Shown: piece by piece, positions 1-39,927 of the stretch | How the letters are laid out: each line of letters begins with the position of its first letter | How positions within the stretch are numbered: the stretch's first letter is position 1 | IMG/VR virus record: IMGVR_UViG_2711768036_000007 | DNA length: 39,927 nucleotides | Source of the DNA: a virus | Taxonomy: Duplodnaviria; Heunggongvirae; Uroviricota; Caudoviricetes | Direction: 5' to 3' (one strand) | The notes under the pieces: model-generated | The model's input: only the letters and a program-made list of their open reading frames with translations | What the model was told of the DNA's origin: nothing | Database searches by the model: none | Position numbers and translations under genes: made by a program

Positions 1-1248
1 ATGGCACTGAATATTCCATTCAGAAATGCGTACTATCGTTTTGCATCCAGTTACTCATTTCTCTTTTTTATTTCCTGGTCGCTGTGGTGGTCGTTATACG
101 CTATTTGGCTGAAAGGACATCTAGGGTTGACAGGGACGGAATTAGGTACACTTTATTCGGTCAACCAGTTTACCAGCATTCTATTTATGATGTTCTACGG
201 CATCGTTCAGGATAAACTCGGTCTGAAGAAACCGCTCATCTGGTGTATGAGTTTCATCCTGGTCTTGACCGGACCGTTTATGATTTACGTTTATGAACCG
301 TTACTGCAAAGCAATTTTTCTGTAGGTCTAATTCCGGAGGCGCTATTTTTTGGCTTGGGGTATCTGGCGGGATGCGGTTTGCTTGATAGCTTCACCGAAA
401 AAATGGCGCGAAATTTTCATTTCGAATATGGAACAGCGCGCGCCTGGGGATCTTTTGGCTATGCTATTGGCGCGTTCTTTGCCGGCATATTTTTTAGTAT
501 CAGTCCCCATATCAACTTCTGGTTGGTCTCGCTATTTGGCGCTGTATTTATGATGATCAACATGCGTTTTAAAGATAAGGATCACCAGTGCGTAGCGGCA
601 GATGCGGGAGGGGTAAAAAAAGAGGATTTTATCGCAGTTTTCAAGGATCGAAACTTCTGGGTTTTCGTCATATTTATTGTGGGGACGTGGTCTTTCTATA
701 ACATTTTTGATCAACAACTTTTTCCTGTCTTTTATGCAGGTTTATTCGAATCACACGATGTAGGAACGCGCCTGTATGGTTATCTCAACTCATTCCAGGT
801 GGTACTCGAAGCGCTGTGCATGGCGATTATTCCTTTCTTTGTGAATCGGGTAGGGCCAAAAAATGCATTACTTATCGGAGTTGTGATTATGGCGTTGCGT
901 ATCCTTTCCTGCGCGCTGTTCGTTAACCCCTGGATTATTTCATTAGTGAAGTTGTTACATGCCATTGAGGTTCCACTTTGTGTCATATCCGTCTTCAAAT
1001 ACAGCGTGGCAAACTTTGATAAGCGCCTGTCGTCGACGATCTTTCTGATTGGTTTTCAAATTGCCAGTTCGCTTGGGATTGTGCTGCTTTCAACGCCGAC
1101 TGGGATACTCTTTGACCACGCAGGCTACCAGACAGTTTTCTTCGCAATTTCGGGTATTGTCTGCCTGATGTTGCTATTTGGCATTTTCTTCTTGAGTAAA
1201 AAACGCGAGCAAATAGTTATGGAAACGCCTGTACCTTCAGCAATATAG
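1..1248 (+). CDS. cscB: Sucrose:H+ symporter (LacY-family oligosaccharide permease), host gene
   Basis: 415-aa polytopic membrane protein; N-terminus MALNIPFRNAYYRFASSYSF and overall layout match my recollection of CscB/LacY family; no search run. Confidence 0.75.
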   Translation: MALNIPFRNAYYRFASSYSFLFFISWSLWWSLYAIWLKGHLGLTGTELGTLYSVNQFTSILFMMFYGIVQDKLGLKKPLIWCMSFILVLTGPFMIYVYEPLLQSNFSVGLIPEALFFGLGYLAGCGLLDSFTEKMARNFHFEYGTARAWGSFGYAIGAFFAGIFFSISPHINFWLVSLFGAVFMMINMRFKDKDHQCVAADAGGVKKEDFIAVFKDRNFWVFVIFIVGTWSFYNIFDQQLFPVFYAGLFESHDVGTRLYGYLNSFQVVLEALCMAIIPFFVNRVGPKNALLIGVVIMALRILSCALFVNPWIISLVKLLHAIEVPLCVISVFKYSVANFDKRLSSTIFLIGFQIASSLGIVLLSTPTGILFDHAGYQTVFFAISGIVCLMLLFGIFFLSKKREQIVMETPVPSAI

Positions 1249-1689
1249 ACGTAAACTTTTTCCGGTTGTTGTCGATAGCTCTATATCCCTCAACCGGAAA
1301 ATAATAATAGTAAAATGCTTAGCCCTGCTAATAATCGCCTAATCCAAACGCCTCATTCATGTTCTGGTACAGTCGCTCAAATGTACTTCAGATGCGCGGT
1401 TCGCTGATTTCCAGGACATTGTCGTCATTCAGTGACCTGTCCCGTGTATCACGGTCCTGCGAATTCATCAAGGAATGCATTGCGGAGTGAAGTATCGAGT
1501 CACGCCATATTTCGCTATCAGGATTCTGTGTGATGGTTACATCGCCCGGCTCAGGGCTGTTTAGTCATCAGCGCTTTCTGACAGTGCTGAGATTTCAACC
1601 TGTTGCAGTAAAAATGAGTAGATATAAGGCAAGTGTGCTGCCAAACCCATCTTTTACGGGGTGAAGGTAGATTTCGTTTGAAGGGTATC

Positions 1690-1704
1690 TGGTGTCCCCT
1701 GCAG
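1690..1704. repeat. Left attachment-site core (direct repeat, copy of argW 3-prime end)
   Basis: Exact 15-nt match to 38887..38901; its reverse complement CTGCAGGGGACACCA is the 3-prime end of tRNA-Arg argW as I recall it. Confidence 0.7.
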
Positions 1705-1763
1705 ACATCTACTTGACTCGGCAGGGGATTGATTAGAATGGTGTTTTTTAGATGTGAGAAATA

Positions 1764-1783
1764 TTTTACCCGCTATTTTACCC
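1764..1783 (+). promoter_or_regulatory. Putative integrase arm-type binding repeats (2 x TTTTACCC)
   Basis: TTTTACCC at 1764..1771 and 1776..1783; same octamer (both orientations) recurs next to the right att core at 38726..38770. Confidence 0.4.
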
Positions 1784-2023
1784 ATTGGCGCGGCTTAAGA
1801 GCTTATTTTTGAATTCACAATGATCACGATATAACCATCTTGCTCGCCCGTGGATAACTTTGGCTTTAGGCAGGTCTCCGGACTTAATCCGGTCATAGAT
1901 GAAGGTTTTACCGAAGCCAGTATCGGCCATGATGAATTTCAAATCAACCAGTGAATCAGGTTGTAGTTCGTGTTGCATGAGTGCTATCAGGTCTGGATAT
2001 CTTGATAAATGAAAATGCCTCAT
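1778..2023 (-). CDS. AlpA-family DNA-binding protein, probable excisionase/Xis
   Basis: Small ORF beside att site; motif TGFGKTFIYDRIKSGDLPKAKVIHGRARW resembles AlpA/Vis HTH; true start may be the internal Met (near 1978). Confidence 0.55.
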   Translation of the reverse strand: MRHFHLSRYPDLIALMQHELQPDSLVDLKFIMADTGFGKTFIYDRIKSGDLPKAKVIHGRARWLYRDHCEFKNKLLSRANG

Positions 2024-2038
2024 CGAGTGTGAGGCGGG

Positions 2039-2410
2039 TTAGTCCTTGCGTAGCTCGCTGATTCTTCTGTAAGTCTCTGGTGCTTTGTTCCCGTACGTCT
2101 TCATTTCAGACTTCAACAGAGCAACGAGTGAATCCCATTCGTTGAGGATTCCTTTGAATGCCGGAACGCGCTTTGCAACCTTGTCGAATGAATCTCTGAT
2201 TTCTGGAATCTGCTCAACAAGTGCAACGCATCGCCGAAAGTCTGCTGCGTCATGGGGAGCGCCGAAGTGATGACCATAGATATTCTTTTTCAGGCCACAT
2301 GCGATTGAGGCAAGAGTTGCGCTACTGATGCCGACATCGCCAGTTGATTGCCATTTCAAAACCTTCATAGCCAAATCTGACATTTCTTGTCTCCAATAAA
2401 AAACCGCCAT
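2039..2410 (-). CDS. Hypothetical early-left (ea region) protein, 123 aa
   Basis: ORF in track; start codon overlaps stop of upstream small ORF (TGATG coupling). Confidence 0.5.
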   Translation of the reverse strand: MAVFYWRQEMSDLAMKVLKWQSTGDVGISSATLASIACGLKKNIYGHHFGAPHDAADFRRCVALVEQIPEIRDSFDKVAKRVPAFKGILNEWDSLVALLKSEMKTYGNKAPETYRRISELRKD

Positions 2411-2577
2411 CAGGCGGCATGGTGTTCTTTCAGTTCTTCAATTCGAATATTGGTTACGTCTGCATGCGCTATCTGCGCCCATATCATCCAGTGGTCATAG
2501 CAGTCGTTGATGTTCTCTGCTTCGATAACTCTGTTGAATGGCTCTCCATTCCATTCACCTGTCACCCGGAAGTGCAT
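2410..2577 (-). CDS. Hypothetical small protein, 55 aa (MHFRVTGEWNGEPFNRVIEAEN...)
   Basis: Hand-translated; GGAG 8 nt upstream of ATG; stop overlaps start of 2039..2410; below the track 60-aa cutoff. Confidence 0.4.
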   Translation of the reverse strand: MHFRVTGEWNGEPFNRVIEAENINDCYDHWMIWAQIAHADVTNIRIEELKEHHAA

Positions 2578-2649
2578 TTATCATCTCCATAAAACAAAAC
2601 TCGCCGTAGCGAGTTCAGATAAAAGAAATCCCCGCGAATGCGAGGATTG

Positions 2650-2934
2650 TTATTCAGTGCCGATATTCACCTTTATCGCGAACACCTTTACCGGTTTATC
2701 GCCGAAGTGGGGATGTGTGATTGTCTTGATTTCATATCCGTCATACGGGACATCAATTCTGCGGCTGGAGTCGTCGCGCTTCGGATATCCCTTTGTGATA
2801 ATCAGGCGGTCATACTCGCGTAACATAATTCGCTTATTCCAGTAGTCATTACACAGGCGATACTCTTCCGTTTTCTCTCCGCGAATCATGGCATCGAAGT
2901 ATTCACCTTTAACGGCAAGTTGCAGGTTAGCCAT
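2650..2934 (-). CDS. ASCH/PUA-like (DUF3850-type) domain protein
   Basis: From internal Met: MANLQLAVKGEYFDAMIRGEKTEEYR resembles ASCH-like motif; GGAGG upstream; start overlaps upstream stop by 1 nt. Confidence 0.5.
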   Translation of the reverse strand: MANLQLAVKGEYFDAMIRGEKTEEYRLCNDYWNKRIMLREYDRLIITKGYPKRDDSSRRIDVPYDGYEIKTITHPHFGDKPVKVFAIKVNIGTE

Positions 2935-3194
2935 TACCGCACCTCCAGTTTCCATACCGCCTGACCAATCCGGCTGGCATAGGTATCTTTGGATACTGCT
3001 CCGTCTTTAGCCAGCTCCATAAGAATTTTGCGCAAATCTGCCGAACGCCATTCTTCATCAGGAAATTCCTTCTCCATTGCCAACCGCAGATTCCAGGTTG
3101 CTATCGTGAATGGATATTCCCCGCCGAGAGCTTTCTCTTGCAGGGCAGAACGGGAACGCATCACCTGCAAAACCTTCTCTTTTACATCCATCAT
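2934..3194 (-). CDS. Hypothetical ea-region protein, 86 aa
   Basis: ORF in track; ATGA-type overlap with upstream gene. Confidence 0.45.
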   Translation of the reverse strand: MMDVKEKVLQVMRSRSALQEKALGGEYPFTIATWNLRLAMEKEFPDEEWRSADLRKILMELAKDGAVSKDTYASRIGQAVWKLEVR

Positions 3195-3829
3195 TTTGCC
3201 TCCTGCGGCGGTTCTGGTAGTGGCATCCAGTGTGTGACATTGCTAATCAGACCATATTCATTAGTTTGAGGATGGTTGCCGTTATCGTCTCCATATTTAA
3301 GACTCTCCATAAAACCATAATGCTTATTCCCATTAACGCGCACAAAGCCGTAATAAGCTGGTATAACGCCGATCTCACACGTAATCAGCAAAGGAAAACT
3401 AGTTCTCCAATTTAGCTCGCCGATTACAGGCATTCTCTCACTACAGCTTATCCAACCATCCGGAGTTACCGGATTGTTGCCAGATAGCTCGTTCAACCTG
3501 TAAGTTTGGCTTACAGGTTCGGCTTCCAGTTCTGCTATGCGCTTCTCTGCGGCTTCCAGCTCAACACGCAGCTTCCCTACCGTTAGCGCAATTTCCTCGT
3601 TCTCCTGATCGCGGCGTTTTATGTATTGCTGGTCATCCAGTAGTGCCAGCACGGTTTCTGGTCCGGCCAGAAATTTGAAGGCGTTGAGCGCATCAATATC
3701 CACACCGTAATCTTTAAGTTCCTGTTCACTTAACAAATCATCATCAACTGGCAACATTAACAGGCGTTCCATTGCTTGAGTTGCACGTTCTGCCGCCATT
3801 CGCAGTGCCTGATAGTCAATCTTGCTCAC
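3191..3829 (-). CDS. Ead/Ea22-like protein with C-terminal DUF551-like domain
   Basis: 212 aa; coiled-coil N-part; C-terminal motif THWMPLPEPP typical of DUF551 prophage proteins (recollection). Confidence 0.5.
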   Translation of the reverse strand: MSKIDYQALRMAAERATQAMERLLMLPVDDDLLSEQELKDYGVDIDALNAFKFLAGPETVLALLDDQQYIKRRDQENEEIALTVGKLRVELEAAEKRIAELEAEPVSQTYRLNELSGNNPVTPDGWISCSERMPVIGELNWRTSFPLLITCEIGVIPAYYGFVRVNGNKHYGFMESLKYGDDNGNHPQTNEYGLISNVTHWMPLPEPPQEAK

Positions 3830-4133
3830 TGGTTGCCTCCTTTGCTGGGCTTTCTATCTTCTGAGTGGTTGTATCAAACTCAAACAACTTAACCACGTCA
3901 TCAAACAGGACATAATCGCCATCAGAATCTTCAGTCATGTCAGCGCCACAATCCTGACCGCACGAGTCACAACCACCCATATCAAGTTCGTATCGCTTCA
4001 GGTTTGCGATATTTGATAAATTCAGCGCCAGTACAGCCAGGTCATAAACCTCGTCAGCGGTATACCCTGCACCATGCCCATACATTTCAATGCGGGATAT
4101 GATTTCTTCTACACGTTGTTTTGTGATTGTCAT
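3816..4133 (-). CDS. Hypothetical ea-region protein, 105 aa, acidic Cys-rich
   Basis: ORF in track; start ATG overlaps stop of upstream small ORF. Confidence 0.45.
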
Positions 4134-4294
4134 TTTTTCCCACTCCGTAACATCGCATTCAGATATTTGTTTTGATTCACTGATGGAAAAGAATTTCTCT
4201 TAAGCAATTCCTCTCTCGATGGCATTGGCTTTACGCGTTGGCGAATAATCATTTCTGCCGGAAGAATGCCGGGATTGTATGCAAGTCCTCTCAT
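4130..4294 (-). CDS. Hypothetical small protein, 54 aa ([23 protein letters not shown]...)
   Basis: Hand-translated; AGAGGA RBS upstream; ATGA overlap with downstream gene. Confidence 0.4.
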
Positions 4295-4310
4295 GGTAAA
4301 TTCCTCTTTG

Positions 4311-4625
4311 TTAATTTATTCGTATGCCTGCTCTTTCTTCATCGAGTTTTTTTAGCTTGTATCGCATAGCTCTTACTGAATAAATTGAGCGGCAGGTTGC
4401 AATTGCTATTTCTTCTGCGGAGAACTTACCGAAAAGTGATACTTCGGCTCTTGTCCAGCGTCTTCCACGAAGTCGGCTAACAATGTCAGCGCCAATCCTT
4501 GTTGCTTTCGCCATTACTGCTTTTTCAGTCCTTTCCAGTTTTTCAGCGATAACTTCAACTGGCATTGTCGCCGCTACTTCGCGCAAGAAATCGACTTCCC
4601 ATTTCTCCCATGGAGTCTTTTTCAT
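4311..4625 (-). CDS. Hypothetical protein, 104 aa, internally repeated, possibly DNA-binding
   Basis: ORF in track; two similar W..E..L...IA segments. Confidence 0.45.
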
Positions 4626-4636
4626 AGTCGATACCG

Positions 4637-5125
4637 TTATTTGATAAGAAGTGAAGGTTTCCCAACTTTGAGTTGAGCGCCGGGGATATTTATTCCTGCT
4701 TTTAGTTGGTGTTTGATTGCCAGTTTGTCGGCTTTAATTGTCGTTTCAAACTCAACGTATTCAGGAGGAAGGGCGCTTGAGTCGATGATTTCTACAGTTT
4801 CTGACGGTTTGCGGATTGTTACCTGGTGAATACCTGCTCGAATCTTTTTCTTGCCAACCATTTCAAGCGATGACGCTATATACGCAATAATGCTGTCAAT
4901 CTTATTTTGAATTACTGCGGCTCGCTCATTTAGTGACTTTGCCTCTTCCTTGAGGCGTTCAGCATAACCAGATTCATTTTTAATAATGGCAAGAAGTTGC
5001 TCTATTTTATCGGTAAATTCTCCTTCCATGCCTTCTATTGTGTCAGCAATCATCTCTGGTTCTAAATCTGAATCCATCAATTTTGCGTATTCATTGGCAA
5101 TTTCATACAGTTTGCTCACTGGCAA
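4637..5125 (-). CDS. Coiled-coil protein next to recombinase (possibly Gp157-like accessory)
   Basis: 162 aa, directly downstream of RecT-like gene; family assignment is recollection only. Confidence 0.45.
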   Translation of the reverse strand: MPVSKLYEIANEYAKLMDSDLEPEMIADTIEGMEGEFTDKIEQLLAIIKNESGYAERLKEEAKSLNERAAVIQNKIDSIIAYIASSLEMVGKKKIRAGIHQVTIRKPSETVEIIDSSALPPEYVEFETTIKADKLAIKHQLKAGINIPGAQLKVGKPSLLIK

Positions 5126-6005
5126 CCTCCAGCTTCGCTTTGCATTCTATGTAAATGGCTTGTACGTTCTGCTGCAATTTCATTCCAGATGTCAGGCGAT
5201 ATGCTTCTGCAAAATATCGCTTCAAATCATCCATGTTTTCTGCCTGAGCCATTTCATCGCAAAGAAGTTGTGCTTTATCCATTATTTCCTGCTGGCGTTT
5301 CCGTTCATCTTCGCGGATATCTTCCTCTGATTTGTGCGGCATAACTGGTTCCTGATGCATACCTTCATCTTCGTTAAGAAGGTGAATGGCATTATCCAGT
5401 CGCTGGGCTTTAGGCCAGTATTTGCTGGCGCGTTTAACTATTGTTTTACGCGCCATCTCTTCCCAGAATGTTTTCCACGGTCCATTCTTTGCCTTGCTCG
5501 TTGCTTCCACAGCTTTAATTTCTGCCAGACTCATTTCTTCAGTCAGGTAGTCACCATCTGCTGTTTTAACCGTGCAATAACCTCCAACAATAGAGCCTCG
5601 CTCACCAAATGCGTTGTATTTGTGGGTTGGTGCTGAATCAAGGCCATTTGATTCATAGGTGTCGTTTGAGTACACCAGTTTGCATTGCCCCCACTTAATT
5701 GATCCTGTCGATTGCGCAAGATGAAGTAATCCCATGTAACTGATATCAAGGCACACCATGCCGTCGCGAGGAACCAGATAAGCCAGTTTGCTGGCCGGGT
5801 TTAAGGTGATGCCGATCGCCGCAACATTGATGATGGCGTTCTGTGCGCTGGTTGGATTTGCCAGTGCTGTTTTAGCCAGGTAATCGTTTTTCTGGAAATA
5901 CTGAATTGCAAACTGGCTTTCCTTAGCCCATGTCACCGTCTGTTCAGTCAATGCTCCGCAGAATAATTGCTCTTGCTGTTTAACGAATTCAACGATATTG
6001 CTCAT
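5103..6005 (-). CDS. RecT-family single-strand annealing recombinase
   Basis: Motif KNGPWKTFWEEMARKTIVKRASKYWP matches RecT conserved NGPW..HWEEMAKKTA region. Confidence 0.8.
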   Translation of the reverse strand: MSNIVEFVKQQEQLFCGALTEQTVTWAKESQFAIQYFQKNDYLAKTALANPTSAQNAIINVAAIGITLNPASKLAYLVPRDGMVCLDISYMGLLHLAQSTGSIKWGQCKLVYSNDTYESNGLDSAPTHKYNAFGERGSIVGGYCTVKTADGDYLTEEMSLAEIKAVEATSKAKNGPWKTFWEEMARKTIVKRASKYWPKAQRLDNAIHLLNEDEGMHQEPVMPHKSEEDIREDERKRQQEIMDKAQLLCDEMAQAENMDDLKRYFAEAYRLTSGMKLQQNVQAIYIECKAKLEVASEQTV

Positions 6006-6313
6006 GCAGCTTCTCCATAAATATGTCTGCGTTTGAATATTGCGAAGGCATATTCAGCCTTAACTCTTTCGGTTATTGCATCCCAGAACCATTCAGCTGC
6101 TTTTTCCTGATAGTTACAGTCATCATCTTCCAGCCAGTCGATAGCGTCCTTAGTGTGTTCATCTGGTTTATATGAGCGAAGCATTTCGCTTATTGGGTCG
6201 CAACGTTTGCAGAGACGATCAACTTCACTGTTGATTCGTTCGTAATCTTCATCGGTAAAACTTGCGATGATTTGCGATATTTCACGCTTATCATTCAGAG
6301 TCAGAATCATCAT
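6002..6313 (-). CDS. Hypothetical protein upstream of recT, 103 aa
   Basis: ORF in track; position of kil/gam-type accessory genes. Confidence 0.45.
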   Translation of the reverse strand: MMILTLNDKREISQIIASFTDEDYERINSEVDRLCKRCDPISEMLRSYKPDEHTKDAIDWLEDDDCNYQEKAAEWFWDAITERVKAEYAFAIFKRRHIYGEAA

Positions 6314-6394
6314 CTTTCTCCTGTTCTTTGTGCTGATTGAGCATTTCTTTCATCTGACGAATGAATTCTTCGTCTGACCAGTTATCTGTAAAAC

Positions 6395-6565
6395 TCATGG
6401 ACGGCCTTGTTGTTTCAAAATATCCCAAAGCTTTTCGAGCAAACTTTTCATTCTTGGTTGTTTAAAGTCTGCTCCGGTTAAAATATTTTTTCGTGAATGC
6501 TGTACCGATAAAATCGGGTTGAAAGGGCGAACCGATGCCGCCCCTGCAATAGCGAACTGTTGCAT
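6395..6565 (-). CDS. cIII: cIII-like protein (FtsH inhibitor), 56 aa
   Basis: From internal Met: MQQFAIAGAASV...SLLEKLWDILKQQGRP resembles lambda CIII (MQYAIAG...SLLERITRKLRDGWKRLIDILNQPGVP); AGGAG RBS upstream. Confidence 0.6.
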   Translation of the reverse strand: MQQFAIAGAASVRPFNPILSVQHSRKNILTGADFKQPRMKSLLEKLWDILKQQGRP

Positions 6566-6631
6566 AGGATGCTCCTTCTGTTTGATTGCATAACGAAAAC
6601 GCCTCTCGTGAAGCGTTATTGGTATGCATAT

Positions 6632-6655
6632 AAAAAGGCCCTCACATTGGAGGGC
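6632..6655 (-). terminator. Rho-independent terminator in the leftward operon (tL-like)
   Basis: Minus-strand hairpin GCCCTC-6nt-GAGGGC followed by U-run. Confidence 0.45.
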
Positions 6656-6791
6656 AAAGAAGATTTCCAATAATCAGAACAAGTCGGCTCCTGTTTAGTT
6701 ACGAGCGACATTGCTCCGTGTATTCACTCGTTGGAATGAATACACAGTGCAGTGTTTATTCTGTTGTTTATGCCAAAAATAAAGGCCACCG

Positions 6792-7043
6792 TCAGGCAGC
6801 CTTGTTGTAAATGTTACAGGTATCAAGTAAGTAATTAGATGGAGCGCCATAAATTATGAATTCATCGTTTGTCGGGTCCATCTCCATCTCTTGGCCTATT
6901 GCCATTCTTGCGTCAGTGTCATCAGCGGCGAAGCATAAAACAGCCCACGCACCCATTGTTTTAAAAAGAACTGCAATTGGCTGTGGTTTTACTGAATTTG
7001 CGTTAGCGCGAAAATCATAAATCGCACTTTCATGAAATTCCAT
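6792..7043 (-). CDS. Hypothetical protein between N and cIII, 83 aa
   Basis: ORF in track. Confidence 0.45.
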   Translation of the reverse strand: MEFHESAIYDFRANANSVKPQPIAVLFKTMGAWAVLCFAADDTDARMAIGQEMEMDPTNDEFIIYGAPSNYLLDTCNIYNKAA

Positions 7044-7051
7044 ATCTCACC

Positions 7052-7357
7052 TCAATCGTAATAAGCTGGAATTGATTTTCCGCGTTGCTTCTGGCGGCCT
7101 GAGCATGTCACACCCATTTCACTGCGTGGCTTGCGGTAGTAAATACGATTCTGTTTACGATCGACTTCTTCTGCCTTCTTGCAGCGAAGGCTTCCGAGTG
7201 ATGCTGCTTTATCTGCCCTGACGCAACCAGAGAGCTTTAGCGCAATTTTTCGCGCCAGTCGCTGCTCTTGCATTGCCTGTTCACGTTGAGCCTGTCTGCG
7301 TGCTCTGCGGCGATTTCTGGCGTTATCGTCAGCCAGATATGTAATGACTACTGTCAT
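7052..7357 (-). CDS. N-like transcription antitermination protein
   Basis: From internal Met (GGAGG RBS): arginine-rich motif DNARNRRRARRQAQREQA near N-terminus; first large gene downstream of nutL. Confidence 0.65.
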   Translation of the reverse strand: MTVVITYLADDNARNRRRARRQAQREQAMQEQRLARKIALKLSGCVRADKAASLGSLRCKKAEEVDRKQNRIYYRKPRSEMGVTCSGRQKQRGKSIPAYYD

Positions 7358-7689
7358 GTTGACCTCCGGGAAGGTACACATCCTTGTGTGTCGATGATTA
7401 TTTGTTTTTGCGTTCCCACATCCAGTCATCTACTTCAGACCAGATGGTGAAACCGAAGCCGATGGCGAATGTGGTAACTAAACCACCGAGAATTGGGTTG
7501 GTAATGATGTCTAACATTTTCTGTTCCTCAGATGATTAGCTTTGGTGGTGTGGTCGGTGGGAGACCCATTTCGACCCGCTTCGTCCGACTTCAATTCGGC
7601 AATAGTCCCGCAGGCCTCGCCGCTTTACGTGCGACATATTCCCGTCCATGAACCCTTCACCACACCCCAAAGCCAACTACTCTTTGGTT

Positions 7690-7729
7690 CCCGCATTTCG
7701 GCGGGACAATCCCATCAATGTTAAAGAGC
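7690..7729 (-). promoter_or_regulatory. nutL (boxA GCTCTTTAA plus boxB hairpin CCCGCCGAAATGCGGG)
   Basis: Same boxA/boxB pair, same 15-nt spacing, as the rightward copy at 9359..9401. Confidence 0.6.
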
Positions 7730-7777
7730 CTGCCAATCTGTTCCGTTTGGCTTCCAGCGTCCTGCTGATGGCTAAAG

Positions 7778-7863
7778 AATACTGTAGGTATTTTATTGTG
7801 TAAATACCCAAGGTATTTATTTTTGATGAAATAATGATAAACAAATGAATACAAAGGATATTT
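7778..7863. promoter_or_regulatory. OL operator cluster / PL region (AATAC-N5-GTATT sites)
   Basis: Palindromic 15-mers at 7778..7792 and 7803..7817, degenerate third at about 7849..7863; same motif in OR. Confidence 0.55.
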
Positions 7864-7948
7864 ATTTTTTCGCTGTCTGCTTGTTCAGTGATTTTTATGC
7901 GGGATATGTGAAGTGGATCCCGATAGCTATTGCTGCCGGGATTATGGG

Positions 7949-8317
7949 TTAGTCAGCGAAGGTTAAGACGAGAATTACCTTAATGATGTCTGCTACAACA
8001 GACACGGCCATAGATAAACCAAAGACGATCCAAGCCACAGTGATGTCTTCACTACCATCGTATAGAGTTCCGTAATCACTGGTGTAAGGCGTAAATGTCG
8101 CGCCTTGATACAATAGGTATAAGCTTGATTCATAGAGGATAAATGCAGATATCCCTTGTATTGCTATGATCACAAGAATCATGAAACGAGCTGATCTATG
8201 CGCCCAAGCCTGGCTTATTTTTTCTGATAGAGATTTCGCAATAAAAGCATGCGCTAAGCCGTAAATTGTCGAGATTGCCAACATCCCAAAAAAGCTTGCT
8301 ATAGCGGTTCCAACCAT
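7949..8317 (-). CDS. Small polytopic membrane protein co-transcribed downstream of cI (rex/sieB position)
   Basis: 122 aa from ATG with AAGGGG RBS (track ORF starts at TTG overlapping cI stop); about 4 hydrophobic helices; rare codons visible. Confidence 0.6.
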   Translation of the reverse strand: MVGTAIASFFGMLAISTIYGLAHAFIAKSLSEKISQAWAHRSARFMILVIIAIQGISAFILYESSLYLLYQGATFTPYTSDYGTLYDGSEDITVAWIVFGLSMAVSVVADIIKVILVLTFAD

Positions 8318-8334
8318 AATCGCCCCTTGCGTGA

Positions 8335-9051
8335 TCAAACCAGCCTTAGTTTTGTCTCAATTGCAACGCCTATAATCTTGCAGTTTCCATTGATTGGCAC
8401 GAGAGGCCATGCAGGATTAAGTCCCTTGAGGTATTTATTTCCGCCGTCGATTATCAGCTTCTTGAATGTTGCTTCGTTAGAGTCAGAAAGTTTTGCTATG
8501 ACCAAGCTGCCGTTGATCGCCTCCCTTCCGGTATCGAAAAGAACGAATGTTCCCTCTGGAATGCTTAACCCAACCGGTGCCGTCATTGAATCACCTTCCA
8601 CTTTAAGCCAGAACGCATTACCTTGAATATGCGCGTCAGACTCAAGCCAAACATCTATGTCTTTAATGGTGTATGGTTCGCATGCTTCACACCACGAGCC
8701 AGCCTGGATACTGCTTAACACCGGATACCTCTTTCCTGCTCTGTATTCCCCTGCATACCTTACGTTGGCATCGCTCTTAAGGCTTTCTGCCTGTTCTGCA
8801 ACCTTGGCAGCAATTGACTGGCTAAAATCAGCAATTGAGACTTGCAACAGTCGTGCAAAACCAGATGCAACCTCAACGTTTAGCGCGTTTCTGCCATTAA
8901 GATAATGCCCTACCGCTCCTTGGGTGATACCCAGTTCATCAGCGATTGAGTATTGGGTTATCCCCAATTCTTTCTTTTTTGACTCATACAAAGCCTTAAG
9001 CCGCTTAGCGTCTTCGAGCTGTTCTGTCGTCAGTGATTTTTTATTTTCCAT
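8335..9051 (-). CDS. cI: cI-type prophage repressor (N-terminal HTH, C-terminal S24 LexA-like domain)
   Basis: 238 aa; HTH segment ITQYSIADELGITQGAVGHYLNG; C-terminal GDSM and K motifs of S24 peptidases; divergent from cro across operators. Confidence 0.85.
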   Translation of the reverse strand: MENKKSLTTEQLEDAKRLKALYESKKKELGITQYSIADELGITQGAVGHYLNGRNALNVEVASGFARLLQVSIADFSQSIAAKVAEQAESLKSDANVRYAGEYRAGKRYPVLSSIQAGSWCEACEPYTIKDIDVWLESDAHIQGNAFWLKVEGDSMTAPVGLSIPEGTFVLFDTGREAINGSLVIAKLSDSNEATFKKLIIDGGNKYLKGLNPAWPLVPINGNCKIIGVAIETKLRLV

Positions 9052-9086
9052 AGCTTAATTCTAATAGCTAAGGTACTTAAACTAAA

Positions 9087-9126
9087 AATACCCTGAGTAT
9101 TGATTGCTTTGAATACCTGTAGTATT
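9087..9126. promoter_or_regulatory. OR operator sites / PR-PRM region
   Basis: AATACCCTGAGTATT (9087..9101) and AATACCTGTAGTATT (9112..9126) between divergent cI and cro. Confidence 0.6.
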
Positions 9127-9157
9127 CTTTGTTCATGGTTAATAACGGAGAGTGCAT

Positions 9158-9352
9158 ATGATTCGAATGACACTTGCCGATTACGCCAAAATCCATGGAC
9201 AGGCTAAAGCAGCCAGTGACTTTGGTGTAATCCAGTGCGCTATCAGCAAGGCCATTCTGGCAGGCCGTAACATTATGGTTACGGTAAAGCCTGATGGCAG
9301 TGTGATTGGAGAGGAGGTTCGTCCTTTCCCAAGCAACAAGAAAAACAAATAG
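9158..9352 (+). CDS. cro: Cro repressor
   Basis: [33 protein letters not shown]... resembles lambda Cro; GGAG RBS. Confidence 0.8.
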
Positions 9353-9358
9353 TAACAC

Positions 9359-9401
9359 CGCTCTTTAACAGTCATGGTCCTCATTCCCGCCGAAATGCGG
9401 G
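9359..9401 (+). promoter_or_regulatory. nutR (boxA CGCTCTTTAACA plus boxB CCCGCCGAAATGCGGG)
   Basis: Between cro and cII; boxB identical to nutL copy. Confidence 0.65.
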
Positions 9402-9460
9402 AATACAACGCGCATAAGTTGATGCGCATAACTTCTTATTTGTTAAGGAAATACTTACAT

Positions 9461-9754
9461 ATGGTTCGTGCAAACAAACGCAACGAGGCTCTAAGAATCG
9501 AGAGTGCGTTGCTTAACAAAATCGCAATGCTTGGAACTGAGAAGACAGCGGAAGCTGTGGGAGTTGATAAGTCGCAGATCAGCAGGTGGAAGAGGGACTG
9601 GATTCCAAAGTTCTCAATGCTGCTTGCTGTTCTTGAATGGGGCGTCGTTGACGACGATATGGCTCGATTGGCACGACAAGTTGCTTCGATTCTCACCAAT
9701 AAAAAACGCCCGGCGGCAACCGAGCGTTCTGAACAAATCCAGATGAAATTCTGA
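9461..9754 (+). CDS. cII: CII transcriptional activator
   Basis: [51 protein letters not shown]... matches lambda CII as I recall it; track ORF carries a spurious N-terminal extension. Confidence 0.9.
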
Positions 9755-9786
9755 GGTCATTACTGGATCAATCCACAGGAGTCATT

Positions 9787-9933
9787 ATGACAAAACAACT
9801 CAGTCCTTACCAGGACAAAATTCACAAACACATACTACGTGATCGCTTCCTGTCCAGCTTCAAGCAGCCTGGTCGATTTCGGGATGAGTTGGAAAAAGTG
9901 AAGCTGATGCAGAAGGAGAAAGGTCATGAGTAA
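9787..9933 (+). CDS. Hypothetical small protein, 48 aa, between cII and O
   Basis: Hand-translated; AGGAG RBS; stop overlaps start of O-like gene. Confidence 0.4.
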
Positions 9934-10786
9934 TCTTGCAACCGCAACACATTTAAGGCCTTCACAACGGCCTGTGGAGCGTTGTGTGGCAGAAGTTGAA
10001 GATGGTTATACCCGTCTTGCAAATGCCCTGTATGAAGAGCTTATCGGCGCTGATTTAACGAAAAATCAGAGTAAGGTTGCCCACGCCATATGCCGTAAAA
10101 CATACGGCTACGGTAAAAAGATGGATCGCATCTCTGATAGTCAGTTAGCTCAAATTACCAGGCTGCCAAGACAGAAGGTAAACAAGGCCAAGAATGAGCT
10201 TATCGCGATGAAGGTTATCCTTCGCGAAGGCCAGCAAATCGGGCCTAACAAGAACATCGAAGAATGGCAAATCGAAGGGTGTCACTACTCTGGTGATAAT
10301 GTCACTGCATTGGTGACAAAAAGTGTCACCAAAACGGTGACAGCGCTGTCACCAAAACAGGGACACACAAAAGAAACTATTACAAAAGAAAAAAGAAATA
10401 ATAAAAACACTATGTCCGAAAGTGTTCGGACGGAGTGTGAAAAATCACCTGACCGTCACGAAGAAACCGACAAGGCATTCGAGGAAATATTCTGGTGTGC
10501 AGGCATGCGGAAAGCCGGGAAGAAAAACGCAGCTTCGGCATTCAGAACACAGTTCAGGGAATGGCGTAAAACTACCAGGGGTACGGCAAGCGAGTTTGCC
10601 ACGATGCTGGCAGAAGACATCGCATGCAGGAATGGAAAGCAGTTCGGATTCGACAGGTTGTTACCATCGAGCTACCTGAACGGTCAACGCTGGAACGACG
10701 AGAAGCCAGAAACTATTCAACCACAATCCAAACCATCATCCGCAATCACCGTATCGAAAACTGGCTACGTGTTTTTCGACAGGTGA
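9926..10786 (+). CDS. Lambda O-like replication initiator
   Basis: N-terminal region ([49 protein letters not shown]) resembles lambda O; iterons lie inside the gene. Confidence 0.8.
10301..10412 (+). promoter_or_regulatory. Putative replication origin (iterons plus AT-rich tract) inside O-like gene
   Basis: Repeats TGTCACCAAAACGGTGACA / TGTCACCAAAACAGGGACA and a related copy, followed by an A-rich tract. Confidence 0.6.
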
Positions 10787-10893
10787 ACCATGAAATCAAA
10801 AATCAAATCGCTACTGGTCGCTGGTTATAACCACGGCTGGTTAAGTATTTCGTTTGTCGATTTCTGGTTTAAAAATCTCAATCTGAGGGAATC

Positions 10894-12774
10894 ATGACGC
10901 CAAGTGAACTTAGCGACCTGCTTTGGGCGCAGGTTGACAGGGTGGCTCCGCACCTGTTGCCAAACGGCAAGAAAGAGGGGCATGAGTGGGTTGCCGGTAA
11001 CGTCAACGGTGACAAGGGAAACAGCCTTAAGGTCAACCTTAGCGGCAAGAAAAAATGGGCTGATTTCGCTGAGGGAGACGGCGGTGACATGCTTGATTTG
11101 TGGATGGCATGTCGTGGAATTAACCTGCATCAGGCTATGCAGGAAGCGAAAGCCTTTCTCGGAATCAAGGATGACGATCACCATTTCGATGCCAAACGTG
11201 AGAAGAAATTCTCCAGACCTGATCGCAAGAAAATCGCCCGCTACGTTACCAGGACAGAATCCCATCTTGAGTACCTGCAATCGCGTGGCATATCGCCAGA
11301 AGTCGTAAAGCGCTACGAGGTTGTCAGCGGCAAGGTGTGGAATGGAGAACGAGAACTGGATGCTCTGGTGATTCCGTACAAACGCGATGGTGAGTTGTTG
11401 CAGGTCAAGCGAATCAGCACTGAGCGCCCGGACGGGAAGAAAGTCATTATGGCAGAAGGTGATTGCGAACCTTGTCTGTTCGGATGGCAGGCTCTGGACG
11501 CTGGCGTGAGGGCGGTTGTACTTTGCGAAGGCGAAATTGATTGTATGAGCTATGCGCAATACGGCATCTCTGCGTTATCCGTGCCGTTTGGTGGCGGGAA
11601 AGGCGCTAAGCAACAGTGGATTGAGTTTGAGTATCACAACCTCGACAGGTTTGAGGAAATATTCATCTCGATGGACGTTGATGATGTTGGTCGTGAAGCC
11701 GCAAGGGAAATCGCAAGCCGACTCGGTGAACATCGTTGCCGTCTTGTTACTCTGCCGTACAAAGACATCAACGAATGCCTGATGAACGGTGTTACCGAGG
11801 ATGAAATCTGGCAGTACATCGGCACGGCATCCTACTTCGATCCTGAAGAACTCTACAGCGCGCGAGAGTTTTACCAGGACACTATCAACGCTTTCTACGG
11901 CAAGCAGCAGTATCTGTTTAATCCACCGTGGGAATCTCTGGCAGATAAATTCCAGTTCCGTGAGGCCGAGTTGACGCTGGTCAATGGTGTGAACGGTCAC
12001 GGAAAAACGGAGGTTGTCGGGCATATGGCACTTGAGGCAATGCGTCAGGGTGTGAAGACGTGCATCGCGTCACTTGAGCTGAAGCCAGGCATTCTCCTTA
12101 AACGACTTACCCGTCAGGCGACGTGCTGCAAGATGCCACCAGTGCTGGAAATTGACTCTGCATTTAAATTTTATGACGAAAGACTTTGGGTGTTTGGCCT
12201 GACCGGAACGGCGAAAGCCGACAGGCTGATCGAAATATTCGACTACGCTCGCCGCCGATACGGCATCCAGTTATTCATCATCGACAGCCTGATGAAATGT
12301 GGCATAGGCGACGATGACTATAACGGGCAGAAGGCGTTTGTTGACTCGATTTGCGATTTCAAAAACAAAACAAACTCCCACGTCATTCTCGTTACTCACT
12401 CGCGAAAAGGTGACAGCGAAGAAAAACCAACCGGGAAAATGGACGTAAAAGGCTCTGGAGCGATAACAGACCTGACAGACAACCTTTTCATCATCTGGCG
12501 TAACAAGGCTCGTGAGAGAGCGTTACAGAGAGTTCAGAGTGGTGAAAAGATGTCAGAGAAGGACGAACAGCTACTGGCATCTCCGGCATCTGTTTTGATG
12601 CTTGAAAAACAACGTAACGGCGAAGGTTGGGAAGGTGGTGTCCCGTTGTTCCTTGACGAGCAATCGCACCAGTTCCTGCAACTTGAATCAGGATCGCCAT
12701 ATAGCTACATCGCCAATATGCCGAAATCGGAATATGACGAGGCGTGGCGACAGGAAAACGTGACGGAGTATTAA
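10894..12774 (+). CDS. Primase-helicase (TOPRIM-like region plus DnaB-like/SF4 helicase domain)
   Basis: 626 aa; Walker A NGVNGHGKT, Walker B-like IIDSL; occupies the position of lambda P. Confidence 0.7.
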   Translation: MTPSELSDLLWAQVDRVAPHLLPNGKKEGHEWVAGNVNGDKGNSLKVNLSGKKKWADFAEGDGGDMLDLWMACRGINLHQAMQEAKAFLGIKDDDHHFDAKREKKFSRPDRKKIARYVTRTESHLEYLQSRGISPEVVKRYEVVSGKVWNGERELDALVIPYKRDGELLQVKRISTERPDGKKVIMAEGDCEPCLFGWQALDAGVRAVVLCEGEIDCMSYAQYGISALSVPFGGGKGAKQQWIEFEYHNLDRFEEIFISMDVDDVGREAAREIASRLGEHRCRLVTLPYKDINECLMNGVTEDEIWQYIGTASYFDPEELYSAREFYQDTINAFYGKQQYLFNPPWESLADKFQFREAELTLVNGVNGHGKTEVVGHMALEAMRQGVKTCIASLELKPGILLKRLTRQATCCKMPPVLEIDSAFKFYDERLWVFGLTGTAKADRLIEIFDYARRRYGIQLFIIDSLMKCGIGDDDYNGQKAFVDSICDFKNKTNSHVILVTHSRKGDSEEKPTGKMDVKGSGAITDLTDNLFIIWRNKARERALQRVQSGEKMSEKDEQLLASPASVLMLEKQRNGEGWEGGVPLFLDEQSHQFLQLESGSPYSYIANMPKSEYDEAWRQENVTEY

Positions 12775-13044
12775 ATGAATAAAAAACAATTAGCCATTCT
12801 CGAAAAGGCATGGGATGCACAAATATCATGCGCTTTGAAAGAACAGGCACTACCAATAATCCAGACCAAATCGAAAATAGCCAGGCAGTTATGCGATGAC
12901 GGATTTCTGAACGAAGTTGAGATTACGCACCAGATGGTAACGTTCAAAGGGTATGAGATAAATCATCATGGTATAGCGGCGTATTGCTCCCATCTTCCTG
13001 ATGACGTTGACATTGATGAAATGGAAAGGGAGATGAAGCAATGA
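12775..13044 (+). CDS. Hypothetical nin-region protein, 89 aa
   Basis: ORF in track; ATGA overlap with downstream small ORF. Confidence 0.45.
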   Translation: MNKKQLAILEKAWDAQISCALKEQALPIIQTKSKIARQLCDDGFLNEVEITHQMVTFKGYEINHHGIAAYCSHLPDDVDIDEMEREMKQ

Positions 13045-13117
13045 CCATCTACATCACTGAGCTTGTAACAGGCCTGCTGGTAATCGCAGGTCTTTTTATT
13101 TGGGGGAGAGGGAAGTC

Positions 13118-13558
13118 ATGAAAAAACTAACCTTTGAAATTCGATCTCCAGCACATCAGCAAAACGCTATTCACGCAGTACAGCAAATTCTTCCAGACCC
13201 AACCAAACCAATCGTAGTAACCATTCAGGAACGCAACCGCAGCTTAGACCAAAACCGAAAGCTTTGGGCCTGCTTAGGTGACGTCTCTCGTCAGGTTGAA
13301 TGGCATGGTCGCTGGCTGGATGCAGAAAGCTGGAAGTGTGTGTTTACCGCAGCATTAAAGCAGCAGGATGTTGTTCCTAACCTTGCCGGGAATGGCTTTG
13401 TGGTAATAGGCCAGTCAACCAGCAGGATGCGTGTAAGCGAATTTGCGGAGCTATTAGAGCTTATACAGGCATTCGGTACAGAGCGTGGCGTTAAGTGGTC
13501 AGACGAAGCGCGACTGGCTCTGGAATGGAAAGCGCGATGGGGAGACAGGGCGGCATGA
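13118..13558 (+). CDS. ninB: NinB recombination protein
   Basis: [55 protein letters not shown]... matches lambda NinB as I recall it. Confidence 0.9.
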
Positions 13559-13740
13559 GACGACAGCGACGAAGTATCACCGACATCATCTGCGAAAACT
13601 GCAAATACCTTCCAACGAAACGCTTCAGAAATAAACGCAAGCCAATCCCAAAAGAATCTGACGTAAAAACCTTCAACTACACGGCTCACCTGTGGGATAT
13701 CCGGTGGCTAAGACATCGTGCGAGGAAACAAGGTGATTGA
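13555..13740 (+). CDS. ninE: NinE
   Basis: [51 protein letters not shown] matches lambda NinE as I recall it; ATGA overlap with ninB. Confidence 0.75.
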
Positions 13741-13903
13741 CCCAAATCGAAGTTACGAACAAGAAAGCGTCGAGCGGGCTTTAACGTGCGCTAACTGCGG
13801 TCAGAAGCTGCATGTGCTGGAAGTTCACGTGTGTGAGCACTGTTGCGCAGAACTGATGAGCGATCCGAATAGCTCGATGCACGAGGAAGAAGATGATGGC
13901 TAA
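13718..13903 (+). CDS. ninF: NinF
   Basis: [47 protein letters not shown] matches lambda NinF as I recall it; true start may be GTG at about 13733. Confidence 0.7.
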
Positions 13904-14507
13904 ACCAGCGCGAAGACGATGTAAAAACGATGAATGCCGGGAATGGTTTCACCCTGCATTCGCTAATCAGTGGTGGTGCTCTCCAGAGTGTGGAACAAAG
14001 ATAGCACTCGAACGACGAAGCAAAGAACGCGAAAAAGCGGAAAAAGCAGCAGAGAAGAAACGACGACGAGAGGAGCAGAAACAGAAAGATAAAATTAAGA
14101 TTCGAAAACTCGCCTTAAAGCCCCGCAGTTACTGGATTAAACAAGCCCAACAAGCCGTAAACGCCTTCATCAGAGAAAGAGACCGCGACTTACCATGTAT
14201 CTCGTGCGGAACGCTCACGTCTGCTCAGTGGGATGCTGGACATTACCGGACAACTGCTGCGGCACCTCAACTCCGATTTGATGAACGCAATATTCACAAG
14301 CAATGCGTGGTGTGCAACCAGCACAAAAGCGGAAATCTCGTTCCGTATCGCGTCGAACTGATTAGCCGCATCGGGCAGGAAGCAGTAGACGAAATCGAAT
14401 CAAACCATAACCGCCATCGCTGGACTGTCGAAGAGTGCAGGGCCATCAAGGCGGAGTATCAGCAGAAACTCAAAGACCTGCGAAACAGCAGAAGTGAGGC
14501 CGCATGA
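13893..14507 (+). CDS. ninG: NinG (Rap) recombination endonuclease
   Basis: 204 aa, Cys-rich; same length and layout as lambda NinG. Confidence 0.85.
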
Positions 14508-14710
14508 CGTTCTCAGTAAAAACCATTCCAGACATGCTCGTTGAAGCATACGGAAACCAGACAGAAGTAGCACGCAGACTGAAATGTAGTCGCGGCACGG
14601 TCAGAAAATACGTTGATGATAAAGACGGGAAAATGCACGCCATCGTCAACGACGTTCTTATGGTTCATCGCGGATGGAGTGAAAGAGATGCGCTATTACG
14701 AAAAAATTGA
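14504..14710 (+). CDS. ninH: NinH
   Basis: [37 protein letters not shown] matches lambda NinH as I recall it. Confidence 0.8.
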
Positions 14711-15359
14711 TGGCAGCAAATACCGAAATATTTGGGTAGTTGGCGATCTGCACGGATGCTACACGAACCTGATGAAAAAACTGGAGACGATAGGATTCGA
14801 CACCAAAAAAGACCTGCTTATCTCGGTTGGCGATTTGGTTGATCGTGGTGCAGAGAACGTCGAATGCCTGGAATTAATCACATTCCCCTGGTTCAGAGCT
14901 GTACGTGGAAACCATGAGCAAATGATGATTGATGGCTTATCAGAGCGCGGAAACGTCAATCACTGGATGCTTAATGGCGGTGGCTGGTTCTTTAATCTCG
15001 ATTACGACAAAGAAATTCTGGCTAAAGCTCTTGCCCATAAAGCAGATGAACTTCCGTTAATCATCGAACTGGTGAGCAAAGATAAAAAATATGTCATCTG
15101 CCACGCCGATTATCCTTGTGACGAATACGAGTTTGGAAAGCCAGTTGATCATCAGCAGGTAATCTGGAACCGCGAACGAATCAGCAACTCACAAGACGGG
15201 ATCGTAAAAGAAATCAAAGGAGCGGACACGTTCATCTTTGGTCATACGCCAGCAGTGAAACCACTCAAATTTGCCAACCAGATGTATATCGATACCGGCG
15301 CAGTGTTCTGCGGAAACCTCACATTGATTCAGGTACAGGGAGAAGGCGCGTGGGCATAA
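14688..15359 (+). CDS. Ser/Thr protein phosphatase (lambda ORF221/NinI-like)
   Basis: From internal Met: MRYYEK...GDLHGC...GDLVDRG...GNHE, calcineurin-like phosphoesterase motifs. Confidence 0.85.
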
Positions 15360-15868
15360 GAGAACTAAACCTCACCAAAGAACAGCACGATTGGCTGAAT
15401 GGCTGGCTTGAACTGTGGGGCGCATGGGTTTATTCAGGCCGCTTGGAAAAGCGCATGAGCAGCGTAATAGCGAAGTTCATGGAGAGCGTAGAGCCGGGAA
15501 GAGTTATGACAAGGCCAATGTGTAATGATGATGATGGAATGTTGATTTCTCAGGTCGTCGATTCCGTCATGTACATTGACAAGAAAGCCTTTGGCATCCT
15601 CCTCAGCTACTACGCTCATGGTTCATCTAAGCGAGCAATTGCATCCTACTATCACGCGACTGCAAAGCCACGCAAGATGTGTGGACGTGGTGGCGAGGGA
15701 TGGAGAAAACCTTCACTGGCAACCTGTAGAAACGAAATTGACGACATCCTGAAAGCGTCGTTATTTGTTTTGTACCAGCCAATGCAAAATGCTTTCAAAA
15801 TGCGTAAACGTGTTGAGAAAGTTAAGCATGTTGCTGTTAAAAGCCTTGACATGCAATTATCCATTTAG
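15350..15868 (+). CDS. Late-gene antiterminator Q (QuuD-like type)
   Basis: Motifs WLELWGAWV and [11 protein letters not shown] resemble Q/QuuD proteins; last gene before PR-prime and the lysis cassette. Confidence 0.65.
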
Positions 15869-15875
15869 CCATAAT
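15846..15875 (+). promoter_or_regulatory. Putative late promoter PR-prime (TTGACA-N18-CATAAT)
   Basis: Consensus -35 and near-consensus -10 at the 3-prime end of Q, just upstream of a terminator hairpin. Confidence 0.5.
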
Positions 15876-15884
15876 TAGAAGGTA

Positions 15885-15927
15885 AGCTGCCGTTAGTGAC
15901 TCTTAAGTTGCAACGGTGGCTTTTTTT
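15885..15927 (+). terminator. tR-prime-like rho-independent terminator (Q target)
   Basis: Hairpin CCGTT...AACGG followed by TTTTTTT. Confidence 0.55.
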
Positions 15928-16107
15928 GTTTGCACAACAGGTAAGAGCATTGAACCCGCAGACCTCGCGGAATTGGTGAAAGGTGCCGCGCAGTGCTCTT
16001 ATCGTTGTGGTGAAGCTCAATGGCGAGCTAGCAGATAGGCGACAGTGAAAATACTAGTCATGTAGCTGACCGCTGCGCGTACTGCAATCGGCAGCGCACC
16101 GATGGAA

Positions 16108-16132
16108 GCCGGTTCGATTCCGGCCGCCACAA
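16108..16132 (+). other. tRNA-like 3-prime fragment (T-arm GCCGG-TTCGATT-CCGGC plus acceptor-like strand), probable remnant
   Basis: Perfect T-arm consensus; no convincing full cloverleaf found by eye upstream. Confidence 0.3.
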
Positions 16133-16377
16133 CCCAAACTGAGCCGTAGCCACTGGCTATCCTGAATTCATCAGTGATAGTTACGCTGCGGCCTTCTACA
16201 CATGATCTTCGTGAAAGCGGGTGGCAGGAGGTTGCGCTAACAACCTCATGCCGTTTTGCCCGTGCATATCGGTCACGAACAAATCTGATTACTAAACACA
16301 GTAGCCTGGATTTGTTCTATCAGTAATCGACCTTATTCCTAATTAAATAGAGCAAATCCCCTTATTGGGGGTAAGAC

Positions 16378-16701
16378 ATGAAGATGCCAGAAAAACATGA
16401 CCTGTTAGCCGCCATTCTCGCGGCAAAGGAACAAGGCATCGGGGCAATCCTTGCGTTTGCAATGGCGTACCTTCGCGGCAGATATAATGGCGGTGCGTTT
16501 ACAAAAACAGTAATCGACGCAACGATGTGCGCCATTATCGCCTGGTTCATTCGTGACCTTCTCGACTTCGCCGGACTAAGTAGCAATCTCGCTTATATAA
16601 CGAGCGTGTTCATCGGCTACATCGGTACTGACTCGATTGGTTCGCTTATCAAACGCTTCGCTGCTAAAAAAGCCGGAGTAGAAGATGGTGGAAATCAATA
16701 A
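16378..16701 (+). CDS. S: Holin S (class I, dual-start MKM)
   Basis: 107 aa; [41 protein letters not shown] matches lambda S as I recall it. Confidence 0.9.
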
Positions 16702-17161
16702 TCAACGTAAGGCGTTCCTCGATATGCTGGCGTGGTCAGAGGGAACTGATAACGGACGTCAGAAAACCAGAAATCATGGTTATGACGTCATTGTTGGCGG
16801 AGAGCTATTCACTGATTACTCCGATCACCCTCGCAAACTTGTCACGCTAAACCCAAAACTCAAATCAACAGCAGCCGGGCGCTATCAGCTTCTTTCCCGT
16901 TGGTGGGATGCCTACCGCAAGCAGCTTGGCCTGAAAGACTTCTCTCCGAAAAGCCAGGACGCTGTGGCACTGCAGCAGATTAAGGAGCGTGGCGCTTTAC
17001 CGATGATTGATCGCGGTGATATTCGTCAGGCTATCGACCGTTGCAGCAATATCTGGGCTTCACTGCCGGGTGCTGGTTATGGTCAGTTCGAGCATAAGGC
17101 TGACAACCTGATTGCAAAATTCAAAGAAGCAGGCGGAACGGTCAGAGAGATTGAGGTATGA
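16685..17161 (+). CDS. R: Endolysin R (lytic transglycosylase)
   Basis: 158 aa; [35 protein letters not shown] matches lambda R as I recall it. Confidence 0.9.
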
Positions 17162-17595
17162 GCAGAGTAACCGCGATTATCTCCGCTCTGGTTATCTGCA
17201 TCATCGTCTGTCTGTCATGGGCTGTTAATCATTACCGTGATAACGCCATGACCTACAAAGAACAGCGCGACAAAGCCACATCCATCATCGCTGACATGCA
17301 GAAGCGTCAACATGATGTAGCAGAACTCGACGCCAGATACACAAAGGAGCTTGCTGATGCTAACGCGACTATCGAAAGTCTCCGTGCTGATGTTTCTGCT
17401 GGTCGTAAGCGCCTGCAAGTCGCCGCCACCTGTGCAAAGTCAACGACCGGAGCCAGCAGCATGGGCGATGGAGAAAGCCCAAGACTTACAGCAGATGCTG
17501 AACTCAATTATTACCGTCTCCGAAGTGGAATCGACAGGATAACCGCGCAGGTTAACTACCTGCAGGAGTACATCAGGACGCAATGCCTTCGATGA
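17158..17595 (+). CDS. Rz: Spanin inner-membrane subunit Rz
   Basis: 145 aa; N-terminal TM then coiled coil; position after R; resembles lambda Rz. Confidence 0.8.
17351..17542 (+). CDS. Rz1: Spanin outer-membrane lipoprotein Rz1 (embedded in Rz, +1 frame)
   Basis: Lipobox LVVSAC followed by Pro-rich segment; fully inside Rz. Confidence 0.7.
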
Positions 17596-17770
17596 TAGCG
17601 ATAATTTTACTCATCATCCTTCACATCTGGCTCTGTAGACAGGGTGGTGATCACTTCTGGAGTAAATCCAGATTAAACATCTCATTGCTGATGCTTGATA
17701 TTGAGCATCTGGCGCGCAGTAAGGGGCTGCGTTGAGATAAGAGCCAGTTCATTACAAATACCAGGATTTA

Positions 17771-17796
17771 GCCTCGCATTCGCGGGGCTTTTTATA
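17771..17796 (+). terminator. Rho-independent terminator after lysis cassette
   Basis: Hairpin GCCTCGC-ATTC-GCGGGGC followed by TTTTTA. Confidence 0.4.
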
Positions 17797-17937
17797 TCTG
17801 AATTTCACAGCGCATCTCACGCGCATATTAACGAGAGCCTTTCAGTAAGCGAGCCTGAGAAATGCCGTTATAGGTGGCGACCTCTCTCGGGCGGCTTTTC
17901 TGTGAGACAGGCTCACTTTCTAAAAGGTAAAGACGCT

Positions 17938-18456
17938 ATGAATCATCAATTGGCTAATCTCGATTTCCGGGACATGGTGGTTGTTTCTGGTGATCGCGTG
18001 ATCACAACCTCCCGCAAGGTAGCAGCTTACTTCGACAAGCAGCATCACCACATCATTCAGAAAATCGAAAAGCTAGACTGTTCGGATGAATTTCTAACCA
18101 GCAACTTTTCGCGGGTTACCTATGAACACAAGGGTAATCAGTATGTTGAATATGAAATTTCCAAAGACGGCGCGATGTACATCATCATGTCGTTTACCGG
18201 CAAAAAAGCTGCCGCCATCAAAGAGGCGTTTATCAAAGCATTTAATTGGATGCGTGACAGGCTGATGGAGTTGGCTCACTCATACCAAAGAGAGCACAAC
18301 GAGTTAATGCTGGAGTTCATGAAGGAAAAGGATGTTGCCAGTATGTCAGGACGCTTGCTGAACCGCTGGGGAAGGATCAAAAAACCGCAACTCATAGCAA
18401 GAATCGAAAGGCTTGAGCAGCAGGCGCAAATATCGATCCCCGGACTGCCAAAGTGA
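17938..18456 (+). CDS. Rha-family phage regulatory protein
   Basis: From internal Met with AAGG RBS: MNHQLANLDFRDMVVVSGDRVITTSRKVAAYFDKQHHHIIQKIEKL resembles Rha N-terminal domain. Confidence 0.65.
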   Translation: MNHQLANLDFRDMVVVSGDRVITTSRKVAAYFDKQHHHIIQKIEKLDCSDEFLTSNFSRVTYEHKGNQYVEYEISKDGAMYIIMSFTGKKAAAIKEAFIKAFNWMRDRLMELAHSYQREHNELMLEFMKEKDVASMSGRLLNRWGRIKKPQLIARIERLEQQAQISIPGLPK

Positions 18457-18739
18457 CCATTCCAAAGCCAATCTACTGGTGGGCTTGATAATGAAACCGT
18501 GATTTACATCCCCACAATCCGGGTATGTAAAAGATAGTTCAGGCGAGAACAGATTTAACTAAATCTGTGCACCACCAGTTACGGCAGTACCACGAAACAA
18601 CCCAAGCCAGTAAGTGGGGAAATAACACTGGCAGACACTGAAAGATGAACCTCCAGCCTTATGGCAAAAAAGATTCTTTGTGGTGTCTGACTGATGGAAA
18701 GACATCCTAATCAAGCAACCACTCTACAGGGTCATAATT

Positions 18740-19120
18740 ATGAACGACCAGCAAATCGAAAAAGAAATCGTTGAGAAAGGCAAAACCGCTCCGAGAATCA
18801 CTCCGCAGCACATCGAAGACGTGATTAAAAGCGAGCATTACTTTACTGCTTATGATGGACGTAATGGTGCCATTTCCAGCAACGAATATTGTGGCAGGGA
18901 AAAACCAGAAGAAGGCGATCGTGATTTATCACCATTGAAGTTGCTCACTTTCTGCGTACTGGTGCTGAAGAATGGCTTCACCGTCACCGGAGAGAGTGCC
19001 TGTGCAAGCCCGGAAAACTTTGATGCAGAAATTGGTCGGAAGATTGCCCGGCAAAATGCTGTAAACAAAATCTGGATGCTCGAAGGTTACTTGCTGAAGC
19101 AGAAGCTAAGCGAACAGTAG
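18740..19120 (+). CDS. Hypothetical protein (possibly N4 Gp49 / Sf6 gene 66 family)
   Basis: 126 aa ORF between lysis and packaging genes; family call is unverified recollection. Confidence 0.4.
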   Translation: MNDQQIEKEIVEKGKTAPRITPQHIEDVIKSEHYFTAYDGRNGAISSNEYCGREKPEEGDRDLSPLKLLTFCVLVLKNGFTVTGESACASPENFDAEIGRKIARQNAVNKIWMLEGYLLKQKLSEQ

Positions 19121-19223
19121 TTATTACAAAAGCCATTCCCTACAGAGTGGCTTTGATAATGGCTTATACCCTACACGGGATAACTTAACTGATATCCCTT
19201 TTAACGGATAAACGGAGCCAACA

Positions 19224-19466
19224 ATGGCAGAGATTATTCCCATGACTGAAGAACAGAAATTCCAGTTAGAGATTTACAAGCTGGTCATGAACCAGAACGC
19301 AGCCGCAGAAGAAGCATTTCAATTCATCGGCACTGACGAGTTGAAGCTTGAGCTATTCAAAATTCACTTCCAGTCAGGTGGCGCTAATTCAGATATCACG
19401 ACCCGCACTATCGAAGCGGTGCGTAAATCGAAGGAAGCGTTAGACCTGTTCACTACCGGAGCATGA
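19224..19466 (+). CDS. Hypothetical protein, 80 aa
   Basis: ORF in track, upstream of terS. Confidence 0.45.
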   Translation: MAEIIPMTEEQKFQLEIYKLVMNQNAAAEEAFQFIGTDELKLELFKIHFQSGGANSDITTRTIEAVRKSKEALDLFTTGA

Positions 19467-19467
19467 T

Positions 19468-19647
19468 GTGAGCCGCGTAATCAATTTGGGTAAGGAGAAG
19501 AAATTCCCAATTACTCAAGAGCTATACGAGCGGCTGGAAAGCGTCATCCATGATTACGATGGCGAAATCAGTTTATGCGAGGCGATTGGCACACTCGAAT
19601 TGCTGAAGCAGTCACTGATTGAAGGCGCGAAAGAGTCCTCAACCTGA
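19468..19647 (+). CDS. Hypothetical small protein, 59 aa, GTG start
   Basis: Hand-translated (VSRVINLGKEKKFPITQELYERLESVIHDYDGEISL...); starts 1 nt after upstream stop. Confidence 0.35.
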   Translation: MSRVINLGKEKKFPITQELYERLESVIHDYDGEISLCEAIGTLELLKQSLIEGAKESST

Positions 19648-19670
19648 AATGATAATTAAGTGAGATGAAT

Positions 19671-20159
19671 ATGGCAGCACCAAAGGGCAACCGATTTTGG
19701 GAGGCCCGCAGTAGTCATGGGCGAAATCCTAAATTCGAATCGCCTGAGGCGCTGTGGGCTGCTTGTTGTGAATACTTCGAGTGGGTAGAAGCTAACCCGC
19801 TATGGGAGATGAAGGCGTTCTCGTATCAGGGTGAAGTGATACAAGAGCCTATCGCCAAGATGCGAGCGATGACCATTACCGGCCTCACTCTGTTCATTGA
19901 TGTGACGCTTGAAACATGGCGCACATATCGCCTGCGAGAAGATTTATCTGAAGTCGTTACGCGAGCAGAACAGGTCATCTACGACCAGAAATTCTCTGGC
20001 GCAGCCGCTGACCTTCTCAACGCTAACATCATCGCCCGTGATTTGGGCCTCAAAGAGCAGTCGCAAGTTGAAGACGTGACACCTGATAAGGGAGATCGCG
20101 ATAAGCGACGCTCTCGTATCAAGGAGCTATTCAACCGTGGAACTGGACGCGATTCTTGA
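19671..20159 (+). CDS. Terminase small subunit (P22 gp3-like)
   Basis: [48 protein letters not shown] matches P22-type TerS; 162 aa from second ATG. Confidence 0.85.
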
Positions 20160-21636
20160 TAACCTGAGCGACGAAGAGCAAATCGAGTTGCTCGAGCTAC
20201 TCGAAGAAGAAGAGAACTACCGGAACACACACCTGCTATATGAATTTACGCCATACAGCAAACAGCGTGAGTTCATCGACGCCGGGCATGACTATCCAGA
20301 GCGCTGTTTTATGGCTGGTAACCAGCTTGGTAAGTCATTTACTGGTGCTGCTGAAGTCGCGTTTCACCTTACAGGGCGTTATCCGGGCACAAAAGGCTAT
20401 CCTGCTGATGGTAAATATGGCGGTGAGTGGAAAGGTAAGCGTTTCTATGAGCCTGTTGTCTTCTGGATTGGCGGCGAGACAAACGAGACTGTAACCAAAA
20501 CGACTCAACGCATCCTGTGCGGTCGTATCGAAGAGAATGATGAGCCTGGCTACGGTTCCATACCGAAAGAAGACATCATTAGCTGGAAGAAGTCTCCTTT
20601 CTTTCCGAACCTTGTTGATCATCTTCTGGTTAAGCATCACACGGCTGATGGCGTTGAAGATGGCATTTCAATCTGCTACTTCAAGCCATACTCGCAAGGC
20701 CGTGCTCGCTGGCAGGGTGACACAATCCACGGCGTGTGGTTTGACGAAGAGCCACCATACAGCATTTATGGCGAAGGTCTTACCCGTACCAACAAATACG
20801 GGCAATTCTCAATTCTGACGTTTACCCCGCTGATGGGGATGTCTGACGTTGTTACCAAGTTCCTGAAGAGTCCCAGCAAGTCGCAGAAAGTGGTCAACAT
20901 GACCATCTATGACGCTGAGCACTACACCGACGAGCAGAAAGAGCAAATCATCGCATCCTATCCTGAGCATGAGAGAGAGGCGCGTGCTCGCGGTATTCCT
21001 ACGATGGGTAGTGGTCGAATCTTCCAGATACCGGAAGAGACGATTAAGTGTCAGCCGTTCGAGTGTCCTGATCACTTCTACGTAATTGGCGGGATGGATT
21101 TCGGATGGGATCACCCACAGGCGCAGGTTCAGCTTTGGTGGGATAAGGACGCAGACACAATCTACGTTTCACGCGTGTGGAAGGCGAAAGAAAAAACAGC
21201 CGTTCAGGCGTGGGGAGCAGTTAAATCATGGGCGCATAAAGTGCCAACCGCATGGCCTCATGACGGAAACCAGCACGAGAAGGGCGGCGGTGAGCAGCTC
21301 AAAGGGCAGTATGCAGATGCTGGTTTTATGATGTTGCAGGAGCATGCGACATGGCCTGATGGCGGTAATGCTGTTGAGCCTGGCATCACTGAATTGCGCG
21401 ACATGATGCTCGATGGTCGCTTCAAAGTATTCAACACCTGTGAGCCATTCTTTGAGGAGTTCCGCCTCTATCACCGTGATGAAAACGGGAAAATCGTCAA
21501 GCTTAACGACGACGTGCTATCCGCCGTTCGCTATGCATACATGATGCGCCGCTTCGCAAAAATGATGCGCGACATCAAAAAACCAAAAGAGAAAAAGATA
21601 CCAGCCCCAATCAGGCCCATCGCACGGAGAACTTAA
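20137..21636 (+). CDS. Terminase large subunit (P22 gp2-like)
   Basis: 499 aa; Walker A-like [10 protein letters not shown]; position and length as P22 gp2. Confidence 0.9.
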
Positions 21637-23802
21637 ATGGCCGACGAAAACAGACTCAATTCCATTCTGTGTAAGTTTGACGCGGACTGGATGGCGAGCG
21701 ATGAAGCCAGAACCGAGGCGACAAATGACCTGTATTTTAGCCGAGTGTCGCAATGGGATGACTGGCTATCAAACTACACGACCCTGCAATATCGCGGACA
21801 ATTCGATGTTGTTCGCCCGGTGGTCAGGAAACTGGTCGCAGAGATGCGCCGGAACCCTATCGACGTTCTCTTTCGACCCAAAGACGGCGCTAATCCTGAT
21901 GCAGCCGATGTGTTGATGGGGATGTATCGTACTGATATGCGCCATAACACGGCAAAAATTGCCGTTAACGTTGGCGTTCGTGAGCAGATAGAGTCCGGCG
22001 TTGGTGCATGGCGTCTGGTCACGCAGTACGAAGACAACGATCCAACAAGCAACAATCAGGTAATTCGACGCCTGCCAATTCATGAAGCCTGCTCACACGT
22101 CATATGGGACGCCAACAGCAAGCAGATGGATAAGAGCGACGCTAAGCACTGCACGGTGATTAACGCTTTGTCACGCAATGGCTGGAAAGAGTTCGCAGAG
22201 GATTACGGTATTGATCCGGATACCTTGCCATCTTTCCAGAATCCGAACGACACATGGCTGTTTCCGTGGGTATCGAATGATGTCGTCTACGTCGCTGAGT
22301 ATTACGAGGTCGAAGAGAAGAAAGAGAAAGTCTTCATCTACCGCGACCCGCTGACAGGTGAGCCGGTCAGCTATTACCAGCAGGATATCAAAGACGTCAT
22401 CGACGACCTGGCTAATCGTGGATACATTAAGGTAGCAGAGCGTAAGGTGAAGCGTCGGCGTGTATATAAGTCGATCATCACCTGCACGCAGATACTGAAA
22501 GACCGCGAGAAGATAGCTGGAGAGCATATCCCAATCGTTCCAGTGTATGGCGAATGGTCATTCGCTGGTGACAAGGAGTGCTACGAAGGAGTGGTAAGGC
22601 TGACGAAAGACGGTCAACGCCTTCGTAACATGATCATGTCATTCAACGCCGATATTGTTGCTCGTTCACCGAAGAAGAAACCGACCTTCTTCCCTGAGCA
22701 AATCGAAGGCTACGAATACATGTACGGTGGAAATGATGACTATCCGTACTATCTGCAGAACAGGACCGATGAAAACGGTAACGACCTGCCGATTGGTCCA
22801 ATCTCCTACATGGAAAACCCTGAAGTGCCGCAAGCCAACGCTTACATGCTTGAGGCTGCCACCAACGCAGTGAAAGAGGTGGCTAGTCTTGGCGTGGATG
22901 CGCAGGCGGCAAATGGTCAGGTCGCTTTCGATACCGTCAATCAACTGAACATGCGGGCAGACCTTGAGACATACGTGTTTCAGGATAACCTGGCTACCGC
23001 AATGCGACGTGATGGCGAGATTTATGCCTCAATGGTCAATGATATTTATGACGTTCCTCGTCATGTAACGCTGACACTTGAAGATGGAAGCGAGAAAGAC
23101 GTTCAACTCTATGCGCAAGTTGTCGATTACCAGTCCGGCAATGTGGTCACACTCAACGACATTCGCGGTCGCTATGAGTGCTATACAGACGTAGGACCAT
23201 CCTTCCAGAGTATGAAGGAACAGAACCGCGCAGAGATTCAGGAGTTGCTCACCAAGGTTCCGCAAGGTACTCCAGAGTTCCAGATGCTGATGCTGCAATA
23301 CTTCACGCTGCTTGACGGTAAAGGCGTCGAGATGATGCGAGAGTACGCGAACAAGCAACTGGTGATGATGGGGCTGAAGAAACCAGAAACACCTGAAGAG
23401 ATGGAGATGGTACAGCAGGCTCAACAGCAGCCGCAGCAGCCATCAGCAGAGCAAATTCAGGCGCAGGGTATCCTTCTGCAAGGTCAGGCTGAATTGCTCA
23501 AGGCAGAGAACCAACAGGCGCAGATTCAGGTTGAAGCCGCCAAGGTTGAAGCCCAAAACCAACTCAACGCCGCGAAGATTGCAGAAATCTTCAACAATAT
23601 GGACCTCGACAAGCAGGCAGAACTGCGTGAGTACCTCAAGCTCGTAGGTCAATTCCAGCAACAGCGCAGCAAAGATGCTCGTGCTAACGCTGAGCTGCTT
23701 CTTAAAGATGCAGACCAGACTCATTCACAGCGCATGGATTTCGCGAATCTTATGCGTCAAGTTCAAATCCCCTCCGGCGGAGTAGCCGAGACACCTCAAT
23801 AA
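21637..23802 (+). CDS. Portal protein (P22 gp1-like)
   Basis: 721 aa with Gln/Ala-rich C-terminal helix, as in P22 portal. Confidence 0.9.
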
Positions 23803-23815
23803 GAGAGAGTTAATC

Positions 23816-24727
23816 ATGGACCAAACCACCGACATTCAGGCTTCTGAAGAATTAACACTGCCCGGCAATCATGCAGCGGCATCTGCTGATGGCTTAGTTG
23901 TCGATAATGCCAACGACAACGCAGGTCAGGAAGAAGGCTTCGAGATTGTCCTGAAAGACGATGAGAAACCAAAACAAGACCCGGCAACTAATGCTGAATT
24001 TGCCCGTCGCCGCATCGAACGCAAACGCCAGCGTGAGCTTGAGCAGCAGATGGAAGCGGTTAAGCGTGGAGAGTTGCCGGAGCACCTGCGGGTGAACCCT
24101 GAGTTACCAAAACAACCAGACCCTAACGATTATCTTTCCGAAGACGCACTGGCTAAGTACGACTATGACCAGAGCCGAGCACTGGCTGCCTTCCAGCAGG
24201 CAAACAGTGAATGGCAGATCAAGGCTATGGACGCACGAAGCCAGGCTGTAGCCGAGCAGGGCCGCAAAACTCAGGAGTTCACCCAGCAATCAGCGCAATA
24301 CGTCGAGGCAGCCCGTAAGCACTACGACGCAGCGGAAAAGCTCAATATCCCTGACTATCAGGAGAAAGAGGATGCATTCATGCAACTGGTGCCGCCAGCA
24401 GTCGGTGCCGACATCATGCGCCTCTTCCCGGAGAAATCCGCTGCTCTCATGTATCACCTTGGTGCTAATCCTGAGAAAACACGCCAGTTGCTGGCGATGG
24501 ACGGGCAATCCGCGCTGATTGAACTCACTCGACTGTCAGAACGTTTAACTCTCAAGCCTCGAGCCAAACCTGTTTCAGAAGCCCCGCTACCTGATGAACC
24601 CATTCAGGGACACGCTGTTGCTGCAAATATATCTGCGATTGAAAAGCAGATGGAAGCGGCAGCAAACAAAGGGGATGTAGAGACATACCGCAAGCTCAAG
24701 GCGCAACTGAATAAAGGAATTCGATAA
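23816..24727 (+). CDS. Scaffolding protein (P22 gp8-like)
   Basis: 303 aa, highly charged helical; same length and position as P22 gp8. Confidence 0.8.
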
Positions 24728-26022
24728 TGGCATTAAATGAAGGTCAACTGGTCACGTATGCTCTGGATGAAATCATCGAAACCGTCCAGAACCTGACGCC
24801 AATGGCGTCCAAAGTGACAAAATACACCCCTCCGGCAGAATCCATGCAGCGTTCAAGCAACACCGTGTGGATGCCTGTTGAGCAGGAAGCGCCAACGCAG
24901 ACTGGCTGGGATTTAACTGGCAACGCAACCGGGATTCTGGAGCTCTCCGTGAAATGCAACATGGGCGATCCGGATAACGATTTCTTCGAGCTTCGTGCAG
25001 ATGACCTGCGTGATGAGCGTTCTTACCGTCGCCGCATTCAGGCATCAGCCAAAAAACTGGCGAATAACATTGAGTCAGCGATTGCCAAACAGGCAACTGA
25101 AATGGGCTCGCTTGTTGTTCACGATACCCGCGCAATTGGTCCATCTACTGGCCTGTCTGGCTGGGATTTTGTGTCTGATGCAGAGCGCCTGATGTTCTCC
25201 CGAGAACTCAACCGCGACATGGGCATCAGTTACTTCCTGAACCCTGACGATTACCGCAAAGCAGGCCGCAACCTGGTAGATGGTGACATCTTCGGTCGCG
25301 TTCCTGAAGAAGCGTATCGCAACGGTACTATTCAGCGTCAGATTGCTGGCTTTGATGAAATTCTTCGCTCACCGAAACTTCCGGCAGTTACCAAGTCAAC
25401 CGCTACTGGTGTAACTGTTTCTGGTGCGCAGAAGTTTAAGCCGCAGGCATACACCCTTGATACCGATGGTAACAAAGAGAACGTCGACAACCGTGTTGCA
25501 ACGGTGACCGTATCCTCCACCACCGGATTTAAGCGCGGCGACAAAATCAGTTTCACTGGTGTGAAATTCCTGTCTCAGATGGCGAAGAACGTGCTGACTG
25601 ATGATGCTACTTTCTCAATCACCCGTGTGATCGATGGTACTCACATCGAAATCACGCCGAAGCCTATTGCGCTGGATGACGCGTCACTGACAAAAGAAGA
25701 GAAGGCTTACGCTAACGTAAACACCTCTCTTGCTGATGCCACTACGGTAAACGTTCTGAACGTGGCAACAACCACCGCTAACGTGTTCTGGGCTGATGAC
25801 TCAATCCGTCTGCTGTCTCAGCCGATCCCGGTAACCCATGAACTGTTTGCTGGCATGAAAACGTCTTCCTTCAGCATTCCTGGTATTGGTGTTAACGGCA
25901 TCTTCGCAACGCAGGGTGATATCAATACTCTGTCTGGTAAGTGCCGTATTGCTGTGTGGTATTCAGCATGTGCTGTACGACCAGAGGCAATTGGTGTTGG
26001 TCTGCCTAACCAGACCGCGTGA
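24727..26022 (+). CDS. Major capsid (coat) protein (P22 gp5-like)
   Basis: [27 protein letters not shown]... closely resembles P22 coat as I recall it. Confidence 0.9.
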
Positions 26023-26066
26023 TAACCAGAGGGAGCTTCGGCTCCCTTTTTTATCTGGAGACAAGC

Positions 26067-26297
26067 ATGACACACATGATCTTTCGTCATGGCGACATGA
26101 AGAAGTGGAAAGGCGTTGGCTACGACTTTGAAATTGTGAAAGCCGAAGAGATTCAGGAATATCTGGATGCTGGTTGGTTTGCACATCCCGATGACCTTCT
26201 GAAGGACGTTGCGGAGCCAGAGCCAGAAGAAAAGCAGCGTAAAAAGCCTGGTCGAAAACCTAAGGCGGCAGCAGATGAACCTGACAACGAAGGGTGA
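26067..26297 (+). CDS. Hypothetical small protein between coat and gp4, 76 aa
   Basis: From internal Met with GGAG RBS; lysine/proline-rich C-terminus; overlaps gp4 start. Confidence 0.45.
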
Positions 26298-26775
26298 TTT
26301 AGTTCTTGCGGCATTACGTAAGCTCGGTGTGGCATCAAATGCCACGTTAACCGATGTCGAACCGCAGTCTATGGAAGATGGCGTCAACGACCTTGAAATG
26401 ATGATGGCTGAATGGCTTGGCGGTGATGCGTCACCAGGTATCAACGTTGGCTACATTTTCGCTGATGTAGATGTCGCTCCAGATCCTGGCGATGAACACG
26501 GTTTATCAAATAACGCTATCAATGCCGTCATTTTCAACCTTGCCTGCCGCATTGCTCCGGATTATGCGCTGGAAGCGCCTGCAAAACTTATAACCACTGC
26601 CAGATACGGGAAAGAGCGACTCGTCAAACTGTCTGCAATGGACAGAGCAAAAGCCGCTAAATGTAAGTCCGGTTATCCAAACCGTATGCCTGTTGGTAGT
26701 GGTAACCAGTTGGCGAAGTGGAACGGTTGGAATTACTTCCACCGGAAGGAACCTTGCGATAACGGGAGCGAATAA
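26275..26775 (+). CDS. Tail accessory / head completion protein (P22 gp4-like)
   Basis: From internal Met: 166 aa, [29 protein letters not shown] resembles P22 gp4. Confidence 0.8.
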
Positions 26776-28194
26776 ATGCCGATTCAGCAACTTCCGCTTA
26801 TGAAAGGTGTCGGCAAAGATTTTCGAAACGCCGACTATATCGACTATCTGCCAGTGAATATGCTGGCTACACCCAAAGAAATCCTGAACAGCAGCGGATA
26901 TCTTCGCTCATTCCCGGGCATTGCCAAACGTTCTGATGTGAACGGTGTATCTCGCGGCGTCGAGTACAACATGGCGCAGGGTGCTGTTTATCGCGTGTGT
27001 GGTGGCAAGCTGTACAAAGGAGAAAGTGAAGTCGGTGATGTTGCCGGAAGTGGTCGCGTATCAATGGCGCATGGTCGAACATCACAGGCGGTAGGCGTTA
27101 ACGGGCAACTGGTCGAATACCGCTATGATGGCACGGTTAAAACCGTCTCAAACTGGCCTGCAGACAGCGGGTTTACGCAGTATGAGTTAGGTTCGGTTCG
27201 TGATATTACGCGCTTACGTGGGCGTTATGCGTGGTCAAAAGACGGTACTGATTCATGGTTCATCACTGACCTTGAAGACGAATCACATCCTGACCGATAC
27301 AGCGCACAATATCGTGCAGAATCGCAGCCTGACGGCATCATCGGAATCGGAACATGGCGAGACTTCATCGTCTGCTTTGGTTCATCGACTATTGAATATT
27401 TCTCCCTGACTGGCGCAACCACCGTTGGTGCTGCTTTGTATGTCGCACAGCCATCATTGATGGTGCAAAAAGGCATCGCCGGGACTTACTGCAAAACGCC
27501 ATTCGCTGATTCTTATGCGTTCATCAGCAATCCGGCAACAGGTGCGCCGTCTGTATATATCATCGGCTCCGGTCAGGTATCACCAATCGCCAGCGCGAGC
27601 ATTGAGAAAATACTACGCTCCTACACTGCTGATGAACTGGCTGATGGCGTGATGGAATCGTTGCGGTTTGATGCTCATGAGTTGCTGATTATTCACCTGC
27701 CGCGCCATGTTCTTGTTTACGACGCATCTTCAAGCGCCAATGGTCCGCAATGGTGTGTGCTGAAAACAGGCTTGTATGACGATGTGTACCGCGCTATCGA
27801 CTTCATTTACGAAGGCAATCAGATAACGTGCGGCGATAAGCTGGAATCTGTTACCGGGAAATTGCAGTTCGATATCAGCAGCCAGTACGACAAGCAACAG
27901 GAACATCTGCTGTTTACTCCACTCTTCAAAGCAGATAACGCCAGAGTTTTCGACCTTGAGGTTGAATCGTCAACTGGCGTTGCGCAGTACGCTGACCGCC
28001 TGTTCCTCTCTGCAACCACTGACGGCATCAATTACGGTCGTGAGCAGATGATTGAGCAGAATGAACCGTTCGTTTACGACAAGCGCGTTTTGTGGAAGCG
28101 AGTAGGGCGCATAAGGAAAAATGTTGGCTTCAAATTGCGCGTTATCACGAAGTCACCTGTAACTCTGTCTGGTGCTCAGATAAGGATTGAGTAA
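26776..28194 (+). CDS. Tail accessory protein (P22 gp10-like)
   Basis: 472 aa, same length and position as P22 gp10. Confidence 0.8.
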
Positions 28195-29042
28195 TGGCGG
28201 ATTCATCACTGAATAATCCTGTCGCGGTTCAGGCTACGCGCCTTGATGCTTCAATTTTGCCACGCAATATATTTAGCCAGTCTTACCTGCTGTATGTCAT
28301 AAATCAAGGTGCTGATGTCGGCGCAATTGCCGGGAAGGCAAATCAGGCTGGTCAGGGCGCTTACGATGCTCAGGTGAAAAACGATGAACAGGATGTGATT
28401 CTCGCTGACCATGAGCAGCGAATTTCTGCTGCGGAAGCAACGCTTGTTAATCATGAGGAGCGAATCAGCCAGGCAGAATCAACTCTTCAGGACCATGAAA
28501 CACGAATAGCTCAGAATGAAAGCGATATTGCGTCGCTTGACACAAGAGTTCAGTCGCTGGAATCGCAGGTTTCAGACCATGAAACGCGCATCGATGCTCT
28601 GGAGTATGCCACTACTCGCAAGAAGTCAGAGGTTGTTTACTCTGGCGTATCTGTAACCATCCCGACAGCGCCGACCAACCTTGTTAGCCTGCTGAAAACG
28701 CTCACGCCGTCATCCGGCACGTTGGCACCATTCTTCGACACCGTTAACAACAAGATGGTTGTGTTCAACGAGAACAAAACCTTGTTCTTCAAGCTGTCGA
28801 TCGTCGGGACGTGGCCCAGCGGAACCGCCAACAGGTCAATGCAGCTAACCTTTTCCGGCTCTGTTCCTGATACGCTGGTCAGCAGTCGTAATGCGGCGAC
28901 AACAACCGACAACATCCTGTTAGCTACATTCTTCAGCGTGGATAAAGACGGATTTCTTGCCACAAATGGCAGTACGTTAACCATTCAGTCGAATGGTGCG
29001 GCGTTTACTGCCACAACCATCAAGATAATCGCGGAGCAGTGA
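28194..29042 (+). CDS. Tail needle (P22 gp26-like) with extended C-terminal domain
   Basis: N-terminus [35 protein letters not shown] resembles gp26; 282 aa, longer than P22 gp26, C-terminal part non-helical. Confidence 0.8.
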
Positions 29043-29497
29043 TGATTCAGTTCAAACCAACGCGAAACATCGACCTGATCGAAGCAGTCGGAAATCACCC
29101 TGACATTATCGCTGGTAGCAACAACGGTGATGGATACGACTACAAACCTGAATGCCGTTACTTTGAGGTGAACGTGCACGGGCAGTTTGGCGGCATTGTT
29201 TACTATCAGGAGATTCAGCCGCTGACCTTCGATTGCCACGCCATGTACCTGCCAGAGATTCGCGGCTTCAGCAAAGAAATAGGGCTGGCGTTCTGGCGAT
29301 ACATTCTGACTAACACCACCGTTCAGTGCGTCACATCGTTCGCTGCACGCAAATTCCGCCACGGGCAGATGTACTGCGCAATGATTGGCCTTAAGCGTGT
29401 AGGAACCATCAAGAAATACTTCAAAGGCGTGGATGACGTGACGTTTTACAGCGCCACACGCGAAGAACTAATCGACTTCCTGAATCACGGGAGATAG
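29039..29497 (+). CDS. gp14-like head/injection accessory protein
   Basis: Positional inference (between needle and ejection proteins). Confidence 0.5.
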
Positions 29498-29499
29498 CC

Positions 29500-30192
29500 A
29501 TGTTATATGCATTTAAGCTGGGCAGAAAACTGCGCGGCGAGGAACCTTATTGCCCTGAAAAAGGCGGGAAAGGTGGTAGCTCTGATAAAAGCGCAAAGTA
29601 TGCCGCAGAAGCTCAGAAGTATGCAGCAGACCTGCAAAATCAGCAGTGGCAGACGATCATGAAAAACCTTGCTCCGTTCACGCCTCTTGCGGAGCAGTAT
29701 GTTAACCAGCTTCAGAACCTTTCCAGTTTAGAAGGTCAGGGGCAGGCACTTAATCAGTATTACAACTCTCAGCAGTATAAAGACCTTGCAGGTCAGGCTC
29801 GTTACCAGAGTCTTGCTGCTGCGGAGGCTACGGGAGGACTTGGTTCGACAGCCACAAGCAATCAACTGGCTACGATCGCGCCGACTCTCGGTCAGTCTTG
29901 GTTATCAAACCAGATGAGCAATTACAATAATCTGGCAAACGTTGGGCTTGGTGCGCTGCAAGGTCAGGCAAACGCCGGGCAGACGTACGCCAACAACATG
30001 AGCAGCATTGCACAGCAAAGCGCAGCACTTGCCGCTGCTAATGCCAATAAACCATCAAGCCTTCAGACTGCCATTAGCGGCGGCACGTCTGGTGCGATTG
30101 CCGGTGCAGGTCTTGCCAGCCTTTTGGGAACATCAACGCCTTGGGGCGCTGGCATTGGTGCTGGTATCGGATTGCTTGGCTCGTTGTTTTAA
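29500..30192 (+). CDS. Ejection protein (P22 gp7-like)
   Basis: 230 aa, Gln/Ala/Gly-rich with hydrophobic C-terminus; position as gp7. Confidence 0.65.
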   Translation: MLYAFKLGRKLRGEEPYCPEKGGKGGSSDKSAKYAAEAQKYAADLQNQQWQTIMKNLAPFTPLAEQYVNQLQNLSSLEGQGQALNQYYNSQQYKDLAGQARYQSLAAAEATGGLGSTATSNQLATIAPTLGQSWLSNQMSNYNNLANVGLGALQGQANAGQTYANNMSSIAQQSAALAAANANKPSSLQTAISGGTSGAIAGAGLASLLGTSTPWGAGIGAGIGLLGSLF

Positions 30193-30201
30193 GGGGTAAT
30201 C

Positions 30202-31533
30202 ATGGCTACTTGGCAAGGAACAAACGGCGGATTGTTGGCTGGTATCGGCGGCGTCAACTCAAACGCTCCGAGCGCAAATGACATCGGCAATACGCTTCAG
30301 TTTATCAGGCAGAACAATGATATTGAGCGTTCAGGCGCTAACAATGTTGGGCTGACTGCTTTGCAAGGTCTTTCAGGTATTGCAGGGGTGTTTCAGCAGG
30401 AAAAGCAGGCTCAGCGGCAGAAAGAATTTCAGCAGGCGTACGCTAATGCTTATGCGTCTGGTGATCGCGGTGCTTTGCGTCAGTTGGCTACTCAATATCC
30501 AGACCAGATTGAATCCGTTCGTAAAGGCATGGGATTCATTGATGAAGAGCAGCGTAATTCTATCGGCACCTTAGCGGCTGGCGCACGCCTTGCGTCATCG
30601 TCTCCAGAAGCAATGCAATCATGGCTGCAAAACAACGCCGGTGAGTTAGCTCGTGTTGGCGTTAATCCTCATGACGTCGCTCAGATGTACCAACAGAACC
30701 CGCGGCAGTTCGGCGAATTTGTCGATCACCTGGGGATGAACAGTCTCGGGCCCGAAAAATACTTTGACCTACAGGATAAAATGCAGGGTCGCCAGGTTAC
30801 CATGCGCGGTCAGGATCTGGATTCGCAAACCGCCGCTCGGAATCAGGCAATCACAATGCGCGGACAAGATATCCAGGCGAATTTAGGTCAGCAGCGCATT
30901 AATCTGGACGCAGAAACAAACCGCATTAACAACGAAAATAAGCGCCTTGACCGGATGCTATTAGCAGAAACTAACGACCTGAAGCGCCAGGAAATACAGA
31001 GCCGCATAGCAGCCAACAACCAGCAGTTGCAGCAGAAGCAGCAAGCGCTAAATGATGGCTACAAAGACGGCATCAACACCCTCACAACCAGCATGTTCAC
31101 TCTGAACGATATCGTTAGTTCTCCTTCACTTAAGAGCATTACAGGCTTACGTGGAGTAATCCCCAACGTTCCAGGCTCACAGGCTGCAGACACTCAGGCA
31201 CGACTTGATACCTTTAAATCCCAAGCATACCTGACAGCGGTTCAGGCCATGCGAGGCATGGGCGCACTTTCTGATGCCGAGGGCAAAAAGCTCGACCAGG
31301 CTGTTGGTTCGCTGCAGAACTCGCAGAGCGAGGAGTCCTTTCGTCGCAACGCTGGCGTCATCCTGAACACGCTCAACCAGAAGCGTAATGAGGCGGTTGG
31401 TAAGTACGTTCAGCAAAACGGTATCAAGCGAGTGGAAGCGCCTCAGGCTTCTATAGATTACCTGAAGCAGCACCCCGAGCTGTCAATCGACTTCATTAAT
31501 CGCTACGGATATCTTCCATCTTTGGGGCAGTAA
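30202..31533 (+). CDS. Ejection protein (P22 gp20-like)
   Basis: 443 aa, position as gp20. Confidence 0.65.
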   Translation: MATWQGTNGGLLAGIGGVNSNAPSANDIGNTLQFIRQNNDIERSGANNVGLTALQGLSGIAGVFQQEKQAQRQKEFQQAYANAYASGDRGALRQLATQYPDQIESVRKGMGFIDEEQRNSIGTLAAGARLASSSPEAMQSWLQNNAGELARVGVNPHDVAQMYQQNPRQFGEFVDHLGMNSLGPEKYFDLQDKMQGRQVTMRGQDLDSQTAARNQAITMRGQDIQANLGQQRINLDAETNRINNENKRLDRMLLAETNDLKRQEIQSRIAANNQQLQQKQQALNDGYKDGINTLTTSMFTLNDIVSSPSLKSITGLRGVIPNVPGSQAADTQARLDTFKSQAYLTAVQAMRGMGALSDAEGKKLDQAVGSLQNSQSEESFRRNAGVILNTLNQKRNEAVGKYVQQNGIKRVEAPQASIDYLKQHPELSIDFINRYGYLPSLGQ

Positions 31534-34161
31534 ATGGCTAATTACCGTGATTTGTTAGAGCAGGCTGGCGCACGTTACGGTGTGCCAGAAGGGTTGATGA
31601 CTGCACTGGGTGCCAAGGAGTCTTCTTACAACCCTGCCGCAGTAAGCTCCGCCGGGGCTGTAGGATTGACTCAGGTCATGCCTGGGACATGGCGTGATAT
31701 GGGTTATACCGATGAGCAAATGCAAAACCCCGAATATCAGGCTGACGCTGGCGCGCGCTATCTGGCAAAGATGTACCAGCAGTTTGGTAACTGGCGTGAC
31801 GCTCTTCAGGCTTATCACGACGGTCCCGGCAACGTTATGAAGGCAAAGCGTGGTGAATATACGCCAGGACCTGAAGGCCGCGGTTACGTTGATGATCGCT
31901 TTGCTCAATGGGCGGGTGACCCGGTGACAGACTCAACAGTCGAACAGCGCGCCACCTCTGCAAAGGTACATCCTCAGCAAGACCCTAACAACCCGTTTGC
32001 ACAACTGGAAGTACAGTCATCCGAACAAGTATCAGCATCAGGTGTGCAGTCAGACCCAAATAATCCATTTGCTCAGATTGAGCAGCAGGCAGCCAGTCAG
32101 CAGCCACCTCAACCCGTAAGTTCTGTCGCACCGAAACCTGTTCAGCAACAAACAGTTAATCAGGCCAATAATGAACCAGCACGTGAAGAACCATCATTGA
32201 TGCAACAAGCTGGCGATTGGCTCACAGGTGGTCAAAGTGCAGGGCAAATTGCAGAGCAGGCTGGTCGTGGTCTGGTAAACATACCATTCGACGTATTACA
32301 GGGCGGCGCAAGCCTGATTAATGCAATCAGTCAGGGGCTTGGTGGCCCCAAGGTTTTGGATGATGTTTATCGCCCTGTCGATCGACCGACAGACCCTTAC
32401 GCACAAGCCGGTGAAACAATTGGTGGGTATCTCCTGCCAATTGGCACAGCGGCAAAAGCTGCTGGAGCGACAGCAAAGCTCGCAGGAGACATCGGTTCCG
32501 CAGGAAACATGATTGCCGGTTCTCTTGCTGATGCTGCAAATCAGGAGGGTGATTTTGCACAAAATGCTGCCATTAACGGTGGTATCAATATTGGTGCTCA
32601 AGGCGTTATTTCAGGTGTCGGGCGCGTTATTGCGCCAAGGGTTTCACAGGCTCTTGGTGGTGCAGCACTGAATTCTGCTAATGATGTTTCCAGGATGGCA
32701 AAGTCAGGTGCTGGGCGTCAGTCAATTGCCAGTCAGGCCGCTAATGTGTCCGAAGATGTAGCAAAAGCGGCTGAGTCTGCTGGAATTGATATAAACGCAT
32801 TAACACCAGGAATGCGATCTGGAAGTCGTGGAATTGCACAAGCCGAAGGCGCATTGGCATCAACACCAGGGATTGTTCAGGATGCCCATCAGGCAGCATT
32901 TAACGAAATATCATCAAAGTTAAGTCGAAACCTTGATGAATTTGGGGCCGCATCTGGAACGGCATCAGAAAAAAGTGCGGCTATAAAACAAAGGATTCTT
33001 CAAAATCTTGATCAGATGAAGGATGCTGAGCGCGCGGCATGGGATGACGTGCGGTCAACAATGCCAAATCAAAAAGCAAGAATGCTAAATGGTAATGCCG
33101 TTATTCAGGCAGAGCGATCTGCTGGCATACCGCTTACTCCTGAAATGAAACAGTTTGTTCAGGCAAACAATCAAGGTGGAGTAACATTTGATGGCATGAA
33201 AGCATGGAGAGCGAAATTTGCTGATGCGGAGCAAAAATATAAGCGTAGCGGAGAGGTAAATGCGGCAAGGAGAGCAGGGGAAATACGTCGGGCAATTACT
33301 GATGATATGCGCACAATGGCGGAAAACGGCGGATTTTTTGATGACTGGCAAAAAGCTAATGATCTGTCTAAAGCGAGGCTATCCGCACAAGAGAGTGCAG
33401 AGTCTGTTTTTGGGCGTGATTTGGCAACAGATGCACTGATTACGAATGGAGTAAAATCTCTTCAATCATCGTCAGCTAAAGGTCTTAATGGTCCTGCTGG
33501 ATTCCATTCTATGATCCGCGCGCTGCCAGAATCAGAGCGCGTTCCTGCTATATCATCAATGTTGCAGGATGCTATCTCGCATGGTGTACGTGGTGGCAAA
33601 TCTGATGCAGCAGGAATTAACCATATCGCAGGGATACTTACCCCACAAAATGTAAAAGCCATTAGCAGATATTCCTCAGAACTTGGAAGAATTGCTGATG
33701 CATATGGCACTCTTGCAAGAGCAGCAGTGAAACCTCAGCAGTATATTGAAAGAACAGGGAGAACTGCCAATGTACTACGCGATCTGGATGCTGGTTTATC
33801 CAACGTCACATCAACAGTGTTAAATGCAATTGCCAACTCAACATCAGGTGCCATTGTTGGTGGCGCTGGAGGGGGTATTGCAGGCGCTGCCGCGGGTGCT
33901 TTAGTTGGCGCCGGGTTAAAAGGCGCTGTATCTAAAATTGCCACCACACGTAGTGGTCGATATGCGATAGAGAAAGCTGTTCAGGAAGCCACCAAAGCAG
34001 TAAGAGCAGGCGGAAGCAAAGAAGCATTAGCGGCGGCGGAACGCAGATTTATAGCAAATAAAGCCGCCGTAAAAGCAATACGCGATGCTATTGGTAGCGA
34101 TGAATTCAATCGCTTGTCGAGAGCTGGTATTGTCGCCTCGTTAAGCGGTATGAATGAATAG
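31534..34161 (+). CDS. Ejection protein (gp16 position) with N-terminal lytic transglycosylase (SLT) domain
   Basis: 875 aa; N-terminal GAKESSYNP...[10 protein letters not shown]...YHDGPG resembles SLT domain. Confidence 0.65.
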
Positions 34162-34163
34162 CT

Positions 34164-34649
34164 TTATCTAATGTTGCTGCTACTGTTGCATGTGACGGTG
34201 TTTCCAAATCCTGAATTGCAGTTTGTATATGTGTCAACGCGCGTTGGGTAAGGTTGAGTTATAACAGGCTGGCGCGCTTTTTGCTCGATCGCTTGCATTG
34301 TGTTTACAGCCTGATAATTCAACAAAGCCTGCTGGAATGCTTGGCTTTGTGCTATTTGTTGGGCTTGTTCTTGGCTTTGTAATTGAACATAAAGATTCTG
34401 AAGCTCAAGTCTTGCCTGTGCGTCACTTATCTTGCCTTCATCGACACCTTGCCCGAGCATCTTTGCAGCAAGGACATACAGCTTAGGTGTTGGTGCTGAT
34501 GCCATGCGTGAGTCGTTCTTCACACTGGCATCAAGGCAATTAGCCATATCGCTAAGCTTTTGATAGCGTTGTTCGCAACTTGCTTGATAGTCACTTACTT
34601 TTGCGCATCCAACCAGCAGAAGCGGGATAATTAACAGTGATTTTTTCAT
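34164..34649 (-). CDS. Lipoprotein, Gln-rich, at the sieA position downstream of mnt
   Basis: From internal Met with AAGGAG RBS: signal MKKSLLIIPLLLVGC (lipobox LVGC); 161 aa; converges on end of ejection gene. Confidence 0.65.
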   Translation of the reverse strand: MKKSLLIIPLLLVGCAKVSDYQASCEQRYQKLSDMANCLDASVKNDSRMASAPTPKLYVLAAKMLGQGVDEGKISDAQARLELQNLYVQLQSQEQAQQIAQSQAFQQALLNYQAVNTMQAIEQKARQPVITQPYPTRVDTYTNCNSGFGNTVTCNSSSNIR

Positions 34650-34719
34650 ATGGTTAACTCTCCTTAGTTTTTCACAGGATATCATGAAGGCAATGCCATT
34701 TTAGCCGGAAACTAGATTT

Positions 34720-34986
34720 CTATGTTTCCTTTTTATTATTGATATACATGGTCTTAAGCGTTTCAAAAACCATTTTCTTAACCATATCAGATTGTTGTTC
34801 TGCTATACGCTCTGCATCGTCAATGTAAACGGATGCAGAGCTTTGTTTAGCCAATGATTCTTCAATCGCTGCAATTATCTCTGAGTTCAGCGACCTGTTA
34901 TTCATCTTTGCACGCTGTTTAATTTTCGCGTGGAGTTCATGCGGAAGTCTCAAGTGAAACTGCGCCTCGTCGTATTTGCTGTACAT
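34720..34986 (-). CDS. mnt: Mnt-like repressor (ribbon-helix-helix, Arc/MetJ family)
   Basis: From internal Met: FHLRLPHELHAKIKQRAKMNNRSLNSEII...DDAERIAEQQSDMVKKMVFETLK resembles P22 Mnt (NDAERLADEQSELVKKMVFDTLK). Confidence 0.7.
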   Translation of the reverse strand: MYSKYDEAQFHLRLPHELHAKIKQRAKMNNRSLNSEIIAAIEESLAKQSSASVYIDDAERIAEQQSDMVKKMVFETLKTMYINNKKET

Positions 34987-35121
34987 CCGTGATGCCTCAC
35001 CAGTTGGGTGGAATGGCATCGTAAAACCTACTGTACAAATCAACAATCGTACCATTTCGGTATGTAACAAATGCCAACCGTAGCCATGCTGCGGCGATTC
35101 CTTGTATCTGGAGCAAATTAA

Positions 35122-37359
35122 ATGACAGACATTACAGCCAATGTGATCGTATCAATGCCTTCGCAACTCTTCACTATGGCGCGTTCTTTTAAAGCCGTAG
35201 CCAATGGCAAAATTTATATCGGTAAAATTGACACTGACCCGGTAAATCCTGAAAACCAGATTCAGGTTTATGTAGAGAATGAAGACGGTTCTCACGTTCC
35301 TGTTTCTCAACCAATCATCATTAACGCTGCTGGTTACCCTGTATATAACGGACAGATTGCCAAATTCGTTACCGTGCAAGGCCATTCTATGGCTGTTTAT
35401 GATGCGTATGGTGCACAGCAGTTCTATTTTTCGAATGTGCTGAAGTATGACCCTGACCAACTCAGGCAAGATCTTGCATCTCAAGGAGGTGTTAATCTGG
35501 TAAACGGAGCTATCTCACAGGAAGATCTTGTTTTGCAGTCGATCACAAAAATTCCAAGTTATGATAATTCTAACGTAGTCCAGGCGTGGCGCGATAGTGT
35601 TGCGACCTACGGGTATGTTTACTTCTCTAATCATTCAAAAAATCAGATGGTGTACACCGTACCGTCTACAGCTGCTAACGCTTCTTTCCTTGCGAACAGT
35701 AAAGTAATCATTGATAAAAATGTCACCCTGAGATTCGACAGTGATCTGTACTCACTGTTTAAATCGTTGCAGTACGAGGGGGAGGGTACGTTTGAATTTA
35801 CGCACCTGAACTTTAAAGCAACCGGTGGAGAAGTGGATTATCTGGCTAAGCAGGCCATCCTCAACCGAAACCCTATTCGCATGAAGCGAGTGGAATGGTC
35901 AGATTGTAAAGTTTATTCCATAAATGGTGACACGTTCTTCTATGAAGGTGAAGTCACCATATCCTCAGATAGCGCAGCTATCTTCCCCTTAACTACTGAC
36001 CGTACAACAGGCCTGTTCGCACCAATAGATATTGGAGAGCATATTTCTGCACATATTCGTATGGAATCTCAGGCCGCCTCAGAAGTTGGGATTGTTCTGC
36101 GATGCTCTGGTGGTTGGATGATGTTCTATGGGGCACCAGGTGCTACACAGTGGTCTTATAGACAGAAACCAATTGGTGGTCCAGTAGCAGAAGGAACTCC
36201 ATTCCCGCTGCCAGGAGGTTTACTGTCGTACGCCCCGGGCAAAGCAACCGTTGGCGTATCACTGCAAGGTAAAAACTGGGCGCAGATAACGATGAATGGC
36301 GTTGGGATACGCTTGCCCTTTGATACTGCTGATGTAGGGGATGTATACGAAGTTGGGTTTGTTGCACTGACCCCGGCATCTGGAGGTTCTGCGCGTGTAA
36401 CTGGATTATGCAGCTACACCTCTGATAATGGTGTGCACGGTAAGCCTCCACTTAATATCCTTATCCACGGTGATAGTACAGCTGAGGATTTCATTTCCGC
36501 GTTCAGCTCGTACATTCCGCAATTAATGGATGGAGCGAACGGCCACCGTTCACATAGCATTGTAAACAAGGCAGTTGCCGGACAGACAATGAGGCAACAG
36601 TTAGATCTCCTGAAGGCTCAGGGGCCGGGTGATGCTTACATCGTTATTATGGTTGCCGGAACTAACGAAGGGCAGGCAAACCAAAACGGCGATTATATGG
36701 CGGCACTGATAGATGAGTTTGTCTTATATTGCAATGGCCTTGGTCGTATCCCTGTTTGGGTTGAGCCGTGGATGTGGTATAGCCAGTCATTTATTGGCGG
36801 TGCTGGTCAACCATCAGCAAATTACGATGGTGTTGCGGAGTTACGCGAGGCTGGTAAACGCCAGATGATGAAATATGGCAATAACGTCATTTGTGTAACA
36901 ACAACTCACCAGCTCCCGGCCCCATATCCAGAGTATTTCAACACGCAATACGACCCACTTCTGCGTGATGACATTCACCAAAGCCAGTTAGGGTATCGTC
37001 TGTATGCGGAAATTATCTGCTCTGCCATTATCGACTGGTGGTCGCGTGTTGATTACACGCCAAGAGCAGCTGTTCAATGGTGGGCTGGAACAAACGTAAC
37101 AGTACAGGAACCGTCAAGTTTAACTGCCAATTCAATTAATATTAAACTGGCAGCCACTTCATTTGCGAATGGCAATACTGTTCTAACGCTTCCGAGGTGG
37201 TGCAGACCAAAAGTAACCAAAAATGTCCCTGTACCGTTCACTGCTGATGGCGTTTCATTTGGCATGGCAATGGCCACCATTAATGCTTCAACAGGACAAA
37301 TATCGATTGAAGGGTCCACCACTACATCTCCAACGTTCTACATAGATGCGACATGGTAG
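35122..37359 (+). CDS. Tailspike: P22-type N-terminal head-binding domain fused to a domain with SGNH-esterase signature
   Basis: N-terminus [43 protein letters not shown] resembles P22 gp9; downstream blocks IHGDS, VAGQT, GTNE, DDIHQS fit SGNH blocks I, II, III, V. Confidence 0.8.
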
Positions 37360-37365
37360 TAAAAA

Positions 37366-37388
37366 CATGGAGGCAATACGCCTCCATG
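37366..37388. terminator. Perfect 8-bp hairpin between tailspike and int (U-run only for leftward transcripts)
   Basis: CATGGAGG-7nt-CCTCCATG; A-run upstream on plus strand. Confidence 0.4.
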
Positions 37389-37567
37389 CTAATAACTCAA
37401 ATGCTCTTAAAATACTCTTAAGGAGATGATCAGCGCTTTTATTAACATCAACCATCTATGTGCGTTATAGGTTAATTATCTCCATGTGATGGCAGACAAA
37501 ACTGAGACACACAAAGCTTTGCACTGGATTGCAAGGCTTTGTGCTCTTAGATAGTAGTTAAGGTGGA

Positions 37568-38761
37568 TCACTCCACCTTCCCATCAAGCCATTCCGCCCA
37601 CCACTGCATCATTTCTCTGCGCTTATCTAGATACTGAGCATGGTTGTAAATCCCGCGCACAGATCCGCCGTTGGCATGTGCAAGTTGCACTTCAATAGCG
37701 TCAGCAGGCCATTCGTGCTCGTTCATAATCGTGCTGAATTCATGCCTGAATCCGTGACCGCTTTCCAGACCCTCATAGCCGATTTGTTTAATCACAAGTA
37801 GCACCGCGTTCTCGCAGATTGGCTTCTTCTTATCGTTGCGTCCGGCAAAAACAAACTCTGATACTGGTTTGGTGATTGAGCTTAGCGTAGTGAGAAGTTC
37901 AACCACCTGGTCTGACATAGGAACCACATGAATTTTGCGTCCCTTCATCACACTGGCGTCGATAGTGATAATCCTGTTTTCAAAATCGACGTTCTTCCAT
38001 TGCATGGAACGAAGCTCTTTCGTTCTTAGGGCTGTGTAGCGTAAAACTTTGGTCGCAATGAGCGATACGATGCTTCCTGAAAATGTTGCCAGTGCTTTGT
38101 TGAATGCCGGGATCTGGTCTGCAGGAAGAAACGGGAAGTTCTTCTTGCGGTATCCCTTCATGGCGTCAGCAAGGTCAGGTGCCGGGTTATATTTAGCCCT
38201 TCCGGTGACAATAGCGTAACGGAAAACCTCGCCGCATCTTCTGCGTGCTTTGTTGGCTCGCTCCATTGCACCGCGATCTTCAAATCTGCGGATTACTTCC
38301 AGCAGTTGCATCGGCTCAATATCCTGAATCTCAAGACCGCCGATGATGGGTAAAATGTCGTCATCAAACATTTTTGCAAGTTCAGTCGCATACCCTACTG
38401 ACCAGACTTGCTTCTTGTGTTCGTACCATTCCTTGTAAATTGCACTAAAGGAATTGTTGTTAGACGAAGCCTTTTTCGCTTTTACCGGATCGATGCCAAC
38501 CGAGATGTCTTTCCTCGCAGTCCATGCTTTATCCCTTGCCTCCTGCAAAGTCATAAGCGGATATTTTCCTACGGTCAGGATTTTCTCCTTACCGTCAATC
38601 TTGTAGCGAAGCTGCCATACCTTTTTCCCTGACACAGGGACATAAAGGTACAGGCCATTACCATCGAGTAGGCGGTATGGTTTTTCTTTCGGCTTTGCTG
38701 CTTCAATCTGCTTAACGGTGAGCATGGGTAAAAATCCGGTGGGTAAAATTATTTTATCCAC
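37568..38761 (-). CDS. int: Tyrosine integrase (P4-type)
   Basis: 397 aa; C-terminal catalytic region with HGFRHEF and Y motif; next to att core and tRNA remnant. Confidence 0.9.
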   Translation of the reverse strand: MDKIILPTGFLPMLTVKQIEAAKPKEKPYRLLDGNGLYLYVPVSGKKVWQLRYKIDGKEKILTVGKYPLMTLQEARDKAWTARKDISVGIDPVKAKKASSNNNSFSAIYKEWYEHKKQVWSVGYATELAKMFDDDILPIIGGLEIQDIEPMQLLEVIRRFEDRGAMERANKARRRCGEVFRYAIVTGRAKYNPAPDLADAMKGYRKKNFPFLPADQIPAFNKALATFSGSIVSLIATKVLRYTALRTKELRSMQWKNVDFENRIITIDASVMKGRKIHVVPMSDQVVELLTTLSSITKPVSEFVFAGRNDKKKPICENAVLLVIKQIGYEGLESGHGFRHEFSTIMNEHEWPADAIEVQLAHANGGSVRGIYNHAQYLDKRREMMQWWAEWLDGKVE

Positions 38762-38770
38762 TTTTTACCC
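38726..38770. promoter_or_regulatory. Putative integrase arm-type repeats (GGGTAAAA x2 and TTTTACCC) overlapping int 5-prime end
   Basis: Same octamer as at 1764..1783. Confidence 0.4.
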
Positions 38771-38886
38771 GTCATGGAGTGCGGCTGTCAACGATCTGAC
38801 GCGAACCATTACGAACTGTGAATCTACGGAAGGCTTGATATTCAGGGGATTTTGCGGACTGGTACGGATGGGAGCGAACTGATAAA

Positions 38887-38901
38887 TGGTGTCCCCTGCA
38901 G
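38887..38901. repeat. Right attachment-site core (direct repeat)
   Basis: Exact 15-nt match to 1690..1704. Confidence 0.7.
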
Positions 38902-38919
38902 CCATTTAACTAAGAGGAC
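38887..38919 (-). tRNA. argW: argW tRNA-Arg(CCU) remnant: 5-prime 18 nt fused directly to 3-prime 15 nt (central ~42 nt absent)
   Basis: Minus strand reads GTCCTCTTAGTTAAATGG + CTGCAGGGGACACCA; both ends match argW as I recall it, but 33 nt cannot form a tRNA. Confidence 0.4.
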
Positions 38920-38994
38920 AATGCGGCATGAGTATACCCGCTAATGGACTGCGGGGTAAGTACGCTGCCGCTCGATTGCTTAAACCCTCGCCAT

Positions 38995-39927
38995 TTATGC
39001 TGGGTTTTTATCATTTTTCTTAATGTTTTCCGCACGTTCTGCTTTTTGGCGTGCTTCTGCTTTACGCTTGTTGCTCATGTCGTTACGAATCTGTGCATGA
39101 CTCATTAACGCGAAGATAAAGGTGCCGCCGCAGATGTTCCCCGCTAAAGTAGGTAGTGCGAAGGGCCAGATGAAATCGCTCCAGTGCAGCGTGCCGTTAA
39201 ACACCAGATAGAGGATTTCAACAGAACCGACAACGATGTGGGTGGTGTCACCCAGTGCAATAAGCCAGGTCATCAATATAATCACCACAATCTTTGCCGC
39301 ACCCGCAGCAGGAAACATCCAAACCATAGTGGCGATCAGCCAGCCGGAAATGATCGCGTTGGCAAACATCTCGCTGGGGGTGTTCTTCATCACATCCATG
39401 CCGATTTTGACAAATGCATCGCGAGTTTCTTCATTGAAGATAGGCATATATTCAAATGCCCATGCAGCAATACCTGTCCCGAGAATATTACCCAGCAGCA
39501 CGACGCCCCATAATCGCATAAGTAAGCCGACGTTGCTCATTGTCGGTTTTTGCATGACGGGTAGTACCGCAGTCACGGTGTTTTCGGTAAATAATTGCTG
39601 GCGGGCCATAATGACGATAATAAAACCAAAGGTATAACCGAGATTCTCCAGTAAGAAGCTGCCTGGCACTCCTTCCAGTTCGACATGAAATATCCCTTTT
39701 GCCAGTAGCGAAGCGCCCATCGACAGACCCGCCGCAATGGCTGACCACAGTAGCGCCATTGCGTCGCGTTCCAGCTCTTTTTCACCATCCTGGCGGATAT
39801 GCTCATGAATTGCCATCGCCCGGGAGGGGAGTCGGTCTTCATCTATTTCTATTTTTTTGCCGCGCTCTTTTTCTTCGCTCTCAACTTCAATTTCGTCGCT
39901 GTGTTGATCAATTTTGTCGTTGTCCAT
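38995..39927 (-). CDS. yfdC: Formate/nitrite transporter family inner-membrane protein, host gene
   Basis: 310 aa; matches my recollection of E. coli YfdC, which neighbours argW. Confidence 0.8.
   Translation of the reverse strand: MDNDKIDQHSDEIEVESEEKERGKKIEIDEDRLPSRAMAIHEHIRQDGEKELERDAMALLWSAIAAGLSMGASLLAKGIFHVELEGVPGSFLLENLGYTFGFIIVIMARQQLFTENTVTAVLPVMQKPTMSNVGLLMRLWGVVLLGNILGTGIAAWAFEYMPIFNEETRDAFVKIGMDVMKNTPSEMFANAIISGWLIATMVWMFPAAGAAKIVVIILMTWLIALGDTTHIVVGSVEILYLVFNGTLHWSDFIWPFALPTLAGNICGGTFIFALMSHAQIRNDMSNKRKAEARQKAERAENIKKNDKNPA

Follow-up and report, generated by a model that had tools for sequence, protein, structure and literature searches.

The 15-bp sequence TGGTGTCCCCTGCAG, found at positions 1690-1704 and 38887-38901 of the window (the whole stretch of 39,927 nucleotides analysed), almost certainly marks where a P22-like prophage, inserted in argW by way of the well-studied IntS/TorI system, truly begins and ends. 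This boundary finding is correct but ordinary, the attachment sites being already known, and its use is limited to annotation: the core, arm repeats, TorI sites and int/xis layout were published for HK620 (2001), Sf6 (2004), KplE1 (2007-2012) and Kapi1 (2022). New here are the lack of a detectable tRNA gene and two gaps in the draft assembly, one of 42 bp in argW and one of 62 bp before torI. These private gaps are either assembly errors or lesions that would impair excision and lysogenisation. The features referred to below, with their positions and strands, are as follows.

1-1248, plus strand: cscB-type oligosaccharide MFS transporter, host left flank; same annotation at the collinear position in MS6192 and FORC_069
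1249-1689, no strand: host spacer on the B' side of attB, pseudogene debris only; within the 846/846 empty-site match
1690-1704, plus strand: attR core, argW 3' end (displaced copy), reading as the reverse complement of CTGCAGGGGACACCA; core sequence in PMC2951348 and PMC8787464
1695-1728, no strand: inverted repeat TCCCCTGCAGA / TCGGCAGGGGA, reaching across the core edge into the P arm; conserved in Klebsiella relatives
1705-38886, no strand: prophage body, 37,182 bp, a P22-like (Lederbergvirus) mosaic
1762-1783, plus strand: P-arm IntS arm-type sites (predicted), two direct copies of TATTTTACCC at a distance of 12 bp; they overlap the stop codon of torI
1778-1978, minus strand: torI, recombination directionality factor (excisionase), 66 aa; annotated as torI in MS6192
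1988-1989, no strand: junction of the private 62-bp gap, upstream of torI
35122-37359: tailspike, preceding the integrase
37568-38725, minus strand: intS, tyrosine integrase, 385 aa; annotated as 'prophage integrase IntS' in B7A
38726-38770, no strand: P'-arm IntS arm-type sites (predicted), with GGGTAAAA at 38726 and 38741, TTTTATCC at 38752-38759 and TTTTACCC at 38763
38786-38791, minus strand: intS promoter -35 hexamer TTGACA, abutting TorI site I5 (position predicted from the DNA)
38792-38816, minus strand: TorI sites I5 (GATCG), I4 (GTTCG) and I3 (GTTCG), 10 bp apart; pentamers and block geometry from PMC2951348
38855-38879, minus strand: TorI sites I2 (GTCCG) and I1 (GTTCG)
38887-38901, plus strand: attL core, the phage-supplied argW 3' end; the 16-bp attP core of HK620 is this sequence plus the preceding A
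38887-38919, minus strand: argW remnant, with tRNA nt 1-18 running straight into nt 61-75; the 42 bp of nt 19-60 absent, junction between 38901 and 38902
38995-39927, minus strand: yfdC, host right flank

Both copies of the 15-mer lie on the plus strand and are exact, as the initial annotation had claimed. That annotation had named additional copies as what would count against its reading; the window was scanned and no third copy was found, even with 2 mismatches allowed. None of the shuffled controls (0/100) reached 2 copies. The reverse complement of the sequence is the 3' end of argW, the tRNA-Arg(CCU) gene, and the duplicated core comprises 15 of the 16 nt of that end (CTGCAGGGGACACCA[T]), the 16th nt being present at attL only. 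Owing to a different host flank, the duplicated identity is 15 bp here and 16-17 bp elsewhere in other hosts; E. coli K-12 has 16 nt, and the flank here is the cscB side, not the dsdC side. The window core equals the KplE1 core CTGCAGGGGACACCAT (PMC2951348) and the annotated 16-bp attP core of HK620 and Sf6, and the annotated attL core of CUS-3 matches likewise; the att of Kapi1 was given as AATGGTGTCCCCTGCAG (PMC8787464). In an alignment with the Klebsiella relatives the GCAGGGG arm of the inverted repeat at 1695-1728 was invariant, and this repeat may represent candidate core-type IntS half-sites.

Joining the window flanks as P' arm, core and P arm gave a predicted attP, which was matched continuously and in one piece, between int and torI, in the free phages Sf6 (98.1%), IME10, HK620, N7 and HF4s. 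Joining the host flanks with the tRNA restored gave a predicted empty attB, for which many prophage-free E. coli chromosomes showed an unbroken 846/846 match and 1414 genomes at least 80% coverage. Comparison with the argW region of prophage-free strains was a check that the initial annotation had proposed, and the two rebuilt sites support its placing of the prophage boundaries at the cores, which are exact to the nucleotide. Its placement of attP between xis and int, as in Sf6-type phages, agrees with the arrangement in Sf6, HK620 and Kapi1 (PMC8787464). The right junction is common to 1709 of 5426 complete E. coli genomes; an IntS element occupies it in about a third of them.

On the host side, the cscB-type gene is 99.6-99.8% identical to its MS6192/FORC_069 counterpart with no indels. 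Stops break all six reading frames of the spacer that follows, and no gene annotation was found in the corresponding region of FORC_069. We are highly confident that the prophage is inserted in the argW 3' end, between cscB and yfdC. Its body encodes a repressor, O-like initiator, primase/helicase, RecT, Q, lysis genes, terminase, portal, coat, ejection proteins and tailspike; the P22-type portal, coat, gp10, ejection proteins and head-binding tailspike stand in P22 order, which places it with Lederbergvirus.

Genome size and late-gene order are the same as in the P22-like argW phages, whereas the early region and tailspike are mosaic, the best phage covering just 52% of window positions 1700-25000. 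In HK620, Sf6, CUS-3, IME10 and Kapi1 attP also lies between int and xis, and identity over the int-attP-torI stretch is 97-98%; the window matches the core and attP repeats that were originally annotated in HK620, Sf6 and CUS-3. KplE1 (CPS-53) of E. coli K-12 shares the core, an identical TorI, five pentamers in the same layout with the -35 abutting I5, TAAA arm sites and an attL region, including intS, that is 99.4% identical in K-12 derivatives (DH5alpha). However, KplE1 is a 16-ORF remnant, whereas the window holds a full-length P22-like genome in which argW is interrupted.

The integrase gene was located at the tailspike end, where the initial annotation had put it; it adjoins attL and is transcribed away from the tRNA, and its Pfam domains are Arm-DNA-bind_3, Phage_int_M and Phage_integrase (arm-binding, central and catalytic). 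The AlpA-like Xis assigned to the other end needs correction. An excisionase gene does lie there, next to attR and opposite the integrase, but its product is TorI: 66/66 residues are identical to PDB 1Z4H (Tor inhibition protein), and a Pfam search of the 81-aa ORF containing it gave no family at E <= 0.01, hence no AlpA.

Published TorI sites are GTTCG, GATCG and GTCCG pentamers found on attL only, with I5 abutting the intS -35 (PMC2951348). Five such pentamers stand in two attL blocks of the window with the intS promoter overlapping attL, as judged by sequence and spacing, and the I1-to-I3 offset of 63 nt equals that between the published K-12 block coordinates. PintS was placed in the window from the literature description; a consensus promoter scan did not return it, the -10 (GTAAAA/TAAAAA) failing the T6 rule of the tool. 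Two att primers published for in vitro work, attL-SpeI and attR-IHF2, match window positions 38703-38726 and 1784-1803. An ORF at 38718-38882, counterpart of Kapi1 hyp25/Chronis gp28, was rejected as a gene, with substitutions even over the codon positions (15/14/11) and an internal stop in one homolog.

The octamers GGGTAAAA/TTTTACCC occur 7 times in the window versus about 1.3 expected, a 5-fold enrichment, and five of the seven (1764, 1776, 38726, 38741 and 38763) lie within about 165 bp of the cores. The repeat units are really 9-10 nt long (TATTTTACCC twice, TGGGTAAAA twice), and the degenerate copy TTTTATCC had been overlooked in the first reading. The P-arm sites coincide with the HK620 attP repeat feature 1441-1463, and those of the P' arm with features 1207-1232 and 1232-1253. 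In Klebsiella phages that are ~79% identical overall the octamers persist (the P-arm sites with 1 mismatch each) while the intervening spacers drift. A TAAA motif is reported for all IntS P' arm-type sites, of which P'1 overlaps the -10 (PMC2951348), and the window has TAAA-containing candidate sites on its arms. The copy of TTTTACCC at 38763 (P'1) overlaps the predicted PintS -10 at 38762-38768. With the HK620 repeats, the TAAA motif and the arm-binding domain of IntS all in agreement, the initial annotation's arm-type repeats beside both cores are well supported; the assignment of individual octamers to P1, P2 and P'1-P'3 is our own mapping and should be read as probable.

It is highly improbable that the octamers are excisionase or IHF sites instead: the window by itself cannot tell which protein binds them, and the primer name 'IHF2' at attR implies IHF sites close by, but the published TorI pentamers are on attL only and located elsewhere (38792-38879), the octamers are on both arms as arm-type sites are, and the TAAA-bearing P'1 overlaps the -10 at exactly the position of TTTTTACCC (38762-38770).

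The 37.2-kb P22-like prophage was almost certainly integrated by IntS-type tyrosine recombination at the 3' end of argW, through the recombination module characterised for KplE1 (CPS-53), which HK620, Sf6, CUS-3 and Kapi1 also have. Pairing of proteins with sites follows the literature: the C-terminal domain of IntS would carry out strand exchange within the shared core, its N-terminal arm-binding domain would bind the GGGTAAAA-type sites of both arms, and TorI would direct excision from the five GTTCG-type attL sites. IntS and TorI would also repress intS because attL overlaps the intS promoter. The identity of this module and the presence and spacing of its sites were observed directly; its functioning in this strain is inferred. 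The system resembles lambda Int/Xis/attP in its heterobivalent tyrosine integrase, core and arm-type sites and winged-helix RDF. Unlike in lambda, int and the RDF gene are at opposite prophage ends and separately transcribed, the int-proximal attL carries the RDF sites and overlaps the int promoter (PMC2951348).

The initial annotation had assumed an intact argW, which proved wrong. No tRNA gene was found in the window by ARAGORN or Rfam, and 33 of 75 nt of argW are left, the 42 bp of tRNA body being absent from exactly the core edge onward. The gene is intact in B7A and GCA_025797765.1. Integration regenerates the tRNA as a rule (PMC8787464), and the window departs from this rule, argW not being regenerated intact at attL in this assembly. 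The B-side flank of the attL core is D-arm sequence instead, and the published attL-KpnI primer site falls within the 42 bp that are absent; the window therefore lacks part of the attL substrate defined in vitro. There is a weak resemblance, at 10/20 positions, of the new attL flank CCATTTAAC to the phage P flank ACATCTAC, a post hoc comparison that is not significant.

The second gap shortens the torI-upstream spacer to 60 bp, versus 122 bp in other assemblies. The 62-bp segment of the relatives that is absent here contains the cII-dependent integration promoter (pI) annotated in HK620, with cII box TTGCCTGATTTGC, as well as a terminator-like hairpin and an argW-like 16-mer. Neither this junction nor that in argW was found in 5426 complete E. 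coli genomes, GTDB representatives, IMG/VR or JGI metagenomes. Both gaps are present in the deposited source draft assembly GCA_001268545.1, whose contig here is CXWX01000008.1, and were not introduced in the window.

Errors in a draft Illumina-type assembly, the real strain having an intact argW and an ordinary module, are the explanation we favour by a little. Besides the uniqueness of both junctions, the source is a multi-contig WGS draft, and neither gap has microhomology at its ends; spontaneous E. coli deletions without microhomology are unusual. The argW gap starts at the core edge, where reads from attL, attR, attP and attB would diverge in an assembly graph, and each gap removed one copy of the 16-mer GGAATCGAACCTGCAA. 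Nevertheless, the contig is unbroken through both sites with no Ns, collinearity with relatives is perfect over the rest of the window, the pseudo-tRNA region between Q and holin is unaffected, and no assembler step can be named that gives gaps of two different sizes at a 16-nt repeat, which usual k-mers exceed in length. A Velvet-style k-1 artefact (42 = 43-1) was considered, but the second gap is 62 bp and a single k cannot explain both. If artefactual, the gaps are a warning of silently corrupted att/tRNA junctions in draft assemblies.

The possibility that the gaps are real and the prophage grounded, with argW dead and both the host-side attL core flank and the cII-dependent promoter/terminator lost, falls somewhat short of even. 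Consistent with it, the gaps stand already in the NCBI deposit, and each affects functional elements of the module (the argW body and B half-site in one case, the annotated pI and cII box of HK620 in the other). In another strain, whose tailspike and IntS proteins are identical, argW is intact, which implies that the loss would be recent. Argument from general knowledge goes both ways: argW is dispensable, as argU also reads AGG, and lambda genetics provides cases of Int-promoted deletions that start at the att core, but a tyrosine integrase could not achieve intramolecular synapsis over as little as 42 bp. The lack of microhomology, which led us to reject slippage deletion, also weighs against real gaps, as do the lack of a second sighting and the unexplained 16-mer coincidence. 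Shared loss of the argW-like 16-mer would hint at a sequence-directed event and not random deletion. More tentatively still, the gaps may both be real and be linked to each other, the module having recently suffered a double lesion that would lock an otherwise complete P22-like prophage in the chromosome. Real gaps would provide a natural full-length prophage immobilised by att and integration-promoter damage at the cost of a tRNA gene, and grounding of this kind would be a step toward prophage fixation in the chromosome.

Systematic removal of tRNA-like sequence was also considered for the two gaps and rejected, since the region of a T-arm-like fragment between Q and holin (16095-16130) is collinear with HK75 and 611R6.

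As the initial annotation had stated, the window contains just two copies of the 15-mer TGGTGTCCCCTGCAG, one at 1690-1704 and the other at 38887-38901. No third copy was present in the window even at two mismatches, and none of the shuffled sequences attained two copies. In alignment with E. coli B7A, whose annotation places a 75-nt tRNA-Arg between intS and yfdC, this core proved to be the 3' end (...CTGCAGGGGACACCA) of the tRNA-Arg(CCU) gene argW, in reverse complement. The cores bracket all phage genes, as had been claimed; to the left of the first core, the 441-bp spacer belongs to the host backbone and contains nothing but pseudogene debris.

Prophage, recombination genes and host flanks
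1-1248, host left flank, cscB-type sugar transporter; the window begins at its start codon
1705-38886, prophage body, 37,182 bp, full-length P22-like mosaic
1778-1978, minus, excisionase, 66/66 identical to TorI (PDB 1Z4H)
37568-38725, minus, integrase IntS, 385 aa
38887-38919, minus, argW remnant, with a gap junction at 38901/38902
38995-39927, minus, host right flank, yfdC; the window ends at its start codon

The prophage body encodes a repressor, O-like initiator, primase/helicase, RecT, Q, terminase, portal, coat, ejection proteins and a head-binding tailspike. A predicted attP, in which a single core links the arm on the int side to the arm on the xis side, aligned with free phages without a break at the joint (Sf6 98.1%, IME10 97.8%, HK620 97.2%), and was also found in one piece in N7, HF4s and other free phages. 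A predicted empty attB was built by placing one core between the two host flanks and putting back the tRNA body; it matched 846/846, in one piece, in many prophage-free E. coli chromosomes, and at least 80% of it was covered in 1414 genomes. The empty site of FORC_069 reads cscB, tRNA-Arg, yfdC with no intervening gene. Because both reconstructions matched in one piece and the right junction was common to 1709 of 5426 complete E. coli genomes, the insertion endpoints are exactly the 15-mer. Neither extra copies of the 15-mer nor differing endpoints in related strains, which would have spoken against the proposed boundaries, were found. Between cscB and the core, the minus-strand frames at 1330-1560 hold coding debris riddled with stops, and a DUF4942 protein is annotated in this neighbourhood in some genomes, which suggests that an older island at argW left a remnant in the host spacer.

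Pfam recognises arm-DNA-binding, central and catalytic domains in the integrase, which is annotated as IntS in relatives. An AlpA-like Xis had been placed at the opposite end; its position held, and the AlpA family assignment was not supported (no Pfam match). The core of KplE1 is CTGCAGGGGACACCAT, and HK620, Sf6 and CUS-3 share its module (Panis et al., PMC2951348). The core annotated in the Sf6 and CUS-3 records is the same as that of the window, and the 16-bp 'attP core' of the HK620 record maps to 38886-38901. Kapi1 has the same att sequence and int/xis layout, and its integration leaves argW intact (Pick et al., PMC8787464). The one-piece attP in free phages and the annotated Sf6 and HK620 cores bear out the Sf6-type argW reading with attP between xis and int. 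The recombination system is one already characterised in detail, and the initial interpretation is supported with small corrections. Three comparison loci (L014, L017 and L020, ~2995-4730) are arranged differently: an integrase of 420-428 aa with an Arm-DNA-bind_3 domain comes immediately after the same 123-aa early-left protein and a 66-aa TorI-sized gene, so that xis and int are adjacent, whereas they are split in the window.

The octamers GGGTAAAA/TTTTACCC numbered seven in the window versus ~1.3 expected, and five copies lay beside the cores within ~165 bp, in agreement with the initial annotation. The true repeat unit is longer, at 9-10 nt. In the HK620 record, four 'attP' repeat features correspond in position to the octamer clusters; among the copies covered is the one within int, near 38348.

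Arm repeats
TATTTTACCC, left arm, two copies
TGGGTAAAA, right arm, two copies
TTTTTACCC, inverted copy
TTTTATCC, 38752-38759, degenerate copy, overlooked initially

In KplE1, attL carries five TorI sites (GTTCG, GATCG, GTCCG) in two 28-nt blocks, TAAA is present in every IntS arm-type P' site, P'1 overlaps the intS promoter -10, and TorI site I5 adjoins the -35 (PMC2951348). Sites predicted in the window were read on the minus strand from the core towards intS.

Predicted TorI sites and promoter elements on attL
38875-79, minus, GTTCG, predicted TorI site
38855-59, minus, GTCCG, predicted TorI site
38812-16, minus, GTTCG, predicted TorI site
38802-06, minus, GTTCG, predicted TorI site
38792-96, minus, GATCG, predicted TorI site
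38786-91, minus, TTGACA, directly after GATCG; then 17 nt, then GTAAAA inside GGGTAAAAA

The two TorI blocks are offset by 63 nt, as they are in the published K-12 coordinates. Two Klebsiella phages are ~79% identical across this stretch. The octamers stay in place in both, as do the core, a GCAGGGG inverted-repeat arm and four of the five TorI pentamers, while the spacers between kept sites drift. An ORF overlying the TorI sites and intS promoter (38718-38882, plus, 54 codons), the counterpart of 'hyp25' in Kapi1 and of gp28 in Klebsiella phage Chronis, is unlikely to be a gene: its substitutions show no preference for any codon position (15/14/11), and one homolog contains an internal stop. 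Since the sites persist while spacers drift and the overlying ORF appears non-coding, conservation here probably reflects DNA sites.

Neither ARAGORN nor Rfam found a tRNA gene in the window. Compared with B7A and GCA_025797765.1, a strain whose tailspike and IntS proteins are identical to those of the window, tRNA nt 19-60 (42 bp) are absent, and the gap begins at the first post-core base. The NCBI draft GCA_001268545.1 (contig CXWX01000008.1) has 0 mismatches to the window over 8806 nt and the same argW gap, which was therefore not introduced in preparing the window. Through this gap the two arms of a perfect 7-nt inverted repeat, TAAATGG / CCATTTA (38883-38889 / 38902-38908), come to lie 12 nt apart, on either side of the 12 nt that are left of the core.

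Relative to all relatives, the window also lacks 62 bp at 1988/1989, just upstream of torI, again as a clean gap; the spacer before the TorI-sized gene is 60 bp in the window versus 122 bp in every other assembly in which such a gene follows the same neighbour. The HK620 counterpart holds an annotated 'phage integration' promoter and cII box TTGCCTGATTTGC, and that of MS6192 also contains a terminator-like hairpin. In this phage group an argW-like degenerate fragment lies upstream of torI (HK620, 983-1031; MS6192, 2240-2301), with a 16-nt perfect T-arm match and flanking similarity to the argW 3' half; the fragment, which overlaps both the pI promoter and the cII box as annotated, may have been left by an earlier att junction.

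The 16-mer GGAATCGAACCTGCAA was lost in both gaps, from the argW T-arm and from the argW-like fragment, and no close copy is left in the window, which is otherwise collinear with relatives. Neither junction was found in the 5426 complete E. coli genomes, GTDB representatives, IMG/VR or JGI metagenomes. Clean deletions without microhomology are rare in E. coli. No microhomology was found at the ends of either gap, and the argW gap begins precisely where att-junction reads diverge; for these reasons we lean slightly towards an assembly artefact in both cases. Were the gaps real lesions instead, argW would no longer function, the attL core would have a different host-side flank (the in vitro attL substrate, as published, reaches 21 nt into the missing argW segment) and the cII-dependent integration promoter would be gone, so that the prophage would plausibly be grounded. 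These private gaps stand as a side observation beside an already known att system.

Between Q and the holin is a tRNA-like fragment, GGAAGCCGGTTCGATTCCGGCCGCCAC (16095-16130, plus), made up of a T-arm and an acceptor-like 3' end; ARAGORN and Rfam made no tRNA call there, and HK75 and other phages carry it at the matching position. The P22 gp16-type DNA-transfer protein (31534-34161, plus, 875 aa) has an N-terminal SLT lytic-transglycosylase domain; in a strain with an identical tailspike (L003) a gp16-type product of 667 aa has no SLT match on record, though its gene runs off the locus end.

Follow-up and report, generated by a model that had tools for sequence, protein, structure and literature searches.

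A mosaic early-left accessory block of eight genes between the excisionase and recombination genes of a P22-like prophage

In phage lambda, the exo-xis region (orf60a, orf63, orf61, orf73, ea22, ea8.5, orf55) lies between the recombination genes and xis in the distal part of the pL operon. The region is non-essential and modulates development (PMC10834534, PMC6213356). For one of its products, Ea22, a modulation of the lysis-lysogeny decision is experimentally grounded, with a pro-lysogenic effect in lambda and in Stx variants, and tetrameric assembly is known from lambda and the Stx variants only (PMC10834534). For another, Orf55, modelling suggested a resemblance to T7 Gp2 and phi29 p56, both of which inhibit host enzymes; the proposal that Orf55 modulates RNA polymerase is explicitly speculative in the source (PMC8614690). 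The ea region of P22 (eaC, eaG, eaA, eaI, eaD, eaF, orf45, eaE, orf56) is the second described system that has to be considered here, as it agrees with the locus studied in phage type and in position.

The window, i. e. the whole stretch of 39,927 nucleotides analysed (IMG/VR record IMGVR_UViG_2711768036_000007), contains on its minus strand a run of genes in the orientation of a pL operon, which is unbroken between a TorI-type excisionase gene (1778-1978) and the genes for Gp157 and RecT (4637-6005, minus strand). This confirms the placement between xis and the recombination genes that a sequence-only reading had given. The excisionase (66 aa, minus strand) marks the downstream boundary and is the final gene before attR; it is 100% identical to RefSeq WP_001163428 'TorI' and matches phrog_66 (E 1.1e-08) and the PADLOC profile mad1 (E 1.1e-13). 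The upstream boundary, with Gp157 from the Mu Gam-like end-protection family, is based on PF05565 (E 2.1e-36), phrog_253 (E 1.6e-52) and the RefSeq annotation. A host MFS transporter gene occupies positions 1-1248, att core repeats are found at 1690-1704 and 38887-38901, the integrase gene is at 37568-38761, and the tailspike has a P22 head-binding domain (E 1.3e-66). The Lederbergvirus members Gally, HF4s and Kapi1 are among the best phage matches. A scan of the window for Rfam families and tRNAs found none, and the Rfam scan thus also gave no counterpart of the P22 antisense aI RNA.

As an explanation of the whole, we consider it about 80% probable that a P22-like prophage is inserted at argW and that the region forms the promoter-distal part of its early-left (pL) operon. 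Its place and strand, from the recombination module to xis in the pL-operon orientation, are those of the ea and exo-xis regions, which are its counterparts in P22 and lambda; the earlier assignment to the ea-type early-left accessory regions of P22-like phages was right as to placement. Besides the shared interval, the locus has in common with lambda an Ea22-type gene and orf55 itself. With P22 it shares the homologue of orf56 and two segments of a composite Ead protein.

The cluster is composed of eight genes, referred to here as orfA to orfH from position 4625 down to 2039, all on the minus strand. Six of them are tightly coupled (4625 to 2650), followed by orfG (2577-2410) and orfH (2383-2039) after gaps of 72 and 26 nt which hold hairpins. 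The seven tightly coupled ORFs counted before thus have to be replaced by eight genes, the last two of which are uncoupled. The ATGA overlaps at 4133-4130 and 3194-3191 were correctly recognised from the letters, as was the overlap at 2934, where the junction reads TAATG (2936-2932). A further overlap of 14 nt (3829-3816), with a GTG start, was absent from that list. The TGATG reported at 2410 does exist as letters, but as a start it is spurious: the ATG is situated in a hairpin stem and lacks a Shine-Dalgarno sequence. The true start of orfH (114 aa) is at 2383, with GGAGA 7 nt upstream; MSDLAMK is the N-terminus of 13 of 14 aligned homologues, the PHROG profile covers the long ORF only from residue 10 onwards, and the RefSeq annotation has 345 nt.

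Matches to PHROG families were obtained for 8/8 genes (E 4.6e-23 to 1.2e-67), the families being without known function, and with 92-100% identity every gene is already represented in RefSeq and PHROGs. Two ORFs of less than 60 aa had been noted, and both are family members: a DUF2737 protein of 54 aa (E 3.4e-32) and a protein of 55 aa belonging to phrog_676 (E 5.9e-39). Their small size, together with the lack of a clear Shine-Dalgarno sequence in front of orfA, could suggest that some of the small ORFs are chance reading frames in non-coding spacer rather than genes. This is effectively refuted by Pfam and PHROG E-values of 1e-23 to 1e-68, by the prevalence of synonymous changes among homologues (orfG differs from lambda by 6 synonymous and 1 non-synonymous changes), and by the plus-strand shadow ORFs, which have no family support with the exception of one probable mis-annotation family. 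The latter concerns the ORF at 2638-2823, the sole supported plus-strand ORF in the region, which matches phrog_20945, a family that probably consists of mis-annotated antisense ORFs. With pN/pS values of about 0.04-0.3 for six genes and a dN/dS of 0.32 for orfE, the cluster genes are under purifying, not diversifying, selection. The statement that none of the genes has an obvious known function holds in so far as no function is established, but 4/8 belong to named families (Ea22/DUF551, DUF2737 as in P22 orf56, lambda Orf55, and ASCH-like). Biochemical roles can be suggested for orfA, orfD, orfF and orfG among the eight.

orfA (4311..4625, 104 aa, pI 10) encodes a basic protein with tandem helix-turn-helix (HTH) repeats, visible as two W-x3-E...IA..T.RS motifs. 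It matches phrog_11492 (E 4.6e-23) and phrog_323, 'D5-like regulator' (E 2.8e-20), and PF08281 (sigma70_r4_2) is found in homologues with three repeats. The AF2 model (pLDDT 80.8) consists of two three-helix bundles, and its matches in BFVD are small phage HTH proteins, GcrA and D5 proteins. The protein is likely to bind DNA through its tandem HTH repeats, and its gene travels with the RecT-Gp157 block. Identity with P22 Abc1 was considered and rejected: BLASTP gave no alignment to Abc1 at E<=100, and Abc1 was outside the top 50 BFVD matches. The Gally record names an identical homologue of orfA 'Abc1-like', a label which is unsupported. orfB (4130..4294, 54 aa, pI 11) is a basic DUF2737 protein (PF10930, 110.5 bits against a cut-off of 25, 53/53 positions), homologous to P22 orf56, to which it is 77% identical, and to HK97 gp38; its pN/pS is 0.07-0.19.

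orfA and orfB could also be counted as auxiliaries of the recombination module (RecT-Gp157) rather than as accessory genes, with a role like that of P22 Abc1 and Arf. From 4130 to at least 6191 (orfB, orfA, Gp157, RecT), Gally, Kapi1 and E. coli PM4-5 have one unbroken segment with 92-99% identical DNA; HK140 aligns from 4291, and the downstream genes differ. At the protein level, orfA and Gp157 have 98-100% identical counterparts in Gally, HK140 and PM4-5, and P22 likewise has abc2 followed by the DUF2737 gene. orfA is located in the slot equivalent to that of abc1, beside recombinase and end-protection genes, and it is a small HTH protein, an HTH being present in P22 Abc1 as well (bioRxiv 10.1101/2023.04.06.535777); the name in the Gally record points in the same direction. 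However, orfA has no detectable sequence similarity to Abc1, an anti-RecBCD/recombination auxiliary, nor is Abc1 among its top structural matches. DUF2737 genes are also seen with other recombinase types and at loci lacking orfA, and the linkage may merely reflect a recent shared recombination segment. We therefore regard an auxiliary recombination role of the two genes as possible but doubtful and keep them within the accessory block.

orfC (3816..4133, 105 aa), ATGA-coupled to orfB, is a strongly acidic protein with a pI of 4.1 and a net charge of -15, in which no known domain was found; it matches phrog_3126 (E 1.2e-67). It gave matches in 285 clusters, the named ones being from E. coli, Salmonella and phages; it occurs also in Skatevirus LPST10, among small genes and adjoining an 'eae protein', and in E. 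coli and Salmonella phages of about 45-48 kb that are similar to LPST10. A zinc-binding CxxCxxxC site was rejected, since the cysteines are not conserved and C58 and H20 vary.

orfD (3191..3829, 212 aa, GTG start) is composed of an Ead_Ea22 N-terminus, a coiled coil and a C-terminal DUF551 domain. Residues 2-100 match PF13935 (E 3.9e-23, 83 bits against a cut-off of 27) and residues 125-209 match PF04448 (E 8e-12, 46.3 bits against a cut-off of 22), in accordance with the DUF551-like Ead protein proposed before. The N-terminus is 47% identical to that of lambda Ea22, and the C-terminus is 36% identical to that of P22 EaA; a mosaic breakpoint lies within the gene at 3482/3483. By analogy with Ea22, orfD is likely a coiled-coil oligomer of the Ea22 type that would display DUF551 domains and bias the lysis-lysogeny decision. 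In lambda Ea22, by contrast, the C-terminal domain is unrelated to DUF551. The following gene, orfE (2934..3194, 86 aa), is ATGA-coupled to orfD, has no known domain that we could find, and matches phrog_2814 (E 1.7e-50). Positive selection on orfE, suggested by one pair with 1 synonymous and 7 non-synonymous changes, was rejected on the basis of 42 alleles, over which the above dN/dS was obtained.

orfF (2650..2934) is TAATG-coupled to orfE and has 94 aa, the ORF of 101 aa in the program-made list being too long; it matches phrog_625 (E 8e-51). The ASCH/PUA-like assignment made earlier is weakly supported. The score for Pfam ASCH (PF04266) is 14.2-14.5 bits (14.2 for orfF) and stays below the gathering cut-off of 21.2, and among 40 relatives none matches ASCH at E<=0.001, with weak matches to ASCH in 16/40 and to DUF3850 in 6/40. 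The ASCH superfamily has an N-terminal GxKxxExR signature. This signature is present in orfF, whose G19, K21, E24 and R26 show no or almost no variation among the 40 relatives, and the RefSeq title of its homologues is 'ASCH domain-containing'. A PDB search with the 40-sequence profile found nothing, and hhalign of the family against an approximate sequence of E. coli YqfB aligned just the 16-residue motif with a probability of 0.4. orfF is thus a candidate ASCH-like (PUA-like) protein, which may bind modified bases or nucleic acid.

orfF is separated from orfG by two terminator-like hairpins in tandem, both of which have a T-run (2597..2648; -13.1 and -11.9 kcal/mol, z -5.4 and -4.8 in RNA folding). 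orfG (2410..2577, 55 aa) is the orthologue of lambda Orf55 (lambdap35), being 98% identical over 55 aa to NP_597778, with orfH inserted between it and xis; its pN/pS is 0.04-0.31. The flanking hairpins are included in a 260-nt match to lambda at 95.8%. If the published modelling of Orf55 applies, orfG is likely a small alpha/beta protein with the RNA polymerase modulation proposed in the literature. A third terminator-like hairpin (2403..2418, -11.4 kcal/mol) overlaps the orfG stop codon and contains the spurious ATG of 2410; at the equivalent site of HK140 a rho-independent terminator is annotated. orfH is predicted to be all-alpha with seven helices, and for this confident model no solved structural relative was found. 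A link to dATP/dGTP pyrophosphohydrolase (PF04447) was rejected, as the proteins giving both signals are in-frame recombinant chimeras and not homologues. The fourth hairpin (2017..2035, -9.1 kcal/mol, z -3.85) lies between orfH and the excisionase gene. All four are minus-strand predictions within 2017-2648, one being annotated as a terminator in HK140.

Upstream of the recombination genes, a promoter scan predicts a minus-strand pL-like promoter of consensus level (7804-7776), followed on the same strand by a putative nutL read from the sequence (boxA GCTCTTTAACA at 7729-7719, boxB hairpin at 7706-7689); further downstream lies an N-like gene (7052-7429; N_peptide Pfam E 0.0016, below threshold). 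The pL-like promoter and nutL probably drive expression of the cluster. Within the cluster there is only one sigma-70-like match, on the opposite strand (3889-3916), and such matches are not enriched over shuffles. In the lysogen the cluster genes would be silent; after infection or induction, transcription would start from pL, and N-type antitermination through nutL and the N-like protein would allow RNA polymerase to pass several intrinsic terminators and to reach the terminal excisionase gene. orfA to orfF would be translated as a single coupled block. Since orfG and orfH are located between the terminator hairpins, these two genes and the excisionase gene would be the most dependent on antitermination.

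The bracketing hairpins could also be taken to mean that orfG and orfH are lysogenic-conversion morons, i. e. autonomous units which the prophage expresses to the advantage of its host, the more so as orfH is a cassette insertion missing from lambda, HK140, HF4s and Kapi1. Terminators, however, are the only moron feature present. No promoter-like site precedes either gene, the gaps upstream being short and filled by the hairpins, and both genes are oriented as the pL operon. Kapi1_002, the homologue of orfG, has no detectable expression in lysogens, and the Kapi1 homologue of orfB is likewise without expression in lysogens (PMC12922286). We consider a moron nature of orfG and orfH highly improbable and prefer their expression as distal pL-operon genes.

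Comparison with eight genomes revealed recurrent breakpoints at 1988/9, 2393/4, ~2654, 2933, 3191-5, 3482/3, 3801-45 and 4130. At 80 viral loci the neighbours of orfE vary, with orfE followed by orfF at 48 of them. Breakpoints at gene junctions and varying neighbours characterise the exchangeable mosaic genes of the ea and exo-xis class. They show that the genes are independent exchangeable cassettes, which recombination at gene junctions reshuffles between phages, and they contradict the idea of one obligate multi-protein system whose members always co-occur. Because the breakpoints recur at gene junctions, the cassettes are individually common and the combination is rare: some piece is carried by 4861 of 5426 E. 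coli genomes and at least 80% of the region by 3; the best single phage record covers at most 47%, and the exact eight-gene combination is absent from all phage records searched. As in lambda and P22, the cassettes are probably non-essential.

Such a location in an early operon, the small size of the genes and their combinatorial variability would also be expected of an anti-defence or host-takeover island, in which inhibitors of host immunity or macromolecular synthesis, encoded by one or more cassettes, are produced during the first few minutes of infection. The strong acidity of orfC and its occurrence in LPST10 fit this picture, as do the modelled resemblance of Orf55 to host-enzyme inhibitors and the presence of Abc2 and Ral in neighbouring regions of P22. 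orfH is spread over lambdoid, Vibrio, Klebsiella and Arthrobacter phages; since unrelated Vibrio and Klebsiella phages carry relatives of it within runs of small early genes, it probably functions independently of lysogeny. Against this stands that PADLOC and NCBIfam profile searches with the eight ORFs gave no matches and that none of their PHROG matches carries a functional or anti-defence name. A PDB sequence search with orfA, C, D, E, F and H (6/8) found nothing meaningful, the cysteine motif of orfC is not conserved, and selection is purifying (dN/dS 0.04-0.32). An anti-defence or host-takeover island is thus unlikely. It is similarly improbable that the cassettes include a hitherto undescribed inhibitor acting on a host defence or a host enzyme; the best candidates would be orfH, orfC and orfG, which are compact, widely distributed and foldable and hence reasonable entries for a screen.

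The discovery value of the region is small; its practical yield is the corrected gene map with eight genes, the start at 2383 and four terminator-like hairpins, the removal of the unsupported 'Abc1-like' label and the flagging of candidates for screening. There are several differences from lambda: homologues of orf60a, orf61, orf63 and ea8.5 were searched for in the cluster and not found, the DUF551 domain of orfD resembles the Stx-phage 'V2' variant and not lambda's Ea22, the recombination module is RecT/Gp157 instead of Exo/Bet/Gam, and xis is of the TorI type with the integrase at the other prophage end. In P22, orfD has its coiled-coil segment in common with EaD (72% over 46 aa) in addition to the domain shared with EaA, whereas tblastn gave no P22 counterpart for orfA, C, E, F or H; orfG yields just a 25-aa partial match near eaG, and abc1 and abc2 are absent from our locus.

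The closest relatives of the locus are Lederbergvirus phages of E. coli and argW prophages (Kapi1, Gally, HF4s; PM4-5, 503440), which contain near-identical cassettes. Kapi1 agrees with it in the att sequence and has an xis of the TorI type, and PM4-5 and 503440 share a cscB-like flank with the window. PM4-5 covers 92% of 1200-5200 at 96.7% identity and keeps the order torI-orfH-orfG-ASCH-orfE, but its DUF551/Ead gene is split into a pair and one additional gene is present; in the other comparators the middle cassettes are replaced. The region is thus an ordinary mosaic early-left accessory block, of a type previously known from lambdoid and P22-like phages.

The cluster studied here belongs to a prophage of about 37 kb, which lies between the gene of a host oligosaccharide MFS transporter (1-1248, at the start of the window; named after its RefSeq homologue) and the host gene yfdC at the end of the window. 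The prophage is delimited by the two copies of a 15-nt att core, CTGCAGGGGACACCA, which is the 3' end of argW. This exact direct repeat occurs in the window at 1690-1704 and 38887-38901, with none expected by chance. The integrase gene (37568-38761) is located at one prophage end and the gene of a TorI-type excisionase (1778-1978, minus strand; 100% identical to WP_001163428) at the other. In the KplE1 (IntS/TorI) module, integrase and excisionase are found at opposite prophage ends. The same arrangement in this prophage accounts for the absence of an int beside xis. The argW gene (tRNA-Arg) beside the integrase lacks an internal segment: at 38885-38935 (minus strand) its first 18 nt, GTCCTCTTAGTTAAATGG, are fused directly to its last 15 nt, CTGCAGGGGACACCA, and ARAGORN, run over the window, reported no tRNA. 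In E. coli genomes that match the window at 100% elsewhere, this stretch spans 743 nt rather than 701 nt, and the 42 nt absent from the window lie where tRNA-Arg is annotated in those records. The gap may reflect a true loss in the source strain or may be artefactual.

The sequence-only reading had described the phage as P22-like and had placed the cluster between xis and the recombination genes. Both statements are correct. The phage has P22-like structural genes and a tailspike with a P22 head-binding domain (E 1.3e-66), and the Lederbergvirus members Gally, HF4s and Kapi1 are among the best phage matches to the region; the cluster is flanked by the excisionase on one side and by Gp157 (PF05565, E 2.1e-36) and RecT on the other, the latter two together filling 4637-6005 on the minus strand (assigned by Pfam and RefSeq). 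The tailspike (35122-37359, plus strand) also gave a weak, below-threshold match to GDSL-like lipases/esterases (E 7e-4), which hints at an esterase-type, receptor-modifying protein. Just upstream of it lies a gene for a 173-aa protein (34164-34685, minus strand; phrog_6067, no named function), at a position corresponding to that of sieA and immI in P22.

The cluster had been taken for seven tightly coupled ORFs. Reading the minus strand and measuring the junctions gave eight genes instead: orfA (4625-4311, 104 aa), orfB (4294-4130, 54 aa), orfC (4133-3816, 105 aa), orfD (3829-3191, 212 aa, with a GTG start preceded by AAGGAGG), orfE (3194-2934, 86 aa), orfF (2934-2650, 94 aa), orfG (2577-2410, 55 aa) and orfH (2383-2039, 114 aa). 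From Gp157 down the operon to orfH the spacings are +11, +16, -4, -14, -4, -1, +72 and +26 nt, and a further 60 nt separate orfH from the excisionase gene. The observation is thus confirmed in part, with gene count, one start codon and the coupling corrected. The overlaps ATGA at 4133-4130 and 3194-3191 and TAATG at 2934 exist; the junction proposed at 2410 does not. The ATG at 2410 has no ribosome-binding site and forms part of a hairpin stem (hairpin at 2418-2403, with a T-run after it). The ATG of orfH at 2383, by comparison, is preceded by GGAGA at a distance of 7 nt. Of 14 aligned homologues, 13 open with MSDLAMK, the PHROG profile sets in at the tenth residue of the long ORF, and RefSeq annotates the gene with 345 nt. 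The ORFs listed earlier as a 101-aa ASCH protein (orfF) and an 81-aa xis were likewise over-extended.

All eight genes are real. Each matches a PHROG family (E 4.6e-23 to 1.2e-67), and changes relative to homologues are mostly synonymous, with pN/pS of 0.04-0.3 for orfA, B, C, F, G and H and dN/dS of 0.32 for orfE (42 alleles) and 0.11 for orfF. On the strand opposite orfF, a shadow ORF (2638-2823, plus strand) matches phrog_20945 (E 2.2e-35), probably a family built from mis-annotated antisense ORFs.

Several products can be assigned by homology. With an Ead_Ea22 segment (residues 2-100, E 3.9e-23) and a DUF551 domain (residues 125-209, E 8e-12), orfD is by its domain content an Ea22-type protein. 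Lambda Ea22 matches its N-terminus at 47% identity, a coiled-coil stretch is common to orfD and P22 EaD, and the orfD C-terminus is 36% identical to that of P22 EaA. Stx phages have an Ea22 variant, 'V2', for which the same architecture is described (PMC10834534). orfG, 98% identical to lambda Orf55, is judged from this identity to be that protein; the sole functional proposal for it is a speculative model of a T7 Gp2-like RNA polymerase modulator (PMC8614690). orfB, a DUF2737 member (E 3.4e-32), shares 77% identity with P22 orf56. For orfF, named 'ASCH domain-containing' in RefSeq, the Pfam ASCH score is 14.2 bits, under the cut-off of 21.2. Among 40 relatives taken from 736 representative-level matches, none matched ASCH at E 0.001; weaker matches were to ASCH in 16 and to DUF3850 in 6. 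The residues of GxKxxExR, the signature of the ASCH superfamily, are nearly or fully invariant across the relatives. We therefore describe orfF as ASCH-like, a weakly supported assignment.

orfA is built from a repeat of about 40 residues that is present twice; AlphaFold2 models the protein as two three-helix bundles (pLDDT 80.8). A third copy is present in homologues with a length of about 150 aa, some of which bear PF08281 (sigma-70 region 4). Among viral models, orfA is closest in structure to uncharacterised small proteins of phages and to GcrA-like and D5-like regulators. The record of phage Gally labels the identical gene 'Abc1-like'. This label is unsupported, as orfA has no BLASTP similarity to P22 Abc1 and Abc1 is not in the top 50 structural matches.

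The confidently predicted fold of orfH has seven helices (pLDDT 93.8, pTM 0.87) and matches only three viral models, all unnamed. The protein has relatives in 277 phage records, among them phage 434, Stx phages, some 150 Vibrio phages, one Klebsiella siphovirus and phages of Arthrobacter. Many public chimeric ORFs join parts of orfH in frame to DUF550/PF04447, Erf, Kil or Ead segments (P0186, P0223, P0234, P0188, P0204, P0205). Such fusions are traces left by recombination among early-left cassettes and can produce false 'domain' links in homology searches. orfC is acidic (pI 4.1, net charge -15), yielded no domain, and has cysteines that are not conserved across homologues. Its family is narrow: named database matches are to E. 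coli, Salmonella and their phages, and phage-record matches mainly to Salmonella and Escherichia phages. It includes Skatevirus LPST10, a Salmonella phage with its own primase/helicase, where an 'eae protein' among small genes is followed by an adjoining orfC homologue (82% identical), the pair lying at 2043-2848. ea-type cassettes are thus common to temperate lambdoid phages and unrelated siphoviruses. orfE showed no assignable feature.

Against eight comparator genomes, similarity starts or stops at shared coordinates (1988/9, 2393/4, about 2654, 2933, 3191-5, 3482/3, 3801-3845 and 4130). These recurrent breakpoints coincide with gene or domain junctions; that at 3482/3483 separates the two halves of orfD. 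Segments of 34-54 nt at 3801-3845, 3429-3482 and 2900-2933 are 89-100% conserved in phages with unrelated flanking genes and may serve as boundary sequences when cassettes are exchanged. Such short conserved junctions fit the 'boundary sequence' model for mosaicism in lambdoid phages, outlined in PMC3233612 with reference to Clark et al. 2001. Some piece of the region is present in 4861 of 5426 E. coli genomes, at least 80% of it in 3, and no phage record covers more than 47%: single cassettes are common, their combination rare. Around orfE (80 viral loci) orfF comes next in 48 and orfD before in 28, all else being variable. The block orfB-orfA-Gp157-RecT moves as a single segment (92-99% DNA identity), so orfA and orfB may be functional parts of the recombination module, a tentative idea that we consider doubtful.

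A promoter scan of the cluster found no sigma-70-like site on the coding strand and a single one on the opposite strand (3889-3916), and such sites are not enriched over shuffles. Terminator-like sites are enriched (15 in 1200-9500 vs 7.6 ± 2.9 expected). Four hairpins on the coding (minus) strand (2648-2627, 2616-2597, 2418-2403 and 2035-2017; -9.1 to -13.1 kcal/mol, z -2.5 to -5.4) flank orfG and orfH and also lie ahead of the excisionase gene; in HK140 a rho-independent terminator is annotated at the equivalent of 2418-2403. Upstream, on the minus strand, follow one another a pL-like promoter (7804-7776, TTTACA-17-TATTCT) amid ATACC..GGTAT palindromic operator-like repeats, an rrn-type boxA (GCTCTTTAACA, 7729-7719), a boxB-like hairpin (7706-7689) and a 39-aa hydrophobic ORF (7517-7398). 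An N-like ORF downstream of the boxB-like hairpin has an arginine-rich motif and a below-threshold Pfam N_peptide match (E 0.0016). Kapi1 lysogens have no detectable expression of Kapi1_002 or Kapi1_009, the homologues of orfG and orfB (PMC12922286). Together these features suggest a lambda-type logic in which the cluster would be silent in the lysogen and, after induction or infection, would be transcribed early from pL as far as the excisionase, with read-through depending on N.

The interval that separates pL from the cI-like repressor gene contains a gene for a 129-aa hydrophobic protein (7949-8338, minus strand; phrog_6534, no named function, E 2.1e-78). This slot holds rexAB in lambda and sieB in P22, which makes the gene, by analogy, a candidate for superinfection exclusion or defence.

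The anti-defence role proposed for the cluster is plausible on general grounds, since Abc2 and Ral sit in the same operon of P22 and accessory genes beside them can set off host abortive-infection systems (bioRxiv 10.1101/2023.04.06.535777). However, none of the eight ORFs has a PADLOC, NCBIfam or named-PHROG match that would support it directly, and the dN/dS values of orfE and orfF reveal no diversifying selection. We consider it unlikely that a host defence or host enzyme is the target of an as yet undescribed inhibitor encoded by orfH, orfC or orfG. What stands of the original interpretation is the placement as an ea-type region between xis and the recombination genes: the region is of an already known kind, built from already catalogued genes. 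[quoted passage not shown]

Follow-up and report, generated by a model that had tools for sequence, protein, structure and literature searches.

In phage lambda, a structured leader lies between NUTL and the Shine-Dalgarno sequence (SD) of the antiterminator gene N, and the work of Wilson et al. (1997, 2002), to the extent that it is recounted in PMC5725501, gives this leader a role in the translational autorepression of N and in the modulation of that autorepression by RNase III. The locus described here resembles the lambda N leader in that PL, nutL, a structured hairpin and a start site follow one another in the same order, with an SD and AUG ~20-25 nt past the homologous stem. Unlike in lambda, where the leader encodes no protein and the SD and AUG that come after CACCACCAAAGCTAA are those of N, the start site at this place belongs to an ORF of 39 aa. 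Small membrane proteins that are expressed early are known from virulent phages: T4 Imm and Sp, inner-membrane proteins of ~80-100 aa, are expressed from early promoters used by the host RNA polymerase and block superinfection. By analogy, the 39-aa peptide would likewise be a small immediate-early inner-membrane protein, although it is shorter than Imm and Sp.

We analyzed the PL-nutL-N region of a DNA stretch of 39,927 nucleotides (IMG/VR record IMGVR_UViG_2711768036_000007, hereafter the window), which is a lambdoid prophage of E. coli. The initial annotation had placed a minus-strand ORF of 39 aa with a GAGG ribosome-binding site between nutL and an N-like gene, and the ORF listing returned the identical coordinates and peptide. 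It had further stated that lambda has no gene at this position, which agrees with the untranslated leader that lambda has there. The features of the region are as follows.

9051..8335, minus strand: cI, with Peptidase_S24 and HTH domains
8338..7949, minus strand: hkaS-like membrane protein, 129 aa, multi-pass hydrophobic, homologous to HK620 hkaS ('unknown')
7804..7776, minus strand: PL promoter, with -35 TTTACA at 7804-7799, a 17-nt spacer and -10 TATTCT at 7781-7776, overlapping the OL operators (promoter scan and identity to HK620 pL/OL1-3)
7729..7688, minus strand: nutL, with boxA GCTCTTTAAC at 7729-7720 and the boxB hairpin CCCGCCGAAATGCGGG at 7705-7690, identical to the annotated HK620 nutL; boxB is seen in the fold
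7676..7536, minus strand: structured leader domain with a 19-bp closing stem, 5' arm TTGGCTTTGGGGTGTGGTG at 7676-7658 and 3' arm CACCGACCACACCACCAAAGCTAA at 7559-7536
7538-7531 (left) and 7400-7393 (right), minus strand: 8-nt direct repeat TAATCATC, the two copies bracketing the SD and ORF and the right copy overlapping the stop codon
7529-7526, minus strand: SD GAGG of the small ORF, with an 8-nt spacer to the ATG
7517..7398, minus strand: small ORF, ATG, 39 codons plus TAA, peptide MLDIITNPILGGLVTTFAIGFGFTIWSEVDDWMWERKNK (ORF listing and comparative data)
7389..7376, minus strand: small 5-bp hairpin ACACA-AGGA-TGTGT between the small-ORF stop and the N SD
7357..7052, minus strand: N antiterminator gene, 101 aa, HK620 type, with the arginine-rich motif NARNRRRARRQAQ and its own SD GGAGG at 7367-7363

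Comparison of the window with HK620, in which OL, pL, nutL and N are annotated, revealed an identity of ~97-100% in two stretches, one extending from cI to nutL and the other from the N SD onward. The N gene of the window is ~99% identical in DNA to the annotated HK620 N, with a weak match to PF25694 (N_peptide), and its start codon lies 40 nt past the stop codon of the small ORF. The interior of the leader domain is of the 933W type (95% identical), and in 933W it sits between the annotated nutL and N. At the sequence level, the window is a mosaic of HK620-type PL/nutL/N and a 933W-type leader interior. The leader domain folds with -58 kcal/mol (z -3.7), and its closing stem is homologous to the lambda N leader stem GGCTTTGGGGTGTG...CACACCACCAAAGCTAA / GGCTTTGGGGTGTG...CACACACCACCAAAGCTAA, as read from NC_001416. 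An Rfam scan of 6500-9500 at E<=1 gave no match, and an assignment of the leader domain to the tRNA-like domain of a tmRNA was rejected, with ARAGORN finding neither a tRNA nor a tmRNA in the window. On the other side of PL, the gene of the 129-aa hkaS-like protein lies between cI and PL at the position of lambda rexB, overlaps the cI stop codon and has no Pfam match; in the lysogen it presumably shares a transcript with cI. The accepted lambda N protein has 107 aa. The lambda RefSeq entry gives N as 35037..35438 (133 aa; L022, 138-539), with a start inside the structured leader and upstream of the SD-preceded ATG at ~35360, which gives MDAQTRRRERR.

The interior of the nutL-N leader is swappable within the conserved lambda-like closing stem, measuring ~70 nt in HK620 and HF4s, ~125 nt in the window and 933W, and ~170 nt in 611R6. 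In the loci L006 and L007 it is ~96 nt longer than that of the window, and in E. coli AR_0058 it is tRNA-like. This tRNA-like element, located between nutL and the small ORF, is found in some related prophages with a P22-type N (AR_0058, NZ_CP021689.1, L019 1701-1782; also L041 and L043 2392-2473). RefSeq lists it as 'tRNA-OTHER' and ARAGORN as an 82-nt tRNA-Pro(tgg); it scores 38.2 bits against Rfam RF00005 (gathering threshold 29), with an anticodon loop of 15 nt compared with 7 nt in the model. The acceptor stem and ACCA of the element correspond to the conserved leader closing stem (...CACACCACCAAAG). The element may stand in, through RNase P/tRNA processing, for the RNase III site that the lambda N leader has. 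A search of the literature for this element found none.

Between the leader stem and N, the window contains ~165 extra nt, consisting of the SD, the ORF and the hairpin, whereas HK620, HF4s and 611R6 join ...AAAGTCAATCAT straight to CGGAGGTCAACATG (N). The small ORF is missing from these three phages though the flanks are ~97-100% identical, forming a presence/absence polymorphism, and lambda is also without it. The two TAATCATC copies around the SD and ORF suggest an insertion or illegitimate recombination. An 'empty site', that is, a leader with the hairpin and without the ORF, was sought in 5,426 E. coli genomes and none was found, so the direct-repeat insertion model stays unproven. The hairpin after the ORF occurs in almost all copies, with AGGA, UUCA or CGGA loops and one covarying pair (G-C in 6, A-U in 5) of modest statistical support; in one locus (L046) a different hairpin takes this position. 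Since it has no U-tract, the hairpin is no intrinsic terminator. The cassette is similar to lambdoid morons, which are likewise small accessory genes interposed where close relatives have two adjoining genes, with near-identical flanks and short direct repeats at the junctions. Morons, however, have their own promoter and terminator and are expressed autonomously from the prophage, while the cassette has neither. Read from PL, it is repressed in the lysogen and thus is no lysogenic-conversion unit.

A promoter and terminator scan from PL to the small ORF found neither element, and the promoter scan returned PL as the sole promoter-like site upstream of the ORF on the minus strand. With no terminator and no other conserved SD-led ORF in between, the small ORF heads the PL transcript, as had been expected in the initial annotation. 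The small ORF is followed at a distance of 36-57 nt, in each of the 46 lambdoid loci, by a gene for an arginine-rich N-type antiterminator. These N neighbors belong to at least six unrelated types, including the HK620 type, the P22 gp24 type (GNAKTRRHERRRKLAIER), a 933W/H-19B-like type and three others, and the loci carry several different immunity regions and leader cassettes. One peptide family beside at least six unrelated N types indicates that the peptide is far more conserved than the neighboring N. In L051 (IMG/VR UViG_3300048929_000017, 2501-2680), a short GGTGGTGG...CCACCACCAAAG hairpin comes after the ORF and is directly followed by a 933W-like N start site. Because the ORF is upstream of the leader stem in this locus, taking over the N start-site position is not general; what is constant is the position between nutL and N.

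Profile comparison placed the peptide in the family phrog_7482 (E 8.3e-24, 84 bits), with residues 1-39 aligned to profile positions 1-39 of 46. Shigella phage Sf18 gp86 and an Avunavirus protein match the same profile (E 1.6e-29 and 6.6e-24, respectively). The annotated homologs, which are 34-44% identical to the peptide, are found in the virulent myophages Mooglevirus (Sf18 gp86, 'putative membrane protein', 46 aa) and Avunavirus (45 aa), and further homologs occur in the Citrobacter phages Michonne and Mordin. Common to the family are the pattern M-x-[DE]-[IV]-x-x-NPIL-x-G, one transmembrane (TM) segment and a tail that is first acidic/aromatic and then basic; M1, N7, P8, I9, G12 and D31 are invariant in the alignments with the myophage homologs. 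The lambdoid peptide shares with the myophage members the NPIL-G motif, the single TM helix, the order of acidic-aromatic stretch and basic tail, and the position as first gene after an early sigma70-type promoter. It differs from them in its length (39 aa vs 45-46 aa), in the tail DWMW[ED]RKNK, and in its location in the nutL-N leader of a temperate prophage rather than in a virulent phage. The Mooglevirus and Avunavirus homologs directly follow a sigma70-like promoter, TTGCAA-17-TATAGT, which in Avunavirus is preceded by a terminator. Being promoter-adjacent in the myophages and first after PL in the lambdoids, the gene heads an early transcript made by the host polymerase in all three phage lineages.

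The family is narrow. A profile search yielded 13 clusters at E<=1e-3 among 1.84 billion representatives, two of which are spurious repeat proteins and ~11 genuine. The cassette is present in 31 of 5,426 complete E. coli genomes, every copy being chromosomal, with more copies in metagenome and isolate contigs and in 32 IMG/VR contigs. The carriers include E. coli N1454, GF66.2 and PKF8, whose segment is 100% identical to that of the window. The lambdoid form was found in none of 50,697 sequenced phage isolates, tblastn against plasmids gave no match, and the GTDB species-representative genomes contained no relative. The rarity of the gene indicates that it is dispensable. Searches of Pfam, NCBIfam, PADLOC and PDB sequences with the peptide or the family returned nothing significant. 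In two deletion/chimeric variants, a Logan SRR8140205 contig (L021, 2501-2665) and P0022, only ~22-24 codons of the small ORF remain, joined to unrelated sequence; L021 also lacks N and the genes after it, has erf as the next gene, and probably represents a defective prophage.

Analysis of the predicted product indicated that the most hydrophobic 19-mer comprises residues 9-27 in all members. Its Kyte-Doolittle mean is 1.58 for the window allele, compared with 1.9 for other lambdoid alleles and 2.6 for the homologs of the myophages. The initial annotation had called the peptide hydrophobic and named TM prediction as a check, and a membrane-spanning helix is indeed predicted at residues 9-27. 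The TM segment of the window allele is marginally hydrophobic by both this mean and the summed Hessa scale (+1.6 kcal/mol). Lys and Arg are confined to the C-terminal tail, suggesting a predicted N-out/C-in topology. AlphaFold2 with the family alignment modeled a single helix over residues 8-38, preceded by a short turn (residues 2-6) and a break at N7-P8, with a mean pLDDT of 84. Substitutions are conservative and concentrated in the TM core (LVTT/AIIT/MIAT/GLII), while the interface motifs NPILG (N-terminal) and DWMW-x-RKNK (C-terminal) are nearly invariant, a pattern that fits a specific interaction better than generic membrane insertion. The modeled product is likely a single-pass inner-membrane peptide in N-out/C-in orientation.

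The ATG at 7517 is the earliest start codon in frame past the preceding in-frame stop, and divergent copies of the small ORF retain a purine-rich SD (AGAGGAA, GGAGAA and AGAGGG). In the ORF listing, ~35 ORFs that reach 39 aa or more overlap the 4 kb around the small ORF, so a 39-codon ORF by itself is at chance level and the case for a gene is entirely comparative. A chance ORF in a non-coding leader RNA, with its conservation due to RNA structure or recent common ancestry, would fit this frequency, the >95% identity of many copies, the lack of a call by the RefSeq pipeline, and the one antisense frame that is also open in every copy. Comparison of the 46 lambdoid copies, which amount to 22 different DNA sequences and 17 different proteins, revealed, however, that each retains exactly 39 intact codons, including copies with protein identity as low as 72% and near-saturated synonymous divergence. 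The invariant residues N7, P8, I9, L10, G11, T24, S27, R36 (CGC/AGA), K37 and K39 (both AAA/AAG) and the stop (TAA/TGA) vary in their synonymous codons, indicating that the conservation acts on the protein and not on the RNA. Conservation and Ka/Ks in related prophages, the check proposed in the initial annotation, thus gave a frame kept in 46/46 copies under purifying selection, with pairwise dN/dS of 0.05-0.25 in divergent copy pairs; between the window and L015, pS is 0.79 (18 of ~23 synonymous sites differ) and pN 0.13. In a codon-position test, 22 of the 36 variable columns fell on third positions (p 6e-4). Since third positions coincide between the sense frame and the open antisense frame, this test is ambiguous alone and the frame-specific pN/pS decides. 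The pooled pN/pS is 0.21 for the sense frame and 0.52 for the antisense frame, the only other open one; the weaker antisense constraint comes without a conserved start, and the SD and ATG are conserved in the sense frame only. The antisense ORF (plus strand, 7384-7539, 51 aa, TTG start) overlaps the small ORF, and its openness in all copies appears to be a by-product of the common third codon positions. Together with the match to the profile of an independent family of phage proteins and the distant homologs in unrelated phages, the comparative data effectively refute the chance reading, to which we assign only a very slight probability, and on these data the small ORF is a real protein-coding gene.

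A translated leader could also matter to the phage with the peptide as a by-product, if translation of a cis-regulatory upstream ORF opened the hairpin or the N SD, shielded the transcript from Rho or RNases, or displaced N autorepression. Such a role would agree with the strict linkage to N in all 46 loci, with the conserved hairpin between the small-ORF stop and the N SD, and with an alternative fold in the window that pairs ACCUU with the N SD GAGGU. It would agree as well with the small-ORF start replacing the lambda N start beside the leader stem, where N/NUTL repression and RNase III act in lambda (PMC5725501). On the other hand, purifying selection acts on the amino acids over the whole length while synonymous change is free, homologous peptides exist in virulent myophages without an N gene downstream, and the SD-sequestering fold is neither conserved (ACCTTCC, ACCTACC and others) nor stabler than shuffled sequence (z 0.03). 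N keeps a strong SD (GGAGG) and a 40-nt gap, so translational coupling is not required. We consider a purely cis-regulatory role highly improbable, and a dual role, with an effector peptide that also affects N expression, possible. A host-killing membrane toxin, either type I-like (Ldr, Hok, TisB) or kil-like, which depolarizes or permeabilizes the inner membrane or arrests the host, is likewise unlikely. Like type I toxins, the peptide is small, with a single hydrophobic helix followed by a Trp-rich interface and a basic C-terminus; it also has a short local likeness to Ldr (PILGG-LVTT vs PILAG-IITA) and would be expressed only when PL fires. Pfam includes the Ldr, Hok/Gef, TisB and Lambda_Kil families. 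Neither these nor any other Pfam, NCBIfam or PADLOC family was matched at E<=1, and HHalign against LdrA reached a probability of only 14% over 12 columns, on which an Ldr identity was rejected. Type I toxins, to which no significant sequence relationship was found, have an overlapping antisense RNA antitoxin with its own promoter. In the sequence no sign of such an RNA was seen: a scan of the plus strand over 6600-8400 found no promoter-like site, and a terminator-like hairpin on that strand, at 7373-7392, mirrors the post-ORF hairpin as its complement, with a T-run that is the complement of Lys/Asn codons. The kil-like character suggested in the initial annotation was not supported. Kil of lambda is also a PL-operon product, but it is no TM peptide and coexists with the small ORF in related prophages, which carry both kil and cIII; there is no match to Lambda_Kil (PF06301), and L011 and L012 encode a separate PF06301 Kil besides the small ORF. 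Furthermore, a strongly depolarizing peptide as the first, strongly expressed PL product would be expected to hurt phage development, and the conservation of the polar motifs at the interfaces speaks for a specific partner over generic membrane damage. We regard the peptide as unlike Kil, as distinct by sequence from toxins of the Ldr/Hok type, and as more than a regulatory upstream ORF. The strict synteny with N could mean that the selected function is tied to N expression and not to a membrane target. A further reading, which we consider unlikely, is that the peptide is an immediate-early effector common to lambdoid phages and virulent myophages that, in the lambdoids, is functionally tied to the N module, the synteny reflecting function and not only recombination geography. 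The peptide might then occupy the autoregulated post-stem start site, so that N/NUTL and RNase III control its synthesis instead of that of N, or it might act at the membrane, e.g., on FtsH or another envelope factor, biasing early development or blocking superinfection or defense.

The reading that we favor, and consider probable, is that the ~165-nt N-leader cassette in a subset of lambdoid prophages carries the gene for a PL-driven, N-independent immediate-early membrane peptide selected for its sequence. The gene would be transcribed from PL as the first cistron upon infection or induction and be silent in the repressed lysogen. With no terminator ahead of the small ORF, the peptide is inferred to be made before and independently of N antitermination; it would be translated as the first PL product and then inserted into the inner membrane. 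In its predicted layout, an 8-residue N-terminal stub (MLDIITNP) precedes a helix through the inner membrane at residues ~9-27 and a cytoplasmic juxtamembrane tail, SEVDDWMWERKNK. Selection would act on the amino acids, chiefly on NPILG and DWMW-x-RKNK at the two membrane interfaces, and selection at this level points to the peptide itself as the effector rather than the mere act of translation. By analogy with other single-pass small proteins, and with low confidence, the membrane peptide probably acts during the first minutes of infection by binding and modulating an inner-membrane protein or envelope process of the host; speculative candidate actions are a block to the entry of superinfecting DNA and the neutralization or modulation of a membrane protein. 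In window-type loci only, the small-ORF start is at the lambda N start-site position and the N start is moved ~160 nt downstream, which may, speculatively, alter the translational autoregulation of N.

The small ORF had been described as unannotated, which holds for the supplied track and for RefSeq, where PGAP annotates it in 0/31 carrier complete E. coli genomes, but not for PHROGs (phrog_7482) or GenBank. The exact peptide is deposited in GenBank as BCT63437.1 and others ('putative membrane protein / hypothetical protein', ~800 contigs), with a second allele as EQV70448.1. GenBank versions of 61 and 67 aa were rejected as true forms, since their start codons are set too far upstream, within the leader. 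The peptide also shares a 90% identity cluster (454 members) with 101-aa proteins, which were likewise rejected as longer isoforms; they are N antiterminators joined by a clustering artefact, and this mixed 39-aa/101-aa cluster could mislead automated annotation. A search of the literature found no description of the small ORF or of its conserved place ahead of N, and a Pas sRNA paper and a 'tRNA-like' mention for phage L were set aside as concerning other loci. The small ORF is a real, already catalogued and uncharacterized phage gene for a small, predicted membrane protein, phrog_7482 being a PHROG without an assigned function. As an accessory gene of such a family, its importance is moderate on present evidence. 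Its presence means that the PL-nutL-N leader, a much-studied region usually taken as non-coding, contains a selected protein-coding gene in a subset of lambdoid prophages, and that genome pipelines, here RefSeq/PGAP, systematically drop such small genes. The homologs that head early transcripts in unrelated virulent phages point to a compact immediate-early phage small protein. Should it act on a specific target in the host membrane, it would join the few phage small proteins with known roles in host takeover or exclusion; should it change N autoregulation, the locus would represent a naturally occurring variant of this textbook circuit.

Follow-up and report, generated by a model that had tools for sequence, protein, structure and literature searches.

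The window, by which we mean the whole analysed stretch of 39,927 nucleotides, is a complete P22-like (Lederbergvirus-type) prophage carrying genes for portal, coat and ejection proteins, tailspike and integrase. Its immunity region holds a cI repressor gene of the LexA/S24 type and, directly downstream of it (ORF list, Pfam), a small reading frame on the same strand (Table 1). This reading frame is hkaS of coliphage HK620 (AF335538; protein AAK28867), which was deposited in 2001 with the product given as "unknown". DNA identity to HK620 is 99.6% across the immunity region (7700-9100), and the HkaS proteins of the two phages differ at two residues. By exact-sequence look-up, the protein of the window is identical to WP_053273003.1; it is 97% identical to the cluster representative P0001. 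It matches PHROG 6534 (E = 2.1e-78), a family labeled "unknown function", and every member is a "hypothetical protein" at NCBI. The gene is also annotated in HK630, mEpX2, HK140, HF4s and several Stx-converting phages.

Table 1. Features of the immunity region, in window coordinates.
Feature	Position	Strand	Description	Source
OL1 and OL2	7777..7818	-	overlap pL (7769-7804); left immunity boundary	HK620 annotation
tIMM	7837..7867	-	"termination of cI transcript" in HK620	HK620 record, coordinates minus 64
Stem-loop	7917..7942	-	AUCCCGG...CGGGAU, no U-tract; 7 nt after the hkaS stop	RNA fold
hkaS coding sequence	7949..8317	-	122 aa; ATG start; stop 7949-7951	ORF list; HK620 and PHROG matches
Long form of the reading frame	7949..8338	-	129 aa	program-made ORF list
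Shine-Dalgarno	8323..8328	-	AAGGGG, 5 nt upstream of the hkaS ATG	junction sequence
cI repressor	8335..9051	-	238 aa; HTH_3 and Peptidase_S24	Pfam; HK620 annotation
Alternative TTG start	8336..8338	-	overlaps the cI stop; probably unused
OR3-OR2-OR1 with pR	9062..9127	+		HK620 annotation; operator matches at 9087 and 9112
Putative pRE	9445..9484	-	cII-activated	HK620 annotation shifted by 64 nt

The position of the reading frame had been called correctly by the first-pass annotation, which placed it at 7949-8338, on this strand and directly downstream of cI. That annotation left the length at 122-129 aa, and it is the shorter form that stands. Judged from the sequence, the true start of hkaS is the ATG at 8317 and not the TTG at 8338. 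The product is taken to be 122 aa because a Shine-Dalgarno sequence precedes this ATG, because the PHROG profile begins at the same methionine (residues 8-129 of the 129-aa form align with positions 1-122 of the 122-position profile), and because the context of the ATG is conserved where the TTG is missing. In two diverged loci, L002 and L006, whose HkaS proteins are 61% and 52% identical to that of the window, the cI stop is followed by 17-20 nt containing AAGGA and then by an ATG, and neither locus has an in-frame TTG start. In the window, the cI stop (TGA) occupies 8335-8337 and is separated from the hkaS ATG by 17 nt. A 35-aa plus-strand reading frame at 7845-7952, convergent with hkaS, was set aside, as it lacks a promoter and the 3′ region is unconserved in diverged lineages.

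The operator pattern AATACNNNNNGTATT, searched with one mismatch allowed, is found at five sites in 40 kb (7778, 7803, 7848, 9087 and 9112), where about 0.9 would be expected by chance. The matches at 7778 and 7803 are exact and correspond to OL1 and OL2; pL-like hexamers lie at 7804-7776 in a promoter scan. The five sites bracket cI and hkaS, placing hkaS within the OL-OR interval. A consensus scan found no promoter-like site between the two genes or inside either of them. Because the operators bracket both genes, no internal promoter is apparent and tIMM follows hkaS, the natural reading is that hkaS would be co-transcribed with cI, both from PRM and from pRE. Similarly, the position of hkaS between OR and OL and its want of a promoter-like site of its own suggest that it is made together with cI in the lysogen. 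PRM itself probably has a TAGAAT −10 element about 7 nt before the cI ATG, which would make the cI mRNA nearly leaderless. The coordinates of pRE are projected from HK620, since identity to HK620 was measured over 7700-9100 only; a cII-like protein is encoded at 9374-9754. An Rfam scan of the window returned nothing.

The tIMM region contains an operator-like site (7848-7862), and RNA folding shows only a weak AU-rich stem there. The terminator scan called no canonical intrinsic terminator with a U-tract after hkaS, including at the stem-loop 7917..7942, which may possibly serve as the 3′ end or as a stabilizer of the cI-hkaS mRNA. Strong, non-homologous hairpins lie right after the hkaS stop in three diverged lineages (the window, L002 and L006).

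The association of hkaS with this repressor is complete in the material surveyed. Among 5426 complete E. coli genomes, hkaS occurs in 146 and this cI in 146, at 147 places each, so that the gene has a prevalence of about 2.7%; carriers include O145:H28 and O111:H8 strains. In the IMG/VR loci with an identical cI for which downstream sequence was available, hkaS follows cI at 18-20 nt in 64 of 64, and the order cro<-|cI->hkaS->OL/pL->N is invariant in E. coli, Salmonella and metagenomic loci. Perfect linkage carries no functional information, however, because its place between cI and OL physically ties hkaS to them. The cassette is carried by phages of three virion types, namely Lederbergvirus HK620, Lambdavirus HK630 and Traversvirus/Sepvirinae phi296, and by Stx-converting phages; it thus follows the immunity type and not the virion type. 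HkaS divergence goes by host genus, with a set of E. coli alleles, 82% identity in Hafnia and 61% in Salmonella/Enterobacter. No hkaS homologue was found in GTDB species-representative genomes.

Published work describes the interval between cI and N as a hotspot of mosaic diversity, occupied by rexAB in lambda and by bstA in BTP1 (PMC8585504), and in epsilon34 the genes 44 and 45, of unknown function, lie behind the repressor, "like rexA and rexB" (PMC2629481). Relatives of the present cI at 76-78% identity are without hkaS and have different cargo in its place, in some cases a three-gene cassette that includes a protein resembling the MqsA antitoxin, in others an oppositely oriented gene for a 128-aa protein with a signal peptide. 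In P22, c2 directly abuts OL and the slot is empty. The place occupied by hkaS is a moron slot, because related cI lineages hold different cargo there or none. The positional argument of the first-pass annotation, which likened this slot to the positions of lambda rexAB and P22 sieB, is supported, as hkaS indeed lies inside the immunity region, although P22 holds nothing at this place.

That hkaS is a real gene under purifying selection is evident from its variation. It is intact in 79/79 IMG/VR loci, as it is in all 64 loci with identical cI and downstream sequence. Between lineages at 52-61% HkaS identity, where dS is saturated, the protein keeps a length of 121-122 aa without any indel, and 43 residues are invariant. 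Selection is nevertheless far looser than on cI: mean pairwise omega is about 0.25 for hkaS (range 0.15-0.7) and about 0.01 for cI, and segregating sites divide into 22 nonsynonymous and 17 synonymous in hkaS versus 5 and 33 in cI (Fisher p = 1e-4). At 0.139 per codon, synonymous segregating sites are equally frequent in the two genes. In diverged pairs, dN is 0.34-0.44 for hkaS and 0.07-0.08 for cI, and protein identity is 86-89% for cI, 84-95% for Cro and 52-61% for HkaS, which corresponds to protein evolution 4-5x faster in HkaS than in cI and Cro. Such speed relative to the neighbors is typical of accessory or conflict genes. Positive selection was sought in pairwise omega and in the polymorphisms and was not found; the omega of 0.25 indicates relaxed purifying selection and is no demonstration of positive selection. 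The common polymorphisms are conservative (F10L, I50V, I51M, T93S/V94M), and residue 63, a glutamate in the allele of the window, is glycine in 29/31 alleles. Frameshifted or truncated database alleles do occur (P0006, P0007 and P0009, with 77- and 111-aa forms).

HkaS appears to be an orphan beyond its own small enterobacterial family. It has no match in Pfam or NCBIfam, matches none of the PADLOC-DB 2.0 defense models at E ≤ 1, and finds no PHROG family other than 6534 below E = 0.1. A word-indexed search of 5.8 billion proteins returned 12 clusters, none of them outside the family, and a profile search of 1.84 billion representative proteins returned two matches, both within it. A PDB sequence search gave 0 matches, and fold searches of the PDB and of a viral fold library found generic helical bundles only. 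Profile comparison (hhalign) assigned probabilities of 0.8% to RexB, 0.3% to SieA and 0.1% to SieB, and no similarity was seen to known small membrane regulators or host proteins. The first-pass annotation had recognized no homologue at all; this has to be narrowed, as the gene is hkaS of HK620 and belongs to PHROG 6534, but outside that family the statement stands. We found no paper in which the gene was tested: its accession and PHROG identifiers matched 0 papers, and it is mentioned neither in the P22 SieA paper nor in the DefensePredictor supplements.

Kyte-Doolittle hydropathy of HkaS shows three hydrophobic segments. An AlphaFold2 model built on a 7-sequence alignment (pLDDT 92, pTM 0.79) has helices at residues 2-29, 31-38, 41-73 and 89-121 and a β-hairpin at about 78-86, within a periplasmic segment of about 74-88. 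The first loop contains K28, K33, R41 and R44, the second D81, D87, E90 and D91, and because of these loop charges the positive-inside rule points to an N-out/C-in topology. HkaS is accordingly predicted to consist of three transmembrane (TM) helices, a cytoplasmic amphipathic helix and a periplasmic β-hairpin. The first TM helix would run from the periplasm to the cytoplasm, residues 31-38 would form a basic amphipathic helix on the cytoplasmic side, residues 41-73 would be TM2, the hairpin would present an acidic, aromatic face to the periplasm, and TM3 (89-121) would bear the invariant D110 and K113. The protein would thus be almost wholly embedded in the membrane, presumably the inner membrane. 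"About four hydrophobic helices" had been read from the sequence at first; a membrane protein it is by prediction, but hydropathy and the model give three TM helices, the remaining helix being the short amphipathic one.

Three stretches of HkaS stand out as best conserved. KISQAW.HR.ARF comprises the cytoplasmic helix and the first part of TM2, S.YLLYQGATF.PY closes TM2 on the periplasmic side, and D110..K113.ILVLTFAD closes TM3 on the cytoplasmic side. Within the helices, Q54, S106, D110 and K113 are polar or charged and do not vary. Class I holins also have three TM helices in the N-out/C-in orientation; in addition, their C terminus forms a charged cytoplasmic tail and their genes lie in the lysis cassette. 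HkaS matches this topology, but it ends at TM3 (...LVLTFAD) and has no tail, and its gene sits in the immunity operon and not in a lysis cassette; a holin identity was therefore rejected.

The nearest counterpart by position is lambda RexB. Both are small polytopic inner-membrane proteins (HkaS by prediction) whose genes follow cI within the immunity region, and both consist almost entirely of TM helix with very short loops. The lambda gene lies on the PRM transcript and is followed by the immunity-transcript terminator, and hkaS probably does likewise. RexB is an ion channel that depolarizes the cell on activation. The two proteins have no sequence relationship, however, and HkaS has three TM helices where RexB has four. 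Nor is there a RexA partner, as hkaS has cI on one side and OL on the other with no further gene in between, and, unlike lambda rexAB with its PLIT, hkaS showed no internal promoter in the consensus scan. P22 SieA offers a different comparison: it is a small three-TM inner-membrane protein that by itself suffices to block DNA injection (PMC10883804). HkaS resembles it in being encoded by a prophage, in falling within 120-165 aa and in its three (predicted) TM helices, but there is no sequence relationship, and the cytoplasmic FxRYPxEAxxFNK motif of SieA (PMC10883804) is absent from HkaS. Their genetic settings also differ. Whereas sieA adjoins the ejection-protein and tailspike genes, has its own promoter and is tuned to the delivery machinery of its own phage, hkaS lies behind cI and travels with the immunity type. 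With bstA of BTP1, hkaS shares the slot, the single-gene arrangement and, presumably, expression from the promoter of the repressor (PMC8585504). There is no sequence homology to P22 SieB or to HkaP of HK620.

Taken with its setting, the properties of HkaS support the view that hkaS encodes a prophage-expressed accessory inner-membrane protein. It would be an accessory (moron) gene within an immunity cassette arranged OL-hkaS-cI-OR. In the lysogen PRM would drive it jointly with cI, and while lysogeny is being established pRE would do so; translation would begin at its own ATG, behind its own Shine-Dalgarno sequence and 17 nt past the cI stop. The protein would then be present constitutively in the lysogen's inner membrane, where it would interfere with a membrane step of superinfecting phages, most likely the entry of the genome across the inner membrane. 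Its action would resemble that of P22 SieA, T4 Imm and HK97 gp15, to which HkaS is unrelated. Membrane-level superinfection exclusion, most likely through such interference with genome entry, is the reading that we prefer, tentatively and as a quite possible account more than a probable one. It is suggested because the characterized occupants of the slot are mostly anti-phage, because HkaS is a stand-alone small polytopic membrane protein as SieA is (PMC10883804), because it evolves quickly, and because this prophage is without other known exclusion genes. The last point follows from tblastn searches of the window, in which RexA, RexB, SieA, SieB and HkaP as queries gave nothing significant; the prophage thus does not appear to be equipped already with a known exclusion function. 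The exclusion or abortive-infection idea of the first-pass annotation is drawn by analogy from position and membrane location, and HkaS is a reasonable candidate for such a role. Several observations speak against it. The most conserved stretches of HkaS face the cytoplasm in the predicted topology, which is unexpected for a purely periplasmic blocker; HkaS resembles no known exclusion or defense protein; the three virion types that carry the cassette indicate that HkaS is not tuned to the delivery machinery of its own phage; and some alleles are frameshifted or truncated.

The annotation of hkaS dates back 25 years and the slot is a textbook site for morons, so that an accessory gene there would not surprise a specialist. 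If HkaS has no protective effect, it is another uncharacterized moron in a well-known hotspot. If it does protect lysogens, a minimal sequence-orphan of 122 aa, encoded by a single gene, would join the small set of prophage exclusion factors, and it could influence which phages, therapeutic ones included, infect carrier strains. A bolder version makes HkaS the first of a new family of anti-phage proteins that are embedded in the membrane and act as single components. Produced constitutively together with the repressor, it would either seal the inner membrane against the genomes of several virion types or serve as a self-triggering depolarizing channel. We regard this as unlikely; if such a "RexB without RexA" did exist, it would, by way of Stx-converting and other lambdoid prophages, affect the phage susceptibility of about 3% of E. 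coli strains.

Among the alternatives to exclusion at genome entry, abortive infection of the Rex type would have an HkaS oligomer form a channel that depolarizes the cell when a phage is sensed, in this case with no RexA-like sensor. The slot and operon position shared with rexAB, the RexB-like build of nearly continuous TM helix and very short loops, the invariant Q54, S106, D110 and K113 inside the helices and a strongly conserved cytoplasmic face that could take a trigger are all consistent with this. The 16-residue cytoplasmic loop would nevertheless be a very small sensor; no rexA-like or other partner gene is present, OL/pL being next downstream of hkaS; and HkaS has neither homology to RexB (hhalign 0.8%), nor its fourth TM helix, nor any PADLOC match. 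A channel of this type is therefore judged unlikely. Somewhat less so, though still rather unlikely, is a role in lysogenic conversion, in which HkaS would modulate a host inner-membrane protein, such as a transporter, a sensor kinase or a protease of the FtsH/HflKC type, and so alter the physiology or fitness of the lysogen. Probable expression with cI would put HkaS in every lysogen, its cytoplasm-proximal and its membrane-embedded faces are both conserved, its divergence tracks the host genus, as would fit adaptation to a host partner, and among the other cargo of the slot is a secreted protein without evident defense character. Against this, no known small membrane regulator or host protein resembles HkaS, and the genes known from this very slot serve mostly against phages (PMC8585504).

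A further proposal keeps the function within the phage, with HkaS tuning the lysis-lysogeny decision or the induction of its own prophage. Probable transcription from both cI promoters, pRE included, and the fact that hkaS never separates from this cI would agree with it, as does a preprint according to which RexA and RexB assist the lysogenic-to-lytic transition (10.1101/2021.04.19.439022). Yet the 76-78% cI relatives and P22 manage without hkaS, the protein evolves 4-5x faster than cI and Cro, and it is not obvious how a three-TM protein would reach the operators, which makes this proposal very improbable. There is, finally, the reading that hkaS is a functionless, hitch-hiking ORF that persists only through being caught between cI and OL. 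Selection that is relaxed compared with cI, the occasional broken alleles and the lack of a homologue in any GTDB species-representative genome are what such an ORF might show. Functionless sequence, however, would hardly be intact in 79/79 and 64/64 loci with an omega of 0.25, well below 1, or preserve its length, start context and 43 residues at saturated dS, and AlphaFold2 predicts a confident fold; we consider that there is next to no chance of this reading being correct.

The rare codons of hkaS had been taken in the first-pass annotation as a mark of an acquired moron, a weak argument: ATA, CTA and AGA together account for 9/122 codons in hkaS and comparable rare codons for 15/238 in cI, so that hkaS is not set apart from its neighbor. 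GC content is 41.7% in hkaS, 45.7% in cI and 47.9% in the window.

The published annotation of OL3 and of the terminator tIMM may need revision. In the HK620 record, from a coliphage closely related in its immunity region, OL3 is assigned to the counterpart of window positions 7824-7840, which fit the operator pattern poorly, whereas a third OL-side operator-like site (7848-7862) differs from that pattern by one mismatch, is among just five such sites in 40 kb, and is kept in three diverged lineages. The same record gives the name tIMM to the equivalent of 7837-7867, which overlaps this operator-like site.

Between nutL and the N gene lies the 39-aa reading frame, which thus comes first among the ORFs transcribed from pL. 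The leader that separates it from nutL (boxA GCTCTTTAAC and a boxB-like hairpin) had no Rfam match; the 3′ part of this leader (…ACCACACCACCAAAGCTAA…) is found again in the diverged hkaS locus L006.

Coordinates of the features discussed, in the window unless a comparison locus is named
Feature	Position	Strand	Details
Small early-left gene	6002-6313		PHROG 3486
Small early-left gene	6792-7043		PHROG 2471
39-aa single-TM ORF	7398-7517	-	starts MLDIITNPILGGLVTTFAIGFGFTIW…; PHROG 7482, E=8e-24
pL leader, ~170 nt	7540-7730	-	between nutL and first pL ORF
Third OL-side operator-like site	7848-7862		AATACAAAGGATATT, one mismatch
Gene-16-like ejection protein	31534-34161
161-aa predicted lipoprotein	34164-34649	-	lipobox MKKSLLIIPLLLVGC; PHROG 6067, unknown function
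Mnt/Arc-like repressor	34720-35070		followed by tailspike
Tailspike	35122-37359
Three-gene cassette	L085 3334-4862	same strand	includes 205-aa MqsA-antitoxin-like protein (PF15731, E=8e-19)
128-aa protein with signal peptide	L078/L084 3248-3635	opposite strand

In HkaS, the predicted inner-membrane protein encoded behind cI, position 63 (codon 8129-8131) falls inside the second transmembrane helix and is glutamate in the window allele; 29 of the 31 close alleles, that of HK620 among them, have glycine. Glutamate 63 is thus a rare variant, possibly one with an altered function. The slot that hkaS occupies, between cI and OL/pL, holds different cargo of two types among cI relatives (~76% identity), namely the cassette of L085 and the signal-peptide protein of L078 and L084, and PADLOC returned no match for either.

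No convincing ORF was found in the ~480 nt (6314-6791) that separate two small early-left genes. In HK620 and in HK630, a Lambdavirus with the same cI-hkaS cassette, by contrast, the comparable region is occupied by hkaP, annotated in HK620 as a 'putative superinfection exclusion protein', and the E. coli T43 prophage has, at the equivalent place, a gene annotated as super-infection exclusion protein B. Neither gene has a detectable counterpart in this interval of the window.

The gene for the predicted lipoprotein is flanked on one side by that for the gene-16-like ejection protein and on the other by that for the Mnt/Arc-like repressor, at the position where P22 carries sieA. It is a candidate for a second moron of this prophage, possibly made in the lysogen.

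What the first reader, a model, noticed from the sequence alone, without database searches (positions are those of the whole stretch)
16000..16140. tRNA-like 3-prime fragment in the Q-to-holin interval
Between the tR-prime-like terminator and S there are ~450 bp of non-coding DNA containing a perfect T-arm (GCCGG-TTCGATT-CCGGC) plus a 7-nt acceptor-like strand at 16108..16132. I could not fold a full cloverleaf: a candidate 5-prime acceptor strand lies ~127 nt upstream, which is too far. This is the slot where many lambdoid phages carry tRNA genes, so it may be a decayed or interrupted tRNA, or a secondary attachment site.
Basis: seen in the sequence. Interest (0 to 1): 0.4.

Follow-up and report, generated by a model that had tools for sequence, protein, structure and literature searches.

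The report
Unannotated tRNA-shaped RNA in phage late leader
The "tRNA fragment" is the 3' end of an intact, conserved ~130-base tRNA-shaped RNA that no tRNA finder, Rfam family or genome record recognises; it sits in an exchangeable hairpin "cassette" slot that phage lambda itself also has, and its function is unknown.

Summary
The observed T-arm is real (16108-16124). Bases 16004-16133 fold into a 130-nt, five-helix tRNA-shaped RNA ("alpha"): a 9-bp acceptor-like helix, D arm, long arm, invariant hairpin and canonical T arm. Across 28 diverse copies 94% of cells pair (31-45% when partners are slid) and 14 pairs show compensatory changes. The long arm's apical loop carries a 6-nt palindrome (ACUAGU here) that stays self-complementary in 28/28 copies while changing sequence, which implies RNA-RNA self-pairing. 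ARAGORN and Rfam find nothing, and GenBank and RefSeq annotate nothing. Alpha also occurs in N-gene leaders and in stand-alone promoter-driven RNA clusters of unrelated Salmonella and Pantoea phages. In the window it follows a conserved ~20-bp hairpin (15933-16009) whose loop is hypervariable. Lambda has the same two-hairpin scaffold after tR', with other inserts. It is therefore neither a decayed tRNA nor an attachment site. Most likely it is cut from the late transcript (RNase III and/or RNase P; inferred) and acts as a stable, self-associating tRNA mimic. Its function is unknown.

The parts
15846..15875 (+). pR'-type late promoter (TTGACA-18-CATAAT), overlapping the end of Q (15350-15868)
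   Evidence: Consensus scan, 11 of 12 matches. HK75, 98% identical here, annotates pR' at the same position.
15886..15927 (+). tR'-type terminator hairpin plus T-run. Late transcription reaches the element only after Q antitermination (inferred).
   Evidence: HK75 and Sf6 annotate Tr' here. Sequence. A weak hairpin-plus-U-run match appears.
15933..16009 (+). Holder hairpin P1. The 5' arm is CACAACAGGTAAGAGCATTG (15933-15952), the insert is 15953-15990 (38 nt), and the 3' arm is CAGTGCTCTTATCGTTGTG (15991-16009). The helix is about 20 bp with one bulged A. Its last 6 nt (16004-16009) are shared with the alpha acceptor helix.
   Evidence: Conserved arms around 48-55 distinct inserts. Helix 93% paired against 32-59% slid, with 6 compensated pairs against 0-3. 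Present in lambda at about 44,787-44,863. Fold.
16004..16137 (+). Alpha RNA: the whole tRNA-shaped domain, including the 4-nt tail CCAA
   Evidence: Own covariance model scores 150.8 bits, E 2.7e-30. Structure counts.
16004..16012 (+). 5' strand of the 9-bp acceptor-like helix (GTTGTGGTG). It pairs with 16125-16133 (CGCCACAAC).
   Evidence: 4 of 9 pairs show compensatory changes and 96% of cells pair. Variant helices GGTGTGGTG/CACCACACC, GGTGAGGTG/CACCTCACC, GATGTGGTG/CACCACATC and ATTGTGATG/CTTCACAAT.
16014..16029 (+). D-like arm AGCTC-AATGGC-GAGCT, with the invariant GG of a tRNA D loop
   Evidence: 100% paired. The stem is nearly invariant, so it is uninformative for covariation.
16031..16085 (+). 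Long arm standing where an anticodon arm would be. Helices: 16031-16034/16082-16085, 16038-16041/16071-16074 and 16043-16045/16066-16068. Conserved asymmetric internal loop: ATA (16035-16037) opposite GCGCGTA (16075-16081). Apical loop of about 20 nt.
   Evidence: 8 pairs in the two helix segments show compensatory changes, e.g. GCAG/CTGC, GTGT/ACAC and GGG/CCC.
16053..16058 (+). Self-complementary hexamer ACTAGT in the apical loop: a candidate kissing-loop dimerisation site
   Evidence: Self-complementary in 28/28 copies. Outer pair UA 15, AU 12, GC 1; inner pair UA 20, GC 6, CG 1, UG 1. 0 of 500 shuffles reach the observed score.
16087..16103 (+). Invariant hairpin ATCGG-CAGCGCA-CCGAT in the position of a class II tRNA variable arm. 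Its 7-nt loop lacks U33 and a purine at 37, so it is not an anticodon loop.
   Evidence: Invariant in the 28 aligned copies except for C/T at the first loop base.
16108..16124 (+).
   Evidence: 2 of 5 pairs compensated and 100% paired. The loop UUCGAYU is conserved.
16138..16377 (+). Conserved leader shared with lambda, Sf6, CUS-3 and HK629, running to the S start. It is not part of the RNA domain but marks the right-hand mosaic boundary.
   Evidence: Alignment A1. CUS-3 annotates it as boundary sequence bsq3.
16378..16701 (+). S holin gene, the first gene of the late operon
   Evidence: ORF list. Homologues annotated in HK75, Sf6 and lambda.

Best explanation
Window 16004-16133 encodes an intact member of an unannotated family of ~130-nt tRNA-shaped RNAs, called alpha here. 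SHOWN: it has a 9-bp acceptor-like helix stacked on a canonical 5-bp T arm with a UUCGAUU loop, and a D-like arm with the GG dinucleotide, so a tRNA elbow is possible. An extended arm with a conserved internal loop replaces the anticodon arm, and there is one further invariant hairpin. The extended arm ends in a loop whose central hexamer is always self-complementary. Alpha sits in the second of two holder hairpins that follow the late terminator tR'. Phage lambda has the same two holders with different inserts, and Sf6-type phages have two real tRNA genes in the slot instead. INFERRED: the RNA is made only as part of the Q-antiterminated late transcript. The ~20-bp holder helix P1 folds first and is cut by RNase III, as reported for the lambda late and N leaders. 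That frees GUUGUG to pair with the downstream CACAAC and complete the acceptor helix. RNase P and 3' trimming may then act on the tRNA-like fold, releasing a stable small RNA. Two copies of this RNA pair through their palindromic loops. It acts in trans as a tRNA mimic, most plausibly by occupying a host factor that recognises tRNA shape, such as a processing or modification enzyme or a tRNA-targeting defence nuclease. The target is unknown.
For: Structure: 37 pairs are 94.3% paired, against 31-45% when partners are slid. 14 pairs (98 cells) change on both sides, against 3-6 pairs (9-25 cells) slid, and 0/500 shuffles reach the covariation score. Palindrome: 28/28 copies self-complementary with 3 and 4 pair types; its two central bases are adjacent, so they cannot pair within one molecule. 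The invariant CUAG at the D-stem junction cannot be the partner, because the loop variants CGCG, CCGG and CUGG would break that pairing. Independence from context: the same domain lies after tR' with P1 (window, HK75), between a lambda-type nutL and the N start codon (L133), between two terminators upstream of a holin-like gene (L143, L147), and in gene-free gaps on the strand opposite the tail genes with its own promoter-like site in Skate-type phages, next to a real tRNA-Ile. Family identity: own model gives 128-157 bits for members and 15-28 bits for tRNAs, tmRNA and other inserts. Non-coding: 1-nt indels in loops and compensatory stem changes. Scaffold in lambda. Processing precedent: titles of Daniels et al. 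1988 (RNase III processing sites in the Q-dependent late transcript) and Steege et al. 1987 (N leader processing), cited in PMC7547250 and PMC5371410. Competing helices are near-isoenergetic (-83.4 against -80.0 kcal/mol), and the 5' prefix folds with the P1 base closed.
Against: There are no expression, end-mapping or binding data, so every processing step and the trans function are inferred. The two RNase III papers could not be read, so placing their cleavage sites on these helices is unverified. The window copy ends C-CAA rather than the A-CCA seen in many relatives, so a tRNA-like 3' end is not universal. The D stem, the invariant hairpin and the internal loop never vary and so give no covariation evidence. 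The sequences are related and were collected with sequence patterns, which inflates shuffle-based significance and biases the context counts. In lambdoid phages the position in the leaders of N and of the late operon is equally compatible with a purely cis role.
Confidence: 0.55

Rival explanations
1. Purely cis-acting leader element. The hairpins and the tRNA-like fold exist only as RNase III / RNase P processing or stability signals that set the 5' end, half-life or translation of the downstream lysis (or N) mRNA. The excised piece has no function of its own.
For: Most copies lie in leaders of the late operon or of N. Lambda's N and late leaders are reported RNase III targets. The holder helices are long enough (~20 bp) for RNase III.
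Against: Skate-type phages carry alpha in a promoter-to-terminator RNA cluster with no downstream ORF on that strand. Unpaired loops, the internal loop and the covarying palindrome are conserved across contexts, which a simple cleavage signal would not require. Many unrelated inserts occupy the same holders, so alpha-specific features are not needed for the slot itself.
Confidence: 0.2
2. The element works mainly at the DNA level. The conserved holder sequences (CACAAC...GTTGTG...CACAAC) are recombination 'boundary sequences' that let phages swap cassettes. The hairpins and palindromes reflect DNA sites, not RNA function.
For: The conserved arms coincide with mosaic boundaries, annotated bsq3 and bsq4 in CUS-3. 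There are about 43 insert families in the same holders, and one insert family occurs in both holders. Arm sequence is more conserved than structure alone would require.
Against: Pairing tolerates G.U but not the equivalent A.C on the other strand, e.g. GTTGTGG/CCACAGC, UG pairs in P1 and alpha, and UCUGGA in the palindrome. Strand-specific tRNA motifs (T loop, D-loop GG) and a five-helix fold with compensatory changes are not explained by DNA recombination sites. This may still be true as an additional property of the holders.
Confidence: 0.1
3. An unusual but working decoding tRNA, for example one with a large insertion or intron that is removed, or with the invariant hairpin as its anticodon arm.
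For: Canonical T arm and D-loop GG. Many copies end in discriminator A plus CCA. Same slot and strand as real phage tRNAs. A real tRNA-Arg is fused to the same holder in L011 and L037.
Against: Not detected by ARAGORN, or by the Rfam tRNA model above threshold. The acceptor helix is 9 bp, not 7. The only 7-nt loop (CAGCGCA) has A at position 33 and C at 37, where tRNAs have U and a purine. No bacterial tRNA intron of this kind is known (own knowledge). The window copy lacks an in-register CCA.
Confidence: 0.05
4. One reading: a decayed or interrupted tRNA gene, or a secondary attachment site derived from a host tRNA 3' end.
For: A tRNA-type T arm and acceptor-like strand in a slot that holds tRNA genes in relatives.
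Against: The whole 130-nt unit is conserved at 74-99% identity in E. coli, Salmonella and Pantoea phages, with compensatory changes in four helices. A pseudogene would not keep pairing. It has no counterpart in most E. coli genomes, matching only 340 of 5,426, so it does not copy a core host tRNA. In P22-like phages, att-type tRNA fragments lie next to int (PMC8022706), not in the late leader.
Confidence: 0.03

Closest known systems
Phage lambda late-leader and N-leader RNase III-processed hairpins (Daniels et al. 1988, Virology 167:568; Steege et al. 1987, J Biol Chem 262:17651; known to me only from titles in reference lists and from memory)
   Same: Same genomic slots. Lambda has CACAACAGGTAAGAGCA...GCTCTTTCCGTTGTG followed by a second hairpin closed by GTTGTGCTG/CAGCACAAC directly after tR'. 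Lambda's N-leader hairpin is closed by GGCTTTGGGGTGTGTG/CACACACCACCAAAGC, the same type of helix that closes alpha copies in N leaders.
   Different: Lambda's inserts are unrelated to alpha: model R1 finds nothing in either lambda leader at E<=1. The tRNA shape, the palindromic loop and the occurrence outside leaders are not features of the lambda hairpins as described.
tRNA genes at the 5' end of lambdoid late operons (Sf6 and phage 21 Asn/Thr; phage L Asn/Leu; PMC8022706)
   Same: Same slot, strand and mosaic boundaries. The 3' ends align base for base with Sf6 tRNA-Thr. T arm and D-loop GG as in tRNAs.
   Different: 130 nt, 9-bp acceptor helix, no anticodon loop, an extra arm, and no detection by tRNA finders.
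tmRNA tRNA-like domain (Rfam RF00023)
   Same: An acceptor helix plus T arm without an anticodon arm, and an ACCA end in many copies. It is the only Rfam model giving any signal (10-11 bits).
   Different: Far below the 47-bit cut-off. No pseudoknots, no tag ORF, no G3.U70 pair, and ARAGORN tmRNA mode is negative.
ROOL and GOLLD RNAs (PMC12286853)
   Same: Phage- or prophage-encoded structured RNAs of unknown function, often next to tRNA genes, that self-associate through loop-loop contacts.
   Different: They are 500-800+ nt with unrelated folds and form 8- and 14-mer cages. Alpha is 130 nt, tRNA-shaped, and its self-association is only inferred. No Rfam match.
HIV-1 dimerisation initiation site and phi29 pRNA (own knowledge)
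   Same: A 6-nt palindrome in an apical loop that varies while staying self-complementary (DIS). A phage RNA that multimerises through loop-loop pairing (pRNA).
   Different: No sequence or structural homology and different biology. Lambda-type packaging needs no RNA.
tRNA-like processing modules (MHV68 tRNA-miRNA units, MALAT1 mascRNA, bacterial YrlA; own knowledge)
   Same: A tRNA-shaped module adjoining another hairpin in one transcript, used by tRNA-processing enzymes to define RNA ends (TMER, mascRNA). A tRNA-like domain in a bacterial or phage non-coding RNA (YrlA).
   Different: Order and partners differ. No YrlA match was listed in any Rfam scan. In YrlA the RNA ends are at the opposite side of the tRNA-like module.

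Membership tests
tRNA (Rfam RF00005 / ARAGORN) | Detected by a tRNA covariance model or ARAGORN above threshold | tested here: not met
   0 genes in the window. No Rfam hit at gathering threshold. The same tools find the Sf6 and Skate tRNAs.
tRNA (Rfam RF00005 / ARAGORN) | 7-bp acceptor stem, 73-93 nt overall, anticodon arm with a 7-nt loop carrying U33 and a purine at 37 | tested here: not met
   9-bp helix, 130 nt. The only 7-nt loop is CAGCGCA (A33, C37). An extended arm with a ~20-nt loop stands in the anticodon-arm position.
tRNA (Rfam RF00005 / ARAGORN) | T arm with a T-psi-C-R-A type loop and D loop with GG (elbow) | tested here: met
   GG-UUCGAUU-CC and AAUGGC are conserved in all 28 aligned copies. 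The tertiary contact itself is not testable here.
tmRNA (RF00023) | Score above the 47-bit cut-off; tag-peptide ORF with resume codon; pseudoknots; G3.U70 | tested here: not met
   10-11 bits. ARAGORN is negative. There is no conserved ORF, since the candidate stop UAA is absent in the window subtype. Positions 3 and 70 form U-A.
tRNA pseudogene / decayed tRNA | Loss of pairing and neutral drift relative to intact relatives | tested here: not met
   94% of cells paired and 14 compensated pairs across phages of three host genera.
Phage attachment site within a tRNA gene | Identity to the 3' part of a host tRNA/tmRNA gene, present in host genomes without the prophage; normally next to int | tested here: not met
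   Only 340 of 5,426 complete E. coli genomes match, with 1-2 places in each that has any. No significant match to the E. coli rrnH tRNAs or ssrA. The site lies between Q and S.
Lambda-type late-leader scaffold (two holder hairpins after tR') | CACAAC-AGG-TAAGAGCA ... TGCTCTTNNC-GTTGTG hairpin directly after the late terminator, followed by a second domain closed by GTTGTG.../...CACAAC and then CCAAACTGAGCCGTAGCC | tested here: met
   Window 15933-16150 against lambda 44,787-44,960. More than 120 viral contigs match the pattern.
E. coli RNase III substrate | About two turns (~20 bp) of mostly regular double helix; cleavage demonstrated | tested here: inconclusive
   P1 forms about 20 bp with one bulge. 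Cleavage is not testable with these tools, and the lambda papers are not held.
Alpha RNA family (defined here, model R1) | Full-length match to R1, with five helices and a palindromic apical hexamer | tested here: met
   150.8 bits over 16004-16137 (the window copy is part of the model, but 11 other copies from different contexts score 128-157). ACTAGT at 16053-16058.
ROOL / GOLLD / other curated phage RNAs | Rfam model match | tested here: not met
   No match in the window or in seven related loci at gathering threshold, nor in permissive scans.

The most novel reading that the evidence does not exclude
Lambdoid and other enterobacterial phages carry a cassette system for small structured RNAs. 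Conserved 'holder' helices in the N leader, the late leader and stand-alone RNA operons are cut by RNase III or RNase P to release exchangeable inserts; at least about 43 insert families were seen here. The alpha insert is a self-dimerising tRNA mimic that acts in trans on a host tRNA-recognising factor, for instance as a decoy against tRNA-targeting anti-phage nucleases, in the very slot where other phages carry replacement tRNAs.
Probability: 0.25. Interest if true: 0.85.

Novelty: new variant of a known kind. Interest (0 to 1): 0.64.

Why it matters
Lambda and its relatives are the best-studied phages, yet this RNA is not in Rfam, GenBank or RefSeq annotation. It is present in 161 of 5,426 complete E. 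coli genomes and in many phage isolates, sometimes under spurious protein annotations. If the inference holds, there would be three consequences. First, the space between the late terminator and the lysis genes, and between nutL and N, would be a site where phages display and exchange small functional RNAs, and not merely a regulatory leader. Second, it would add a compact, experimentally tractable example of a natural self-associating tRNA mimic, with HK75 and E. coli K-12 as the system. Third, it would offer a new angle on why phages keep tRNA genes in this slot. In practice, tRNA finders and "no model above threshold" rules miss it.

Tried and rejected
1. A standard tRNA, tmRNA or any curated RNA family. 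ARAGORN and Rfam were run at gathering and at permissive thresholds on the window and on related loci. Nothing appeared beyond a 10-11-bit tmRNA 3'-end match.

2. A mini-tmRNA with a tag ORF. One subtype reads AUG...GCG UAA, but the stop and the frame are not conserved.

3. Inserts as mimics of host stable RNAs. From memory, one beta insert resembles 16S helix 11 and the window loop resembles the ssrA 3' region. blastn-short of all inserts against E. coli rrnH and ssrA gave no significant match apart from a D-arm match of one tRNA-like insert to tRNA-Ile, so I dropped this.

4. An anticodon hidden in the apical loop (CUA, CGC or CUG flanked by U and G). The palindrome explains the pattern better.

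5. An internal pseudoknot between the loop CUAG and the invariant GAGCUAG. The loop variants break it.

6. Integron attC-like sites, a hammerhead core, MITE or IS200-type ends, CRISPR-like or TIGR-like repeats. I considered these from the sequence alone. The consensus features do not fit, each genome has only one or two copies, and no cognate protein gene is nearby. None was pursued.

7. Pas sRNAs of EPEC/EHEC prophages (10.64898/2026.05.13.724894). These are Hfq-binding sRNAs near holin or Q genes, and the paper does not describe this scaffold. Their sequences were not compared.

8. The genome-contig scan used too strict a pattern. It returned one contig, a probably mis-binned MAG, so taxonomic breadth beyond phage collections is not established.

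9. The two 1980s RNase III papers could not be read.
Full report
**1. The observation**

The window reads GCCGG-TTCGATT-CCGGC at 16108-16124, followed by CGCCACAAC at 16125-16133. The T-loop motif GGTTCGANTCC occurs once in the 39.9-kb window, against 0.07 expected from shuffles.

The element lies in about 450 bp without a credible ORF, between these features:
- Q at 15350-15868.
- A pR'-type promoter at 15846-15875.
- A tR'-type terminator at 15886-15927, annotated in 98%-identical HK75.
- The holin gene S at 16378-16701.

ARAGORN reports 0 tRNA or tmRNA genes. Rfam at gathering threshold reports nothing. A permissive Rfam scan gives only an 11-bit match to the 3' end of tmRNA, against a cut-off of 47.

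**2. What occupies this slot in relatives**

A megablast search against phage genomes and the resulting alignment show that the Q-to-S interval is mosaic.
- Sf6, BTP1 and others carry tRNA-Asn and tRNA-Thr here. The 3' end of the Sf6 tRNA-Thr aligns base for base with the 3' end of the window element, and all phages are alike from that point to S.
- HK75 and several others match the window over its full length.
- CUS-3 and HK629 share the first ~85 nt and the last ~12 nt but have unrelated middles.

PMC8022706 makes the same point for P22-like phages.

**3. The "too far" strand is the real partner**

Bases 16004-16012 (GTTGTGGTG) pair with 16125-16133 and close a 130-nt domain, which I call alpha. 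The same domain is found in:
- Salmonella siphoviruses (Skate, Akira, seszw, INT55) at 92-95% identity.
- ST1UNAM at 81% and Pantoea phage PdC23 at 78%.
- A second subtype in BIS08P22 and in many IMG/VR contigs.

In all, the loci fetched held 62 distinct sequences and 127 copies.

I aligned 28 diverse copies (A2) and tested an explicit five-helix structure.
- 94.3% of cells form standard pairs, against 31-45% when the 3' partners are slid by 1-3 columns.
- 14 pairs (98 cells) carry changes on both sides, against 3-6 pairs (9-25 cells) in the slid controls.
- 0 of 500 shuffles reach the observed covariation score.
- Compensatory changes occur in the acceptor-like helix, both segments of the long arm, and the T stem. 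Examples for the acceptor-like helix are GTTGTGGTG/CGCCACAAC, GGTGTGGTG/CACCACACC, GGTGAGGTG/CACCTCACC, GATGTGGTG/CACCACATC and ATTGTGATG/CTTCACAAT.
- The D stem and one hairpin (AUCGG-CAGCGCA-CCGAU) never vary, so they say nothing either way.

The sequences are related and were collected by pattern, so the shuffle figures overstate significance. The slid controls and the number of distinct pair types are the sturdier evidence.

**4. Anatomy in window coordinates**

| Feature | Coordinates |
|---|---|
| Acceptor-like helix | 16004-16012 / 16125-16133 |
| D-like arm | 16014-16018 / 16025-16029, loop AAUGGC |
| Long arm, helices | 16031-16034/16082-16085, 16038-16041/16071-16074, 16043-16045/16066-16068 |
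| Long arm, conserved internal loop | AUA opposite GCGCGUA |
| Invariant hairpin | 16087-16103 |
| T arm | 16108-16124 |
| Tail | CCAA, 16134-16137 |

The T loop (UUCGAUU) and the D-loop GG are those of a tRNA elbow. It departs from a decoding tRNA in three ways:
- The acceptor helix has 9 bp.
- There is no anticodon loop. The only 7-nt loop has A33 and C37.
- The whole is 130 nt.

Many relatives end in ...CACCACACC-A-CCA. The window copy ends in C-CAA.

One-base indels in loops, together with the compensatory changes, rule out a protein-coding reading. That includes the CDS that some GenBank records place here ("polyubiquitin-A", "hypothetical protein").

**5. A covarying palindrome**

The centre of the ~20-nt apical loop is a hexamer: ACUAGU in the window (16053-16058), and ACCGGU, UCUAGA, UCGCGA, GCUAGC or UCUGGA elsewhere.
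- It is self-complementary in 28 of 28 copies. The outer position shows three pair types and the inner position four.
- The two central bases are adjacent, so they cannot pair within one molecule.
- The only other CUAG in the RNA is invariant. It would not match the CGCG, CCGG and CUGG variants.

The simplest reading is an intermolecular kissing contact between two copies. This is the logic of the HIV-1 dimerisation site, and of the loop-loop contacts in the phage RNAs ROOL and GOLLD (PMC12286853). This is an inference from sequence only.

**6. The upstream hairpin and the cassette scaffold**

Directly after the terminator lies hairpin P1 (15933-16009). It consists of:
- A 5' arm, CACAAC-A-GG-UAAGAGCA-UUG.
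- A 38-nt insert.
- A 3' arm, CAG-UGCUCUUA-UC-GUUGUG.

A pattern for the arms hits at least 120 viral contigs. The arms are nearly constant. The insert falls into dozens of unrelated sequences, mostly 36-51 nt.

Where the arms do change, they change together (L145, L172, ST1UNAM unit 1, L039). The helix is 93% paired against 32-59% slid, with 6 compensated pairs against 0-3.

The element that follows P1 is likewise closed by GUUGUG.../...CACAAC, and it holds one of:
- alpha;
- a second tRNA-shaped class, "beta", in which a D-like loop GCUGA is complementary to a T-like loop UCAGC, with one doubly compensated variant GUCGA/UCGAC;
- more canonical tRNA-like inserts;
- other sequences.

In L011 and L037 a genuine tRNA-Arg(UCU) is fused to P1. 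Its first acceptor bases have been overwritten but still pair through G.U.

All-against-all comparison gives about 43 insert families. One family occurs in both holders at 87-88% identity.

**7. Lambda has the same scaffold**

In NC_001416 the same P1 arms begin at about 44,787, immediately after the 6S/tR' terminator. A second hairpin closed by GTTGTGCTG/CAGCACAAC follows, and then CCAAACTGAGCCGTAGCC as in the window.

Alpha copies also lie between a lambda-type nutL and the N start codon (L133). There they are closed by GCTTTGG-GGTGTGGTG/CACCACACC-A-CCAAAGC. Lambda's own N-leader hairpin is closed by GGCTTTGGGGTGTGTG/CACACACCACCAAAGC.

Both lambda leaders are reported RNase III targets: Daniels et al. 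1988 and Steege et al. 1987, seen only as titles in the reference lists of PMC7547250 and PMC5371410. Neither paper is held. That the holder helices are those RNase III sites is therefore my inference.

**8. Context independence**

- In Skate-type Salmonella phages, the P1-alpha unit lies in a gene-free gap between tail genes, on the strand opposite to them. It is preceded by a promoter-like site (TTGACA-17-TAGATT) and ends at a terminator hairpin. In Skate a real tRNA-Ile lies on the same strand.
- In L143 and L147, alpha lies between two terminators upstream of a holin-like gene.
- A rough tally of 116 copies away from contig edges gives 64 linked to P1 (28 of them with a lambda-type S within 450 nt), 4 of Skate type, about 25 of early-leader type, and the rest other. 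The sampling is pattern-biased.

An RNA that keeps its loops and helices in leaders of two different operons, and in a stand-alone RNA cluster, is more likely a product in its own right than a mere cis signal.

**9. A model that fits**

A covariance model of alpha (R1) scores the window copy at 150.8 bits (16004-16137) and all other copies tested at 128-157 bits. Real tRNAs, the ssrA 3' end, a beta insert and a tRNA-like insert score 15-28 bits. Alpha therefore shares the tRNA-type architecture but is a separate family.

Permissive Rfam scans of two further contexts again show only a 10-bit tmRNA signal.

In complete E. coli genomes, 340 of 5,426 have a match and 161 have 80% or more of the P1-alpha unit. 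Genomes that have any match have 1-2 places, and RefSeq annotates nothing there. This also rules out a copy of a core host tRNA, and so the attachment-site idea.

**10. How it probably works**

Shown:
- The fold, the palindrome, the scaffold and its presence in lambda.
- The position downstream of pR'/tR' on the S strand.

Inferred:
- Alpha is transcribed only in the Q-modified late transcript.
- P1 folds first. The 5' prefix folds with CACAAC/GUUGUG closed.
- RNase III cuts the ~20-bp helix.
- GUUGUG then pairs with the downstream CACAAC to complete the acceptor helix. The two conformers differ by only 3.4 kcal/mol.
- tRNA-processing enzymes may trim the ends.
- The released RNA dimerises through its loop and acts in trans as a tRNA mimic.

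The target is unknown. A tRNA-shape-recognising host factor, possibly an anticodon-nuclease-type defence, is one guess. It is prompted only by the fact that other phages keep real tRNAs in the same slot.

**11. Rivals**

- A purely cis processing or stability element. This is plausible for lambdoid leaders but does not fit the stand-alone clusters or the conserved loops.
- A mainly DNA-level recombination boundary. This fits the conserved arms and the mosaic edges, annotated bsq3 and bsq4 in CUS-3. It does not fit G.U-tolerant, strand-specific covariation.
- An odd decoding tRNA. It fails the anticodon-loop and acceptor-length tests.
- A decayed tRNA or an att site. contradict this.

**12. Verdict**

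The feature is a real, intact and apparently undescribed tRNA-shaped RNA family, housed in a leader scaffold that lambda shares. I found no description of it in Rfam, in genome annotation, or in eight full-text literature searches. Older subscription literature could not be searched. Confidence in the structure is high. Processing and function remain inferences.

Noticed in passing
L210 (lambda 44,400-45,300), about lambda 44,787-44,941; L209 (lambda N leader): Phage lambda itself has the two-holder scaffold right after tR'. Its N-leader hairpin uses the same type of closing helix as alpha copies in N leaders. The annotated lambda orf-64 (44,621-44,815) overlaps tR' and the 5' arm of the first holder, so it is probably not a gene.
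   Followed up: partly
L003 (CUS-3) 684-974, L004 (HK629), L008 (ep3) 2572-2721, L178: A second tRNA-shaped insert class, 'beta'. Its D-like loop GCUGA is complementary to its T-like loop UCAGC, with one doubly compensated variant GUCGA/UCGAC and one G.U variant. The central part is hypervariable, about 20-170 nt.
   Followed up: partly
L011 7030-7190 and L037 9653-9810: The holder hairpin is fused to a genuine tRNA-Arg(UCU). The first acceptor bases are overwritten to GTGGCAT and still pair with ATGCTGC through two G.U pairs. The junction of holder and acceptor therefore appears to be precise.
   Followed up: partly
L007 (ST1UNAM) 2213-2645: Two tandem holder units. The first holder of the second unit contains an insert 87-88% identical to the insert of lambda's second holder, so inserts can move between holders.
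   Followed up: yes
window 15953-15990: The window's first-holder insert (AACCCGCAGACCTCGCGGAATTGGTGAAAGGTGCCGCG) is the commonest of 48-55 distinct first-holder inserts, found in 60 or more loci. The first holder accommodates dozens of unrelated inserts of 36-51 nt. What these short inserts do is unexplained.
   Followed up: partly
GenBank records ON470589 and ON470594 ('polyubiquitin-A'); MH321493, OP745620 and PV340546 ('hypothetical protein'): Spurious protein annotations laid over the alpha RNA.
   Followed up: no
L004 (HK629) 84-596: An HNH endonuclease ORF lies between the putative pR' and the tR'-type terminator, in the place of the Q 3' end seen in the other phages.
   Followed up: no
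L132 (JAUVQU010000080.1, 'Cellvibrionaceae MAG'): A 9.7-kb contig nearly identical to this enterobacterial-phage Q-to-S region, including P1 and alpha. It is probably mis-binned or a contaminant.
   Followed up: no
L005 2640-2740, L007 2645-2740, L009 2655-2750, L172: Skate-type RNA clusters end with another conserved long hairpin (CTTAACATCCAGC...GCTGGATGTTAAG) before the tRNA-Ile or the terminator. This is a further unannotated module.
   Followed up: no
L062, 139-152 nt downstream of its holder: TAAGGAGGTGATCC, a perfect 14-nt complement of the 16S rRNA 3' end. This is an unusually long Shine-Dalgarno-type match.
   Followed up: no
window 16138-16377: The 240 nt upstream of S are conserved in all phages compared, including lambda and Sf6 (annotated as boundary sequence bsq3 in CUS-3). 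I did not check whether this region corresponds to the holin-adjacent Pas sRNAs of 10.64898/2026.05.13.724894.
   Followed up: no

Follow-up and report, generated by a model that had tools for sequence, protein, structure and literature searches.

An 875-aa protein encoded in the window, i.e. the whole 39,927-nt stretch of phage DNA that was analysed, is supported as the ejection protein in the gp16 position of a temperate phage resembling P22, made longer by a lytic transglycosylase domain at the N-terminus. The transglycosylase on gp16 is real but already known and ordinary, since related phages are already so annotated and T7 has the same layout. In the databases the Sf101 protein is labelled 'transglycosylase' and the E. 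coli proteins 'lytic transglycosylase domain-containing protein'; no paper discussing this protein was found in a literature search.

The ORF is intact and starts with an ATG which abuts the stop codon of gene 20 (TAAATG). It is the third gene of a gp7-gp20-gp16 operon, located between the tail-needle/gp14 genes and the tailspike, and its neighbours encode P22_gp7, Inj_translocase and a head-binding tailspike. The gene order of the prophage is P22-like, running gp4-gp10-gp26-gp14-gp7-gp20-gp16-tailspike-integrase. PHROG 770 ('DNA transfer protein') matches aa 108-835 of the protein (E=3.6e-231), and PF26808 (Phage_P22_gp16) is among the precomputed Pfam domains of protein P0001, which is 98% identical to it. 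Over aa 198-873, the body shows 97% identity to epsilon34 gp13. Together, gene order, PHROG match and body bear out the preliminary description, in which the gene had been assigned to the gp16 position. That description had also given a length of ~600 aa for P22 gp16, which is in fact 609 aa, so that the protein studied here is 266 aa longer. This excess arises because a 207-aa SLT N-module replaces a leader of ~33 aa, and because the epsilon34-type body is longer than that of P22. An ORF on the minus strand downstream was ruled out as a SieA homologue, as it has no similarity to P22 SieA, and ARAGORN found zero tRNA genes at the prophage ends.

An SLT-like set of motifs at the N-terminus had been noticed before, and ESSYNP (aa 29), GLTQVMP (aa 44) and YHDGPG (aa 94) all lie where they had been placed. 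These are not chance resemblances, since positions 2-110 of the Pfam SLT profile (PF01464, 117 positions) align with aa 7-110 at E=2.9e-25, scoring 88.6 bits where the curated threshold is 21.3, and the invariant residues of the SLT alignment are in place. In an alignment with 77 SLT homologues E29, S30, G44, Q47, Y76, Y94 and G97 are invariant, and the catalytic E-S pair is thus retained. The G-L-M-Q motif reads G44-L-T-Q47 in this protein, with both of its outer residues among the invariant ones, and the A-Y-N-x-G motif reads A93-Y94-H95-D96-G97, in which Tyr and Gly are kept and His replaces a nearly invariant Asn. This N95 to His replacement, which is common to the nearest gp16-linked SLT domains, and T115 to Gly are the deviations at two nearly invariant positions of the same alignment. 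The preliminary description had named the lack of a predicted SLT fold as the result that would count against it. The fold is predicted: the domain has an AF2 pLDDT above 90 (aa 1-127/133, two models), and in a Foldseek search of the PDB all of the top 50 matches are lytic transglycosylases, including Slt70 and T7 gp16 (7k5c_B), which places it in the goose-lysozyme-like all-alpha fold. We infer that the predicted domain would cleave between MurNAc and GlcNAc, yielding 1,6-anhydroMurNAc.

Table 1. Features of the gp16-position gene and its surroundings (positions in the window; aa numbering of the 875-aa protein).
Feature	Position	Strand	Evidence
gp4 (tail adaptor) homologue, retained beside SLT-gp16	26209..26775	+	PF11650 P22_Tail-4 E=1.4e-57; phrog_637
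Gene-7 homologue, 230 aa, first gene of the ejection operon	29500..30192	+	PF25688 P22_gp7 E=1.8e-134
Gene-20 homologue, 443 aa, type accompanying the SLT module	30202..31533	+	PF16928 Inj_translocase
Co-inherited cassette, ~1.4 kb: C-terminal part of gp20 plus SLT N-module of gp16	30739..32151	+	
Gene-16-position ejection (DNA transfer) protein, 875 aa	31534..34161	+	ORF; phrog_770; P22 gene order; 99% nt identity to Dewey/Huey 'DNA transfer protein'
SLT / GH23 family-1 lytic transglycosylase domain, aa 1-133	31534..31932	+	Pfam PF01464; AF2; Foldseek
Predicted catalytic Glu29-Ser30 codons	31618..31623	+	Aligned with Slt70 E478-S479 and T7 gp16 E37; invariant in 77 homologues
Q/P/S-rich disordered linker, aa 134-216	31933..32181	+	pLDDT 30-50 in both AF2 models
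DPNNPFAQ(L/I)E motif, copy 1, aa 150-159	31981..32010	+	
DPNNPFAQ(L/I)E motif, copy 2, aa 174-183	32053..32082	+	
Right-hand mosaic junction of the SLT N-module, CCTGTTCAGCAACAA, P-V-Q-Q-Q, aa 202-206	32137..32151	+	DNA alignment
Conserved gp16 core, aa 217-300, common to P22, HK620, epsilon34 and Sf101	32182..32433	+	Alignment
Alpha-helical body, aa 380-740, epsilon34/CUS-3 type	32671..33753	+	AF2 pLDDT 70-92, all helical; 97% identity to epsilon34 gp13
Gly/Ala-rich hydrophobic segment, aa 771-800, candidate membrane-inserting element	33844..33933	+	Kyte-Doolittle maximum 1.63

The SLT domain is followed by a disordered stretch of ~85 residues, then by the conserved core of gp16 and lastly by a helical body of the epsilon34/CUS-3 type (Table 1). 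Gln, Pro and Ser make up 36% of aa 101-200, and the two copies of the DPNNPFAQ(L/I)E motif in the linker are encoded by different synonymous codons. Related [N/P]F-x-Q-F-[D/G] motifs occur on the flanks of the SLT domain in distant homologues. The N-module ends at a mosaic junction in the DNA alignment, to the left of which the 875-aa gene, Sf101 and IME10 are identical, and to the right of which the 875-aa gene tracks epsilon34 and IME10 tracks Sf6. Q205 and Q206, within the junction, are invariant across all seven gp16 types. An internal start producing a gp16 that lacks the SLT domain was considered and rejected, the sole in-frame TTG/ATG near the junction (aa 222/223) having no obvious Shine-Dalgarno sequence by eye.

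Over the core region, aa 221-375 of the protein are 70% identical to aa 53-191 of P22 gp16. AF2 confidence is low for the core, which suggests that it probably folds only within a complex. Alanine and glycine account for 16.7% and 11.1% of the whole protein, and the C-terminal half had been described as Ala/Gly-rich. This holds in part: combined Ala and Gly reach 34% at aa 701-800, but the higher peak (41%) is at aa 301-400, and there is a single hydrophobic Gly/Ala stretch, which a low-confidence AF2 region (aa 755-795) overlaps. It is because of this one segment, and the published membrane association of P22 gp16 (PMC10883804), that membrane insertion is proposed. A Foldseek search with the full-length model matched only other long transglycosylase-tipped phage proteins and gave zero informative fold matches for the helical body.

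The SLT module is always found with a particular type of gp20. The gp20 homologue is 92-100% identical among all SLT-carrying enteric phages, as against 10-50% identity to those of P22, HK620 and epsilon34. Within the gene, nt 1-537 are common to Sf6-type genes and nt 538-1332 are seen only beside the SLT module. Among the 71 E. coli genomes with any match to the cassette formed by this part of gene 20 and the N-module, 66 have it as one contiguous piece, as do all nine full-length phage records. A foreign origin of the cassette was not borne out by base composition, as there is no GC anomaly over 30.2-32.2 kb. Published genetics have shown that gp16 and gp20 must be cognate and that the gp20 C-terminus is essential (PMC10883804). 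The co-inheritance of the SLT module with a specific gp20 C-terminal region suggests a cognate contact, in which the gp16 N-module may dock on the matching gp20 and so place the enzyme on the conduit. The linkage could also be purely physical, given that the two regions are adjacent and that recombination would be expected in the conserved segments on either side of them.

A bolder extension of the docking idea, which we consider possible but doubtful, is that the gp20 C-terminal tail and the gp16 N-module are a co-evolving docking pair through which the transglycosylase is held on the periplasmic conduit, in the way that T7 gp16-N is mounted on gp15, and that SLT-gp16 is the ancestral and widespread form, with P22, Sf6 and HK620 as reduced exceptions. 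If this were true, the natural chimeras would place the determinant of gp20 specificity in the first ~207-300 residues of gp16, and the recurrent [N/P]F-x-Q-F-[D/E] peptides flanking the SLT domain would be docking motifs.

The genes of phages Dewey and Huey are 99% identical to this one over their whole length and have an 875-aa product. On other gp16 bodies the N-module is present in Sf101, IME10 and 70 of 5,426 complete E. coli genomes, whereas the exact 875-aa chimera is found at >=80% query coverage in none of the 5,426. The SLT-bearing protein is the sole gp16 homologue of Dewey, Huey, Sf101 and IME10, all of which are viable isolated phages. Beyond these, at least 15 clusters (at 50% identity) pair an N-terminal SLT domain with a full gp16-like body, including proteins from Serratia, Tatumella and Skarprettervirus-like phages, and the same gene order is seen in all ten divergent contexts checked as well as in Skarpretter. 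Detection of these relatives depended on the search. With the N-module alone, a word-indexed homologue search returned only fragments and small transglycosylases, and the gp16-like relatives were found by an exhaustive search of representatives; the distant SLT-gp16 proteins were missed by phmmer with the body alone and recovered by a profile built from seven gp16 bodies. The SLT domains of the divergent gp16-like proteins are 61-65% identical to that of the 875-aa protein and keep AYHDGPG, compared with at most 54% for SLT domains outside gp16. From these comparisons the SLT-gp16 architecture appears to be old and under selection.

We think it probable that the protein is a gp16-type ejection protein with an SLT head which cuts peptidoglycan locally during DNA delivery, as T7 gp16 does; its N-module may be mounted on the cognate gp20. 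P22 gp16 is packaged in the virion, released ahead of the DNA and membrane-associated (PMC8402733; PMC10883804), and by homology the 875-aa protein would be carried inside the capsid and leave by way of the tail, preceding the DNA. The gp7 and gp20 proteins would open the outer membrane and begin a periplasmic conduit. The SLT head would then refold in the periplasm and cut glycan strands in its vicinity, with E29 as the acid catalyst and 1,6-anhydroMurNAc ends as the outcome, and this local cutting would widen the hole in the sacculus for the conduit. The disordered linker would tether the enzyme to the gp16 core and to the helical, partly hydrophobic body, the C-terminal part of which would engage the inner membrane. 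The transglycosylase is possibly redundant, since the prophage keeps gp4, the protein to which the muralytic activity of the P22 virion has been attributed (table in PMC5380687). P22, Sf6 and HK620 infect without any SLT domain.

The domain might instead be catalytically dead or weak, and bind peptidoglycan rather than cut it, so anchoring the conduit in the sacculus. The two deviations at N95 and T115 and the long flexible, anchor-like tether would fit such a role, but the catalytic E29-S30 and all of the invariant residues are kept, and the Asn to His change is a lineage signature of gp16-linked SLT domains, which are 50-65% identical across deep divergence. Conservation of this signature fits a conserved active site, and we regard an inactive anchor as unlikely. 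We give about the same low weight to the proposal that the SLT domain is a neutral passenger, carried along in a recombination cassette between two conserved segments, the gp20 N-domain and the gp16 core. SLT-bearing and SLT-less states are indeed intermingled across gp16 body types (in a rough NJ tree), just 70 of the ~1,167 E. coli genomes in which a P22-like gene 7 occurs have the module (~6%), and P22, Sf6 and HK620 manage without it. A passenger would not, however, readily account for module DNA that is >99% conserved across 67 genomes, for a repeated DPNNPFAQ motif kept with different codons, or for an architecture that persists in several phage genera at 27-35% overall identity.

Phage lytic transglycosylases also serve as endolysins, and 'endolysin' families are among the PHROG matches, so a role at another stage (lysis or virion release) rather than in entry was considered. 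This is very improbable given that a cassette of the prophage itself (16378-17595) supplies holin, endolysin and Rz, that the domain is covalently joined to a protein whose homologues are packaged and ejected, and that it has no signal peptide of its own. Least credible of all is that the long ORF is an artefact, such as a sequencing or assembly error that joined two genes; nothing but its unusual length relative to P22 would favour this, and it is refuted by the same uninterrupted ORF in phages isolated independently and in 66-70 complete genomes.

The SLT-gp16 protein does not reveal a new kind of mechanism. It does show that too general a picture had been drawn from P22, Sf6, HK620 and CUS-3, as a transglycosylase-tipped gp16 occurs in about 6% of the E. 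coli prophages that have a P22-like gene 7, in the isolated phages named above and in several further phage genera. T7-type and P22-type ejection machinery are thereby brought closer together than they had seemed. Dewey and Huey, which can be grown on E. coli K-12 once its O16 antigen has been restored (PMC11990801), are tractable systems in which to study the passage of P22-like phages through the cell wall and the regions in which gp16 and gp20 need to be matched.

Among known systems the closest are Dewey, Huey, Sf101 ORF13 (911 aa), IME10 (797 aa) and the E. coli prophage proteins, which have an N-module (aa 1-207) that is 100% identical at the protein level and the same types of gp7 and gp20. 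Sf101 and IME10 differ in that the module is joined to other bodies, that of IME10 being the Sf6 gp13 body (97% identity). Epsilon34 gp13 and CUS-3 gp16 are ejection proteins at the same genome position, and epsilon34 has nearly the same body; however, epsilon34 gp13 (708 aa) has no SLT domain, a 33-aa leader ('MMKVTANGKTF...') stands in place of the 207-aa module, and its gp20 is of the divergent type (10-50% identical). An SLT domain with a full-length gp16-like body is shared by Skarpretter gp17, Sortsne, Lumpael, IME_EC2, C130_2, Kosakonia Kc phages and prophages of Serratia marcescens and Tatumella terrea. The proteins of the Skarprettervirus type and of Serratia and Tatumella have the order gp7-gp20-gp16-tailspike and SLT domains 57-67% identical to this one, but they are 850-1033 aa long with 27-35% overall identity, and in most of them the SLT domain is preceded by a leader of ~30 aa (MANxFxQFD, MAGPWExYQ or MDVxLPNG) which the 875-aa protein lacks. 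Among solved structures the C-terminal domain of E. coli Slt70 is the best match, both in sequence (E=6.5e-10) and in fold (33% identity), and it shares the catalytic and substrate-binding motifs. Slt70 is nevertheless a housekeeping enzyme of the periplasm whose N-terminal part forms a large superhelical ring, whereas here the catalytic domain alone is found at the N-terminus of a phage structural protein.

T7 gp16 (1318 aa) likewise has an SLT domain at its extreme N-terminus, and it is the largest product of an ejection operon of three genes, of which its own comes last. The two proteins are 28% identical over 130 aa and share the fold, and E37, named as catalytic in T7 gp16 (PMC8954989), aligns with E29. 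The similarity is confined to the SLT domain (pairwise BLAST), phrog_342 aligns with aa 3-241 only, and T7 gp16 is not among the PDB sequence matches at E<=0.01. T7 gp16 also exceeds the 875-aa protein by 440 aa and, before ejection, is part of a core stack that is reported to be absent from P22-like phages (PMC8954989). From the confinement of the similarity to the SLT domain, the 875-aa protein would work like T7 gp16-N and is not a member of the T7 gp16 family. In T7 the segment after the SLT domain binds the middle ejection protein gp15, and the N-terminal domain is important mainly when peptidoglycan is highly cross-linked (PMC8954989). P22 gp16, for its part, shares the operon position, the PF26808 family and the core, but has another C-terminal body and, as the suggested comparison with Sf6 and HK620 found for those phages too, no SLT domain. 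The preliminary description had proposed a mechanism different from canonical P22. What stands of this is the addition of a T7-like enzyme; the P22 machinery is retained, and because it includes a gp4 homologue (PF11650) we read the system as P22 machinery plus a T7-like enzyme.

The gp16-position gene of this P22-like prophage is an uninterrupted ORF of 875 codons, the ATG of which directly follows the stop of the upstream gene (TAAATG). The preliminary description had placed an N-terminal lytic transglycosylase (SLT) domain on this enlarged ejection protein, and the motifs it named were located at aa 29 (ESSYNP), 44 (GLTQVMP) and 94 (YHDGPG). Pfam SLT (PF01464) matches aa 7-110 (E=2.9e-25; 88.6 bits, cut-off 21.3), and among solved structures the protein sequence best matches the catalytic domain of Slt70 from E. 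coli (E=6.5e-10), with E29-S30 aligned with the catalytic E478-S479. Alignment with 76 SLT homologues shows E29, S30, G44, Q47, Y76, Y94 and G97 to be invariant, and the protein deviates at two nearly invariant positions (N95 to His, T115 to Gly). An AF2 model of aa 1-215 has pLDDT above 90 over aa 1-127 and disorder beyond. In a Foldseek search of the PDB the top 50 matches are all lytic transglycosylases (Slt70, Slt, MltC, MltE, MltF, MltD and T7 gp16, the last at rank 47 in the ejectosome structure 7k5c). Since the AF2 fold is confident and only lytic transglycosylases appear among these matches, an SLT fold is predicted, as had been proposed.

Alignment of seven gp16 proteins together with a full-length AF2 model gives a five-part layout (see table). 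The two DPNNPFAQ(L/I)E repeats of the linker differ in their synonymous codons. At the DNA level the SLT module ends at the P-V-Q-Q-Q codons, to the left of which the window, Sf101 and IME10 are identical, while on the right the window follows the epsilon34 sequence and IME10 that of Sf6. The DPNNPFAQ(L/I)E repeats are the two copies here of a short motif, [N/P]-F-x-Q-F-[D/E/G], both C-terminal of the SLT domain; the distant homologues P0260, P0268, P0269 and P0276, found in searches, have it as their very first residues (MANPFAQFD, MANIFDQFD) and also behind the SLT domain. Set against P0260, the N-terminus of the window protein looks as though a ~30-aa leader had been lost between MAN and YRDLLEQ.

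The genes upstream encode homologues of P22 gp4 (PF11650), gp10, gp26, gp14, gp7 (PF25688) and gp20 (PF16928), with a head-binding tailspike and an integrase downstream, and the genes in the flanks are for a permease of the LacY family and a protein of the formate/nitrite-transporter family. The 15-bp direct repeat TGGTGTCCCCTGCAG lies on both sides of the prophage and is probably the att core; homology to phage records starts at 1690, coincident with the left copy. Its sequence looks like a tRNA 3' end in reverse complement, and integration at argW has been reported for related phages; ARAGORN found no intact tRNA in the window. The C-terminal knob of the tail needle makes it of the knobbed type and therefore not of the P22 type, and knobbed needles are also annotated in Dewey and in E. 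coli strain 1190. A 173-aa minus-strand ORF, likely truly starting at M13 (MKKSLLIIPLLLVGC, a lipoprotein signal with lipobox), occupies the slot held by sieA in P22 but is not similar to the SieA of that phage. Neither Pfam nor NCBIfam gives a match for it, its PHROG match is phrog_6067 (function unknown), and the product may be a surface or exclusion lipoprotein expressed from the prophage.

Features of the window and of the gp16-position protein
Feature	Nucleotides (strand)	Residues	Observation
Direct repeat, left copy	1690-1704		15 bp
Endolysin-position ORF	16685-17161 (+)		Between holin (PF05106) and Rz (PF03245); PHROG 90 'endolysin', E=2e-63; no Pfam or NCBIfam match at E<=0.001
Tail needle, gp26 homologue	28194-29042 (+)	282 aa	C-terminal knob (phrog_1030)
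gp20, C-terminal part	30739-31533
gp16-position protein	31534-34161 (+)	875 aa
SLT module	31534-32151
SLT head		aa 1-133
Linker		aa 134-216	Q/P/S-rich, disordered
DPNNPFAQ(L/I)E repeats	31981-32010, 32053-32082
P-V-Q-Q-Q codons	32137-32151
Conserved gp16 core		aa 217-300	Ala/Gly-rich stretch comes next; model confidence low
Body		aa 380-740	All-helical; pLDDT 70-92
Gly/Ala hydrophobic segment		aa 771-800	Kyte-Doolittle maximum of the protein; helical tail follows
ORF in sieA slot	34164-34685 (-)	173 aa
Arc/Mnt-like ribbon-helix-helix repressor	34720-35070 (-)		Adjoins tailspike gene
Tailspike	35122-37359 (+)		Conserved P22-type head-binding N-terminus; receptor-binding part matches phrog_17606 over its full length and resembles colanic-acid-degrading tailspikes
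Direct repeat, right copy	38887-38901		15 bp

The protein body gives a match to PHROG 770 'DNA transfer protein' (E=3.6e-231), and epsilon34 gp13 is 97% identical to it over aa 198-873. The comparison with Sf6 and HK620 that had been suggested finds an SLT domain in neither ejection protein, nor in those of P22 and epsilon34, and all four are shorter (P22 gp16 609 aa, epsilon34 gp13 708 aa, HK620 gp16 722 aa, Sf6 gp13 665 aa). P0111, an 862-aa gp16 from a Logan assembly, joins the same epsilon34-type body to a different ~200-aa N-terminal extension with no Pfam match, which is another type of N-module unless the start has been miscalled.

The same architecture stands in public databases under transglycosylase names, with near-identical genes in isolated phages. 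Dewey and Huey carry the full-length gene at 99% identity, labelled simply 'DNA transfer protein', and the N-module recurs at 97% or higher DNA identity and 100% protein identity in Sf101 (annotated 'transglycosylase'), APC_JM3.2, Klebsiella phage phiKp_30 and IME10 (gene unannotated). At least three body types bear the module, in proteins of 875 aa (epsilon34/CUS-3 type), 797 aa (Sf6 type, with 97% identity to Sf6 gp13 aa 76-665) and 911 aa (Sf101 type). Of 5,426 complete E. coli genomes, 1,167 have a P22-like gene 7 and 70 have the SLT module; the module genes are named 'lytic transglycosylase domain-containing protein' in all matches listed, and the exact window chimera was found in none of the 5,426 at 80% or higher coverage. 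When 1.84 billion representative proteins were searched exhaustively and the matches classified locally with profiles, 22 clusters of proteins of at least 600 aa had a full gp16-like body. Of these, 15 (797-1033 aa) have an N-terminal SLT domain, a count tilted in favour of SLT by the presence of that domain in the query. These include proteins of Serratia marcescens and Tatumella terrea. The order gp7, gp20, SLT-gp16, head-binding tailspike was seen in all ten genomic contexts examined. A phage database held 21 further records with SLT domains 57-67% identical to that of the window, mostly under the names DNA transfer protein, transglycosylase or lytic transglycosylase (including Skarpretter, Sortsne, Lumpael, IME_EC2, C130_2, Kosakonia and Klebsiella phages and a Stutzerimonas phage); Skarpretter, the sole context examined among them, again shows this gene order.

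The window SLT domain is most closely related to other gp16-linked SLT domains (61-65% identity, with AYHDGPG in common), whereas any SLT domain outside gp16 is at most 54% identical; this makes the fusion an old one rather than a recent acquisition. In a neighbour-joining tree of the bodies, rough and without support values, SLT-bearing and SLT-less proteins are interleaved (IME10/Sf6, window/epsilon34, Sf101/P0281, the last a homologue from the searches), which points to repeated exchange of the N-module among gp16 bodies.

The SLT module is linked to gp20. This 443-aa protein is 92-100% identical along its length in every enteric SLT-module carrier, compared with only 10-50% identity for gp20 of P22, HK620 and epsilon34. 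The first 537 nt of the carriers' gene 20 are common to Sf6-type genes, and the remainder is found only beside the SLT module. The gp20 C-terminal part and the module are contiguous in 66 of 71 matching E. coli genomes (the others being truncated remnants) and in 9/9 full-length phage records. In 16 of 17 P22-like phages the C-terminal tail of gp20 and the N-terminal peptide of gp16 can be sorted into paired classes; locus L018 fits none. Three classes have the SLT domain ('...YLxQNP...YG[FY]LPEGL' with 'MAN(xFxQFD)', 'VDW[HN]S[ML]N' with 'MDVxLPNG', and 'GGYTFxGGDPSxPNSWR' with 'MAGPWExYQ') and two do not ('SKSGI[KQ]FTVE' with 'MKVTANGKTF' in P22 and epsilon34, and 'FSSLWGD' with 'MAKAWKDV' in HK620 and Sf6). 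The match holds even where the rest of gp20 is ~30% identical (e.g. HK620 and Sf6). Since the two regions are adjacent, these classes could result from physical linkage by itself. Published genetics of P22 hybrids, however, shows that a cognate gp16-gp20 pair is required and that gp20 cannot do without its C-terminal 33 residues (PMC10883804). In viable natural phages one gp20 type and one N-module are paired with three different gp16 bodies, and the gp20-matching determinant of gp16 would therefore most simply lie in the N-terminal module or the core.

We rate SLT-gp16 as already known, and its functional principle is textbook T7 biology. In the literature library that was searched we found no paper on SLT-gp16 in P22-like phages, and a 2022 review states that the transglycosylase domain is absent from the P22-like group (PMC8954989). 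The value of the feature, of modest interest in itself, is to correct that generalisation, and the gp20/gp16 cassette offers an experimental lead.

The best-supported reading is that the window protein would act by a mechanism like that of T7 gp16, and we infer that it is enzymatically active, packaged, ejected and docked on gp20. The N-terminal 156 residues of T7 gp16 form a transglycosylase that sits on the gp15 tunnel in the periplasm and is needed with highly cross-linked peptidoglycan, and a gp15-binding segment follows (PMC8954989). The alignment of the window SLT domain with T7 gp16 begins at the extreme N-terminus (28% identity, E29 on E37), but past this domain there is no similarity; the window protein would thus work like T7 gp16-N while standing outside that family. 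In P22 itself the muralytic activity of the virion is credited to gp4 (table in PMC5380687). As gp4 is kept in the same prophage, the SLT domain adds to the P22 apparatus and does not replace it.

What the first reader, a model, noticed from the sequence alone, without database searches (positions are those of the whole stretch)
34164..34986. mnt-lipoprotein pair at the sieA position, with arc/ant absent
In P22 the interval between ejection gene 16 and the tailspike holds sieA and the immI genes mnt-arc-ant. Here only an Mnt-like repressor is present, and immediately downstream on the same strand is a 161-aa Gln-rich lipoprotein with its own strong RBS. A lysogen-expressed surface lipoprotein at the sieA slot is a plausible superinfection-exclusion or receptor-blocking factor; what Mnt regulates without ant is unclear.
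Basis: partly seen in the sequence, partly recalled or inferred. Interest (0 to 1): 0.65.

Follow-up and report, generated by a model that had tools for sequence, protein, structure and literature searches.

The report
Prophage repressor plus uncharacterised envelope lipoprotein
A P22-like prophage carries, between its DNA-injection genes and its tailspike gene, a working Mnt-type repressor with its own operator and a strongly conserved outer-membrane lipoprotein of unknown function that a near-identical prophage expresses while dormant; the layout has been seen before, and a role in blocking other phages is plausible but untested.

Summary
On the minus strand lie an 88-aa Mnt homologue (34720-34986) and a 161-aa lipoprotein gene (34164-34649). 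They sit between the gp16-like ejection gene and the tailspike gene. Arc, Ant, SieA and orf59a are absent.

This is one known variant of the hypervariable "ant moron" of P22-like phages. The same layout occurs in E. coli B7A and O26:H11, and in Serratia, Proteus and Tatumella prophages.

New points:
- **Mnt looks functional.** A unique palindrome (35048-35064) lies exactly where P22 has its Mnt operator. It co-varies with the Mnt DNA-reading residues across phages. It sits between a Pmnt-like promoter and a Pant-like promoter that now points into the tailspike gene.
- **The lipoprotein is an independent cassette.** It always abuts gene 16, with or without mnt, arc or ant. It has a conserved -10 element of its own, and dN/dS is about 0.03-0.04.
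- **It is expressed in lysogeny.** Its 97.5%-identical homologue in E. coli LF82 is transcribed while the late genes are silent.
- **It matches no known family or fold.** The model is a four-helix bundle, a Gln-rich helix and a C-terminal hairpin carrying a conserved cysteine pair.

Superinfection exclusion is the best guess (about 0.35-0.4) but is untested. Surface exposure is unsupported.

The parts
31534..34161 (+). gp16-like DNA ejection protein (875 aa) with an N-terminal SLT lytic-transglycosylase domain. This is context only: its stop codon lies 2 nt from the lipoprotein stop codon, and the two genes converge.
   Evidence: ORF list. Pfam SLT, E = 2.9e-25. The neighbours are P22_gp7 and Inj_translocase.
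34164..34649 (-). Lipoprotein gene (161 aa; mature protein 147 aa). It encodes a signal peptide with lipobox LVGC (Cys15) and Ala at +2. The model shows a four-helix bundle containing the invariant pair Cys25/Cys38. A Gln-rich helix follows, running to about residue 125. The C-terminus is a beta-hairpin carrying a conserved cysteine pair (Cys144/Cys154).
   Evidence: Sequence and alignment. PHROG 6067 (function unknown), full-length match, E = 1.6e-110. AlphaFold2 mean pLDDT 80.6, with 90-95 over residues 21-90. dN/dS 0.03-0.04.
34660..34666 (-). Shine-Dalgarno sequence UAAGGAG of the lipoprotein gene, 10 nt upstream of the ATG.
   Evidence: Read directly from the sequence. Conserved in relatives.
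34676..34684 (-). Extended -10-like element TGATATCCT. It is the putative promoter of the lipoprotein gene itself.
   Evidence: A TGnTAnnnT motif lies at the same distance from the ATG in the window, VSe13, O26, B7A, JNE132847, both Tatumella loci and a metagenome-assembled genome that lacks mnt. Proteus and Morganella have TATAAT at that position. The promoter assignment is inferred; no transcription start site has been mapped.
34720..34986 (-). mnt homologue (88 aa). It has an N-terminal ribbon-helix-helix domain and a C-terminal Mnt tetramerisation helix. The DNA-reading strand is AQFHLRLP (Gln/His/Arg), where P22 has PHFNFRMP (His/Asn/Arg).
   Evidence: Pfam PF03869 and PF11423. Alignment of start sites with P22 and Gally mnt. 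N-terminal sequences.
35018..35046 (-). Pmnt-like promoter: -35 TTGTTG (35046-35041), a 17-nt spacer, and -10 TACGAT (35023-35018).
   Evidence: It aligns column for column with the annotated P22 Pmnt, TTGAGA-17-TATCAT. The assignment is inferred.
35013..35040 (+). Pant-like promoter pointing at the tailspike gene: -35 ATGGCA (35013-35018), a 16-nt spacer, TG (35032-35033), and -10 ACAAAT (35035-35040). It overlaps Pmnt on the opposite strand, as in P22.
   Evidence: Position is homologous to P22 Pant. The match to consensus is weak, so this is inferred. In Gally the tailspike is transcribed while the late genes are silent.
35048..35064 (.). Putative Mnt operator, the 17-bp near-palindrome CGTACCATTTCGGTATG (core TACC-N5-GGTA).
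   Evidence: It occupies the position of P22 Omnt in alignment A3. It is the only TACCN5GGTA in the window, against 0.10 expected by chance. The same site lies upstream of every Gln/His/Arg-type mnt examined, namely Sf101, JNE132847 and Serratia; the Serratia site is the perfect palindrome AGTACCATTATGGTACT.
35122..37359 (+). Tailspike (745 aa): a P22 head-binding domain followed by a GDSL/SGNH-like C-terminal part. It is the gene downstream of the Pant-like promoter.
   Evidence: Pfam Head_binding, E = 1.3e-66. Lipase_GDSL_2, E = 7e-4, is below the curated cut-off.

Best explanation
The region is a reduced variant of the P22 immI/sieA region, the 'ant moron' of P22-like phages. It is made of two separable units.

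(1) A functional Mnt-family repressor.
- It binds a cognate 17-bp palindrome at 35048-35064.
- The palindrome lies between two overlapping divergent promoters, as in P22.
- With Mnt bound, the Pant-like promoter is shut. That promoter now reads straight into the tailspike gene, because arc and ant are absent.
- With the Pant-like promoter shut, the Pmnt-like promoter is free to transcribe mnt.
- Because no terminator follows mnt, transcription probably continues into the lipoprotein gene.

(2) A moron cassette encoding a lipoprotein.
- Sequence rules predict that the product is exported by Sec, lipidated at Cys15 and sorted by Lol to the outer membrane.
- The conserved cysteine pairs suggest disulfide bonding.
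- It has its own conserved -10 element and is made in the lysogen while the late genes are silent.
- It most likely acts in the cell envelope on a conserved host component. The effect would be to hinder the envelope-crossing or DNA-delivery step of superinfecting phages. That would make it an outer-membrane-side functional analogue of the inner-membrane SieA that occupies the same slot in P22.

Status of each step:
- Shown: gene content, homology, conservation, purifying selection, operator position and co-variation, and lysogenic transcription in a close relative.
- Inferred: the promoters, co-transcription of mnt and the lipoprotein gene, lipidation, outer-membrane location and disulfides.
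- Guessed: the exclusion function.

My probabilities are about 0.85 for the architecture and the Mnt/operator unit, about 0.8 for a lysogen-expressed outer-membrane lipoprotein, and about 0.35-0.4 for exclusion.
For: Mnt identity and absences:
- Both Mnt Pfam domains score above their cut-offs.
- There is no arc, ant, sieA or orf59a in the window.

Operator:
- The palindrome aligns with P22 Omnt AGGTCCACCGTGGACCT and with Gally AGACCACTGTGGTCT.
- Operator type tracks the reading-strand residues. His/Asn/Arg (P22) and Gln/Asn/Arg proteins (Gally and the Proteus and Providencia loci) go with a CCAC...GTGG core. Gln/His/Arg proteins go with TACC...GGTA.
- The TACC...GGTA site is unique in the window, against 0.1 expected, and recurs in Sf101, JNE132847 and Serratia.

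Promoters: Pmnt and Pant positions are homologous to the annotated P22 features.

Lipoprotein as an independent cassette:
- In 17 of 17 P22-like loci long enough to show neighbours, it lies next to gene 16 and antisense to the late operon (an 18th contig is too short to tell).
- mnt lies directly upstream, with no arc or ant, in 8 loci.
- An opposite-strand gene intervenes in 3 loci.
- A full mnt-arc-ant set is present in 3 loci.
- It stands alone in 3 loci.
- It has a conserved -10 element.

Selection and spread:
- dN/dS is 0.03-0.04.
- The gene is in 186 of 5426 complete E. coli genomes.

Expression, from LF82 RNA-seq:
- GALLYPH_13 reads 70 against a background of 15.6 in overnight LB. It is second only to the c2 repressor.
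- The log2 value is 10.3 in macrophages, against 3-4 for structural genes.
- mnt, the tailspike gene and the gene after it rise together without late-gene induction.

Context for an exclusion role:
- The slot holds the exclusion gene sieA in P22 (PMC10883804).
- Carriage in prophages of plant pathogens and insect symbionts (Pectobacterium, Symbiopectobacterium, Tatumella) fits a phage-centred role better than a mammal-specific one.
Against: - The lipoprotein C-terminal type does not track the gp16 C-terminal type.
- Very strong purifying selection is not what an arms-race interface usually shows.
- Remote relatives sit in ordinary chromosomal contexts. The ancestral function may therefore be housekeeping in the envelope.
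- The Pant-like promoter is a weak consensus match, and the generic promoter scan missed it.
- In LF82, deleting mnt had no phenotype in the one assay tried, macrophage survival.
Confidence: 0.4

Rival explanations
1. The lipoprotein is a lysogenic-conversion factor that benefits the host, for example through envelope robustness, stress or serum resistance, or intracellular survival. It would be analogous in logic to lambda Bor or plasmid TraT, and would not be an anti-phage factor.
For: - In LF82 the homologue rises from log2 about 6.1 in LB to about 8 in DMEM and 10.3 inside macrophages at 1 h.
- The gene is carried by pathogenic lineages: O26:H11, O104:H4 C227-11, ETEC B7A and AIEC LF82.
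- Strong purifying selection suggests a conserved host partner.
- Remote homologues are chromosomal.
Against: - There is no similarity to Bor, TraT, Lom or Ail families.
- The same gene in the same slot occurs in prophages of plant pathogens, insect symbionts and fish pathogens. A mammal-specific virulence role is therefore unlikely.
- No phenotype data exist.
Confidence: 0.25
2. The biologically important product is the minus-strand RNA. Lysogen transcription from Pmnt and the lipoprotein promoter would run antisense into the 3' end of gene 16. It would give sequence-specific immunity or transcriptional interference against late or tailspike transcripts. BTP1 STnc6030 does this in the same slot.
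For: - In BTP1, an antisense RNA longer than 700 nt, lying between the injection gene and the tailspike gene, confers immunity to BTP1 but not to P22 (PMC7067206).
- Here the stop codons of gp16 and the lipoprotein gene are 2 nt apart.
- No terminator-like hairpin follows the lipoprotein gene for about 1.2 kb.
Against: - The ORF is under strong protein-level constraint (dN/dS 0.03-0.04).
- The lipobox and four cysteines are conserved down to 25-30% identity in 130 sequences.
- The identical lipoprotein sits next to gp16 3' ends that are only 30-37% identical. Any antisense effect is therefore at most an add-on.
Confidence: 0.1
3. The region is a decaying immI remnant. Mnt would be a leftover without a target, as was suggested as one possibility for phage L. 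The lipoprotein would be a neutral passenger.
For: - Arc and Ant are absent.
- The ant moron has a high rate of gene flux (PMC2629481).
Against: - Mnt has both domains intact, with dN/dS of 0.1-0.4.
- Its operator co-varies with the reading residues and is kept at the homologous position in at least four phages that lack ant.
- The mnt-lipoprotein layout is conserved from E. coli to Proteus, Serratia and Tatumella.
- The lipoprotein is under strong purifying selection and is transcribed.
Confidence: 0.05
4. The lipoprotein is a virion or lysis component, for example a spanin-like or tail-associated protein.
For: - It lies inside the late gene cluster.
- It has a weak PHROG hit to a 'minor tail protein' family, E = 0.0094.
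- Its lipoprotein-plus-long-helix architecture superficially recalls spanins.
Against: - It is transcribed antisense to the late operon and is expressed when the late genes are off.
- The phage has its own holin and Rz genes at 16378-17595.
- The gene is absent from most isolated P22-like phages. Only 5 of 50,697 phage records carry it, so it is dispensable.
Confidence: 0.03

Closest known systems
P22 immI region (mnt-arc-ant with Omnt, Pmnt and Pant) within the 'ant moron' of P22-like phages (Villafane et al. 2008)
   Same: - Same slot between gene 16 and the tailspike gene.
- mnt has the same orientation.
- A palindromic operator lies at the homologous position.
- The divergent promoter geometry overlaps in the same way.
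- Lysogen-expressed genes are antisense to the late operon.
   Different: - There is no arc, ant or sar, so the Pant-like promoter leads directly to the tailspike gene.
- Mnt belongs to a different specificity class (Gln/His/Arg reading residues, TACC-N5-GGTA operator).
- A lipoprotein gene follows mnt in place of orf59a, the mnt terminator and sieA.
P22 SieA superinfection-exclusion protein
   Same: - Same genomic slot and orientation.
- Expressed from the prophage.
- An envelope protein.
   Different: [quoted passage not shown]
- This protein is a lipoprotein with no transmembrane segment after the signal peptide.
- There is no sequence similarity and no co-variation with gp16.
Phage exclusion lipoproteins Llp (T5) and Cor (phi80/N15/T1)
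   Same: - Small phage-encoded lipoproteins predicted to be outer-membrane anchored.
- This protein has conserved cysteine pairs that suggest disulfides.
- Those proteins act from the periplasmic side on a host outer-membrane protein, which is the working model proposed here.
   Different: - No sequence or fold relationship was detected.
- This protein is about twice as large.
- Those proteins block FhuA-dependent siphoviruses, whereas P22-like phages start at the O-antigen.
- No target is known for this protein.
Mnt-only 'ant morons' of phages L, ST64T, ST104, Sf101 and IME10
   Same: - mnt is retained without arc or ant.
- Sf101 and IME10 carry the same Mnt type (93% identity) and the same operator.
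   Different: - Those phages lack the lipoprotein gene. They carry another small ORF or nothing in its place.
BTP1 STnc6030 antisense RNA
   Same: - Lysogen-expressed minus-strand transcription in the same slot between the injection gene and the tailspike gene.
- It confers immunity.
   Different: - STnc6030 is non-coding.
- Here the transcript encodes two conserved proteins.

Membership tests
Mnt repressor family (Arc/MetJ ribbon-helix-helix with C-terminal tetramerisation helix) | N-terminal Arc-like ribbon-helix-helix domain | tested here: met
   Pfam PF03869, E = 9e-15, 54.7 bits against a cut-off of 20.4, residues 7-49.
Mnt repressor family (Arc/MetJ ribbon-helix-helix with C-terminal tetramerisation helix) | C-terminal Mnt coiled-coil (tetramerisation) segment | tested here: met
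   Pfam PF11423, E = 3.2e-11, 43.2 bits against a cut-off of 20.9, residues 57-81. 47% identical to P22 Mnt over 76 residues.
Mnt repressor family (Arc/MetJ ribbon-helix-helix with C-terminal tetramerisation helix) | Palindromic operator upstream of mnt, between divergent overlapping promoters | tested here: met
   The 17-bp near-palindrome at 35048-35064 aligns with P22 Omnt. It is unique in the window and co-varies with the reading residues. Binding itself has not been tested.
Mnt repressor family (Arc/MetJ ribbon-helix-helix with C-terminal tetramerisation helix) | Represses the antirepressor gene ant | tested here: not met
   There is no ant or arc in the window. The promoter at the Pant position faces the tailspike gene.
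Complete P22 immI region | mnt, arc, ant and the sar antisense RNA all present | tested here: not met
   Only mnt is present. Rfam finds nothing in the window.
SieA superinfection-exclusion proteins | Inner-membrane protein with three transmembrane segments and sequence similarity to SieA types A-C | tested here: not met
   tblastn with P22 SieA gives a best E of 0.66. The lipoprotein has only an N-terminal signal peptide. SieA types B and C were not used as queries.
Bacterial lipoproteins (Lgt/LspA/Lnt substrates) | Signal peptide with a basic N-terminal region, a hydrophobic core and a lipobox [LVI][ASTVI][GAS]C | tested here: met
   The sequence is MKKSLLIIPLLLVG-C15. It satisfies the PROSITE PS51257-type rule as I recall it from memory. 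Cys15 is invariant in the close family and at least 90% conserved in 130 sequences. Lipidation itself cannot be tested with these tools.
Bacterial lipoproteins (Lgt/LspA/Lnt substrates) | Outer-membrane sorting (no Asp at +2) | tested here: met
   The +2 residue is Ala and the +3 residue is Lys; both are at least 90% conserved. This is a sequence rule only. Localisation and which face the protein is on have not been tested.
Known phage or plasmid envelope lipoproteins (Llp, Cor, Bor, TraT) and known defence-system proteins | Sequence or fold similarity to the family | tested here: not met
PHROG 6067 (uncharacterised phage protein family) | Full-length profile match | tested here: met
   E = 1.6e-110, residues 1-161 against profile positions 1-161.
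Moron (independently expressed insert in a phage operon) | Variable presence among syntenic relatives, its own promoter, and expression in the lysogen | tested here: met
   It is absent from Dewey, Huey, Louie, Sf101, Sf6 and HK620, although the flanking genes are homologous. It has a conserved -10 element. In LF82 it is expressed with the late genes silent. A transcription start site has not been mapped.

The most novel reading that the evidence does not exclude
The lipoprotein founds a new family of lipid-anchored envelope exclusion factors of P22-like podoviruses, predicted to sit in the outer membrane. It would use a four-helix-bundle head to hold a conserved host envelope component. It would use its Gln-rich helix and cysteine-bearing hairpin to obstruct assembly of the gp7/gp20/gp16 trans-envelope channel. 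That would make it an outer-membrane-side counterpart of SieA. In parallel, Mnt would have been repurposed from antirepressor control into a lysogeny switch that turns on the moron and turns off a private tailspike promoter.
Probability: 0.3. Interest if true: 0.65.

Novelty: new variant of a known kind. Interest (0 to 1): 0.42.

Why it matters
The gene is common. It is in 3.4% of complete E. coli genomes, including O26:H11 EHEC, the O104:H4 outbreak strain, ETEC B7A and AIEC LF82. The exact protein is on at least 1000 contigs. It is one of the few prophage genes transcribed during lysogeny, yet it has no annotation or known relative.

If it excludes phages, three things follow:
- It would add an outer-membrane-anchored mechanism to the single studied injection block for short-tailed phages, SieA.
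- It would matter for phage therapy and for typing of these lineages.
- It would explain why the slot next to the injection genes is a hotspot for envelope morons.

The Mnt/operator co-variation also offers a natural set of altered-specificity ribbon-helix-helix repressor-operator pairs. It gives a testable answer to why mnt persists in phages that have lost ant.

Tried and rejected
Searches that found nothing specific for the lipoprotein:
- Pfam, NCBIfam and PADLOC.
- PDB sequence searches with the single sequence and with a profile.
- Foldseek against BFVD.
- The AFDB50 library was unavailable.
- Rfam found no RNA family in the whole window.

Other checks:
- An exhaustive HMM search found 250 remote clusters. 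They are unnamed metagenomic proteins. Their contexts are mixed: phage-like, housekeeping, and next to TIR/STAND genes. No functional lead emerged.
- I tested whether the lipoprotein C-terminal variant co-varies with the adjacent gp16 C-terminus, as a SieA-like target relationship might predict. It does not.
- I considered an inhibitor of the gp16 SLT domain. I set this aside because the same lipoprotein sits next to gp16 proteins of three different lengths and divergent sequence, and some neighbouring gp16 proteins in other genera have no recorded SLT hit.
- The generic promoter scan missed every promoter proposed here. The promoters rest on homology to annotated P22 features and on conservation.
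- Five literature searches found no functional study of this protein.
- Longer ORF versions were rejected on alignment and ribosome-binding-site evidence: 173 aa for the lipoprotein and 99 or 116 aa for Mnt.
Full report
**Context**

The window is a P22-like (Lederbergvirus) prophage with its late operon on the plus strand.
- P22_gp7 (29500-30192), the injectosome translocase (30202-31533) and an 875-aa gp16-like protein with an SLT domain (31534-34161) precede the finding.
- A tailspike with the P22 head-binding domain follows at 35122-37359.
- An IntS-type integrase and yfdC close the window. A LacY-family permease gene opens it.

**Observation**

Both ORFs are on the minus strand.

The 161-aa ORF (34164-34649):
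- It begins MKKSLLIIPLLLVGC-AK, a canonical lipobox. The +2 residue is Ala, which predicts outer-membrane sorting by the +2 rule (established knowledge).
- A UAAGGAG Shine-Dalgarno sequence lies 10 nt upstream of the ATG.
- Gln makes up 21 of 161 residues.

The 88-aa ORF (34720-34986):
- It hits Pfam Arc (E = 9e-15) and Repressor_Mnt (E = 3e-11).
- It is 47% identical to P22 Mnt.

tblastn with P22 Arc, Ant, SieA and orf59a finds nothing anywhere in the window. Two points were missing: the strand, and the fact that the lipoprotein stop codon is only 2 nt from the gp16 stop codon.

**Is the arrangement new? No**

The interval between gene 16 and the tailspike gene is the 'ant moron' of Villafane et al. 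2008. That paper describes it as hypervariable, with ten types in sixteen genomes and with mnt-only versions in ST64T, ST104 and Para1 (PMC2629481). Phage L has mnt without arc, ant or sieA. Its authors wondered whether that mnt had a new function or was a remnant (PMC8022706).

The exact layout of the window (mnt, a 70-bp gap, then the lipoprotein gene, with no arc or ant) occurs in:
- E. coli B7A, which was included in the 2008 comparison.
- O26:H11 FWSEC0001.
- JNE132847.

With shorter gaps it also occurs in Proteus phage Brookers, a Serratia prophage and Tatumella morbirosei.

**The lipoprotein is an independent, mobile cassette**

In 17 of 17 P22-like loci long enough to show neighbours, it sits immediately next to gene 16, convergent with it (an 18th contig is too short to tell). 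What lies upstream varies:
- mnt lies directly upstream, with no arc or ant, in 8 loci.
- An opposite-strand gene lies between mnt and the lipoprotein gene in 3 loci (Gally, vB_EcoP-720R6, VSe13).
- A full mnt-arc-ant set is present in 3 loci (O104:H4 C227-11, Tatumella terrea, Pectobacterium).
- Nothing lies upstream in 3 loci (Yersinia ruckeri, Morganella and a metagenome-assembled genome).

Further observations:
- No locus has a P22-type SieA.
- A TGnTAnnnT or TATAAT element lies at a fixed distance of about 30-38 nt before the ATG in nearly all loci. This includes loci without mnt, and loci where the element falls inside the end of mnt. An own promoter is therefore likely, though inferred.
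- In the window no terminator-like hairpin separates mnt from the lipoprotein gene. Read-through from Pmnt is also likely.

**Selection, spread and expression**
- dN/dS against relatives with dS of 0.08-0.62 is 0.03-0.04.
- The gene is in 186 of 5426 complete E. coli genomes.
- The exact protein is on at least 1000 contigs.
- Only 5 of 50,697 isolated-phage records carry it.

Published RNA-seq of E. coli LF82 covers the 97.5%-identical Gally gene GALLYPH_13 (PMC9928086 S1 Table):
- It reads 70 normalised counts in overnight LB, against a prophage background of 15.6. It is second only to the c2 repressor.
- log2 values are about 8 in DMEM and 10.3 in macrophages at 1 h, while structural genes stay at 3-4.
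- The authors' 5-fold cut-off (78) just excluded it, and they called Gally 'devoid of morons'.
- mnt, the tailspike gene and the gene after it rise together in macrophages without late-gene induction.

**What kind of protein is it?**

No library recognises it:
- Pfam, NCBIfam, PADLOC and PDB sequence searches give nothing.
- PHROGs gives only phrog_6067, function unknown.

An exhaustive HMM search finds 250 remote clusters of lipoproteins of about 125-190 aa with the same plan. In a 130-sequence alignment Cys25 and Cys38 are invariant, and Cys15, Gln22, Tyr58, Leu65, Ala79 and Cys154 are at least 90% conserved. The contexts of these relatives are mixed: a phage-like contig, a housekeeping neighbourhood (uvrC, pgsA, EarP), and a position next to TIR/STAND genes.

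With the deep alignment, AlphaFold2 gives mean pLDDT 80.6, with 90-95 over residues 21-90. The model has three parts:
- A four-helix bundle.
- A last helix that continues as a Gln-rich helix to residue 125.
- A Pro-rich linker followed by a C-terminal beta-hairpin carrying the Cys144/Cys154 pair.

The identical C-terminal variant sits next to gp16 C-termini that are only 30-37% identical, and the converse also occurs. There is therefore no sign of co-evolution with gp16.

**What Mnt controls here**

Alignment of the mnt-upstream regions gives the following operator correspondence:

| Phage | Sequence at the Omnt position |
|---|---|
| P22 | AGGTCCACCGTGGACCT |
| Gally | AGACCACTGTGGTCT |
| Window (mnt-strand reading; + strand 35048-35064 is CGTACCATTTCGGTATG) | CATACCGAAATGGTACG |

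The operator type follows the residues on the DNA-reading beta-strand:
- P22 (His/Asn/Arg) and Gally (Gln/Asn/Arg) use a CCAC...GTGG core. The Proteus and Providencia sites, also Gln/Asn/Arg, keep the GTGG half.
- The window, Sf101, VSe13, JNE132847 and Serratia (Gln/His/Arg) use TACC...GGTA.
- The Serratia site is the perfect palindrome AGTACCATTATGGTACT.

TACCN5GGTA occurs once in the window, against 0.10 expected by chance. A stricter version of the motif hits only the mnt-upstream sites of Sf101, JNE132847 and Serratia among the 25 loci then fetched.

Flanking the operator are two promoter-like elements, placed by homology to the annotated P22 features:
- Pmnt-like, minus strand: TTGTTG-17-TACGAT.
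- Pant-like, plus strand: ATGGCA-16-TGtACAAAT. It overlaps Pmnt as in P22 and now points at the tailspike ATG about 75 nt downstream.

The simplest reading is that the P22 switch logic is retained:
- With Mnt bound, the Pant-like promoter is off and Pmnt is on, giving mnt and probably the lipoprotein.
- Without Mnt, the Pant-like promoter feeds the tailspike gene.

This is inference. The Pant-like element is a weak consensus match, and the generic promoter scan found none of these promoters.

**Function of the lipoprotein**

I commit to an envelope-level anti-phage (exclusion) role as most likely, with probability about 0.35-0.4. The reasons are:
- The slot holds sieA in P22.
- The gene is expressed in lysogeny.
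- It is strictly associated with P22-like phages across hosts that include plant pathogens and insect symbionts.
- It lies next to the injection genes.

The very low dN/dS and the chromosomal relatives suggest that it binds a conserved host component rather than a fast-evolving phage protein.

Rivals:
- A host-benefit conversion factor (0.25), favoured by the induction in macrophages.
- An RNA-level antisense role like BTP1 STnc6030 (PMC7067206) (0.1). No terminator follows the lipoprotein gene, so this is probably an add-on at most.
- A decaying remnant (0.05).
- A virion or lysis component (0.03). The phage has its own holin and Rz.

**Verdict**

The feature is real, conserved and lysogeny-expressed, and its layout was seen before. 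It is interesting mainly for two reasons. A very common prophage lipoprotein family remains wholly uncharacterised. The Mnt/operator co-variation gives a concrete, testable answer to why mnt survives without ant.

Noticed in passing
window 38762-38994 (about 38900): No tRNA is detected between the IntS-type integrase and yfdC (ARAGORN and Rfam both negative). Alignment with E. coli JNE132847 shows a clean 42-bp internal deletion inside tRNA-Arg (argW), with flanks that are nearly identical (four mismatches over about 320 bp). It could be a real deletion in the attachment-site tRNA, or an assembly or editing artefact.
   Followed up: partly
window 35122-37359: The tailspike combines the P22 head-binding domain with a C-terminal GDSL/SGNH-esterase-like region (Pfam E = 7e-4, below the cut-off; PHROG 17606, function unknown). 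This suggests a deacetylase-type receptor-modifying spike. No gtr or oac conversion genes lie between the tailspike gene and int, whereas JNE132847 has a serine O-acetyltransferase there.
   Followed up: no
PMC9928086 S1 Table; Gally locus L002 2501-3016: The LF82 study concluded that Gally has no morons. GALLYPH_13 (the lipoprotein homologue) and GALLYPH_14 missed the 5-fold cut-off only narrowly in LB (70 and 51 against a cut-off of 78). They are among the most expressed prophage genes in DMEM and in macrophages.
   Followed up: yes
window 31534-31860: The gp16-like ejection protein carries an N-terminal SLT lytic-transglycosylase domain (E = 2.9e-25). gp16 proteins next to the same lipoprotein in other prophages differ in length (614, 665 and 875 aa) and are highly divergent in sequence.
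   Followed up: partly
L013 6001-6573 and L014 512-1084: A remote relative of the lipoprotein (190 aa) lies directly upstream of a TIR-domain protein and a STAND/WD40 NTPase on two metagenomic contigs. This may be a defence-island context.
   Followed up: no
window 34650-34685 and 34987-35070: Longer in-frame ORF versions exist: 173 aa for the lipoprotein and 99 or 116 aa for Mnt. Some public records annotate them (Gally gene 13 as 516 bp; Sf101 gp14 as 294 bp). Alignment and ribosome-binding sites favour the shorter starts.
   Followed up: yes
window 34809-34841: A perfect 10-bp inverted repeat, GCTCTGCATC/GATGCAGAGC, with a 13-nt loop lies inside the mnt coding sequence. Its significance is unknown.
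   Followed up: no
upstream of the lipoprotein gene in L001, L008 and L010 (alignment A2): A direct repeat TTGC-N6-7-TTGCA precedes the -10 element of the lipoprotein gene in VSe13 and both Tatumella loci. The window has GGCATTGCC at that position. It may be a regulator binding site.
   Followed up: no
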